Shown here: positions 1 to 25,890 of the stretch, in pieces
How positions within the stretch are numbered: position 1 is the first letter of the stretch
How the letters are laid out: each line of letters begins with the position of its first letter
DNA from: Patescibacteria group bacterium
GTDB lineage: Bacteria > Patescibacteriota > Gracilibacteria > BD1-5 > UBA2023
Reading direction: 5' to 3'
NCBI GenBank assembly: GCA_049301335.1
Contig: JBAQKV010000119.1
Coordinates: forward strand, 1-25,890
Length of the DNA stretch: 25,890 nucleotides
Notes under the pieces: generated by a model
What the model was told of the DNA's origin: nothing
Database searches by the model: none
Seen by the model: the letters and a program-made list of their open reading frames with translations, nothing else
Position numbers and translations under genes: made by a program

Positions 1-1411
1 TCTCGGTAGCGTCGCTGATGAACGCGATGGCCTCTTGAAAAACCCCGTTCTCGTCACGAATCGTCGTCGCGAGAATCGAGACCGGCACGGGCACTCCGTC
101 TTTCGTGAGGAATTCCACGTCGTACGAACGGTGTTCGGTCGTCATCATGGTCGAGGATTTCTTTTCGAGAATCTCGATATTCCGGGCGTCGAGAAAATCG
201 CGTACGTTCTTCCCTACGATTTCATCTTCCTCGTATCCGAGGAGGGAACAGAAAGAAGCGTTCACTTCCCTGACGTTCAAATCGGCGTCGATGGACCAGA
301 ATCCCTGCGAAGTGGAATCGAGGATTTTTTCGAAGCGGGCGTTCGTCCGCCTGAGCGCTGATTCCACTTCTTTCAAACGGGTAATGTCGAATTTGATGGC
401 GATGAACCGGTCGTATTCGCCCTTGGCGTTCTGGAGGGGCGTAATGGTCGTATGGGTGTAATAGCTTTCGTCGCTCCCCTGTTTCGGAACCGGGTTCTGA
501 ACGACGCCGCTCCAGACTTTGCCCGCGAGAACGGTCGTCCAGAGTCCTTTCCAGAATTCGTCGTCCTGGTATTTTTTTCCCCCGAGCATCCGTACGGGTT
601 TGCCGACCACGTCCCTCTCGTCTCCGGACAATTTGCGGTACAAGTCGTTCGCGTAGCGGATGATGCCGTCCTTGTCGACGATCTGCACGATGGCGCTCTG
701 GTCGATCGCGCGGACGTAATCGTCGAGCATCATCCGGGTTTCCTCGCGCTCGGTGACGTCGAAGACGAAGCCAAAGGACTGGATCGCCCTGCCGGATTCG
801 TCGTATACGACATGGGTATGGTCGTGCACGAAGCGGACGCGGCCGTCGGAATGGAGGATGCGGTAGTACAGGTCGTACTCGGGAAGCTTTTTCTGATCGA
901 CGTTTTCGTAGATTTCCCGTTGGACGCGCATGAAGTCGTCGGGATAGATGAGATCCACGAAGGATTTTCCGCCGTTAAGGAAGTCGTTCGGGCCGTACCC
1001 GAAATTCTTCGCGACGTTCGTGCTGACGTTGGATACGGTCCTATCGTTGGGGCATTCCCAGGCGAAATAGGTCAGCGGGCTCTTTTCGAAAATCCGAAGG
1101 AGATTCGCCGCGTCGGGAGTGGACACCTGGGTAAGGACGCGTTTGCGGAATTTCGTCAGGAAACCGAGGTCGGCGAGGCCGTTCTCGAAGTTCTCGGAAC
1201 GCTCTTCGATAAGGTCGTACGCCCGGTCGAAATCAAGGAGGTCGGCCGCCTTCAAAGAGTATTTCGAGGTGAAATACCTGATTCAGAGTTCGATTTGCCG
1301 GTCTTTCGGATCGGCGTTCACGGGACGTTCCCGCCCAGAGGCGATGCGGTCGGCGACGCGCACGAAATCGTCTACGGAATACGATTCGAGCTTCGTCTTC
1401 ATTGCTTGCAT
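1..1411 (-). CDS. multi-PAS/PAC sensor protein, N-terminal ~470 codons (3' end beyond left edge); 1 UGA(Gly)
   Basis: Absent from the supplied track because it has no in-window stop and carries an in-frame TGA at 1283-1285. I checked every triplet of this frame from 1411 to 2: the only stop-type triplet is that TGA, with no TAA or TAG. Start is ATG 1411-1409 (alternative ATG 1402-1400). Three PAS-like modules are present, e.g. FAWECPNDRTVSNVSTNVAKNFGYGPNDFLNGGKSFVDLIYPDD...YRILHSDGRVRFVHDH; AIVQIVDKDGIIRYANDLYRKLSGDERDVVGKPVRML; FEKILDSTSQGFWSIDADLNVREVNASFCSLLGYEEDEIVGKNVRDFL...YDVEFLTKDGVPVPVSI. The + strand ORFs 35..361, 105..461 and 452..1417 are antisense shadows. Confidence 0.75.
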
Positions 1412-1422
1412 GGTTGATGGGT

Positions 1423-4400
1423 TTATCCGCCGGAGGCTTTCTGACGGAGTATCGATTCTATTTTCGCTTTCAGGTATCCGATGGCCTTCTTTTGTCCGGC
1501 TTCGGGAGCCTTTTTCGCACGCGCTTCGAGGTATTTCTTCACCGGGTCGAAAAGACGTGCCATCTTCCTGGGATTTGACGAAGCTTTGACAATTATGTCA
1601 GATGCTACGGATTCGGCAAGCGCATCGAGCGCGGACTTGGTTTCCTGGGTTACGACGGCGTTCTTACCCTTGAGGGATTTGTCTTTGAGAACCGAAGAGA
1701 GGTTGCCGGCGCCCATGGAGGAATCCGTTGCGGAAGTCGGAACCGAAGGCTTCGTCACTACGGCGGGAACTTTGCCGGAGGTAGGATTGGAAACCGTGGA
1801 AGAAGTGGTTCCGGTAGAGGTTTTCGGAGCGGTTCCGCAGCTTCCGTCGTAGTAACTCTGCGAGTAATCACCCAACGGACAGGAGTCGCGGAGTTGCGCC
1901 GAACTTCCTCCTCCGCCGCCTCCGCCGGAGAAGGTTCCGGAAGAATTGCCGCCGGAAGAACCGCCCGAAGACGATCCGCCGCCGGAAGACGCGGCGGTCG
2001 AAGTGACGGAAACCGAGCAGGACCCGGAACCTCCGGCGCCGGCGACGTTCACGACGTAGCGGGTTACCGCGCTCGCCGAAGGAATGACCGAAAGCGAACC
2101 GGAAAGCCCGAGGGAAACGTTCCCCGGAACGAGCGTCGCCGAAGAGGCGTCGGAAGCCGTCCACGCGAGCGTGACGGAATTGCCGTCCGTAACGGAAGCG
2201 GGAGTCGCCGAAACGGTACAGGTGGGCACCGGCGGCGGAACCACGGAAACCGCGGCGAAATAGGAGAACTTGTCGGTGGCGAACGCGAGGCGTCCGGAAG
2301 CGTTGGAGAACGTGGTGGAGTTCGATTGGTCGACCCAATTGATGCCGTCTTCGCTCCTCAGGATGCGAAATTCGGAAGAAGGCGCCATATCCGAGAACGA
2401 GACCACGACGTTGCGGTCGAGTTCCATTCCCACGCCGAGGGTGTCCGCGCCGATTTTCACGATCTTGGCGACGTTCATCGAACGCAGCGACGTACTGCCC
2501 GAAGACGTGACGGCGCGGTCGGAGAGGAATCTCGAAGGATCGACGTTTTCCCCGAGGACGAACCCGCCGTTCCACGTGAGCGTGCCGGACGCGGTGAGCG
2601 CCACGACGTTGGTAGCTCCGGTTTGGGTAGTGAGGGTGATTCCTCCGGAAGAAGTCACGGAGAGTCCGGCTCCGGTGCCGGAATCGGCGATGAGGATGCC
2701 GCTTCCCGGGACGGAATAGCGGGAATTCACGGAAGTGGAATCGTAACGGCGGAGAACGCTGTCGCCCGTGAGCGAAACGGCGTTTACCGAAGTCGCGAGG
2801 ACTTCCGGAAGCCGTATGGTTCCGGAATACGCGGCTTGGGCGTATTGGCTTGAGAAAATGCGGGTGGCGAACGCGTAGTTGGACTTCTCGGCGTTCCAAT
2901 CGCGGGCGAACGTAAAGCTCTTGTCCGGCGTCTTCTGGTAGTAGTTGTCGACCGTCCACTGGTTGACCTGTTTGAGCGAGTCGGTACCGGTTCCGTACCA
3001 AGCCTGAAGATACGAGGATTTCGACGTATCGAAGTTCGTGCCTTCTCCGGCGAAGCGGAGGTCGACCCGCGCGTAGCCGTCGTTATTGGCCTTGTATTCG
3101 GGACGCATGAGCGCGAAGTGCGGCGGAGTTTCGTCCACGTCCTTCGCGAGGTCGGCGGTTTCGCCGAAGTAGTTCGTGTCGGAGAGGTTGTAGAGCGACT
3201 TGTAGATCTTTCCGTACACCGAACGGTAATCGATGCCGACGCCGAGCCAGTTGTCCTTGGAATTCTTGAACGAGAGGTTTCCGTAGGTTTTCTGCGGAAG
3301 GGCGTTCAAAAGGTTGGAGTTATTGGAAAGCACGAACATTCCGCCGCCTTCGCCGTGGTCGGTCCCGATATCGCCGTTGACGGCGACCGTTCGTCCGAAT
3401 TCGGAGAACACGACGATCGTCACGTCGTGGCGGGCTTTTACGCGGTTGAAGAAGTCGGTAAGGCGCGAAGCGACGTTCCCGATGTTGTAGTTGAGGTCTT
3501 TCGGAACGTTGTTCGGATCGAAATTCGAAGACGGAGCGAGCTGGTTAGAGTGGGTGTCGTACCCGCCGTCGGCCTGCATATAGAAGGTCTTCCCTACCCC
3601 GTTGTCGAGGAGGGTCTCCAAGAATTTGAGATTGTTGACGTTGCCCCATCACGCGCCGTCCGGCCCCCCGGAAGCTTTGGATTGGGTGGCGACCTGGTCA
3701 ATGCGGATGGCGCCCTGGAAGACGTCTCCGGCGGAATCCGGATACGTACGCCCTCCCGCGATGTCGCGGATGGCGTTCAACTGGGCGGTAGCTTCCGCCT
3801 GCGATACGTAGCCGTTGGAAAGGATCGCGCCGGACGGTCCGATGTTGGCATAACGGCCGGAACGGAAAACGTTCGGGCGGCGGTTGCCGAGCGAGATGGC
3901 GTCGGTGGAGCTCGCGGCGGTCTTGACGAGTTCGCCGATGACGCCGTCGGCGTCCGCGACGGTCGTATTACCGTACGAGGCGATCTGCTTGGCGGCGGCG
4001 TCGTGGTCGCGGGAATGGTTCTTCGTACCTACGCGGTTGAAAATGCGGAGGTTATCCGAGTCCCAGAGCGACTTGAACGAAGGCGAACCGCCGGAGCCGT
4101 AGGCGATGGCGTTATTCAAGTAGAAATCGCCGAGGTCGGTAAGACGTCCGGTATCGAGCGCGATACCGGAACCGGTAGCGAGCGTGCGCTTGCTGACGTA
4201 CTCGGAATACTCGTTTTTCGGAATGACGCCGTGGAGCCAGTCGTATCCGCCGCCGAGCTCTACGACGATGAGCTTGCCGGAAGCTCCGGAAATCGGCGAA
4301 TAGCTGCCGCCGGTCGATGCCGCGGGAAGGTCGTAGCCGGTCTGTATGACGTACTCGGGCTGCGCGAGGACCATCGCGATGGCCGAGCGGATTTTCTTGC

Positions 4401-6297
4401 GCTGGTAGGTCGCGTCGTACGGAAGGAACGCGACGGCGTTACCGGATTCGTCGGTCGTGAGGAAGGTTTCGATCTTGGCACGAACGTCGGAAGGAAGCTG
4501 GCGCCCGAGGAGGAGTTCGGCTTGGAGCTTGTCGATGAATTCCGACGGGCTCGCGAGCCGAGCGAGGTTGGATGCGGCGCTTACGGCGAAAGAACCTGAC
4601 GAAACCGCTACGGGAAGGGCGCCGGTTCCGGTCGGCTGGAGCGTTCCGGACGGTACGTCGAGAGTCAGGGCGAGCGGATCGTAGAGTCCGGAAGAAATGG
4701 AAATCTTGCCGTTCTGGGTCGTGATGGAGAATTCCGGAAGGTTCACGGTAGGCAAAGAGAACGCGAGCGTTTCGGTGGCTCACGAGTTCGTTACGGCCGG
4801 AGTGACGTCGGCGGTACCGGAAAGGAGGACGACCGAACCGGTGTACGAAGACCCGGAAGAAGTCGAAACGGACGTGGCGATCGAAATCGGGGTCGAAGCG
4901 GCGGGAAGGTAATCGGAAACCGAATACGAGCCGGTGGAAGTGGCGTACGCGATGCGGTTCGCGTAGGTGATCCACTGGTTCTGGAGATAGGTCGAGTACC
5001 ATTTGGCGTTGTCGTCGTACCCGTCGCGACCGAAAACGCTGCCCGGAGAATACGGGGTCCAGTTGAAACGCGAGAGAAGCGAAGTGTCCGAAAGCATCGG
5101 ATCGACCGCGGACGGATCCTTGTAATGAAGGAGTTTCGCGGTTCCTATGGTGAGTTCGACGGGATTCTTATACGCGAGAGCGTTCATCGAAGCGTCCGAA
5201 TACATAGCGTCGCTCGCGAGGAACGTCCGTACCGTGGGTAAGAGGTCGAAGCCGTTGGATTCGATGGTCGAAGCGAGCGCGTCGACGTCTTGGCGGCGCG
5301 GATTGTCGTGGGCGTAAAACCGAAAAATGCGGTTCGCGAGGAAAAGCGCAATCTGGTGCTGGCGCTTCGCGAAAACGTAATCGATGGCATTGTCGGCGAG
5401 ACCGTCGTTCGCGAAAAGCGGCGTTTCCATCGCGGAAAGGTCGAGGGTTCCCGAAGCGGAGTCATAAAACGGGAAATTCACCGAAGATGCCCCGGAAAGG
5501 AAGAGTACTCCGGTGGAAGTGTTATGATACGCCGAGTCGTAGCTGACGATGTGGGTCACGGAATCGGAACGGAAACCCGTGAGCACCTTGGCGAACGCCG
5601 CTACGTCGGATTCTTCGTAATTGCGGGCGTCGCCGGCTTCCTTGGTCTTGCCCGGTTCGTATTCGCCCATGAGGAAGAGCTGGAGCAGTTCGCGGGCGTA
5701 GTTCTCGTTGGGGTAACGCCTGTCGGACTGGTCGAGAAGGTCGAGGAATTTGCCCTCGGCGTAATCCCCCGTCCCCCCGTTGCCGAAAAGGACGCGCTTC
5801 ACCATCGACTTGTAGTTGCCGAGGGAATTCGCGTAGAGGAGGTCGCGCTGGTCTTGGACGTCCTTGTAGGTAATGGACGACCCGTTGGCGTTCACGGAGA
5901 AAATATCCTCGAAAAGGAGGGCGAACTTCGCCTTCGCCTCGTACGGGTCGCGGGCGAGCTTGTACTGGTAGTACTTGTACATGCTGCCGCCGTCGCCCCA
6001 GTTGAAACCGCTTCAGGTGAGGTTGGCCATTTCGGCATTGAACGCCGAACGGTCGGGGCCGACGTCGCTCGGGAACAGCAAAGCCACCGCGTTCGCGGCG
6101 GAGCCAGCGGAATAGAGCGAATCGACCATGGTCGGAGTCGCGGCGAAAAGGGTTTTCCGGGCGAGGTGCTCGGCTTTTTCGCGGGTCCAGTTGGCGGAAG
6201 TGCCGTCGGTGGTTACGGCGTACGCCGGAACGATCTGCACGCCGGGGAGGACGACGGCAAGGGCGACCGCGATCGAGCGGCGGATGAAGTTTCGCAT
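1423..6297 (-). CDS. secreted giant fusion protein (1624 aa): DUF1800-like + DUF1501-like (alkaline-phosphatase/sulfatase superfamily) + beta-rich/Ig-like/Gly-Ser-rich C-terminal extension; 3 UGA(Gly)
   Basis: Track ORFs 6013..6336, 4780..5982, 3649..4755 and 1423..3621 share one frame (all low ends = 1 mod 3). They are separated only by TGA at 6013-6015, 4780-4782 and 3649-3651. The bridging codons translate cleanly (SGFNWGDGGS; ATETLAFS; WGNVNNLKF). Signal peptide MRNFIRRSIAVALAVVLPGVQIVPAYA starts at ATG 6297 (alternative ATG 6336). The DUF1800-type body runs from ...NENYARELLQLFLMGEY... to its usual C-terminus ...IRSAIAMVLAQPEYVIQ, then continues without a stop into DUF1501-type motifs KLIVVELGGGYDWLHGVIP, ADGGYDTHSNQ and VVFSEFGRTVAVNGDIGTDHGEGGGMF. 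After that come ~500 aa of beta-rich sequence, an Ig-like module (PTCTVSATPASVTDGNSVTLAWTASDASSATL), a G/S linker, CPLGDYSQSYYDGSCG and a basic helical tail. True stop is TAA 1423-1425. Confidence 0.8.
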
Positions 6298-6329
6298 GGA
6301 GGTTTCCAAGTAACGGAAATACGCAAAAT

Positions 6330-6356
6330 CCGCCATTTTACGGCGGTGGGTTTTTT
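6330..6356. terminator. short GC hairpin (CCGCC-N7-GGCGG) flanked by A/T runs; likely terminator of the NicO-fusion gene, or a leader element of the giant gene
   Basis: Plus strand reads aaaatCCGCCattttacGGCGGtgggtttttt. On the minus strand the hairpin is followed by AUUUUGCGUAUUU. It lies between the TAG stop at 6439-6441 and the ATG at 6297. The stem is only 5 bp. Confidence 0.4.
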
Positions 6357-6408
6357 GGTATTGGTTTTCCGTACTCCGATGGCGTTTCCCGCCCGTTCTT
6401 ATACGAGA

Positions 6409-6436
6409 CTTATAGGCAATGAATTACGAATGTCAA
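6409..6436 (-). promoter_or_regulatory. sigma70-like promoter TTGACA-16-TATAAG reading toward the giant DUF1800-DUF1501 gene
   Basis: On the minus strand the -35 TTGACA is at 6436..6431 and the -10 TATAAG at 6414..6409, with a 16-nt spacer. The element starts 3 nt after the upstream gene's stop codon. Confidence 0.45.
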
Positions 6437-6438
6437 TA

Positions 6439-8046
6439 CTACCAGACGAGGAAAAGCGAATACGCGGTCACGGCCGTCATGGCCAAGGCCGAAAGCGCCG
6501 AAGACCTCCGGGCGAACGAAGGGGCGTATCCGAACGCTTTTTCCCGAAGGAAATACGTGACGCAGAGCACGAGGAAAAGGCAGGCGAAGATGCCGATTCC
6601 GAGCGCGGCCAAGAGCGGGAGCGCCCATCCGATCTTTCCTAAGGAAAAAAGTACGAGGAATATCCCCCACCCGAACGCACAGGGGGCGAGCCCGGCGAAG
6701 AAGCCGGCGAGGAGGTCTTTCCATCCGGGCATGGCGCGGAATTCGGCATCCGGAAGGACGACCGGGTTTTTCCAGTCGCGGTACGCCCTGAAACAAAGGT
6801 ACGCGGAAAGTCCTACGAGTCCGAAGCTCCCGAACCTTTGGACGAAGAGCATGTACGGCCCCGGATCGAACGCCTCGAAAACGTACTTGGTGAGAAGCAC
6901 GAGGATGGCGACGTCGGCCAGGTGCGTCACGGTGAAGACGAGAGCGAAAGCGAGCCCGGAAAAGAATCCGCGGCGACGGTCGAGAACCGATGCGGCGAGG
7001 AGCGTTTTGGCATGTCCCGGCCCCGCCGCGTGGACGAAGCCGAGCCCGACGGTCAAGGCGAACAACCCCCAGAAACCGGGCGCCGACGGGTCTTGTACGA
7101 ACTTGGTCACGCCCTTCAGCACCTTTCGGAAAAAATCCGCTCCGTAGACCGAAGAATCGAGAAGCGAGACCGGCGCCTGGAATCTCGCGGAATCGGACGT
7201 TTTTCAAGCCGTCTGAACTCCCGCTCCCGCGGTTTGGGACGAAGACGCGGCGCCCGTGTTCGCGCCCGCCAATCCGGAAGGCGCTCACGCTCCTCCGGGC
7301 AAAACCGCCGCCACCGGTTCTTCACGGTGTTTCTGTCCCGGCGACAAGGCCTTGGAAAGCGGGTTCCATCCCCACATGACCTCTTCGCCGTCGGTATAGA
7401 AATCGGCGTCGGTATCGGGGTTTTTCGCATCGGTCCGGTACGCGCGTTCTTCTTCGTCCGAAAGGCCGTCGTTATCGGAATCGAGTCCCTTCGCCGGAGC
7501 GCCGGAAGCCATGTCGAAGGAAAAATCGGGCAACACCGGGGTCAGCACCTTGTACGCCAAAGTCGAACCGTCGCGCCCCATGAGCGTGAGCCGGTTCGTC
7601 TGAAGCGGCAGTTCGTCGAATATCCGTACCGAGACGTCCAATTTCCTTACGCCGTCCCCACACGAAAAAGAATACGACACGGGGAAGCCTTCCGAGAATA
7701 TTTCGTCCACGGCCATCTCGCGGGTGGAAAATCCCCCGATTTCGCAGGGCTTGCCGTTATTGGAAACCTTCACGGTTTCGCGGAGGTAGTCGAAAACGAA
7801 ATCCTGCTTCGAATAGTAGTCGCCGAACGTGATCGAGCGCATGGGCACTCCCCTCTTTCCGAGGATCCGTTCGACTTCCGAGGGATGGACCGCGGTCGTC
7901 GCGGTCACCGAATTCCCCTCCGCGGTCATCGAAGTCGCCGAAACGTCGAGCGGATGGGCGAACGCCGGAGCGGCGGAAAACGCGAAAAACGCGGCGGCGA
8001 GAAAGCCGGTCGCGAAGCGGCGGAGCGACTTGGATTTCGATTCCAT
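6439..8046 (-). CDS. fusion (535 aa): signal peptide + secreted domain of unknown function + thrombospondin-type-3-like Asp-rich repeats + G/A/S linker + NicO/RcnA-family nickel/cobalt transporter membrane domain; 2 UGA(Gly)
   Basis: Track ORFs 7285..8127 and 6439..7122 are in the same frame. They are joined by 54 codons containing TGA at 7285-7287 and 7204-7206 and no TAA or TAG (linker GAPSGLAGANTGAASSSQTAGAGVQTA-G-KTSDSARFQ...). The likely start is MESKSKSLRRFATGFLAAAFFAFSAAPAFA (ATG 8046-8044). DSDNDGLSDEEE and NPDTDADFYTDGEE resemble DxDxDGxxDxxE calcium-binding repeats. The membrane part carries the NicO signature GFVHAAGPGHAKT plus about 6 hydrophobic segments. Stop is TAG 6439-6441. 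Confidence 0.7.
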
Positions 8047-8060
8047 GATGAACGGCTGGG

Positions 8061-9272
8061 TTATCCTCTCCAATCCCCTTCTTCGGTTTCGGCGCCCGGC
8101 TTGGGGAACGTTTCCGAGAATACGCACCCGCAGTAGTTCTGGCGGTAGATTCCGTGCGTTTTAGTATATTCGACGCTCCGGTCGAAACCGCCGTTCTTCC
8201 GAAACGCCTCCTTGAGAAAGACGAGGTTTTTCGAAAGGGCGTTCTTATCGCCCAAATCGAACATTTTCGAAAGGTCCTTGTGCGGCGAATTGTTGAGCGT
8301 CGAAGAGAAATGGCGGATGCCCATTTCGGCGGCGAGTTCGGCAGTACGACGCAGGCGCATGTCGTAGCATTTGGTGCATTTTTCGCCCTTTTCCGGCGTA
8401 TGTTCGAGGCCTTTGATTTCCGCCAGGAAATTCGCGACGTCGTATTCCCCTTCGACGAACGGCACCTCTTCGATTTCGCAGACCTTCTTGAACGCGTCCA
8501 GACGCTTGTCGTATTCGGCTTTCGGCTGGATGTTGGGATCGTACCAGAAACAGACGAGGTCGTATTCCTTCTTCAAATCCATAATGGGAACCGTGGCGTC
8601 CGGTCCGCAGCAGACGTGGAGCAGGAGCTTGGGCTTCTTCTCGAGCACCGCCTTGACCGGCGCGTACGAAGTGCGGTGCGCCCCCGTGACCGACGAAGGT
8701 CCGACGAGCGCGTCGGAGTGTTTTTTCGTGCCGTATCCCTTGTGCGAATCGAGACCGAGGTGCGGATAGAGAAGCGCGTACTGGTCGACGAGCTTGTCGC
8801 GGAACACCTTGGCGAGAATCGAAGCGCCGGAGATTTCGGGAACCTTGGCGTCGCCCTTAATGACGGACACCGCTTCCCTTCCGACCGTTTCGACGAACTG
8901 GTATTTGTCGTTGCCGTCGATGACCACGGCGTTGATTTCGAGCTCCTTCGGAATCTTGCGGACGATTTCCGCCAAGGCCCGGCGCATCGCTTCCTTATTG
9001 GCCTTCTTGATGCCGATTTCGTCGATGAGTTGACTGTCGCATATCCCCACTCAGAAAAAGACGTTGGGGTTCTCCGCCGAAGCGAGGGCCACGAGTTCGT
9101 GGAAAATCTTCTCGCGTGCCTTTTCCGTCAGTGCCTTACTGTCGGCGAGCGACGAAAAAAGTTCCCGGGGAATCGGGCGGTTGGGGTCGAACGCGAGCGC
9201 GGCGGCGGCGACGGGTCCGAACCACGGTCAGCGGCCGGCTTCGTCCACGCCGATTTTTACGTAGTTCCTCAT
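8061..9272 (-). CDS. rnhB: RNase HII fused to epoxyqueuosine reductase QueH (DUF208) in one 403-aa ORF; 2 UGA(Gly)
   Basis: ATG 9272-9270 gives MRNYVKIGVDEAGR[TGA]PWFGPVAAAALAFD...LADSKALTEKAREKIF...NVFF[TGA]VGICDSQLIDEIGI...VVIDGN...GASILAKVFRD...HKGYGTKKH...AHRTSYAPV, which carries the RNase HII D-E-D-D motifs. The frame then continues without a stop into PKLLLHVCCGPD...FWYDPNIQPKAEYDKR...EKGEKCTKCYDMRLRRTAELAAEMG...FSSTLNNSPHKD...IYRQNYCGCVFS, a QueH-type Cys pattern. TGAs are at 9228-9230 and 9051-9053. Stop is TAA 8061-8063. Confidence 0.85.
9228..9230 (-). other. in-frame UGA codon occupying the invariant Gly of the RNase HII DEAGRG motif
   Basis: This is codon 15 of the rnhB-queH ORF: GTG GAC GAA GCC GGC CGC TGA CCG = V D E A G R [UGA] P. 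Confidence 0.9.
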
Positions 9273-9335
9273 GGAAAATCGGAAGTACCGGACGGTCGTC
9301 CGGAATCGGCGATACGATACCGAAACGCGCGAGGA

Positions 9336-9363
9336 TTGGAAATTTTTTCGGATAGGCTAGAAT
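9336..9363 (+). promoter_or_regulatory. sigma70-like promoter TTGGAA-16-TAGAAT for the lipoprotein gene
   Basis: -35 at 9336..9341, -10 at 9358..9363, about 28 nt upstream of ATG 9392. Confidence 0.5.
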
Positions 9364-9391
9364 CCGGGGCGTATCCGAACCTGCAGAACCC

Positions 9392-10006
9392 ATGAACGCA
9401 AAATCCCGTCTCGCCGTCTTGGCGGCCGCCACTTCCCTCCTGCTTTCTTCTTGCTGAAGCGAGGGATCGGAAGACCGCACGCCCGTTCCGGCTTCGGCGA
9501 TCCCCGCTTCCGGAATCCCCGTTTCCGCCGACGAAAAGGAATTCGTCCCCCGTACCTTTTCGTGAAACGCCATCGTCATGCCGGAGAGTTCCGGCGGCGT
9601 CACGGTAAGCGCCGAACTCAAGCCCACCGACGACGCGGCTTTGAACGGGTGCTCGGCGATTTCCAACCAGGGCGACCGCTACGCCTGCGAAGACGAAGTG
9701 CGTATCTGACGCGCTAACGAAAACGCCGATCCTTCGAGCTGCGAATTCGTCCACGACGAAAAAGCGAAAGCTCAGTGCGTAGTGGGCGCGAGCGTCCGCG
9801 AAGCGCAGAAAGAACACGATCCGAAGGTTTGCGAAGCCCTCACTGGGACCGGCGTGAAGGAATCGTGCCGCATATCGGCCATCATGGGCGATCCCATGAA
9901 AGTCCCCACCATCGCCGAGTGCGGAACCATTCCCGTTCCGGGCATCAAAACCGCTTGCATGGCCCGGGCGTCGGCGGGAACGAATCTTCCTTCGATAGCA
10001 AAATAG
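9392..10006 (+). CDS. Cys-rich lipoprotein (204 aa) with four C-x11-C units; 3 UGA(Gly)
   Basis: ATG 9392 gives MNAKSRLAVLAAATSLLLSSC, a signal peptide plus lipobox-like LSSC, followed directly by TGA (9455-9457). Further in-frame TGAs lie at 9563-9565 and 9707-9709. The frame joins track ORF 9782..10006. Stop is TAG. Confidence 0.65.
9650..9958 (+). repeat. protein-level tandem repeat: C-x11-C-x17 repeated three times plus a final C-x11-C (30-residue period)
   Basis: Counted from my own translation: C SAISNQGDRYA C EDEVRIGRANENADPSS C EFVHDEKAKAQ C VVGASVREAQKEHDPKV C EALTGTGVKES C RISAIMGDPMKVPTIAE C GTIPVPGIKTA C. The spacings are 11,17,11,17,11,17,11. Confidence 0.7.
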
Positions 10007-10026
10007 CGTTGCGCAAGAGCCGTTTA

Positions 10027-10055
10027 TTGGCGTTACGCCGACGAAATGGTATACT
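10027..10055 (+). promoter_or_regulatory. candidate extended -10 promoter (TTGGCG-17-TGgTATACT) for the three-gene small-protein operon
   Basis: TATACT at 10050..10055 is preceded by TG at 10047-10048. The -35 (TTGGCG, 10027..10032) is weak. Confidence 0.4.
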
Positions 10056-10082
10056 CGAACGGTATTCGTTCACTCACTTAGG

Positions 10083-10379
10083 ATGTCCTCCCCCGAAAAA
10101 AACGGCGCCTCGCCGGAGTCGCAAAATTCCACTCCGAAAAATCCGGTGGAAAGCACGAAGGACCGGCTCGACCAAATCGCCCTCAAGAATTCCGATCCCG
10201 CTTTCAAGAACGTGATCGACAGCCTCAAATGACGTCTGGACGCCCTTCCCGACTCGGAAAAGGAATCCGTTTCCAGGGAAATCGACCTCATCATGACCGA
10301 TGCGGAACGGAACAACCAGAAAGTCGGAGTGGACTTCTACCGAACCGTGGATCTCCTCCTTTCCGGCAGGTTCGGATAA
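10083..10379 (+). CDS. hypothetical small helical protein (98 aa); 1 UGA(Gly)
   Basis: ATG 10083 gives MSSPEKNGASPESQNSTPKNPVESTKDRLDQIALKNSDPAFKNVIDSLK[TGA 10230-10232]RLDALPDSEKESVSREIDLIMTDAERNNQKVGVDFYRTVDLLLSGRFG, with TAA at 10377-10379. It is invisible in the standard-code track. Confidence 0.5.
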
Positions 10380-10388
10380 GGCCCGACC

Positions 10389-10826
10389 ATGAACGCTTCC
10401 GGAAATTTCCAATTCGCGCTCTACCTGAGGGAATCGGGACTGAGCGAACAGGAACGCTACAACTTGGAGCGTATTTTTTCGGCGCTCCTTCCGGAACGGC
10501 AGGTGGAAATCATCGACAATTGGCCAAAATACCTCGACAAGCTCCTCGAAATCAAGCATTATGCCGACGAAGAGCGCAAGCGGAACATCGCCTCGGCGTT
10601 CGACCGCATCGACAAGCTCCTCTCCGATGCCGAACTGCGCGCGCAGGAGTCGGTAAGGAAGGCCGAAGAACGACTGAAAGAACTCCAAGAGAACCGCATG
10701 GGCGCGGAAGAATTCGACCGTTTGAAAAAACTCGACGCGATGAAAAACTTCTGAAGGCCGGCGGGAGTTCCGGCAGCCGTAGAAGAACCCAAGCCTGCGT
10801 ACGACCCCCTCGCCGACTTCATATAA
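10389..10826 (+). CDS. hypothetical coiled-coil protein (145 aa); 1 UGA(Gly)
   Basis: Track ORF 10389..10754 ends at TGA 10752-10754. Reading through adds RPAGVPAAVEEPKPAYDPLADFI before TAA 10824-10826. Confidence 0.55.
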
Positions 10827-10860
10827 GCGACAATACCAAAACAAAATACCGGAACCCGAA

Positions 10861-11091
10861 ATGAAAGAGATCGAACGCGACATTCCGAACTGGAAACGGT
10901 TCCGGCAAAAGTACCCGGAAGAATCCGCGTTCGCGGACCAATTCGAAACCCGGTACGCCAAAATGGCCCCCGGAGACGCGAAATCGAGGCTTGCGAAGCT
11001 CGTGAACGTCGAGCTTTGAATCGCCGTTCTGCGCGAAACGGAAATCGACCGGGAGAGCTTTTCGAAAATGCTCTCGGCCATAGCGAAATAA
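10861..11091 (+). CDS. hypothetical small protein (76 aa); 1 UGA(Gly)
   Basis: ATG 10861 gives MKEIERDIPNWKRFRQKYPEESAFADQFETRYAKMAPGDAKSRLAKLVNVEL[TGA 11017-11019]IAVLRETEIDRESFSKMLSAIAK, with TAA at 11089-11091. Confidence 0.5.
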
Positions 11092-11093
11092 AT

Positions 11094-11121
11094 TTGACTC
11101 CGTTTCGGCTTTCCATATAGT
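11094..11121 (+). promoter_or_regulatory. sigma70-like promoter TTGACT-16-TATAGT upstream of rplS
   Basis: -35 at 11094..11099, -10 at 11116..11121, about 62 nt upstream of the rplS ATG. Confidence 0.5.
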
Positions 11122-11183
11122 TAGCCGGTAATTTTTCCGGGTACGTCCACGTATCCGCCCTACTTTGTTACTCAAGTGAGACA

Positions 11184-11540
11184 ATGGCAAACGCAGCCCT
11201 CATTCGCGAAATCCAGGCCGAATTCATCAAGGCCGACGTTCCGCAGGTCCGCACCGGCATGGAAGTCGAAGTACACCAGATCATCAAGGAAGGCGAAAAG
11301 TCCCGCATCCAGAAGTTCCGCGGACTCGTCATCCGTACCAAGGGCGCTACCGCTCTCGAAAAGACCATCACCGTTCGTAAGGACGTAGACGGCATCGGAA
11401 TCGAAAAGATCTTCGCCATCCACTCCCCGGGTGTTTCCAAGATCGAAGTCCTCCGTTCTTTCAAGGTTCGCCGCAAGTACATCTCCTTCATCCGCAACCT
11501 CCGCGGCAAGGCAGCTCGTCTCAAGGAAATCAAGGCGTAA
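11184..11540 (+). CDS. rplS: 50S ribosomal protein L19 (bL19)
   Basis: 118 aa. MANAALIREIQAEFIKADVPQVRTGMEVEVHQIIKEGEKSRIQKFRGLVIRTKG...ITVRKDVDGIGIEKIFAIHSPGVSKIEVLR is a typical L19 sequence. TAA stop, no UGA. Confidence 0.97.
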   Translation: MANAALIREIQAEFIKADVPQVRTGMEVEVHQIIKEGEKSRIQKFRGLVIRTKGATALEKTITVRKDVDGIGIEKIFAIHSPGVSKIEVLRSFKVRRKYISFIRNLRGKAARLKEIKA

Positions 11541-11566
11541 ATTCATTGTCAAAAACTCAACGAAAA

Positions 11567-11592
11567 CCCCTCGGGCAACCGGGGGGTTTTTT
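11567..11592 (+). terminator. intrinsic terminator after rplS
   Basis: aaaaCCCCTCGGgcaaCCGGGGGGtttttt: an 8-bp stem (one G-U pair) followed by a T6 run. Confidence 0.7.
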
Positions 11593-11699
11593 ACGCTTTC
11601 CAGTGGGTAAAACCCCGGTATCCGCGCCCCCTTGCCAACCCCCTCGGAATTGCGTACAAAAAATGTATACGTTTTTGGACGTCAAGGCGTTTTTTTCTT

Positions 11700-11727
11700 T
11701 TGACTCCCGGTCGCGGACGGGTAAATA
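11700..11727 (+). promoter_or_regulatory. candidate dnaA promoter TTGACT-16-TAAATA
   Basis: -35 at 11700..11705, -10 at 11722..11727, about 60 nt upstream of ATG 11789. Confidence 0.4.
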
Positions 11728-11788
11728 TGTCTCGTCTTCCGGGGGTGAAAAACTTCCCGGATCTTCTCTCACCGGATTAGGAAATCGA

Positions 11789-13216
11789 ATGACTCACCAA
11801 AGCGTAGAAATTCTCAGAAAGATCGTGCAAGCGGTCGCCGGTAACGTAAAGAAACAGGATTTCCTTACGTACTTCAAGAAGCTGTCCCTCCTTTCGAACG
11901 AAGGGGGCGAACTCGTTTTCGGCGTCGTATCCAGTTTCGCTCGCGACAACCTCGCGCACAAGTTCAAGAAGGAAATCGAAACCGCCGTCGCTACCGTCCT
12001 CCCCGAAGTCCTTTCCATCGACTTCGTCGTCGACTCCGACATCGACAACCCGTCGAACGCGGCGGTCGTGGACTGCCTCAAAGAATACAAAGAACTCACT
12101 TCCACCAAGAAGAAGGACGACGAAGCCGCCATAGCGAAGGAAGAAGAGGAAATGGGCGGCATCAACGTCCGCATGATGAACGACAAGTACCGCTTGGAGA
12201 ACTTCATCGTCGGGCCGTCCAACCAGCTCGCCTATGCCGCGTCCGACGCCGTTTCCCGACGTCCGGGTTCCGCGTACAACCCGCTCTACATCTACGGCGA
12301 CGTAGGTCTCGGAAAAACCCACCTCCTCCAGGGTATCGGAAACACCATCAAGGCGCGCTTCAAAGACAAGAAGGTCATCTACACCACCGCCGACCGCTTC
12401 CTTACGGACTACGTCAACAGCATCAAGAAGCGCACCGTCGACAAGATGCGCGAGAAATACCGCAACATCGACGTCCTCGTCATCGACGACGTCCAGTTCC
12501 TCGCGAAGAAAGAGCGCACCCAGGAAGAGCTCTACAACATCTTCAACCTGATGCACGAATCCGGCCGACAGATCGTCCTCTCCGGAGACCGTCCGCCGAA
12601 AGAGCTCACCGAAATCGAGCCGCGCCTCAAGTCGCGTTTCGAATGGGGAATCATCGTCGACGTCGGAGCGCCGGATTTCGAAACCCGTCTCGCCATCCTC
12701 CAAGAGAAAGCCCGCGCCCGCGAGTTCATCCTCCCGCAGGAAGTCGCCGAATTCATCGCGTACAACGCCAATTCGAACGTCCGCGAAATCGAAGGCATCC
12801 TCAACCAGATCATCGCCGAGTACGAACTCCACGGCAAGCCGCCGACGCTCGAAAACGTTTCGGCACGCTTCCAGAAGCTCGGAGTCACCAACGACGCGCT
12901 CGGCAACCGCGCGCAACAGCGCCGCGTAGCCCGCAGTTACGACGAACTCCTCGACGCGGTATCGACCCACTTCGGCATCGAAAAGAAGATGCTCATCGGC
13001 GACGACCGCCGCAAGGAAAACATGATTCCGCGCCAGGTGGCCATGTACCTCCTGAAGAACAAGATGCACTTCACTTACGAACGCATCGGCAACATCTTCT
13101 CGGGCCGCAACCATTCCGCCATCCTCTACTCGTGCCGCAAGCTCGAAGCCGTCCTCAAGAAAGACCAGAACCTCTACTACGAGGTGAACGTCATCCGCGA
13201 CAAGCTCGGTCTCTAA
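11789..13216 (+). CDS. dnaA: chromosomal replication initiator protein DnaA (475 aa)
   Basis: Walker A GDVGLGKTHLL, Walker B VLVIDDVQFL, RFEWG, and the C-terminal DNA-binding helix region IPRQVAMYLLK...ERIGNIFSGRNHSAILYSCRKLE. I place the start at MTHQSVEILRKI (ATG 11789). The track start at 11546 would run through the rplS terminator and the promoter. TAA stop, no UGA. Confidence 0.96.
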   Translation: MTHQSVEILRKIVQAVAGNVKKQDFLTYFKKLSLLSNEGGELVFGVVSSFARDNLAHKFKKEIETAVATVLPEVLSIDFVVDSDIDNPSNAAVVDCLKEYKELTSTKKKDDEAAIAKEEEEMGGINVRMMNDKYRLENFIVGPSNQLAYAASDAVSRRPGSAYNPLYIYGDVGLGKTHLLQGIGNTIKARFKDKKVIYTTADRFLTDYVNSIKKRTVDKMREKYRNIDVLVIDDVQFLAKKERTQEELYNIFNLMHESGRQIVLSGDRPPKELTEIEPRLKSRFEWGIIVDVGAPDFETRLAILQEKARAREFILPQEVAEFIAYNANSNVREIEGILNQIIAEYELHGKPPTLENVSARFQKLGVTNDALGNRAQQRRVARSYDELLDAVSTHFGIEKKMLIGDDRRKENMIPRQVAMYLLKNKMHFTYERIGNIFSGRNHSAILYSCRKLEAVLKKDQNLYYEVNVIRDKLGL

Positions 13217-13228
13217 ACTTCCGCACGT

Positions 13229-13600
13229 ATGGACATCCGCCCTTCCAATTCCGAAATCGCCCGCTTCCTTCTCAAGTTCGAGAAGGACGGCATTTCGAAA
13301 AAATCGGCCGACCTCATGGCCAAAGAAGACATGCCGTACTCATCGGACCCGGACAACCGGGTCCTTTTGGAATGGTGCGTCGATAACGGGTTCGTTACCT
13401 TCGAAATCCGCAGCAAGCGTTTCGGGGACTACGAAATATCCAACCAGGGCCGACTCTTCCTCATGCAGCAGCGCTCAAACTCGCGCCGGTTGAAATATTG
13501 GATTGAAGACCATCCGTTCGCTTGGTCGGTCGTCATGCTCGTCTCCGGCTGGCTCGGCGGCGTCGTTTCGAAGTTCGCCGACAAGTTCCTTCCGTTCTAA
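13229..13600 (+). CDS. hypothetical protein (123 aa) with C-terminal transmembrane helix
   Basis: Intact ORF beginning 13 nt after dnaA, with a hydrophobic C-terminus (PFAWSVVMLVSGWLGGVV) and a TAA stop. No family recognised. Confidence 0.55.
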   Translation: MDIRPSNSEIARFLLKFEKDGISKKSADLMAKEDMPYSSDPDNRVLLEWCVDNGFVTFEIRSKRFGDYEISNQGRLFLMQQRSNSRRLKYWIEDHPFAWSVVMLVSGWLGGVVSKFADKFLPF

Positions 13601-13612
13601 GCCAATCTCTCC

Positions 13613-14128
13613 ATGAACGAAGTCGAAGGAAAAATCCTGAACATCGACGCGGAGGCGGAAATCGCCAAACTCCTCGCTCTCGGATACGCGCAGAAGGGCG
13701 ATGAAACGCTCGTAGCGAAGTTCTATAAGAATTCGTGATGAGAGACCCTCCGGCTCCGGAGCGAACACGGAGGATGGGTTTTAAACCATAAGAGAAGGAA
13801 TCCCGATTCCGGTTCGCGATTCAAATCCATGACCGAGACCGAAACGTTCGTGTCCGATCCGGACAAGATGGAAACCATCGTCCTCTCCATCGGTTTCGAA
13901 AAGGTTCGCACCGTCAGCAAACGCCGAAGGTCGTTCGTTCTCGAAGGTTCCGAAGGAAAGATCGAGATCGACGAATATCCCGGCATCCCTCCCCTGCTCG
14001 AAATCGAAGCCGAAAGCCCAGAAGCGGTGGAACGGATCGCGGAATCGCTCGGGTTCGAAGCGTCAGCGCTCGTGTCGGATTCGGTAAAAGACCTCGAAAA
14101 ACGCTACGGCATCCAATTTGGCAAATAA
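13613..14128 (+). CDS. CYTH-domain protein (class IV adenylate cyclase / triphosphatase-like), 171 aa; tandem UGA-UGA (Gly-Gly)
   Basis: ATG 13613 gives MNEVEGKILNIDAE, which contains the ExExK CYTH signature, then ...LVAKFYKNS[TGA][TGA]ETLRLRSEHGGWVLNHK.... This is in frame with track ORF 13829..14128 (...KVRTVSKRRRSFVLEGSEGKIEIDEYPGIPPLLEIEAES...). TAA stop. Confidence 0.8.
13736..13741 (+). other. two consecutive in-frame UGA codons inside the CYTH gene
   Basis: TCG TGA TGA GAG at 13733-13744, 41 codons after the ATG. CYTH-like sequence continues on both sides. Confidence 0.85.
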
Positions 14129-14150
14129 CCCGGGCGAACCGCCCAAACGA

Positions 14151-14804
14151 ATGCTCTACCTCGTCTCGACCCCCATCGGCAACCTCGAAGACATGACGTA
14201 CCGCGGCGTACGCATCCTGAAAGAAGCCGACTTCATCGCCTGCGAAGACACCCGGACCTCGGGAGTCCTCACCAAGCACTACGGCATCGACCGTCCGATG
14301 CTGTCTTTCCACTCGCACTCCGGCGTCGCGAAGATCGACAAGATCCTCGAAGCCCTCAAAGAAGGCAAAACCTGCGCGCTCATCTCCGACGCGGGAACTC
14401 CCGGCATTTCCGATCCGGCGTACGCCCTCGTGAAGGCCGCCATCGCGGAAGGAATCCCCGTCTGCCCCATCCCCGGAGCGTCCGCCGTGCTTTCCGCGCT
14501 GGTATGTTCCGGAGCGCACACGCACGATTTCCGTTTCCTCGGGTTCATGCCCATCAAGAAGGGGCGCAAGACGCTCTTCGAATCGCTCAAGACCAAGGAT
14601 TATACCGTCGTCGTCTACGAAAGCGTCCACCGCATAGACAAGACCGTCTCGGAAATCGCGGAACACTTCGGACCCGACCATCAGATCGTCATCGCCCGCG
14701 AGCTCACGAAGAAGTTCGAGGAGTTCATCCGCGGAACCGCTGCCGAGTGCGTCGAAGAGCTGAAAGTCCGTCCGAGAAAGGGCGAATTCGTCGTAATATT
14801 CTAA
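14151..14804 (+). CDS. rsmI: 16S rRNA (cytidine1402-2'-O)-methyltransferase RsmI
   Basis: MLYLVSTPIGNLEDMTYRGVRILKEADFIACEDTRTSGVLTKHYGI...ALISDAGTPGISDPAY...GASAVLSAL...VVVYESVHRIDKT...IARELTKKFEE. The ATG at 14151 is preferred over the track's TTG at 14118, which overlaps the CYTH stop. TAA stop. Confidence 0.9.
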   Translation: MLYLVSTPIGNLEDMTYRGVRILKEADFIACEDTRTSGVLTKHYGIDRPMLSFHSHSGVAKIDKILEALKEGKTCALISDAGTPGISDPAYALVKAAIAEGIPVCPIPGASAVLSALVCSGAHTHDFRFLGFMPIKKGRKTLFESLKTKDYTVVVYESVHRIDKTVSEIAEHFGPDHQIVIARELTKKFEEFIRGTAAECVEELKVRPRKGEFVVIF

Positions 14805-14818
14805 TCGCGACTCCAAAA

Positions 14819-14850
14819 CCCCGCCCCATTTGCATTGGAGCGGGGTTTTA
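14819..14850 (+). terminator. intrinsic terminator after rsmI
   Basis: aaaaCCCCGCcccatttgcattggaGCGGGGtttta: a GC stem followed by a T run. Confidence 0.55.
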
Positions 14851-14884
14851 TGATATGATTGCCCCATACCCCTAAATCCGATCC

Positions 14885-15559
14885 ATGGGTTTCGAAAAAC
14901 AAGAATCCGAAGAGGAAGAACGCCGTCTCGAGAACAAGAAAATCGAAGATGCCGACAAACTCTTGAAAGATAAGGCCGGCGACGTTAAGGAACTGGCTAC
15001 GAAAGCCGGAAACAACCTCTACGCCGACGTAAAAAAAGACAAGGAGAAGGATTTGGCCGAGCTCGCTAAAAAATCCGGTCAGGAGACGTATTCGGAAATC
15101 GCGAAAACCCGAAACGGATCGGAAGGATCCGGGAACGCCACCGAATTGGCCGAATTCGAAAAGAATGCGAAGCCGTTTATGGATGCTTATGGAACCGCCA
15201 TATCCAACGCGAACGGCATCAAGGATCCCGAAGAACGGAAAAGAACCATCGAAAAGGCATATTCGAAACTGCAAGAGGAGCTCGGGGGCGTCAAAGGTAC
15301 GCAGGAGGGCCGTGACGCGCAAGCGGACAAGAACCGCGAAAGCGACGCGAAAAAGACCGCCGAAGAAAAAGACCGCGAACGGACGTTGAAATTCTCCGAA
15401 GCCATCCTCAAAGCCGCGAAGGAGATCGAAGTCGACCGGCGTTTGGCTGAAATCGAACGTCGCGTAAAGGAACGCGCGGAACTCTCCGAACGCACCGTAC
15501 GGGAAGGACAAGAATCCGCCAAAATGGCCACTCTCGAAATCGAATCGAATCTCGCGTAA
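14885..15559 (+). CDS. hypothetical Lys/Glu-rich coiled-coil protein (224 aa)
   Basis: Intact ATG..TAA ORF with a highly charged helical composition and no signal peptide. No family recognised. It is followed by a strong terminator. Confidence 0.6.
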   Translation: MGFEKQESEEEERRLENKKIEDADKLLKDKAGDVKELATKAGNNLYADVKKDKEKDLAELAKKSGQETYSEIAKTRNGSEGSGNATELAEFEKNAKPFMDAYGTAISNANGIKDPEERKRTIEKAYSKLQEELGGVKGTQEGRDAQADKNRESDAKKTAEEKDRERTLKFSEAILKAAKEIEVDRRLAEIERRVKERAELSERTVREGQESAKMATLEIESNLA

Positions 15560-15561
15560 TC

Positions 15562-15591
15562 CCCCGCCCCACCCTTTCCGGCGGGGTTTTT
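15562..15591 (+). terminator. intrinsic terminator
   Basis: CCCCGCCccaccctttccGGCGGGGttttt: a perfect 7-bp GC stem followed by T5. Confidence 0.7.
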
Positions 15592-15640
15592 CATGACCGC
15601 ACGGTTTCGAACGAATCGCCGCAAGGAAAGGCGGGGTACG

Positions 15641-15668
15641 AAAAAAAGAGGCCGGAGCCTCTTTTTTT
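15641..15668. terminator. bidirectional terminator between convergent transcription units
   Basis: AAAAAAAGAGGCcggaGCCTCTTTTTTT is a perfect 12-bp palindromic arm pair with a U-tract available on both strands. It lies 16 nt beyond the pilC stop. Confidence 0.65.
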
Positions 15669-15683
15669 GCGGTTCGCAACGTA

Positions 15684-16835
15684 TTAGCCCGCCATCGCCT
15701 CGGAGAGGTTCATGATCGGCTGCATGATGCCGACCGCGATGAAACCGACGACGACCGCCATGACGACGATGATGACCGGTTCGATGGTCTTGTTGATGGC
15801 GTTTACGGTGGTATCGACTTCGGCGTCGTAGAAGTCCGCGATCTTGAGGATGATGGAGTCGAGGCGGGCGGTTTCTTCGCCGACCTTGATCATCTGGACG
15901 AGCATGTCCGGGAAGAGGGCGTCGTCTTCGAGGCCTTCGCCGATCTTCACTCATTTCTTGATGTCTTCGCGCAGGAGCATGATGCGCTGGCGGTAGACTT
16001 CATGGTCGACGACTTCCGAGACGATGCGCAGCGATTCGACGATCGAGATACCGGAAGAGAGGAGGTTTGAGAGTACGCGGGAGAACTTGGAGAGCACGAC
16101 CTTTTTCATGATCGGTCCGACGATCGGGAAGTGGAGCATGATGAGGTCGAAGCGGAAGTGTCCTTCCGGGGTGTTCTTCCACATCTTGACCGCGACCACG
16201 AGGATACCGATGACGATGCCCATGAGCCACCAGTAGTTCACGAACACGTCGCTGACGTTCATGAGGAACTTGGTGAGCGGCGGGAGCTTTTCCTTATCGC
16301 CGAACATCGCCACGAGCTTGGGAACGACGAGCGTCATGAGGACGCCGATACAAAGGAACATGACGATGACGATGCCCGCCGGGTAGATGAGCGCGCCTTT
16401 GAGCTTGTTGGAAATGTCGGAAACCTTTTCGACCTGGTCGGCGAGCTGGACGAGGGCGTTGTTGAGGCGTCCCGTCTTTTCGCCGGATTCGATGATCGAG
16501 CATTCCGCGTCGGAGAAGTTGCCGTCGAAGTCGCGGAGCGTTGCGGAAAGGTTCTTACCGGATTTGATTCCGGCGATCATCTTGCCGAAGAACGCCTTGG
16601 AAACCGGGTCCTTCTCCTGCCGTTCGAGGATTCCCAAAGATTTGAGAATCGGGAGGCCGGCGTTGGCCATGGTCGCGAGGAGGCGGAAGAAGACGACCTT
16701 CTGCTTGATGTTCATCTTCTGCCTCGTGAGCATCCAGAGCTCGATCTTTTGGAGAAGGCCGAGCGATTCGGAATCCGAATTGCCCTCGCCCTTGATGTCC
16801 TGGATGATGATTTCCTGATTGGAAGTCGCGTTCAT
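15684..16835 (-). CDS. pilC: type IV pilus / T2SS platform protein PilC (GspF family), 383 aa; 1 UGA(Gly)
   Basis: Track ORFs 15951..16835 and 15684..15950 are contiguous in frame across TGA 15951-15953: ...RIMLLREDIKK[TGA]VKIGEGLEDDALFPDMLVQMIKVGEETARLDSIIL.... The first GspF repeat has the matching ...MIAGIKSGKNLSATLRDFDGNFSDAECSIIESGEKTGRLNNAL. Three TM segments are present. TAA stop. Confidence 0.9.
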
Positions 16836-16849
16836 ATCGTTTTGGGGAA

Positions 16850-18112
16850 TTAGCTTTCTTTCGCCGCGGCGTAGACTTCGTCGAGGGAAGTGAGACCGTT
16901 GAGGGCCTTCATGATGCCGTCCTGTTCGAGGGAAATCATGCCCGCGTCGATGGCGGTTTCGTTAATCAGCACGCCGGAAGCCCCTTCGAGGATGAGCTTT
17001 TTGATCTCCGGGCCGATTTCCATGATTTCGTAGATACCGACGCGGCCGGAGTATCCGCTGTTTCCGCACTGGTCGCAACCGACCGGTTCGTAGAATACGG
17101 GATTCTGGAGGATTTCCATCGAAACTCGGGAAGTGAGTTCCGTTTTGTTCGTACGGGAGATGGCCTTCTTTACGGAAGCCTGCATGCGCGGTTCGAGCTT
17201 GTCGGCGGCGATGGCCTTGCGGCAGTGCGGACAAAGGCGGCGGATGAGGCGCTGCGCGATGATCGCGTTCATCGACGCCGGGAGGAGGAACGCCGGTATC
17301 CCCATGTTGAGGATACGGGTGATCGTTTCGGCGGCGGAGTTCGTATGGATGGTCGAGAGTACCAAATGTCCCGTGAGGGACGCTTCGATCGCGATGTTGA
17401 TGGTTTCACGGTCGCGGATTTCACCGACCATGATGATGTCCGGATCCTGACGGAGCGCGGTACGGAGACCGGAAGCGAAGTTGTATCCGATATCCGGGAA
17501 CATCTGGCTCTGGTTGACGCCGTCGATGACGTTTTCTACCGGGTCTTCGAGCGTCATGATGTTGACGTCCGGCTTGTTGAGGCGGGTAAGGCACGAGTAG
17601 AGCGTGGTCGACTTACCGGAACCGGTCGGTCCGGAAGTGAGGATGATGCCGTTCGGGAGCGCGATGGCGCGCTTGAGGATTTCGCCGTTCTGCCCTTCGA
17701 TACCGAGAACGCTCAAATCCGGGATCTTCTTCGATTTGTCGACGATACGCATTACGATCTTCTCGCCGGAAACGGTGGGGAGCGTCGAGACGCGGAGGTC
17801 GAGCGGCTTTTCGTCGATGGTAACGGAGATGCGCCCGTCCTGCGGCATGCGGGATTCGTCGATCTTGAGGTTCGCGAGGATCTTGTAGCGCGCTACGACC
17901 TGCGGATGGAGGAACTGCTGGTATTCGAGGATTTCTTCCAATACGCCGTCCACGCGATAGCGGATGCGGACGTAATTGGAGAGCGGTTCGATATGGATGT
18001 CAGAAGAGCGTACCGAAACCGCGGCGCTGATAATCAGGTTACAGATCTGCTGGGCGTTGTCGCCCTTGTAGATCTCCTCTTTCAGGCGTTCGATGTAGGA
18101 GTTCGTTTGCAT
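16850..18112 (-). CDS. pilB: type IV pilus assembly ATPase PilB (GspE family, short form without N-terminal domain), 420 aa
   Basis: Walker A GPTGSGKST, Asp box and Walker B ...LRQDPDIIMVGEIRD, His box LTGHLVLSTIHTN, and a tetracysteine motif CPHC...CDQC. TAA stop, no UGA. Confidence 0.9.
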   Translation of the reverse strand: MQTNSYIERLKEEIYKGDNAQQICNLIISAAVSVRSSDIHIEPLSNYVRIRYRVDGVLEEILEYQQFLHPQVVARYKILANLKIDESRMPQDGRISVTIDEKPLDLRVSTLPTVSGEKIVMRIVDKSKKIPDLSVLGIEGQNGEILKRAIALPNGIILTSGPTGSGKSTTLYSCLTRLNKPDVNIMTLEDPVENVIDGVNQSQMFPDIGYNFASGLRTALRQDPDIIMVGEIRDRETINIAIEASLTGHLVLSTIHTNSAAETITRILNMGIPAFLLPASMNAIIAQRLIRRLCPHCRKAIAADKLEPRMQASVKKAISRTNKTELTSRVSMEILQNPVFYEPVGCDQCGNSGYSGRVGIYEIMEIGPEIKKLILEGASGVLINETAIDAGMISLEQDGIMKALNGLTSLDEVYAAAKES

Positions 18113-18130
18113 GTCGTGATGATGACGGGC

Positions 18131-19381
18131 TTATTTTGCCGCTTTGGCGTTGGTCTTCTTAGGAGCGCGTTCGAGAATCGCTTTCTGCTTGAGGTATCCG
18201 GTTTCGATGGTTTTCGCGGAAGCGTAGACGGAGAAGACCTTGTCGAATTCGGTGGAGAGGTCGGTGACGGTAGCCGCCTTGACCATCTCCTGGCTGCGGG
18301 CGTCGAGGGCGGTGATTTCGCCAACGAGCGACTTGAGGGCGGAAACGGCGGTGACCCCGGCGTCCGACTCGCATACGTCGGACTTCTTTCCGTTGCAGGA
18401 TTTCGAGAGCGCGTCGACGTCGATCTTGAGTTTGCGAACCTTTTCGCTGACGAGGGTGCGGATTTCGACGAGCGAAGAGTAGGTGCGGCCCTTCACGTAG
18501 AAGGAAAGGGAGAGGTCTACGCGGTTCTTGGCTTCCGGATCGTCGAACGACGACTCGGAGCTGAGATTGTCGATCGTCATGAGAAGGTTGTTCAAGTCCG
18601 AGAGCGTCGGATCCTTCTTGTTCTTAGAGGTCGGATAGAGCGCGACGAGCTTGCCGTCTTCGATCTTCACCTTGCCGGAATTCTGGATGTAGTCGACGAG
18701 CTTGAGAATTTGGGAATTCTGCCCTTCGATCTGGAAGTCCACTTTGAAGGTTCCGATATTGACGATGGAACTCTTCGAATTGTCGAACGAGACCTTGTCG
18801 ATACCGAGCTGGCCGAAGGTGTTGACCTTGAACTGCTTGAAGACGTCTTCCTCGATATGCCTTACGAAGCTCGCCATGGTGATGCGGTCCTTGTCGAAGC
18901 CGAGTTCGTCGCCCGGAAGCGATTCGGTGAAGGTCGGGATGACGTTACCGATGATTTCGCGCTTTTGGGCGATCATGTCGTCATAGCGCCCGATGGATTC
19001 CTTGCCGACTTCCTGATTGAGCCATTCGTAGTAGGTTCCCGAATATTTCGGATCTTTCTCCATGGCGGAAGCGATCTTGTCCTTATCGGCGAAGATCGGG
19101 TTCTTGGCGGCCTTTCCTCCGATTCCCGAGAGGGCGGCGGCGAATTCGGCGGGGGTCATTCCGTCGTTCCGAAGTTTTTCAATCTTGGAAATGAGGTCGT
19201 TCGCCTGATCGGTCTTCGCGGAAATCTCCTCATACTGAGGCATGACGAAGGCGAAAACGACGACGAGTACGATGCCTACTACGAAGCCGTTGAGGACCAT
19301 CGAACGGGCGAGGCGTTCTTTGCGTTTCTTTTCTTGTATCGCGAAGTTTTCTTCGTCGATGTCGGGTGCTTGCTGGCTCAT
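18131..19381 (-). CDS. bitopic membrane protein (416 aa) in the T4P operon; PilO-like layout (N-terminal TM + coiled coil), function unassigned
   Basis: Intact ORF. It has the TM helix MVLNGFVVGIVLVVVFAFVMP followed by a coiled-coil segment. It starts 2 nt after the upstream stop, and its own stop lies 18 nt before pilB. TAA stop. Confidence 0.7.
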   Translation of the reverse strand: MSQQAPDIDEENFAIQEKKRKERLARSMVLNGFVVGIVLVVVFAFVMPQYEEISAKTDQANDLISKIEKLRNDGMTPAEFAAALSGIGGKAAKNPIFADKDKIASAMEKDPKYSGTYYEWLNQEVGKESIGRYDDMIAQKREIIGNVIPTFTESLPGDELGFDKDRITMASFVRHIEEDVFKQFKVNTFGQLGIDKVSFDNSKSSIVNIGTFKVDFQIEGQNSQILKLVDYIQNSGKVKIEDGKLVALYPTSKNKKDPTLSDLNNLLMTIDNLSSESSFDDPEAKNRVDLSLSFYVKGRTYSSLVEIRTLVSEKVRKLKIDVDALSKSCNGKKSDVCESDAGVTAVSALKSLVGEITALDARSQEMVKAATVTDLSTEFDKVFSVYASAKTIETGYLKQKAILERAPKKTNAKAAK

Positions 19382-19383
19382 GA

Positions 19384-20271
19384 TTACGGGCGGTTACCGG
19401 TAGCGGAGGGAACGTAGCGGAGATTCAGGGAGAGTTTCGTTACGGTCGAGAACGTCGATCGGATACCGACGTCGGCGGTGGAATATTTGGAAATGTCGAG
19501 GGTCTTGGGAGGATTGAGGATGCGGAATTCGCTGCCGTCCAAACGATCGAGGAGCGCGATGGCGGTAATGCGCGAAGAACGCGATTCCTTGTAGGCGCTG
19601 TCGTTCAACGATCCTCCGTAGGTTTCGCAATCCACGGTGAATTCGCCCTTTTCGTTGAATTTATAGCGGGAGCAGCTGATATCTTCTCCGTGGTAATCGG
19701 ATTTGGCGACGATATCCTGAAATTCGCCCACGACTTTGCCGAACGCGATACGCGAATCGCCCGTGCGTTCCTTGATGAACTGAACCTCGGGAGAATTGAT
19801 GGCGTCCCCCGCTTCGAGACGTTTCGGCACGAGTACCAAGAGGTTGTTCGCCATGGTGGATTCGACCTGTTTGAGTTCTTCGGTCTTGTCGGCCATAATC
19901 TGGGTCGGCATTTTGCAATCGGTATTCTCGAATCCGTCGATGCCGAAAGAGAGGTAGTCGCAAACCGGGAGGTTTTCGAGGAATCCCGGAGTATCGAGGT
20001 CGCGGATCGTCGAATCGATGCCGAGAATGACGACGGCCACGAGGGAAACCTTCATGGCGACGTCGAGGATCTTCGCCCCGATTTCGTGCGGATCCTTCTT
20101 TTGTGCGGTCTGGACCCCCGGCGATGGAGCGTCCTTGAAGAAGTTTTCGCCGAGCCCCTGGAAAATATCGTCGCCCATCGTGAGCGGCGAAGGAACGTTA
20201 CCACCCGGGGAAGCCTGGTTTGGAGCCGCTCACTGGGTCGGGTCTTCCTTTTTGTTTTGAAAAAAAGCCAT
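19384..20271 (-). CDS. bitopic membrane protein (295 aa), first gene of the T4P operon; 1 UGA(Gly)
   Basis: ATG 20271-20269 gives MAFFQNKKEDPTQ[TGA 20230-20232]AAPNQASPGGNVPSPLT, which joins track ORF 19384..20178 (MGDDIF...). It has a single TM (KVSLVAVVILGI) and a Cys-containing extracytoplasmic domain. The alternative start is ATG 20178. TAA stop. Confidence 0.65.
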
Positions 20272-20305
20272 ACGTGTTCGGCACGGAATTAAAAGTACCG
20301 AAGCG

Positions 20306-20334
20306 AGTATAGCAGGTAATTTTTTTCTTTGCAA
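20306..20334 (-). promoter_or_regulatory. sigma70-like promoter TTGCAA-17-TATACT for the T4P operon
   Basis: On the minus strand the -35 is at 20334..20329 and the -10 at 20311..20306. The predicted leader to ATG 20271 is about 28 nt. Confidence 0.45.
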
Positions 20335-20368
20335 AAAGGGCAGCCCCATAATGGCTTGCCCTTTTTGC
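20331..20368 (-). terminator. long hairpin terminator after dinG
   Basis: GCAAAAAGGGCAGCCccataatGGCtTGCCCTTTTTGC: about 15 bp of stem with one bulge, and a U-rich 3' arm on either strand. It starts 15 nt after the TAA at 20383-20385. Confidence 0.55.
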
Positions 20369-20382
20369 TCTTTGCGTAGCGA

Positions 20383-23127
20383 TTAATCGGCGAACGGAAC
20401 TTCGGCCGACCCGTCTTTGGCTCCGGCGTTCGACGCGGCGCGTTTTTTTTCGAGGAGTTCGGCGAACGAATCCATCGAGCCCTTACGGATGCGGATTCCT
20501 TCGGGAAACGCCCCGGGAACCGCCCTTCCCCATGACGAATTCACGCGGGGGTCGAGAATCACGACGACTCCGCGGTCTTCCTTCGTGCGGATGAGACGGC
20601 CGATTCCTTGGCGGAGTTTCAGGAGCATCTGCGGAACCGAATACTCGGCGAACGGGTCGCGGAACAGTTTGGAACGGGCCATGACGACGGGATCCGTCGG
20701 TACGGCGAACGGAAACTTGTGGATGAAAAGCATTTCGAGGTCTTTCCCCGGAATGTCGACGCCTTCCCAAAAGCTGTCGGTCCCGAAAAGCGCGCTGTGG
20801 TCGGCATATTTCTTAAACTGTTCGATCATCTTGTGCTTCCCTCCGGACATGCCCTGCGACAGAAGTTGGATGCCTTCCTTTTTCAGAACGGGATTGACTT
20901 GGAGGTACGCCTCCTTGATGCTCGCGAACGACGTAAAAAGGCAGAGCGTGCGTCCGCCCATGGCGGAAATCGCGCGCGCCACGAACGCGTTGACCCTGCG
21001 GCGGTCGAATTCGCTCTTCATGTCTCCGAGGTCGTCCGGAAGGAAAACCGTCGCCTGTTGGTGGTAGTCGAAATCGGAATCGAGGATATGGAACGTGAAA
21101 TCCTGGAGTCCGAGGGTCTTTTTCAGAAAATCGAAATGTCCGCCGATGGCGAGCGTCGCGGAGGTGAGCACGACCGAATCGAGCTTGCTCCAAAGACGTT
21201 CCTTGAGCACGCCGGAAACGTCGAGCGGCGCGAGGGCGAGCTTGCATTCGCCGTTATTCTTGAGGGATACCGTCTTTATGAGATCCGTTCGCGACGCCGA
21301 GAAGAATTCCTCGAGAAGTTTGGCATACCCAGAAAGGTCGGAGAGTTGCGCGCTGAAGGCTTCGAAAAGCTTATCCGGAGCGGCTTCGAGACGTCCGGTG
21401 AGGTCTTTGAGCTTTTCGAAGACCGAAGAAATCACCGAAGGCATTCCGGAAATCCCTTCGGAAGTGAAGAAATCCTGGGTCACGAGCACGTCGGTGGAAC
21501 GTCCGCCCGCGTACCCTCCCCTGCCGGAATCGTTCATTCCGGCCTTCACGAAGGCGTAGCGTTCCGCGAAATCGAGCGCCATTCCGTACGACAGTACGAA
21601 AGATTCCGAAATCTCCTTCATTTCGGGGAAGAGGAATTTTTCAGCTCCCGATTGGCGGTTGTGGCGGCGGATATGGGCTTCAATGCGGTTGAACGTCTTT
21701 TCGATGTCGGCGAGCAGGAGTTCGCACGTGAGCGCGTCGGTGGCGGCGGCTTCGAGGTTATGGGCCTCGTCGACGATGAGGCGCGAAAGCTTCCCTACCG
21801 TACCGGTCGCGTCGTCGGCGAGTTCGGTAAGGATGAGGGCGTGGTTCACGAGAACGACGTCGGCCGTTTTGGCGGCTTCGCGGGCGGCGTAGAGCGGTTC
21901 TTTTTTGCGGTACGGGTTGTCCGGCGAAAGCACGCGGGCGTCTCCGGCGTGGATTTCCGCGAGGAATTCGTAATCCTTTCCGTAGAACGAGACTTCGTCG
22001 AGTTCGCCGGTCTTGCTTTCGGCGAGCAGGATGGAAACCTTAGCGAAGAAAAGCTTGGCTTCTTCCGGAAAATCTTCGCGATCGGCGAATTCGGCGAACT
22101 TCAAAAGGCTCACGTAGTTGGAGCGCCCCTTGAGTTTGGCGAAGCGGAACGTATCGAGCCCGTACGGACGGAGGATATCACGTAGACGCGGAACGTCCTT
22201 GTAGGCGATCTGGTCCTGGAGGGTCTTGGTATTGGTCGAAACGTGGACGCGCGCACCGTCGAGGATGGCGGACGCGACGGCCGGAACCATGTACGCGAAG
22301 GTTTTTCCGATACCGGTGGGCGCTTCGATGGCCACGAGGGATTTCTTATCGACGGCGTCGCGTACGATGCCGGCCATTTTGGCTTGTTCGGGACGTTTTT
22401 CAAGGCCGGAGTTACGTTCGAGGATGGAAACGGCGTCCGGCGCGTCGAACGGGCGTTCCGGGGCGGGTGCCTCGACGTATTCCGAAAGCCCGGCCTCGAT
22501 CTTCTCGAAAAGCTTGCGGGCGTCGGTCGGCCCCTCGTCGCCCATGGCCCATCGGACCGTCGTGGGGAACGAGGAATTGGGCGCCGAGTGGTCGCGCAGG
22601 AAGCGGTAAATTTCGCGGACCGTACCTTGCGATTCCTTGATGCGGCGTACGGCCTCACGGAAAATGGCGACGGTGGCGCGGGTGTCGGAGAGAGCGCGGT
22701 GGGCGCCTTCGTGGAAATACCCGGACGCGTCGGCGAGATTGGAAAGGTTCATGCTCTTCTCGTGGCGGAACGCGAGCTGGGCGACCTTGAAACTGTCGAT
22801 GACGACGCGGTTCGAAAAATCGAACCCGTACGAGGAAAGGAACGCCGTATCGAAATCGGCGTTATGCGCGAGCACCGGGTCGTCGCCGAAGAAATCCGCC
22901 ACCTTGTACCGGATGTCGCCGAAACCCGGGGCCTCGGAAACGTCTTCGTCGGTAATGCCGGTGATGTTCTCAACTTCTTCCGAAATCGAAATACCCGGAT
23001 TCACGAGGCTGGAAAACTCTTCGACCGTGCCGTCTTCGTTGAACCGCACCATCGCGATTTCGATGATGGCGTCTGATTTTGGGTCGAGTCCGGTGGTCTC
23101 GAGGTCGAAGGCTACGATGGAAGGCAT
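20383..23127 (-). CDS. dinG: DnaQ-like 3'-5' exonuclease fused to DinG-family DEAH helicase (914 aa)
   Basis: The real start is MPSIVAFDLETTGL (ATG 23127-23125). DEDDh motifs: DLETTG, HNADFDTAFL, HRALSDTRAT. Helicase motif I is APTGIGKT and motif II is DEAHNL. The C-terminal RecA-like domain carries ...SATL..., ALFGTDSFWEGVDIPG and LRQGIGRLIRT. I see no Fe-S cysteine cluster between motifs I and II, which matches the Firmicute-type architecture. TAA stop, no UGA in 914 codons. Confidence 0.9.
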   Translation of the reverse strand: MPSIVAFDLETTGLDPKSDAIIEIAMVRFNEDGTVEEFSSLVNPGISISEEVENITGITDEDVSEAPGFGDIRYKVADFFGDDPVLAHNADFDTAFLSSYGFDFSNRVVIDSFKVAQLAFRHEKSMNLSNLADASGYFHEGAHRALSDTRATVAIFREAVRRIKESQGTVREIYRFLRDHSAPNSSFPTTVRWAMGDEGPTDARKLFEKIEAGLSEYVEAPAPERPFDAPDAVSILERNSGLEKRPEQAKMAGIVRDAVDKKSLVAIEAPTGIGKTFAYMVPAVASAILDGARVHVSTNTKTLQDQIAYKDVPRLRDILRPYGLDTFRFAKLKGRSNYVSLLKFAEFADREDFPEEAKLFFAKVSILLAESKTGELDEVSFYGKDYEFLAEIHAGDARVLSPDNPYRKKEPLYAAREAAKTADVVLVNHALILTELADDATGTVGKLSRLIVDEAHNLEAAATDALTCELLLADIEKTFNRIEAHIRRHNRQSGAEKFLFPEMKEISESFVLSYGMALDFAERYAFVKAGMNDSGRGGYAGGRSTDVLVTQDFFTSEGISGMPSVISSVFEKLKDLTGRLEAAPDKLFEAFSAQLSDLSGYAKLLEEFFSASRTDLIKTVSLKNNGECKLALAPLDVSGVLKERLWSKLDSVVLTSATLAIGGHFDFLKKTLGLQDFTFHILDSDFDYHQQATVFLPDDLGDMKSEFDRRRVNAFVARAISAMGGRTLCLFTSFASIKEAYLQVNPVLKKEGIQLLSQGMSGGKHKMIEQFKKYADHSALFGTDSFWEGVDIPGKDLEMLFIHKFPFAVPTDPVVMARSKLFRDPFAEYSVPQMLLKLRQGIGRLIRTKEDRGVVVILDPRVNSSWGRAVPGAFPEGIRIRKGSMDSFAELLEKKRAASNAGAKDGSAEVPFAD

Positions 23128-23259
23128 TGGCGCGGGTTTTTGAACCTGCCGATTGTATCCGGAAGAGCTTGGAAAGCCAGACCGAAAGGCATCTGAGTTT
23201 CGACTTTCGCACGAAGGGAAAATGCGGTACGATACGGACGTAGAGATAACCGTCTTTTT

Positions 23260-24441
23260 ATGAAAATCCGCGAATTGAAAAAGCCCGTGCTTTCCGCCGT
23301 GGCGTTTTTCTCCACCGTCGGAATCCTTTCCGTAGGCTATTCGGCCTTCGTTACGAACTATCCCGCAACCGCTACGGCCGGGACCTCCCAATTGTCGGCG
23401 ACCGAGTGGAACAAGATGGTCGCAGCGCTCCAAGCGCTCGATACGAACCTTTCGAACTTCCAATTCTCCAGCGGAAACGTGGGAATCGGCTGAGCGACCG
23501 ATCCTTTGGCAAAACTTACCGTAACCTCCGTCGGGGACGGCGGCGCGTGATTGGTATTGCTGAAGAAATACGACAATACCAACGCCATAGCCAACGGCAT
23601 CGGAGGATTGCGTGCGCGCGGAACGCTCGCTTCTCCGTCCGCGCTCCAGACGAACGACCGGTATTTCAGTCTCATAGGCGCCGCGCATGACGGAACGGCG
23701 TTCAGCAACGACGCGGCGATCCAGATGTACGCGGGCGAAAACCATACCGCCACCGCACACGGCTCGTTCATGTCTTTCGAAACCGCCGCCAACGGAGAAT
23801 CGGTACGAAGCGAAAGGATACGCATCGATTCGCTCGGATGAGTCCTCATGGGATACACGTCTTCGTACCCGTTCACGGCCCAGGGTTGGGGAAATTTCAA
23901 CCTCCTCGTGAACGGCACTACGAATAAGAACGGGGTCGGCATCGACGCTACCGGAGGAGGCGCTTCGGCGGTTCCCCTCGTATTGCGAACGCCGAGCACT
24001 ACGCTCGAATCGTTCTATTACAATACGACCGGCGTAGGAAACATCACGACCAACGGTTCCTCGACTTCGTACAACACCACGTCGGACTACCGGCTGAAAG
24101 AAAACGTCGTCGACCTTACCGGCGCGCTCGACCGCATTTCCAAACTCGGCGTCCACCGGTTCGATTACAAAACCAATCCCGAACGCACCGTCGACGGATT
24201 CCTCGCTCACGAGTTGCAGACGGTCGTACCGGAAGCCGTTACCGGAACCAAGGACGCCGTGGATGAAAACGGCAAACCGGTCTACCAGCAGGTCGATTAT
24301 TCGAAGGTCGTCCCCCTCCTTTCCGCCGGCATTAAGGAACTCAAGGCCGAAGTCGATTTGAGAAACGCCGAAATGGCCGAACAAAAAGCGGAAATCGAAG
24401 CCCTCAAAGCGGAGATTTCCAGACTTGAGAACGCGAAATAA
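23260..24441 (+). CDS. membrane-anchored tail-fibre-like protein with C-terminal intramolecular chaperone (peptidase S74-type) domain, 393 aa; 3 UGA(Gly)
   Basis: Track ORFs 23260..23493, 23551..23841 and 23848..24441 share one frame and are joined through TGA at 23491-23493, 23548-23550 and 23839-23841. The N-terminal anchor is MKIRELKKPVLSAVAFFSTVGILSVGYSAFV. GNVGIG-type fibre motifs are present. The C-terminus TTSDYRLKENVVDLTGALDRISKLGVHRFDYKTNPERTVDGFLAHELQTVVPEAV...VDYSKVVPLLSAGIKELKAEVDL plus a coiled coil matches the endosialidase/tail-spike chaperone domain (SDxRxK). TAA stop. Confidence 0.8.
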
Positions 24442-24450
24442 TCGGAAGTA

Positions 24451-25890
24451 CTATTCCGAATCGAAGAGATGGAAGTACTGGAGGTTTTTCCAATCGGACA
24501 GCGCCGCTTCGCACTCAGGCGAGTTTCTGGAAATCGACCCCGGAATCGGCAAGCACCCCGAAGCCTCGGAACCCGCATGGAAGACGGCGTCCTTCGGCGA
24601 AAGCCCGGCAGCGCCGAAAACGACGCCGGAGAAATTCGCGGCGCGGACTTTTCCGTATTCGCGGGTCGGCGCGGCCGCGCTGAAGTTGTCCCAAACGAGG
24701 AACGGCGTCGTATGCATCAAGAGGTATTCCTCTTGCGACCAAGCGCTTTCGTCGAGGGTTTTCAGATATCCGGTTTTCGCGTACGTCCGGTACGCGTCAC
24801 CCAAGATGCCCATGTGGTCGCCAAAGAACGCCACTACGGTGGGGCGTCCGGATTTTTTCAATTCCTCTGCCAAACGTCAGAGCTCGCGGTCGGCGTCATG
24901 GATTCCTTGGACGTAATTTTTCAGAGTCAGTTTGTCGTCTTCGGAAAGGGACGGCGCTTCGACGTCGATTTCGTGATCGGCGTATTTGTCGCCCTCGTAG
25001 GAAAAATGGTTCTCCATCGAGATAGCGAAAACGAAAGCCGGCTTCCCCGGTTCGCTTCGGCCCTTCAATTCGGAAAGGATCGTATCGGTCAGCACCGAAT
25101 CGGCCACGAATTTCCCCTTGATGGGAGCATTCGGAATGTCTTCGAGCCCAACGAACTTTTCGAATCCGAGGAGCGGATAGGCTCAAGAACGGTTAAAGAA
25201 CGACTTGTGGTAGGTATGCACGGCCTCGGCGGAGTATCCGGCGGAACGGAACTCGAACGGCACGGACGGGATCGGATTCCTCAGGTACTGCTGGTACGGG
25301 ATGCTGCCGTTCGGGAGCCAGGCGATCGGAGTACCGGCAAGCACCTCGAATTCCACGAGCGCGGTCTTGCCTCAGAACATGGGCGAAACGAAATCCCCTC
25401 CCCCTTTTTCCGAGCGAAGCTTGCGGAAATTGGGAATCGGGTCTTTCGAAAATCTCACTCCGGGGAGTTTGGTAGGATCCCAGAACGATTCGCTCAGGAT
25501 GAGCACGACGTCGGGGCGGACCGATCCGGAAGAATCCGGCGTTTCAAAATTCGACGCGGCGAGTTTTTCCACTTTCGCACGATCGTAGCCTTCCGGCTTT
25601 TTGACGAACGCGTTGCCGAGATTGGTAAAGAACCCCCCGACGAAGCCGTTGTCCGCGTAGTTTTCCATCTGCCGCCAGGAATAGTCTTCGGGCTTGAGCG
25701 CCGCGGCAGTTTGAATTACGGTGAGCGTACCGTAGGCATTGGTAAAAACCGCGGCATGGAAAAGGGCGAGAGCGGCAAAAAGGGCGATTCTGAAATTCGA
25801 GGGGCGGCCGGCGAATCGAAACGGAGAGTGCGAAACCTTGCGAACTTTTCCGTCAGCTTTGCCGAGCAAAAAGAAAAACGCGACCGACAA
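24451..25890 (-). CDS. LTA-synthase-like / sulfatase-family (alkaline phosphatase superfamily) membrane enzyme, 5' end beyond right edge; 3 UGA(Gly)
   Basis: Track ORFs 25372..25890, 24877..25107 and 24451..24873, plus an unlisted 25186..25371 segment, are all in one frame. They are joined through TGA at 25372-25374, 25183-25185 and 24877-24879. Motifs: RPDVVLILSESFWDP, SPMF[TGA]GKTALVEFEVLAG, FVFAISMENHFSY, PTVVAFFGDHMG. Stop is TAG 24451-24453. Confidence 0.75.

Follow-up and report, generated by a model that had tools for sequence, protein, structure and literature searches.

The 25,890-nucleotide stretch of DNA analysed here (the window) is best explained as part of the chromosome of an uncultured bacterium of the Gracilibacteria/BD1-5 type (Patescibacteria/CPR; GTDB class JAEDAM01) with NCBI translation table 25, under which UGA is read as glycine and translation ends only at UAA or UAG; we put the probability of this reading at about 0.93. 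It is preferred because UGA lies in frame in 13 of the 21 genes, is conserved or exchanged for GGN codons among relatives, falls on conserved glycines, and is never the terminal codon of a gene. Such a bacterium would have a dedicated tRNA-Gly(UCA), aminoacylated by GlyRS, for reading UGA, and would have lost release factor 2, leaving RF1 as the only factor for termination; both steps are drawn from what is established for the lineage (Campbell et al. 2013; Rinke et al. 2013; Shulgina and Eddy 2021, PMC8629427). The bacterium lies at the GC-rich end of its clade, where mutational pressure may have lowered UGA to ∼4% of Gly codons without abolishing it.

Gene models and stop codons

Gene models were built from ORFs bounded by TAA or TAG only, and the frame was picked on three grounds: a protein-like translation, matches to Pfam, and conservation. 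Once TGA is read as sense, the window contains 21 genes that occupy 95.5% of its length, in agreement with the "about 95%" of the first-pass annotation of this DNA. Twenty gene ends are visible, since the twenty-first gene (PAS, bp 2–1411) runs past the start of the window and its stop is outside the view; 17 of these ends are TAA, three are TAG, and none is TGA, and no TAA or TAG interrupts any of the 21 models. Both the tally and the lack of interruptions had been claimed before, and the independent models likewise recover all 24 previously listed in-frame TGAs, with none missing and none extra, spread over 13 of the 21 genes. The exact GC content, which the first-pass annotation had left to be computed, is 57.2%, and the GC3 of the genes is ∼0.75.

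Eight genes are free of TGA, and all of them end in TAA. On the plus strand these are rplS (11184–11540; Ribosomal_L19 Pfam match) and dnaA (11789–13216; Bac_DnaA, DnaA_N, and Bac_DnaA_C matches), whose products were the queries for finding relatives, an rsmI-like methyltransferase gene (14151–14804; TP_methylase match), and two gene models for a hypothetical (13229–13600) and a charged hypothetical protein (14885–15559). On the minus strand they are the pilB ATPase gene (16850–18112; T2SSE match, E = 8e-125), a gene model for a hypothetical protein (18131–19381), and a gene for a DinG-like exonuclease-helicase (20383–23127; RNase_T, DEAD_2, and Helicase_C_2 matches) whose orthologue in the related locus L002 carries seven in-frame TGAs. 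A permutation over Gly codons found eight TGA-free genes not to be unusual (P = 0.87), and the idea that housekeeping genes avoid TGA was dropped. Neither a DnaA-box search nor a GC-skew profile pointed to an origin beside dnaA; the skew follows the coding strand.

UGA as a sense codon

All 24 junctions between the standard-code ORF fragments are in frame, which for unrelated neighbours would occur by chance with a probability of (1/3)^24 = 3.5e-12. The off-frame density of TAA plus TAG is 0.7% per codon, so the open runs of hundreds of codons that follow most of the TGAs are not attributable to chance. The first-pass annotation had also held that recognizable domains continue across the TGAs, and this stands for DUF1800, RNase_HII, Sulfatase, T2SSF, and CYTH, whose Pfam matches span them. 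Positions 1–418 of the 419 in the DUF1800 profile match across TGAs 6013 and 4780 of the DUF1800-DUF1501 fusion gene (1423–6336, minus strand; 1637 aa; third TGA at 3649); positions 1–197 of 199 in RNase_HII match across TGAs 9228 and 9051 of the RNase HII-QueH fusion gene (8061–9272, minus strand; RNase_HII and QueH matches); positions 1–176 of 179 in CYTH match across the tandem TGAs 13736 and 13739 of the CYTH-domain protein gene (13613–14128, plus strand); and positions 1–292 of 301 in Sulfatase match across TGAs 25372, 25183, and 24877 of an LtaS/GacH-type sulfatase-family phosphoglycerol transferase gene (24451–25890, minus strand; 5′-end past the window). The gene for PilC, the type IV pilus platform protein (15684–16835, minus strand), is matched twice by T2SSF, and the match is continuous across TGA 15951.

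The domain claim is weaker in two places. The DUF1501 match is partial, and position 3649 lies just N-terminal to the stretch that HMMER matched. In the gene for a tail-fibre-like surface protein (23260–24441, plus strand), which has a Peptidase_S74 chaperone domain at its C-terminus, TGAs 23491, 23548, and 23839 are all upstream of the Peptidase_S74 match, and it is the homologues, of which more than 6600 were found, that align across them. A minus-strand table-11 ORF overlaps this tail-fibre region upstream of DinG and has an antisense-looking junk translation. The DUF1800-DUF1501 fusion protein carries a signal peptide, and its C-terminal extension is long.

The same TGAs are present in at least six independent assemblies (NCBI, JGI, and Logan) with 82–94% nucleotide identity to the window. 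This recurrence, together with replacements that are mostly GGN, argues that the TGAs are not errors, pseudogene stops, selenocysteine codons, or tryptophan codons. Retention of the standard code, with the TGAs as true stops resulting from pseudogenization, from sequencing or assembly errors, or from the presence of separate adjacent genes, would fit the table-11 gene calls on related public contigs, which show just such fragments; the in-frame junctions, the domains that run on across the TGAs, the identical TGAs in independent assemblies, and the total lack of TGA gene ends at 57% GC with no TAA or TAG inside genes nevertheless make it exceedingly improbable.

Glycine as the meaning of UGA

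Aligning the UGA columns to PDB and database homologues, a check the first-pass annotation had proposed, returns glycine where the column is conserved and tryptophan nowhere. The conserved columns are Gly in standard-code homologues, as in the RNase HII DE-x-GRG motif, the PilC column, and the sulfatase/GacH GG(T/K)TA motif, which reads GGGTA in the PDB alignment to GacH. Within the clade TGA interchanges with GGA, GGC, or GGG at nine of the 24 columns, and at least one GGN or Gly counterpart is found among relatives or homologues at 14; about ten of the 24 are variable (with T, N, D, S, A, or R in the homologues) and are uninformative rather than contradictory. In the reciprocal test, with orthologues from 45 related loci, 508 of 719 in-frame TGAs lie opposite a Gly of the window, about ten times the Gly background, and none lies opposite a Trp. 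Taken together, the alignments support UGA as a sense codon here with glycine as its best-supported meaning, and the glycine reading of the first-pass annotation is thus borne out by the PDB Gly columns, the GGN exchanges, and the reciprocal test. A mini-Codetta run against the relatives assigned every other informative codon its standard meaning; a further reassignment of CGG and CGA to Trp, reported in some relatives, was rejected, as both codons came out as Arg.

Among the individual columns, TGA 9228 of the RNase HII-QueH gene lies within the motif DEAGR[TGA]P, where PDB structures of RNase HII have G and L003 has GGC, and column 9051 is GGG in L002 and GGC in L003. The PilC column at 15951 is TGA in six and Gly in six of 12 related loci, and G in the PilC structures 3jc8 and 2whn. 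Of the sulfatase columns, 25372 is G in GacH (5wcx) and in L003, 24877 is G in LtaP (4uop), and 25183 is variable. Column 3649 of the DUF1800-DUF1501 gene is GGA or GGC in all seven close relatives; columns 4780 and 6013 are TGA in five relatives and CGA or GCA in two. Column 13739 of the CYTH gene is GGC in L001, L047, L048, and L004, column 13736 is TGA in eight assemblies and GGA in L045 (nucleotide alignment), and in relatives farther removed the tandem site shows N, R, G, or D. The gene for a PAS-domain sensor protein (2–1411, minus strand, 3′-end past the window start; PAS_9, PAS, and PAS_3 matches) has a TGA at 1283 that is kept in L047, L048, and L052, whereas L002 has Gly there. A gene for a secreted or membrane protein with a bacterial TSP3 repeat (6439–8046, minus strand; TSP3_bac match) has TGAs at 7285 and 7204; the latter is TGA in all seven close assemblies, and the former is TGA in two and CGA or CGT in the others.

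Three small hypothetical genes lie on the plus strand. The first (10083–10379), an ORF conserved in L001 and L002, has a TGA at 10230 that is TGA in three assemblies, GCA in two, and Ser in L002. In the second (10389–10826) TGA 10752 precedes the TAA stop by 24 codons, and the column is GGA in L049 and L052 and Gly in the L002 and L003 orthologues, both of which reach the same C-terminus. The third (10861–11091) has TGA 11017, which is TGA in seven assemblies, GGA in L002, and Gly in L003. Variable columns include 20230, in a hypothetical gene that adjoins the pilus genes and is conserved in 11 loci (19384–20349, minus strand), where relatives have TGA, S, A, or Q, and those of the tail-fibre-like gene, where 23491 is mostly T, 23548 has G as its top residue, 23839 is N or D, and W does not occur. 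The gene for a lineage-specific lipoprotein (9392–10006, plus strand), with a signal peptide and lipobox in its translation, has TGAs at 9455, 9563, and 9707 that are kept in four to five assemblies; its variants are GGA at 9563 in L049 and L052, TGG at 9455 in L051, and GCG or TCG at 9707.

That single TGG, in one strain, is the one column that points to tryptophan, the meaning of UGA under table 4, the code of Mycoplasmatales, of several endosymbionts of insects, and of some Eggerthellaceae. Table 4 yields the same ORF continuity and coding density as table 25, but TGG is a one-base neighbour of TGA and here occupies a nonconserved site after the lipobox, W occurs at no UGA column in PDB or database homologues, the nucleotide exchanges are between TGA and GGN at nine columns, and none of the 719 TGAs of the relatives lies opposite a Trp. 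We consider a tryptophan reading highly improbable. Selenocysteine, for which UGA is the codon in many bacteria, or programmed read-through at specific sites, would have to account for 24 sites scattered over 13 unrelated genes, those for lipoproteins and pilus proteins among them, and for a tandem TGA TGA at 13736–13741; the aligned residues are Gly rather than Cys (C in four of 719), and an Rfam scan of the window at the gathering threshold gave zero matches, SECIS elements included, so the chance that either applies is minute.

A subtler alternative is that UGA is sense but ambiguous or noncanonical, through near-cognate reading without tRNA-Gly(UCA) or as a mixture of Gly, Arg, and Trp, tolerated since the codon is rare and mostly at variable positions. 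Such decoding would suit a codon that makes up only 3.9% of Gly codons, with about ten variable columns, several of which exchange with CGA or R. A tRNA scan found none in the window, and no tRNA with a UCA anticodon was found in the window and the 45 related loci (∼0.65 Mb in total, with few tRNAs there at all); a few JAEDAM01 genomes have a tRNA-Trp(CCA) with a 4-bp anticodon stem that might misread UGA (NAR 2026, PMC13092985). However, CGA and AGA are mere one-base mutational neighbours of TGA, UGA is kept where Gly is strictly required (the catalytic motif of RNase HII and the column in PilC), and the alignment to Gly is clean clade-wide, and we regard ambiguous decoding as unlikely. The prfB gene is absent from the ∼26 kb window, which covers only part of the genome.

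Lineage and relatives

The first-pass annotation had suggested a Gracilibacteria-type lineage, and by the single marker used for placement, DnaA, the relatives are indeed Gracilibacteria MAGs that share the recoding. The window DnaA is 91% identical to that of Candidatus Gracilibacteria RS261 and 64–73% identical to those of many Gracilibacteria MAGs, including CG2_30_37_12 (68%), and these relatives share TGA as Gly, some of them at identical columns. Table 25 is established for this clade, GTDB class JAEDAM01 (PMC8629427; PMC11393006; PMC13293708; bioRxiv 10.64898/2026.05.24.727570). The nearest relatives are public MAGs, most of them labelled Candidatus Gracilibacteria. At NCBI the very nearest are labelled 'Candidatus Peribacteria', the name of a group that nominally uses table 11; since these MAGs have the recoded TGAs themselves, we take the label to be an artefact.

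The closest are GCA_964482035.1 (CAYZVC010000001.1, 'uncultured Candidatus Peribacteria bacterium binchicken_co284_85'), JGI 3300028826 contig Ga0310076_1089489, and Logan contigs from SRR22388250 and SRR22387963, all with the same gene order as the window, 92–94% nucleotide identity to it, and a GC content of 57%. Their TGA codons are mostly those of the window (14 of 17 comparable columns in L001), with a few differences between TGA and GGN or CGA, and they are labelled and gene-called as standard code. Exact-protein look-ups found no match for PilB or DnaA and a match for L19, so the window is a distinct strain or species, 92–94% identical to public contigs and identical to none.

Genes in the public records of the clade were called with table 11, and some of the records bear the name 'Peribacteria'; its proteins are consequently fragmented in the databases. 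PilC, for example, is split into 88 and 294 aa and DUF1800 into 216 and 182 aa. Table 25 repairs 13 of the 21 genes in the window.

GC content and UGA usage

UGA as glycine persists in this clade at 57–59% GC, and its usage tracks genomic GC over an approximately 50-fold range, from 65–85% of Gly codons at 19–31% GC to 1–5% in the GC-rich branch, which makes the clade a useful data point for codon-capture models. The suggestion that a GC-rich member would be unusual holds only mildly; at 0.572 the window is above the published range for code-25 clades (0.21–0.53; PMC8629427), and sister MAGs with a GC content of 53–59% can already be found in public databases. We raise only tentatively the possibility that the window and these sister MAGs form an undescribed high-GC branch with code 25, in which GC pressure cut UGA from 65–85% to 1–5% of Gly codons. 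Such a branch would amount to a natural experiment on how a captured codon erodes, and could reveal whether a stop codon, once reassigned, can drift towards vanishing and whether the state with tRNA-Gly(UCA) and without RF2 is irreversible. Nothing is overturned here, because the code, the lineage, and the GC range up to 53% are already published; the window is a known code in a known lineage.

Comparison with known systems

Table 25 has been described in Candidatus Gracilibacteria (BD1-5/GN02) and Absconditabacteria (SR1) (Campbell et al. 2013; Rinke et al. 2013; Hanke et al. 2014, PMC4032931; Shulgina and Eddy 2021, PMC8629427). As in these groups, the window has UGA at Gly-conserved columns and only UAA and UAG as stops, and its gene content is of the CPR type, including genes for type IV pili and for numerous lineage-specific proteins. 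It differs from the published code-25 clades in its GC content of 57.2%, and from the AT-rich members sampled, where UGA is the dominant Gly codon, in that UGA is a minor one. In its high GC content it resembles Candidatus Hodgkinia cicadicola, whose reduced, GC-rich genome (58% GC) uses UGA as Trp (cited in PMC8629427) and which likewise keeps a UGA stop-to-sense reassignment at high GC; the two cases thus go against the simple expectation that ties such reassignments to AT-rich DNA. The meaning of the codon is nonetheless different (Trp in Hodgkinia, Gly in the window), and Hodgkinia is an obligate insect endosymbiont of a different phylum in which the reassignment had an independent origin.

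In-frame TGA codons

Gene calling with the standard code (table 11) gives a broken-up ORF track in the window (25,890 bp, 57.2% GC); when stops are limited to TAA and TAG, long fused ORFs appear whose translations look like ordinary proteins. Independent gene models with TGA as a sense codon contain 21 genes and cover 95.5% of the window, close to the ∼95% proposed in the first-pass annotation, and they reproduce exactly the 24 in-frame TGAs it had reported, with none missing and none extra (minus strand: 1283, 3649, 4780, 6013, 7204, 7285, 9051, 9228, 15951, 20230, 24877, 25183, and 25372; plus strand: 9455, 9563, 9707, 10230, 10752, 11017, 13736, 13739, 23491, 23548, and 23839). Its claim that no gene ends in TGA also stands, as the ends in our models are TAA (17) or TAG (3). 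TGA accounts for 24 of 618 glycine-type codons (3.9%) in these genes, whose GC3 is ∼0.75.

The frame is kept at all 24 fragment junctions (expectation for unrelated neighboring genes, (1/3)^24 = 3.5e-12), and TAA plus TAG occur off-frame at 0.7% per codon, so long open continuations past the TGAs are not expected by chance; chance cannot explain the in-frame continuity. Recognizable domain sequence also runs unbroken over the TGAs, as had been suggested: the Pfam families DUF1800 (profile positions 1–418 of 419), RNase_HII (1–197 of 199), Sulfatase (1–292 of 301), and CYTH (1–176 of 179) match across them, and T2SSF matches across a TGA.

Meaning of UGA

Glycine lies opposite TGA at the columns that are conserved among solved-structure homologs using the standard code. 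The catalytic motif of RNase HII (gene at 8061–9272, minus strand) reads DEAGR[TGA]P, compared with DE(V/A)GRGP in three PDB entries. Glycine likewise lies opposite the TGA of PilC (15684–16835, minus strand) in PDB 3jc8 and 2whn, and in the sulfatase (24451–25890, minus strand) TGA 25372 aligns with G in GacH and TGA 24877 with G in LtaP. In orthologs from 45 related loci, found by scanning GTDB representative genomes with DnaA (L001–L045), the window's TGA columns hold mainly TGA or Gly; the PilC column has TGA in six loci and G in six, and columns 10752 and 11017 are G in both L002 and L003. In the reciprocal direction, the window has Gly opposite 508 of the relatives' 719 in-frame TGAs, with Ser next (29) and Trp absent (0), a count that is decisive for the meaning of UGA. 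About ten TGA columns lie at variable positions, where homologs have T, N, D, S, A, or R, and are uninformative. All other informative codons are standard, including CGG and CGA (Arg).

Further independent assemblies (JGI, NCBI, and Logan) that are 82–94% identical to the window, found through an L19 look-up, keep most of its TGAs, and at the nucleotide level TGA is swapped with GGA, GGC, or GGG at nine columns; the non-GGN differences at TGA columns in close assemblies are one-base neighbors (CGA, GCA, and one TGG). The CYTH gene (13613–14128, plus strand) carries a tandem TGA TGA (13736–13741), the second of which is GGC in L001, L004, and the close assemblies L047 and L048, and TGA in close assemblies L049–L052. 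Because independent assemblies keep the same TGAs, assembly error and pseudogenes are excluded. Table 4 (UGA = Trp) is excluded because homologs have Gly at the conserved TGA columns and Trp at none, and selenocysteine is excluded by the lack of a SECIS or other Rfam match in a scan of the window together with the lack of Cys enrichment at the aligned columns. The structural homologs, the relatives' columns, the reciprocal matches, and the nine TGA/GGN columns thus support the earlier reading: UGA is translated, is Gly at every informative column, and terminates no gene in the window.

Lineage, decoding, and GC content

No sequence identical to the window was found among the public sequences retrieved. 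It is 92% identical in nucleotide sequence to CAYZVC010000001.1 (GCA_964482035.1) and a 532-kb JGI contig, and 93–94% identical to two Logan contigs. Its DnaA is 91% identical to that of 'Candidatus Gracilibacteria' MAG RS261 and 64–73% identical to those of many other Gracilibacteria MAGs, including Crystal Geyser genome CG2_30_37_12, a placement in keeping with the lineage first proposed. Several of the nearest MAGs bear the NCBI label 'Candidatus Peribacteria', whose parent Peregrinibacteriota is a table 11 group; we treated this label as an artifact because those MAGs share the same recoded TGAs. The published UGA = Gly clade is GTDB class JAEDAM01, BD1-5 and Absconditabacterales, with tRNA-Gly(UCA) and RF2 loss as its hallmarks (PMC8629427; bioRxiv 10.64898/2026.05.24.727570; PMC11393006; PMC13293708; PMC4032931), and the window's clade, by DnaA, is exactly this one. 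By lineage, a dedicated tRNA-Gly(UCA) would decode UGA, and RF1 alone would terminate translation at UAA and UAG; the preponderance of TAA among stops in the window (85%) despite 57% GC fits such decoding. No tRNA(UCA) was found in the window and the 45 related loci scanned, regions with few tRNAs.

The remark that the window is GC-rich holds, mildly: its GC is 0.572, and that of L001–L004 and L045 is 0.53–0.59, against 0.21–0.53 published for Absconditabacteria and Gracilibacteria (Shulgina & Eddy, PMC8629427). This branch, already represented by several public MAGs, is at or slightly over the published ceiling. Among DnaA relatives GC falls with growing distance from the window, to 41–50% in those 71–74% identical and 19–38% in those 52–68% identical. 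Across orthologous genes of L001–L045, TGA makes up a smaller part of the glycine codons as genomic GC rises (65–85% at 19–31% GC, 3–12% at 36–50%, and 1.4–5% at 53–59%), and UGA is the dominant glycine codon in AT-rich members. In-frame TGAs persist in the CYTH and sulfatase genes of L003, so UGA recoding is retained at 59% GC. Codon counts for the window, L001–L004, L008, and L045 show that some codons nearly vanish in the GC-rich branch. In the window ACA is one of 444 Thr codons, and this one (20275) may precede the actual start codon of its gene; there is a single CTA and there are five CCA codons, yet ACT occurs 44 times and CTT 112 times. ACA is common again in relatives with GC ≤45%.

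Gene fusions and neighborhood

DUF1800 and DUF1501 are usually encoded by two adjacent genes. Here they share a single 1637-aa ORF (1423–6336, minus strand) with no stop of any kind at the domain boundary. Some 190 aa are inserted within DUF1800, and the protein continues past its domains for ∼650 C-terminal residues, among them a low-complexity tract rich in Gly and Ser. A 403-aa protein joins RNase HII to the epoxyqueuosine reductase QueH; both Pfam families match the one product, and the fusion is kept in L002, L003, and L047–L052. The type IV pilus block (15684–20349, minus strand), pilC-pilB followed by conserved genes at 18131–19381 and 19384–20349 that lack Pfam matches, keeps its gene order in 11 or more of the related loci.

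A tail-fiber-like gene (23260–24441, plus strand) lies between DinG and the sulfatase in this CPR chromosome, with no other phage genes nearby. Its product has a C-terminal Peptidase_S74 intramolecular chaperone domain and >6600 database homologs, one annotated 'tail fiber domain-containing protein [Candidatus Gracilibacteria bacterium]'. A minus-strand table 11 ORF of 1356 codons overlaps it; the first ∼430 codons resemble antisense junk and were rejected as coding, with the DinG-like gene starting at 23127, which settles the overlap in favor of the first-pass model.

Two short segments, 14863–15217 (at a charged hypothetical gene, 14885–15559) and 9300–10400 (a lipoprotein and small-gene region), cannot be aligned to the 92–94% identical relatives and look like local hypervariable spots within an otherwise collinear region; codon 10230 is deleted in L050 and L051. 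GC skew tracks the coding strand throughout the window (C-rich, about −0.13 to −0.18) and shows no replication switch. A search of the window found no DnaA-box cluster beside dnaA, and its sole TTATCCACA-like site (one mismatch, 20718) is not above chance.

Annotation of the clade

Public records of this clade (L001/L048, L047, and L049–L052) are labeled 'Candidatus Peribacteria' or gene-called with table 11, and consequently database proteins are fragments: PilC appears as 88 + 294 aa, DUF1800 as 216 + 182 aa, and RNase HII-QueH is truncated to 329 aa. The practical value of the present analysis is correct re-annotation of these records, and its evolutionary value is one data point on UGA usage versus GC. 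The original observation is confirmed and its interpretation as UGA = Gly supported; both the genetic code and the lineage are already known, and the window represents a member that is mildly unusual in its GC content.

Follow-up and report, generated by a model that had tools for sequence, protein, structure and literature searches.

A DUF1800-DUF1501 gene fusion in a UGA=Gly Gracilibacteria-type bacterium, the single-chain version of a widespread two-gene module

The DUF1800/DUF1501 pair is already known as a conserved operon (PMC5122149). The locus described here raises the question of whether the two uncharacterised neighbours can be encoded as one polypeptide and, if so, what such a protein may do. 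The window, i.e., the whole 25,890-nt stretch of DNA analysed, had been read in an initial annotation, made from the sequence alone, as carrying a secreted fusion of the two with a surface-display tail. The observation itself is confirmed, and the reading as a whole is supported by the analysis reported below.

Reading frame and genetic code

Translation of the minus strand between positions 6297 and 1423 gives a single frame of 1624 codons, which contains three TGAs, lacks TAA and TAG, and stops at the TAA in positions 1423-1425, exactly as first described. Given the base composition, about 30 TAA/TAG would be expected in 1625 codons (P ~1e-13 for the zero observed); the strand's two other frames have 17 and 10. 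The coding sequence and its TGA codons are:

1423..6297, minus strand: complete CDS of the fused DUF1800-DUF1501 putative surface protein, 1624 aa plus TAA stop (translation, GC3, orthologue L081)
6013..6015, minus strand: in-frame TGA, codon 95, Gly; GGC in orthologue L081
4780..4782, minus strand: in-frame TGA, codon 506, Gly; GGC in orthologue L081
3649..3651, minus strand: in-frame TGA, codon 883, Gly; GGA in orthologue L081

UGA is read as glycine because the L081 orthologue, which is full length and 83% identical, has GGC, GGC and GGA at these three sites. The same exchange is found in 9 of the 13 aligned TGA-containing codon pairs (TGA opposite GGN) from seven gene pairs, and the RNase HII of the window reads DEAGR-TGA-P at the canonical DEAGRGP motif. 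In 62 database translations of the family, the column of codon 883 is usually Gly: 16 show G there, and the 34 that show W have translated UGA under code 4. Other genes of the window also need a sense TGA, and all credible genes end only with TAA or TAG. The window contains no tRNA genes, hence a suppressor tRNA-Gly(UCA) was not seen there. Judged from these sequences, the host code is 25, with UGA = Gly, in agreement with the translation originally adopted.

A long frame of this kind could also be an artefact, namely a pseudo-fusion due to a frameshift, a misassembly or termination at UGA, with separate proteins or fragments being made in the cell. Indeed, the standard code splits the frame into four pieces, and public gene callers cut the orthologue P0001 at a TGA, giving 1453 aa instead of the 1619-aa frame that terminates with TAA. 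However, this explanation conflicts with the glycine codons of the orthologue at all three sites and with the sense TGA required by the other genes. Furthermore, GC3 in the phase of the fused gene stays between 0.72 and 0.81 throughout 2400-7200, unbroken at all three TGAs. Finally, there is no TGA at the domain junction, and the chain runs continuously from Q652 to K675, both in the window and in the 62 relatives, which were assembled independently. The artefact is thus already largely refuted, and we regard it as extremely improbable.

Two domains in one chain

The Pfam search finds both domains in the one frame, as had been proposed. The N-terminal two-thirds of the protein are organised as follows:

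6217..6297, minus strand: Sec-type signal peptide, aa 1-27, MRNFIRRSIAVALAVVLPGVQIVPAYA, with VTTDG next (read from the sequence)
4336..6216, minus strand: DUF1800 domain, aa 28-654, helical (Pfam, 87-sequence alignment, proxy model of 54% identity)
4543..4935, minus strand: family-specific, all-beta, Ser/Thr-rich insertion inside DUF1800, aa ~455-585, holding TGA codon 506 (occupancy)
4276..4335, minus strand: junction, aa 655-674, in place of the stop codon, intergenic spacer and Tat leader of the two-gene form
3073..4275, minus strand: DUF1501 domain, aa 675-1075, with a predicted alkaline-phosphatase-superfamily fold (Pfam, 69-sequence alignment, Foldseek on the proxy model)

The homologues all begin with a hydrophobic leader, followed by the conserved T(N/D)G..PWT.EKA.HLA. 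The DUF1800 (PF08811) match runs from aa 44 to aa 650 and covers profile positions 1-418 of 419, with E 2.3e-40 and 139.5 bits (cutoff 26.1). With invariance set at 90% or more of the 87 aligned sequences, fused and stand-alone together, this part retains H44 (A.HL), P196-N-E-N-Y-x-R-E203, D231 and G423. The UGA-containing insertion, first estimated at about 120 aa, is largely missing from stand-alone proteins, its occupancy being 0-0.45 in 75 stand-alone DUF1800 sequences vs 0.62-0.88 in the fused family. In the proxy model, it corresponds to residues 364-474, which form beta strands with high pLDDT.

The Pfam match to DUF1501 (PF07394) is weak, with 32.3 bits in the whole protein and 36.3 bits for the domain alone (cutoff 27), and spans only aa 910-988, i.e., profile positions 251-321 of 390. 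The remainder of the domain was recovered by aligning 12 fused with 57 stand-alone sequences: 31 columns, from G683 to Y1028, are at least 90% conserved, and the family motifs GG.D, H, DTH..Q, SEFGR, GTDHG and D.R are all present. The invariant residues are D686, R704, H765, D914-T-H916, E966-F-G-R969, D980-H981, D1023 and R1025, and the Asp and His among them are common to fused and stand-alone forms. According to this alignment, the whole DUF1501 domain with its invariant Asp/His is kept in the fused protein.

At the junction, the DUF1800 part ends with ...AQPEYVIQ (Q652), which aligns with the stand-alone ends ...PE[FY]QLx-stop, and Gly654, directly upstream of the junction, is invariant. 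The DUF1501 core begins at K675, 22 residues past Q652, close to the approximately 25 first counted. As also claimed at the outset, the RRxFL (Tat) leader is absent before the fused DUF1501, the 22-residue linker having no RR motif; this leader is typical of stand-alone DUF1501 proteins and does not define the domain.

How widespread the fusion is can be seen from a survey of fused and split versions. Homologues of the fused protein form 62 protein clusters of 1063-2266 aa, each related to the entire protein; those that carry a name belong to Gracilibacteria, Absconditabacterales or Altimarinota. About two-thirds of these clusters score both PF08811 and PF07394, the others PF08811 only. The fused frames are unbroken and free of TAA/TAG on independently assembled contigs, with 2-104 TGAs each, and this recurrence largely excludes a sequencing or assembly error. 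On the other hand, at all 57 non-code-25 loci having both parts, these are two adjacent genes, DUF1800 then DUF1501 (median spacer 14 nt), which bears out the statement that the two are normally separate. The fused gene is genuine and conserved; in this UGA=Gly bacterium of Gracilibacteria type, it encodes as one chain what is elsewhere the widespread DUF1800/DUF1501 gene pair. The fusion is not very surprising, and the pair itself was already known.

The stand-alone partners differ in their export signals. An RRx[FLIVM] leader is found in 53 of the 57 stand-alone DUF1501 proteins; among 72 DUF1800 proteins that stand alone, no signal peptide could be accommodated in 41, and a further 13 lack a hydrophobic N-terminus. 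Being mostly devoid of an export signal, stand-alone DUF1800 must leave folded together with DUF1501 if it is active outside the cytoplasm. Alternatively, stand-alone DUF1800 could be only a cytoplasmic maturation or Tat-proofreading factor, the fusion being an accident of no functional bearing. The lack of an export signal in about three-quarters of the stand-alone proteins is what a cytoplasmic chaperone would show. However, the fused DUF1800 lies behind the sole signal peptide and would be exported with a DUF1501 that has lost its Tat leader, its invariant polar cluster is kept even with no Tat leader to proofread, and both domains are modelled as one rigid body. This role for DUF1800 is therefore improbable. 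The Rosetta-stone argument initially drawn from the fusion, that the two domains act as one unit, gains strength because the single-body model is confident and because most stand-alone DUF1800 proteins lack an export signal, their DUF1501 partners having Tat leaders. The fusion of two uncharacterised neighbours points to the parts working together outside the cell.

Putative active site, stalk and neighbour gene

The fold of the core was examined on a proxy, P0006, a 54%-identical relative of the window protein, whose core model has a pLDDT of 88 and a pTM of 0.86 and forms one rigid body. No solved structure is detectably similar in sequence to the fused protein, and the PDB fold matches of the proxy core are alkaline-phosphatase-superfamily enzymes only. 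The DUF1501 part matches EptC (6a82) with E 7e-5, probability 1.0 and a target-normalised TM of 0.45; MCR-1, LtaS, alkaline phosphatase and sulfatases follow, with E up to 1e-2. These matches are weak (target-normalised TM 0.45-0.5, E ~1e-4). In sequence, the putative metal ligands D686, H765, D914/H916 and D980/H981 fit the pattern of the superfamily. The fused family has HSR[D/G]HD in place of NRSHF, the motif of stand-alone DUF1501, and lacks its Ser beside the invariant His, so that the assignment of a nucleophile is uncertain, S762 being an alternative. Judging from fold and residues, the fused core is probably a metal-dependent esterase.

Past DUF1501, the chain continues for about 550 aa (1076-1624), less than the roughly 700 aa first estimated, and consists of:

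1996..3072, minus strand: three beta-sandwich/Ig-like domains, aa ~1057-1166, 1176-1351 and 1356-1434 (AF2 model, Foldseek, family occupancy)
1834..1911, minus strand: end of a Gly/Ser-rich linker and Cys motif R-D1471-x-C1473-P-x-G-D1477-x-S-x-S-Y-Y-D1484-x-x-C1487-G
1426..1710, minus strand: C-terminal basic helical bundle, aa ~1530-1623 (model helices)

No Pfam or NCBIfam model matches aa 1057-1624. In the AF2 model of the window's own stalk sequence, the beta-sandwich domains have pLDDT >90 and their Foldseek matches are Dscam Ig1-4, the SiiE BIg domains and an ice-binding adhesin; by occupancy, the first two are conserved within the fused family. The tail helices (474-481, 495-516, 520-540 and 544-567 in model numbering) have pLDDT 72-86. 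In the Cys motif, which itself has no Pfam or NCBIfam match, D, C, D, S, S, Y, Y, D and C are invariant in 38 family members. The module recurs next to unrelated ectodomains in at least 505 further protein clusters, where SLH or SH3b domains occur alongside. At the position of the bundle, relatives carry helical, SH3b-type or SLH tails, the SLH/SH3b coming from precomputed Pfam annotation and being faint in some cases. The initial annotation of a surface-display tail thus stands for its components (beta modules, Ig-like module, Gly/Ser linker, Cys motif and helical tail). No SLH, SH3b, LPXTG or transmembrane anchor is recognisable in the fused protein itself. Based on the SLH/SH3b domains of relatives and of other motif carriers, we infer that the protein is displayed on the cell surface.

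The gene next to the fused one is:

6439..8046, minus strand: NicO/RcnA-type 6-TM metal-transporter gene with two in-frame TGAs (TSP3_bac, PRK10019, NicO)

Its product carries a signal peptide and, once mature, begins with HPLDVS; it also contains a bacterial TSP3 Ca-binding repeat (TSP3_bac, 2.7e-6) and, in the transporter domain, HAAGPGHAKT, and matches the RcnA-type model PRK10019 (2.5e-6). NicO is weak in the window copy but exceeds the Pfam threshold in two orthologues. In the window, a terminator-like hairpin separates the two genes. The NicO-type gene adjoins the fused gene in the window and at L081/L082, L083, L087, L002 and L085, i.e., in five separate lineages and in either gene order, and was not found in the flanks of four of nine independent loci.

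Stalk, linker and tail look adhesin-like, and the same tail module is joined elsewhere to binding modules, namely LRR, cadherin and PKD ectodomains. The core could then be a non-catalytic, ligand-binding head on an Ig-like stalk for attachment to host cells. The replacement of the NRSHF Ser in the fused family would fit such a role, as would the lifestyle of these bacteria, passages of PMC11452946 describing cultivated Absconditabacteria as predatory and Gracilibacteria as thought to be host-dependent. However, the Asp/His invariant in stand-alone DUF1501, some of which one would expect a pseudo-enzyme to have lost, are all kept, and the conserved neighbour is a metal-transporter gene. We consider a pure binding protein unlikely.

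A metalloenzyme of other chemistry, e.g., redox or electron transfer in place of alkaline-phosphatase-type ester cleavage or transfer, deserves attention as well. In Planctomycetes and Verrucomicrobia, DUF1501 has been tied to cytochrome-like PSCyt proteins and Tat export, and electron transport was suggested (PMC3542564); in addition, the metals of the NicO family are Ni/Co, which would be unusual in a site of alkaline-phosphatase type. Yet a CxxCH haem motif and a cytochrome domain are absent from DUF1800 and from the fused protein alike, and the fold matches are all phospho- or sulfo-transfer enzymes. Such chemistry appears distinctly unlikely.

Proposed mechanism and likeness to known systems

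The reading we prefer, and hold as a whole to be reasonably likely, is that of a single-chain surface enzyme of a UGA=Gly bacterium. The N-terminal Sec signal read from the sequence would export the entire chain, in which the helical DUF1800 and the alkaline-phosphatase-fold DUF1501 are predicted, from the 54%-identical relative, to pack into one rigid body. Fold and invariant residues suggest that D686, H765, D914/H916 and D980/H981 form a catalytic metal site, possibly with Ser762 as the nucleophile, and that DUF1501 acts on a phospho- or sulfo-ester group by cleavage or transfer. From the fusion and the export signals, DUF1800, with its invariant PNENYxRE/D231/H44 cluster and lineage-specific beta insertion, would be an obligate structural or substrate-binding partner, and not a cytoplasmic helper. 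Going by relatives and other motif carriers, the three Ig-like domains, the Gly/Ser linker, the disulfide-capable Cys motif and the basic bundle would tether the enzyme at the surface. Finally, the conserved adjacency hints that the NicO-type transporter may supply or handle the metal outside the cell, which would replace the cytoplasmic metal loading implied by Tat export in the two-gene form.

The closest known system is the two-gene module of Bacteroidota, Planctomycetota, Chloroflexota, Eremiobacterota, Verrucomicrobiota, Proteobacteria and others, which has the same domains in the same order and the same invariants (PNENYxRE and D231 in DUF1800; D686, H765, DTH, EFGR and DH in DUF1501). 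The window form differs from it in being one polypeptide with a 22-residue linker and one N-terminal Sec signal, in the added ~130-aa beta insertion and ~550 aa of stalk and tail, and in the NRSHF Ser, which is not conserved.

The alpha/beta core fold of the alkaline-phosphatase superfamily (the phosphoethanolamine transferases EptC/MCR-1, LtaS, sulfatases) matches DUF1501, and its metal ligands resemble the DUF1501 pattern Asp...Asp-x-His...Asp-His. However, the sulfatase CxPxR and the context of the EptC Thr nucleophile are not recognisable in DUF1501, and an obligate helical partner resembling DUF1800 is found in none of these enzymes. The DUF1501-PSCyt/PSD modules (PMC3542564) likewise pair DUF1501 with a second extracytoplasmic partner, which here is DUF1800 instead of a cytochrome-like PSCyt/PSD protein, with no CxxCH. 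Neither Pfam nor NCBIfam describes a counterpart of the G-rich + DxCPxGDxSxSYYDxxC module. As for the general architecture, family members and other carriers of the Cys motif end in SLH or SH3b domains, whereas the C-terminus of the window protein is a basic helical bundle without a Pfam match; SLH/SH3b-anchored proteins of Gram-positive-type envelopes share with it the layout of ectodomain, Ig-like stalk, flexible linker and C-terminal attachment region.

Reading frame and genetic code of the fused gene

Translation of the fused gene (window 1423-6297, minus strand) from ATG to TAA yields 1624 residues and three internal stop codons, all of them TGA, which bears out the single frame free of TAA and TAG read there by the initial annotation. 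The in-frame TGA codons found in this translation are the following:

6013-6015, minus strand, in-frame TGA at codon 95
4780-4782, minus strand, in-frame TGA at codon 506
3649-3651, minus strand, in-frame TGA at codon 883

From base composition, about 30 TAA or TAG codons would be expected in this frame, versus none observed (P ~1e-13), while the other two frames of the same strand contain 17 and 10. The GC content at the third position is 0.72-0.81, its phase being unbroken over all three TGAs. The further credible genes of the window also carry in-frame TGA and end exclusively with TAA or TAG; for instance, the canonical DEAGRGP motif of RNase HII is encoded as DEAGR-TGA-P. The nearest relative of the whole locus, L081 (sample SRR30728738; 56% GC, identical gene order), has GGC, GGC, and GGA opposite the three TGAs of the fused gene, and the reverse case is found at two other sites of this gene, where TGA in L081 corresponds to GGC and GGA in the window. 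Overall, TGA is paired with GGN in 9 of the 13 TGA-involving codon pairs aligned between the seven gene pairs of the two loci. Because of this pairing, and of the sense TGA codons in other window genes, UGA is glycine (table 25). The RNA gene scan detected neither tRNA genes nor Rfam elements in the window.

Named homologues of the fused protein belong to Candidatus Gracilibacteria, Absconditabacterales, and Altimarinota. The GC content of the window (52-62%) compares with 22-39% in eight relatives with the same gene (L001, L002, and L083-L088), and TGA accounts for 2% of the Gly codons of the window gene versus 20-87% in these relatives. The window represents a high-GC code-25 lineage in which UGA-Gly became rare.

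Domain content and distribution of the fused and two-gene forms

Both domains named by the initial annotation were recovered by a Pfam search run with Gly at the TGAs. DUF1800 matches over its whole profile (2.3e-40, aa 44-650, two TGAs inside), and DUF1501 scores 32-36 bits against a cutoff of 27, with just 70 profile positions matched. The remainder of DUF1501 was checked by aligning the fused family with 57 stand-alone DUF1501 proteins from other phyla. Conservation reaches 90% or more in 31 columns of this alignment between G683 and Y1028, including D686, R704, H765, D914-T-H916, E966-F-G-R969, D980-H981, D1023, and R1025. In the DUF1800 alignment (87 sequences), H44, P196-N-E-N-Y-x-R-E203, D231, and G423 are conserved. 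The Ser/Thr-rich, UGA-containing insertion previously noticed in DUF1800 was located at aa ~455-585, a segment which holds the TGA of codon 506 and is mostly missing from stand-alone DUF1800 proteins. The structure of the core was approached through P0006, a database relative 54% identical and covering query aa 106-1070; in the model based on it, this segment is an all-beta insertion. A fused-family profile gave no meaningful match among PDB sequences.

The fusion is conserved. A search among 5.8 billion proteins found 62 clusters of 1063-2266 aa, about two thirds of which carry both Pfam domains on one chain, the remainder scoring for DUF1800 only; the nearest homologue is 83% identical. In eight independent contigs the gene is a single TAA/TAG-free frame of 1497-2065 codons with 2-104 TGAs, which make up 1-87% of the Gly codons. 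Public databases list these proteins with automatically assigned names such as "DUF1800 family protein", and their gene calls (P0001, P0006, many of P0003-P0061) are often wrong. For instance, P0001, the public call at L081 10001-14860, was stopped at a TGA after 1453 aa, the true frame having 1619. Many translations of P0003-P0061 have Trp for UGA (e.g., WWRSWAWYNM instead of GGRSGAGYNM); a W where other translations show G is the trace of UGA read by code 4. Truncated calls and Trp translations alike weaken Pfam matches and automatic names.

The state of the two parts in other genomes was surveyed by a pattern scan with one genome per species, which confirmed at least 567 related loci, the best 80 of which were examined. 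The three best-ranked loci, L001-L003, come from Gracilibacteria or unclassified Patescibacteria; the fused gene is present in L001 and L002, and L003 ends at a contig end. The remaining 77 belong to Bacteroidota, Planctomycetota, Chloroflexota, Eremiobacterota, Verrucomicrobiota, Acidobacteriota, and others. Both parts occur in 57 of these 77, in every case as two genes, DUF1800 then DUF1501, in different frames or parted by stops. The comparison of split and fused versions suggested by the initial annotation thus gives a two-gene form in 57 of 57 loci elsewhere and a fused form in the code-25 lineage. Cultivable carriers of the two-gene form include Neolewinella marina (L026), Spirosoma sordidisoli (L076), and Thermogemmatispora aurantia (L020). 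The median spacer of the two-gene form is 14 nt, and a Tat-type leader (RRx[FLIVM]) opens 53 of the 57 stand-alone DUF1501 proteins. In the fused protein, ...PEYVIQ aligns with the stand-alone DUF1800 C-terminus ...PE[FY]QLx-stop, in agreement with the usual domain end that had been proposed, and 22 residues (653-674) stand in for stop, spacer, and leader, so that the junction indeed lacks a stop and a twin-arginine leader, as first described. Among 89 ORFs flanking the two-gene form at ~50 loci of other phyla, the most frequent family occurs in five; no family is common to these ORFs, so that the flanks of these loci point to no third conserved partner and yield no hint of function.

Fused forms were seen only in the code-25 lineage, both in the database search and among the best 80 of at least 567 loci, which is compatible with a fusion created by the genetic-code change itself. 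An ancestral DUF1800 UGA stop, in frame with DUF1501, would have been read through after its reassignment to Gly, the spacer and the Tat leader being trimmed later. TGA is indeed the stop codon of 17 of 67 stand-alone DUF1800 genes, and at six of these 17 loci DUF1501 continues in frame without any further stop, which means that UGA reassignment alone would fuse them. (These six standard-code loci, where a one-codon read-through would join both proteins, are L032, L035, L063, L065, L075, and L076.) Moreover, an invariant glycine often UGA-encoded in relatives, G654, directly follows the canonical DUF1800 end. However, G654 lies one codon beyond the stand-alone stop position, it is UGA-encoded at the same rate (0.80) as the remaining conserved Gly columns, and the linker is far shorter than spacer plus leader. 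We consider this origin of the fusion very improbable.

Export, proposed surface region and neighbouring genes

The two-gene form leaves the location of DUF1800 ambiguous. In 41 of 72 stand-alone DUF1800 proteins, the conserved start leaves too little sequence ahead of it for a signal peptide, and a further 13 lack a hydrophobic N-terminus; 16 show an RR-type motif and two are Sec-like. When a signal-less DUF1800 is encoded immediately ahead of a Tat substrate, it could act in the cytoplasm as a maturation factor, or else leave the cell as a subunit folded with its DUF1501 partner. Other Tat complexes are known to contain subunits exported folded together with a Tat-bearing partner. In the fused form, DUF1800 directly follows the sole signal peptide, which is of the Sec type, DUF1501 has no leader, and the invariant polar cluster of DUF1800 is kept. 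This arrangement favours the subunit over the maturation factor: DUF1800 is predicted to work outside the cytoplasm, and we therefore argue that the signal-less stand-alone proteins are probably co-exported with Tat-bearing DUF1501 rather than acting as cytoplasmic helpers. DUF1800 and DUF1501 almost certainly function as a single physical unit.

The C-terminal extension, first put at ~700 aa, amounts to ~550 residues. The model of aa 1057-1624 of the window protein itself (pLDDT 84) displays three beta-sandwich domains (aa ~1057-1166, ~1176-1351, and ~1356-1434), followed by a disordered Gly/Ser stretch, a Cys motif, a disordered Thr/Ser/Pro stretch, and a helical bundle (~1530-1623). Its fold matches are tandem Ig-like or adhesin stalks (e.g., Dscam, SiiE, and an ice-binding adhesin), and no Pfam or NCBIfam model matches the region. 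The beta modules, Ig-like domain, Gly/Ser linker, and helical tail of the initial annotation are recognizable in this model. The Cys motif belongs to the following module:

1834-1911, minus strand, Gly-rich plus Cys motif module, also carried by database proteins including P0063-P0207

In the motif (G-rich...[KR]DxCPxGDxSxSYYDxxC), the residues D, C, D, S, S, Y, Y, D, and C do not vary among 38 family members. A word-index search with a 40-residue motif profile returned no match, whereas an exhaustive HMM search, run against 1.84 billion cluster representatives, recovered the motif in at least 505 clusters (E <= 0.001). The carriers measure 34-2857 aa, and the motif is usually placed 100-300 residues before the C-terminus. 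Those sampled have unrelated ectodomains (LRR, cadherin, PKD, Big), and SLH, SH3b, or helical tails usually follow shortly after the module, which is present in 3-5 tandem copies in some small proteins. The tails of the fused family are likewise SH3b-type, SLH, or helical. Since motif carriers and fused-family relatives end in SLH or SH3b, the surface display proposed initially is a reasonable reading by analogy, although the window protein itself has no recognised anchor. Possible roles of this undescribed module are those of a stalk, an anchor, or a sorting element, and it looks like a general feature of surface proteins in these uncultivated code-25 bacteria.

Upstream of the fused gene lies a transporter-like gene:

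6439-8046, minus strand, NicO/RcnA-type neighbour gene

Its product has a signal peptide and an extracellular domain, with a mature N-terminus starting with His (HPLDVS), a bacterial TSP3 calcium-binding repeat, and a 6-TM transporter domain with HAAGPGHAKT. The NicO score (19.5 bits) is under the Pfam cutoff, and the RcnA-type model PRK10019 matches at 2.5e-6; all four distant orthologues match NicO, and in two of these the score (34.6 and 32.1 bits) exceeds the cutoff. In five lineages this gene directly adjoins the fused gene: it lies upstream in the window/L081 group, L083 (10-nt gap), and L087 (11-nt gap), and downstream in L002 and L085; it was not found within the flanks of L001, L084, L086, and L088. 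Because the adjacency outlasts changes of gene order, it suggests a functional link between the two genes and points to a metal-dependent enzyme in the fused module.

In the window, the 141-nt gap separating the two genes contains a weak terminator-like hairpin (6330-6346), and the promoter/terminator scan downstream of the fused gene gave no match. A PAS-domain sensor gene (2-1411, minus strand, one in-frame TGA) starts 11 nt past the fused-gene stop, with no terminator-like site found in between; its L081 orthologue extends into a GGDEF domain. At 8061-9272 (minus strand), RNase HII and the epoxyqueuosine reductase QueH (Pfam 9e-30 and 1.5e-59) are encoded together in a 403-aa ORF that contains two in-frame TGAs, with an identical arrangement in L081; this is a second fusion of normally separate genes. 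Two further segments, 15684-20270 and 24451-25890 (both minus strand), contain GspF/PilC-like and GspE/PilB-like genes followed by two unannotated membrane/secreted proteins, which suggests a gene cluster for a type IV pilus or type II secretion, and also another member of the alkaline-phosphatase superfamily (Pfam Sulfatase, LtaS-like, 3 TGAs), which extends past the right end of the window.

Proposed function and relation to the known gene pair

We propose that the fused protein is a Sec-exported, surface-held, single-chain holoenzyme. DUF1501 would provide an alkaline-phosphatase-type metal centre acting on a phospho- or sulfo-ester, with Ser762, or in stand-alone forms the Ser of NRSHF, as predicted nucleophile, and DUF1800 would be an obligate partner domain shaping or covering this site. 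The Ig-like domains and the flexible linker would keep the core at a distance from the wall, and the neighbouring NicO-type transporter would deliver or handle the enzyme's metal outside the cell. The frame, the code, both domains, the conserved fusion, the split state elsewhere, the export signals, the fold class, and the neighbour are results of the analysis; catalysis, the nucleophile, the substrate, surface anchoring, and the metal-related role belong to the proposal. For recoding and single-chain expression, the window copy should be the simplest family member, because it has merely three TGA codons versus 35-104 in the low-GC relatives; the fused form is a tractable single-chain target for structure and activity work.

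We found no reported function for DUF1800 or DUF1501 in the literature and no description of their fusion, and a Gracilibacteria metaproteome paper with its supplements mentions neither domain. One earlier paper (PMC5122149) already treats the pair as a conserved operon whose DUF1501 bears a Tat leader, and another (PMC3542564) considers DUF1501 modules in Planctomycetes and Verrucomicrobia. Across many bacterial phyla the two genes are tightly paired. Operon partners commonly become fused; here, the fused form gives more than the operon structure does, namely a single unit, a fixed topology that would place DUF1800 outside the cytoplasm, and the link with a metal transporter.

What the first reader, a model, noticed from the sequence alone, without database searches (positions are those of the whole stretch)
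23260..24441. Stand-alone phage-tail-fibre-like protein with self-cleaving chaperone domain, membrane-anchored and outside any prophage: candidate host-attachment fibre
The 393-aa ORF is visible only after reading three UGAs. It has an N-terminal signal-anchor, fibre-type GNVGIG motifs and a Gly/Thr/Asn-rich beta region. Its C-terminal ~119 aa (nt 24082-24438) begin TT-SDYRLKEN, placing a Ser and a Lys five residues apart. That is the same arrangement as the Ser/Lys dyad of the endosialidase/tail-spike intramolecular chaperone (peptidase S74), which drives trimerisation and then cleaves itself off. No capsid, terminase, integrase or other tail genes flank it. Its neighbours are dinG and a cell-envelope sulfatase-family enzyme, and a type IV pilus operon lies 3 kb away. 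In an organism from a clade of presumed epibionts or parasites, a cellular trimeric fibre could plausibly be an adhesin for host cells.
Basis: partly seen in the sequence, partly recalled or inferred. Interest (0 to 1): 0.65.

Follow-up and report, generated by a model that had tools for sequence, protein, structure and literature searches.

The report
Membrane-anchored phage-like fibre of a CPR bacterium
A tiny, probably host-dependent bacterium that reads UGA as glycine carries in its own chromosome, not in a prophage, a short fibre protein built from a conserved membrane anchor and a phage-tail-fibre-type shaft with a self-cleaving chaperone; it resembles the prey-binding fibres of Bdellovibrio and is a testable candidate for how these uncultured bacteria grip other cells.

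Summary
The + strand ORF 23260-24441 encodes 393 aa once three TGAs are read as Gly, and code 25 is shown window-wide. Residues 275-328 match Peptidase_S74 (43 bits; cutoff 22) with an invariant SDxxxK dyad, and the modelled fold matches known intramolecular chaperones. The context is cellular: DinG, an LtaS-type sulfatase, FtsZ/FtsA and a type IV pilus operon surround it, and four related genomes keep the gene in this slot. New findings: (1) the shaft (aa 101-202) is homologous to the beta-helix of Bdellovibrio MAT prey-adhesion fibres; (2) the N-terminal 70 aa form a rare, highly conserved anchor module (126 clusters in 1.84 billion proteins; no phage match); related genomes join it to different shafts and tips, in tandem arrays of up to four genes, with or without S74; (3) the gene is under purifying selection (dN/dS 0.21), but its central cassette (aa 71-240) exists as two alleles (63-65% identical) whose distribution contradicts the DinG tree. 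It is best read as a new, short, membrane-anchored variant of the cellular trimeric fibre adhesins known from predators. Trimerisation, cleavage, surface display and host binding are inferred, not shown.

The parts
23260..24441 (+). Fibre gene: 393 codons plus TAA, read with TGA=Gly (code 25)
   Evidence: PHROG tail-fibre alignments run across all three TGAs. Orthologues start at the same Met. dN/dS is 0.21 against L002.
23491..23493 (+). In-frame TGA, codon 78 (Gly)
   Evidence: Aligns with GGA (Gly) in L002 and with G in L088 and L089.
23551..23553 (+). In-frame TGA, codon 98 (Gly)
   Evidence: Aligns with G in L088 ('GGAGLVLL') and lies in the variable cassette relative to L002.
23842..23844 (+). 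In-frame TGA, codon 195 (Gly)
   Evidence: Aligns with G in L088 and with T in L002 and L089. More distant homologues have N/S/D in a GN(V/L) turn.
23284..23352 (+). Hydrophobic transmembrane/signal-anchor segment (aa 9-31) of the conserved anchor module
   Evidence: The Kyte-Doolittle 19-residue maximum is 1.77 at aa 13-31. Many positions are invariant in 17 homologues: L11, A13, A15, F16, F17, L23-S-V-G-Y-S-A29. AF2 predicts a helix at aa 4-32, with low confidence.
23260..23469 (+). Anchor module (aa 1-70): TM segment, PATATAG linker and the conserved helix 'SATEWNKMVAALQALDTNLSNF'
   Evidence: 126 clusters in 1.84 billion proteins, nearly always at the N-terminus. No PHROG hit and no viral contig match. 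Shared by 11 genes in 6 genomes that carry different distal parts.
23470..23979 (+). Variable central cassette (aa 71-240), dimorphic among four syntenic genomes
   Evidence: dS is 1.33, against 0.19-0.38 in the flanking housekeeping and pilus genes. Cassettes are 63-65% identical between types and 86-93% within a type, and their distribution is discordant with the DinG tree.
23560..23865 (+). Beta-helix shaft segment (aa 101-202) homologous to Bdellovibrio MAT fibres
   Evidence: phmmer against the PDB: 8OML/8ON4 (Bd1334) E=1.5e-6 and 3.9e-6; 8OL4/8ONF (Bd2439) E=2.5e-5. The entries were identified and the matched parts described as trimeric beta-helix in PMC10769870.
24082..24099 (+). SDYRLK: predicted catalytic Ser275 (cleavage site) and Lys280 dyad
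   Evidence: S275, D276, Y277, R278 and K280 are invariant in 74 homologues. The motif matches the SDxxxK motif of S74 MATs.
24082..24438 (+). C-terminal intramolecular chaperone / Peptidase_S74 domain (aa 275-393), ending in a long helix (aa ~351-392)
   Evidence: Pfam PF13884, 43 bits. AF2 pLDDT is 96-99. Foldseek: 7DC3 MyRF ICA probability 1.00, then 3GUD and 3GW6.
23128..23259 (.). 132-bp divergent intergenic region between dinG and the fibre gene (presumed promoters)
   Evidence: Gene coordinates. No consensus promoter was found here, so the promoter role is inferred only.
20383..23127 (-). DinG-type exonuclease-helicase, the conserved left flank of the locus
   Evidence: Pfam RNase_T, DEAD, DEAD_2 and Helicase_C_2. 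96-98.5% identical in L002, L088 and L089 at the same position.
24451..25890 (-). LtaS-type sulfatase-family membrane enzyme (runs off the window), the conserved right flank
   Evidence: Pfam Sulfatase E=2.6e-37. The same position is occupied in L002, L088 and L089, followed by FtsZ, FtsA and trigger factor.

Best explanation
The gene encodes a chromosomal, functional, cell-surface fibre of a code-25 Gracilibacteria-type (CPR) bacterium.

Shown: the reading frame, code 25, the S74 domain with its Ser/Lys dyad and fold, shaft homology to Bdellovibrio MAT fibres, a conserved N-terminal hydrophobic anchor module, the cellular context, purifying selection and cassette exchange.

Inferred mechanism: the N-terminal segment targets the protein to the Sec pathway and stays in the cytoplasmic membrane as an N-in/C-out anchor. 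Outside the cell, the C-terminal chaperone domains of three chains associate and nucleate folding of an intertwined trimeric beta-helix shaft in the C-to-N direction. Ser275, activated by Lys280, then cleaves the chain, releasing a 13-kDa chaperone and leaving a 28-kDa-per-chain mature fibre roughly 10-17 nm long, whose freshly exposed distal end and shaft surface bind a ligand.

The family shares one conserved base with swapped shafts and tips. It is multi-copy in relatives, its central cassette is exchanged between lineages, and its nearest characterised relatives are prey adhesins. The most likely ligand is therefore a surface structure (probably a glycan) of the host or prey cell on which such bacteria depend.
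For: S74 assignment: Pfam hit above the gathering score and an invariant SDxxxK. The chaperone fold matches 7DC3, 3GUD and 3GW6.

Shaft: homologous to Bd1334 and Bd2439 beta-helices. Those proteins are surface-displayed adhesins, and S74 self-cleavage was demonstrated for Bd3182.

Anchor: conserved far beyond what a signal peptide needs, rare and absent from phages.

Family: 11 members in 6 genomes, with S74 or non-S74 tips and tandem arrays of up to 4 genes. CTHRC1_C and Gly-rich tips occur in more distant members.

Context: cellular in all loci.

Selection and exchange: dN/dS 0.21 with intact orthologues. The dimorphic cassette is discordant with the DinG tree.

Code 25.

Lifestyle: code-25 Gracilibacteria and Absconditabacteria are described as host-dependent or predatory (PMC11452946).
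Against: There is no experimental evidence for expression, export, trimerisation, cleavage or binding.

The monomer AF2 model of the fibre part is weak (pLDDT 45-68 for aa 196-245), and the anchor model has low confidence (pLDDT 58). No multimer prediction was available.

Whether the hydrophobic segment is retained or cleaved is unresolved (a possible cleavage site lies near 'SVG-YS').

The mature fibre is very short compared with MATs (about 250 versus about 1000 aa) and may not clear the cell wall or S-layer.

No recognisable lectin or tip domain follows the shaft, so no ligand can be proposed.

The host of this organism is unknown. Cassette dimorphism could equally reflect pressure from phages or predators that use the fibre as a receptor.
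Confidence: 0.6

Rival explanations
1. The protein is a surface or wall-associated trimeric fibre whose job is not host attachment. Possible roles are envelope or S-layer organisation, cell-cell cohesion among kin, or a decoy or shield against phages. On this view the cassette dimorphism is driven by phages or predators that use the fibre as their receptor, not by host range.
For: The structural evidence for a surface fibre is the same as for the best explanation. Dimorphic, recombining surface cassettes are the classic signature of phage- or predator-driven negative frequency-dependent selection. The fibre is short, about 250 aa mature. The neighbours include cell-envelope enzymes: an LtaS-type sulfatase here, and PBP1, LytR and Peptidase_S8 at L006.
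Against: The nearest characterised homologues are prey adhesins. A family with one conserved base and many swapped tips, including a CTHRC1_C tip, looks like a recognition repertoire rather than a structural element.
Confidence: 0.2
2. The hydrophobic N-terminus is a cleaved signal peptide, and the protein is released as a soluble trimer. It would act as a secreted lectin or tailspike-like glycan-degrading enzyme rather than as an anchored fibre.
For: S74 domains are also attached to enzymatic tailspikes such as endosialidases (3GW6 among the fold hits). A small-residue motif 'LSVG|YS' follows the hydrophobic core. MAT proteins use a cleaved signal peptide.
Against: The hydrophobic stretch is about 20 residues long with a KD score of 1.77, and it is nearly invariant across 17 homologues and all paralogues. 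That is unusual for a cleavable signal peptide. No enzymatic domain was detected by Pfam or NCBIfam. The mature part is only about 200 aa of shaft.
Confidence: 0.13
3. The gene is a remnant or cargo of a prophage, tailocin or contractile injection system, that is, a true virion tail fibre gene stranded in the chromosome.
For: There are strong PHROG tail-fibre matches (best 1.8e-45). The tip plus S74 part is 55-64% identical to proteins on at least 595 viral contigs.
Against: No capsid, terminase, integrase, tail or baseplate gene is present in the 25.9-kb window or in 8.5 kb beyond it in the syntenic genome. The flanks are DinG, sulfatase, FtsZ, FtsA, Tig, T4P genes and DnaA. The locus is conserved in four genomes. 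The N-terminus is a membrane anchor with no phage counterpart, not a virion-attachment domain. The gene is under purifying selection.
Confidence: 0.03
4. The ORF is a pseudogene or an artefact: three nonsense TGAs interrupt a dead gene, and the real gene is the 1356-codon minus-strand ORF.
For: Under code 11 the + strand ORF is broken three times, while the minus strand is stop-free from 20383 to 24450.
Against: TGA=Gly is shown window-wide and in relatives. The minus-strand extension upstream of DinG's Met is Arg-rich junk, and DinG starts at 23127 in all four genomes. Homology is continuous across the TGAs. dN/dS is 0.21.
Confidence: 0.02

Closest known systems
S74-group MAT (mosaic adhesive trimer) fibres of Bdellovibrio bacteriovorus, e.g. 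Bd3182 (Caulton et al. 2024, Nat Microbiol, PMC10769870)
   Same: Both are chromosomally encoded, non-phage fibres of a bacterium that lives on other bacteria. Both have a phage-like trimeric beta-helix shaft; the candidate's aa 101-202 match the Bd1334 and Bd2439 shafts at E about 1e-6. Both end in a C-terminal S74 chaperone with SDxxxK. Both families have a conserved N-terminal base with swapped shafts and tips, include S74 and non-S74 members, and occur as several copies per genome.
   Different: The candidate has no room for the ~130-aa beta-rich N-terminal MAT domain. It has instead a conserved TM helix and a short helix (about 70 aa in all). It is 393 aa, against about 600-1900 aa for MATs. 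The organism is a presumably monoderm CPR bacterium using code 25, not a diderm. The capping-loop motif is GNVGIGxxxPxxKL rather than V-G-G/N-pi-x-x-P-x-x-x-L. Patescibacteria are not among the MAT-like proteins listed in that paper.
Phage tail fibres and tailspikes with a C-terminal intramolecular chaperone (K1F endosialidase 3GW6, GA-1 neck appendage 3GUD, T5 pb1; Pfam PF13884, MEROPS S74)
   Same: The chaperone/protease domain, the Ser-Lys dyad five residues apart, and the long terminal helix are shared. The tip plus S74 part is 55-64% identical to many viral proteins.
   Different: The gene is not in a phage genome. The N-terminus is a membrane anchor instead of a virion-attachment domain. 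The locus is conserved between chromosomes.
MyRF (myelin regulatory factor) ICA domain, 7DC3
   Same: It is the best fold match (Foldseek probability 1.00, 27% identity) and a sequence match. It is another cellular, membrane-associated protein that uses the S74 domain for trimerisation-dependent self-cleavage.
   Different: MyRF is a eukaryotic transcription factor. Its TM segment lies C-terminal to the ICA domain, and cleavage releases the N-terminal part into the cytoplasm. There is no fibre shaft homology beyond the capping motif.
'Tail fiber domain-containing protein' of Candidatus Gracilibacteria (P0004, GCA_023230505.1), as named by NCBI
   Same: The overall architecture and size are the same (344 aa): TM anchor, GNIGIG, shaft and the same S74 subtype. 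Identity is 39% over 99% of the query. The context is cellular, between SSB and GroES.
   Different: The anchor is divergent and the locus is different. P0004 has only an automatic name, with no functional study behind it.

Membership tests
Peptidase_S74 / intramolecular chaperone (ICA) domain | Sequence match to PF13884 above the curated gathering score | tested here: met
   43 bits against a cutoff of 22, E=5.5e-11, aa 275-328 covering profile positions 1-58 of 58.
Peptidase_S74 / intramolecular chaperone (ICA) domain | Catalytic Ser and Lys five residues apart (SDxxxK) at the start of the domain | tested here: met
   S275 and K280 in SDYRLK. S275, D276, Y277, R278 and K280 are invariant in 74 aligned homologues. 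The motif is as defined in PMC10769870.
Peptidase_S74 / intramolecular chaperone (ICA) domain | The fold of the chaperone domain, with a terminal long helix | tested here: met
   AF2 pLDDT is 96-99 over aa ~285-393. Foldseek: 7DC3 probability 1.00 with TM(target) 0.62, 3GUD probability 1.00, 3GW6 probability 0.97.
Peptidase_S74 / intramolecular chaperone (ICA) domain | Trimerisation-dependent autoproteolysis that releases the domain | not testable with these tools
   This needs recombinant expression with an S275A control, or intact-mass proteomics. No multimer predictor was available.
MAT (mosaic adhesive trimer) superfamily, Bdellovibrio | Trimeric beta-helical fibre shaft related to the MAT shafts | tested here: met
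   aa 101-202 match 8OML/8ON4 (Bd1334) and 8OL4/8ONF (Bd2439) at E=1.5e-6 to 2.5e-5. The matched regions are the beta-helices. The trimeric state itself is inferred.
MAT (mosaic adhesive trimer) superfamily, Bdellovibrio | Conserved beta-rich N-terminal domain of ~130 aa directly after the signal peptide (present in all 21 MATs) | tested here: not met
   Only about 40 residues lie between the hydrophobic segment (ending at aa 31) and the first fibre motif (aa 72). They are predicted as a linker plus one helix. Direct comparison with a MAT N-domain sequence was not possible because none was on hand.
MAT (mosaic adhesive trimer) superfamily, Bdellovibrio | Mosaic family: conserved base, diversified tips (S74 and non-S74), several copies per genome | tested here: met
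   Four tandem genes at L006 plus one at L002 in the same genome, and two tandem genes in L005. Of 11 members, 8 have S74 and 3 do not. CTHRC1_C and Gly_rich_2 tips occur among more distant members. The copy number in the window's own genome is unknown.
MAT (mosaic adhesive trimer) superfamily, Bdellovibrio | Display on the cell surface and binding of prey epitopes | not testable with these tools
   This requires microscopy or fractionation and glycan or cell binding assays.
Phage / prophage virion tail fibre | Encoded within a phage structural module (tail, baseplate, capsid, terminase) or an integrated element | tested here: not met
   All window genes were scanned and none is phage-like. 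The syntenic extension shows FtsZ, FtsA and Tig. Other family loci are cellular as well.
Phage / prophage virion tail fibre | N-terminal domain that docks onto the virion, shared with phage fibres | tested here: not met
   aa 1-77 give no PHROG hit at E<=1. No viral contig encodes the anchor.
Code-25 (UGA=Gly) lineage: Gracilibacteria / Absconditabacteria | In-frame TGA in conserved genes, corresponding to Gly in relatives | tested here: met
   No tRNA gene lies in the window to confirm a tRNA-Gly(UCA).

The most novel reading that the evidence does not exclude
The anchor-module fibres are the host-range determinants of code-25 CPR epibionts or predators. A lineage-specific membrane anchor has repeatedly captured shaft and tip modules from phage receptor-binding proteins, possibly from phages of the very bacteria these cells attach to. 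The cell would then recognise the same surface receptors as those phages. The two cassette alleles exchanged between lineages would correspond to different host or receptor specificities.
Probability: 0.2. Interest if true: 0.8.

Novelty: new variant of a known kind. Interest (0 to 1): 0.5.

Why it matters
How Gracilibacteria, Absconditabacteria and their relatives recognise and hold on to other cells is unknown. None of the Gracilibacteria is cultured, and the two Gracilibacteria papers consulted attribute attachment to type IV pili, VCBS proteins and a PTD-repeat protein, without mentioning S74 fibres.

This gene family offers a concrete and experimentally tractable candidate. The protein is small (393 aa) and predicted to self-process. 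Its soluble part could be expressed and tested for trimerisation, cleavage at Ser275, and binding to glycan arrays or to cells from the same community.

The conserved anchor gives a specific marker, about 126 clusters, for finding all such fibres in metagenomes. Code-11 gene calling currently chops them into fragments and hides them. The dimorphic cassette gives a natural experiment for linking alleles to co-occurring hosts.

More broadly, the finding extends the idea of cellular fibres built from phage tail-fibre parts. That idea is established for Bdellovibrio, a diderm with long fibres and a soluble N-domain. Here it reaches the CPR radiation in a different anchoring solution: a direct membrane anchor and a fibre about 2.5 times shorter.

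Tried and rejected
- Minus-strand ORF 20383-24450 as the real gene: rejected. Only 20383-23127 is DinG; the rest is antisense junk.
- TGA=Trp (code 4): rejected. No TGA-to-TGG correspondence was found, against 5 of 10 to GGN and TGA on invariant Gly positions.
- Exact look-ups of the window's DinG and PilB to find the source contig: not on record. P0128 was also not on record.
- NCBIfam: no hit.
- Close relatives in viral contigs using the whole protein: none. With a profile, only the tip plus S74 part is shared.
The TGA-free fragment aa 196-393 and the anchor aa 1-77 were modelled instead. The fibre part and the anchor came out with low confidence, so no conclusion about the shaft fold rests on them.
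- Diversity-generating retroelement as the source of cassette variation: no template-like repeat was found in 19000-25890, and no RT domain appeared in any scanned window protein.
- Promoter and terminator scans: nothing above the chance expectation.
- Rfam and tRNA scans of the window: nothing.
- Type IV pilin-like nature of the N-terminus: rejected by inspection. There is no G|FxxxE prepilin motif, and the conserved Gly-Tyr follows the hydrophobic stretch rather than preceding it.
- Functional linkage to type IV pili: a pilus operon is nearby here, and a PilM_2-like gene lies 1.1 kb from the L004 member, but there is none at L001 or L006. This is left as a lead only.
Full report
**1. The observation**

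The + strand ORF 23260-24441 is real: 393 sense codons and a TAA, with in-frame TGAs at codons 78, 98 and 195. A rival reading had to be removed first. On the minus strand, a 1356-codon ORF free of any stop spans 20383-24450 and covers the whole gene. Its translation is a recognisable DinG only from 'MPSIVAFDLETTG' (first base 23127) downstream. The 441 codons upstream are Arg-rich antisense junk. Pfam finds RNase_T, DEAD, DEAD_2 and Helicase_C_2 in the 914-aa product, and all four related genomes start DinG at the same Met.

**2. Genetic code**

In-frame TGAs occur in several unrelated genes of the window: PilC, CYTH, the sulfatase-family gene and a 1624-aa DUF1800/DUF1501 protein. I compared the window with a syntenic relative, L002, which is about 90% identical at the nucleotide level over 13305-25890. 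Six TGAs are conserved in place. Of the ten that vary, five correspond to GGA/GGC and none to TGG. In paralogues, TGA falls on the invariant Gly residues of the GNVGIG motif ('gGNIGIg', 'TgVGIg'). The organism therefore uses code 25 (UGA=Gly). That code is the trademark of Gracilibacteria and Absconditabacteria, which form a clade with Peregrinibacteria (PMC11452946). The nearest genome is labelled 'Candidatus Peribacteria'.

**3. What the protein is made of**

(a) *Anchor module, aa 1-70.* It has a basic N-terminus and a hydrophobic stretch of about 20 residues (Kyte-Doolittle 19-residue maximum 1.77 at aa 13-31). A PATATAG linker and the helix 'SATEWNKMVAALQALDTNLSNF' follow. A low-confidence AF2 model gives a helix at aa 4-32, a linker, and a helix at aa 47-66. 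The module is strikingly conserved, including the membrane segment: L11, A13, A15, F16, F17 and L23-SVGYSA-29 are invariant in 17 homologues. It is also rare. A profile search of 1.84 billion representative proteins finds 126 hits at E<=1e-3, almost always at the N-terminus, and many are short fragments because code-11 gene calling truncated them. It has no PHROG match at E<=1, and no viral contig encodes it.

(b) *Shaft, aa ~71-274.* This region is rich in Gly, Thr and Asn and begins with GNVGIG. PHROG tail-fibre profiles align across it and across all three TGAs (phrog_19195 at 1.8e-45 over aa 85-338; phrog_1980 over aa 43-386). The best solved-structure relatives of aa 101-202 are not phage proteins. 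They are 8OML/8ON4 (Bd1334) and 8OL4/8ONF (Bd2439), at E=1.5e-6 to 2.5e-5. These are the trimeric beta-helix shafts of the *Bdellovibrio bacteriovorus* 'mosaic adhesive trimer' (MAT) fibres (PMC10769870).

(c) *Chaperone, aa 275-393.* Pfam Peptidase_S74 scores 43 bits against a cutoff of 22. The motif S275-D-Y-R-L-K280 is invariant in 74 homologues. An AF2 model has pLDDT 96-99 in this region. Its best fold matches are the MyRF ICA domain 7DC3 (probability 1.00), the phage GA-1 chaperone 3GUD and the K1F endosialidase chaperone 3GW6. The domain ends in a helix of about 40 residues, as those chaperones do.

**4. Context: cellular, not phage**

The window encodes the following genes:
- a PAS sensor
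- the DUF1800/DUF1501 protein
- a membrane protein
- an RNase HII-QueH fusion
- L19
- DnaA
- a CYTH protein
- RsmI
- PilC and PilB, plus two unannotated genes
- DinG
- the fibre
- an LtaS-type sulfatase-family enzyme

The syntenic genomes continue to the right with FtsZ, FtsA and trigger factor. The DinG | fibre | sulfatase arrangement is kept in four genomes: the window, L002, L088 and L089. More distant family members also sit among housekeeping genes. P0004 lies between SSB and GroES in a Gracilibacteria MAG. A tandem array lies after rpoB/rpoC and next to Peptidase_S8, PBP1 and LytR. L004 lies between Obg, a PilM_2-like gene and TsaD.

**5. A family with a conserved base and swapped distal parts**

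The fetched loci hold 11 anchor-bearing genes in 6 genomes, each 237-393 aa. Eight end in S74, of two subtypes (SDYRLK...DGFLAHE and SDxRxK...GVIAQE). Three lack S74 and instead have Cys-containing tips with no Pfam match. The genome that holds L002 also has four such genes in tandem about 450 kb away. L005 has two in tandem. Among 45 longer anchor-bearing database proteins, 6 have S74, one has a CTHRC1_C tip and one a Gly_rich_2 domain. By contrast, the tip plus S74 segment of the candidate (aa ~242-366) is 55-64% identical to proteins on at least 595 viral contigs. The protein is therefore a chimera of a lineage-specific cellular anchor and phage-type fibre parts.

**6. Evolution at the locus**

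Between the window and L002, the neighbouring housekeeping and pilus proteins are 94-99.6% identical (dS 0.19-0.38, dN/dS 0.007-0.095). The fibre is 79.6% identical. The sulfatase (89%) and an unannotated charged protein (59%) also diverge. Overall the fibre has dS 0.67, dN 0.138 and dN/dS 0.21, so it is a functional gene and not a pseudogene. The divergence is concentrated in aa 71-240 (dS 1.33, dN 0.283). The S74 part is conserved (dS 0.33, dN/dS 0.09).

With four genomes, the cassette turns out to be dimorphic. The window and L088 share type A (86.5% identical). L002 and L089 share type B (92.9%). Between the types, identity is 63-65%. The DinG tree pairs the window with L002 (92.4% nucleotide identity) and L088 with L089 (90.8%), and the C-terminal part of the fibre agrees with DinG. 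Each sister lineage thus carries both cassette types. That pattern means recombination or long-maintained alleles, as is typical of exposed recognition surfaces. No template repeat suggests a diversity-generating retroelement.

**7. Mechanism**

What is shown:
- the reading frame and the genetic code
- the domain composition
- the catalytic dyad and the chaperone fold
- the shaft homology to MAT fibres
- the anchor conservation
- the cellular context
- the purifying selection and the cassette exchange

What is inferred:
- The anchor inserts N-in/C-out.
- Three chaperone domains associate outside the membrane and template an intertwined trimeric shaft.
- Ser275/Lys280 then cleave the chain, releasing a 13.2-kDa chaperone and leaving a 28.2-kDa-per-chain fibre.
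- Length estimate: Bd3182 rises about 60 Å per 135 residues. On that scale the shaft would be about 9 nm, and the helix and linker would add up to about 8 nm more.
- The exposed end and shaft then bind a ligand.

In Bd3182, S74 self-cleavage at the catalytic Ser was demonstrated, and MATs are surface-displayed and bind prey glycans. That precedent, the family's modular design and the host-dependent or predatory biology described for the code-25 lineages make host or prey attachment the most likely role. I put that specific role at somewhat under one half, and the 'exported, self-processed trimeric surface fibre' part at about 0.8.

**8. Comparison with what is known, and novelty**

The S74/ICA domain membership tests were met, apart from the biochemical cleavage test, which cannot be done with these tools. 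The protein works like an S74-group MAT fibre, but it fails one defining MAT feature. All 21 MATs have a beta-rich N-terminal domain of about 130 aa after a signal peptide. Here only about 40 residues separate the hydrophobic segment from the shaft.

It is not a virion tail fibre, because both the context test and the N-terminal domain test fail. NCBI already names a relative 'tail fiber domain-containing protein'. The MAT paper lists MAT-like proteins in many predatory lineages but none in Patescibacteria. The two Gracilibacteria papers consulted do not mention such proteins.

I therefore rate it a new variant of a known kind. It is of moderate interest mainly because it offers a testable handle on host recognition in an uncultured, recoded lineage, and because code-11 annotation systematically hides the family.

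Noticed in passing
window 20383-24450, minus strand: This is a 1356-codon ORF with no stop codon, even under code 11. Only 20383-23127 is DinG. The upstream 441 codons are the antisense shadow of the fibre gene. Code-11 gene callers could over-extend DinG or miss the fibre gene.
   Followed up: yes
window 14876-15559, + strand: This Lys/Glu-rich protein of about 225 aa has no Pfam hit. It is the most divergent gene between the window and L002 (59% aa identity, dS 1.3, dN/dS 0.23), although it sits between nearly identical RsmI and PilC genes. It is a second fast-evolving or replaced gene.
   Followed up: partly
L006 9041-12998 (contig CAYZVC010000001.1, about 603.7-607.7 kb): Four tandem genes share the same N-terminal anchor. 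Two have S74 ends of a different subtype and two have Cys-containing tips without S74. They lie downstream of rpoB/rpoC and next to two Peptidase_S8 genes, PBP1 and LytR.
   Followed up: partly
window 23470-23979, with L002, L088 and L089: The fibre's central cassette occurs as two alleles: type A in the window and L088, type B in L002 and L089. Their distribution contradicts the DinG tree (window with L002, L088 with L089).
   Followed up: yes
L002 (record title) and window: The nearest genome is labelled 'Candidatus Peribacteria' (phylum Peregrinibacteriota in NCBI taxonomy), yet it clearly reads TGA as Gly. The paper consulted ascribes code 25 to Gracilibacteria and Absconditabacteria. Either the label is loose or code 25 extends into what is being called Peribacteria.
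   Followed up: partly
window 1423-6297, minus strand: This gene encodes a 1624-aa secreted protein that fuses DUF1800 and DUF1501, which from my own knowledge (not checked here) are usually two adjacent genes. It has a long Ser/Thr/Gly-rich C-terminal part and three in-frame TGAs.
   Followed up: no
window 8061-9272, minus strand: This is a single ORF that fuses RNase HII (aa 7-204) with the epoxyqueuosine reductase QueH (aa 216-387).
   Followed up: no
window 13601-14128, + strand (CYTH gene): Two consecutive TGA codons occur ('KNSggETLRL'). L002 has TGA-GGC at the same place, a neat internal confirmation that TGA=Gly.
   Followed up: yes
L004 12168-13373 and 2628-3452: In a 41%-GC Gracilibacteria MAG, a PilM_2-like gene lies 1.1 kb downstream of the fibre family member. 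A further TM-anchored Gly-rich protein has 'YAINYP' after its TM, like the family's 'SNYP'. This could point to a link with type IV pili or to a wider set of proteins using a similar anchor.
   Followed up: no
window 9357-11120: This stretch of about 1.7 kb lies just upstream of rplS-dnaA and has no convincing gene. Two small ORFs gave no Pfam hit. It may contain the replication origin or small unannotated genes.
   Followed up: no
window 18131-20382, minus strand: Two genes (420 and about 321 aa) lie between pilB and dinG. They have no Pfam hit but are 95-96% conserved against L002. They are probably lineage-specific pilus assembly components.
   Followed up: no
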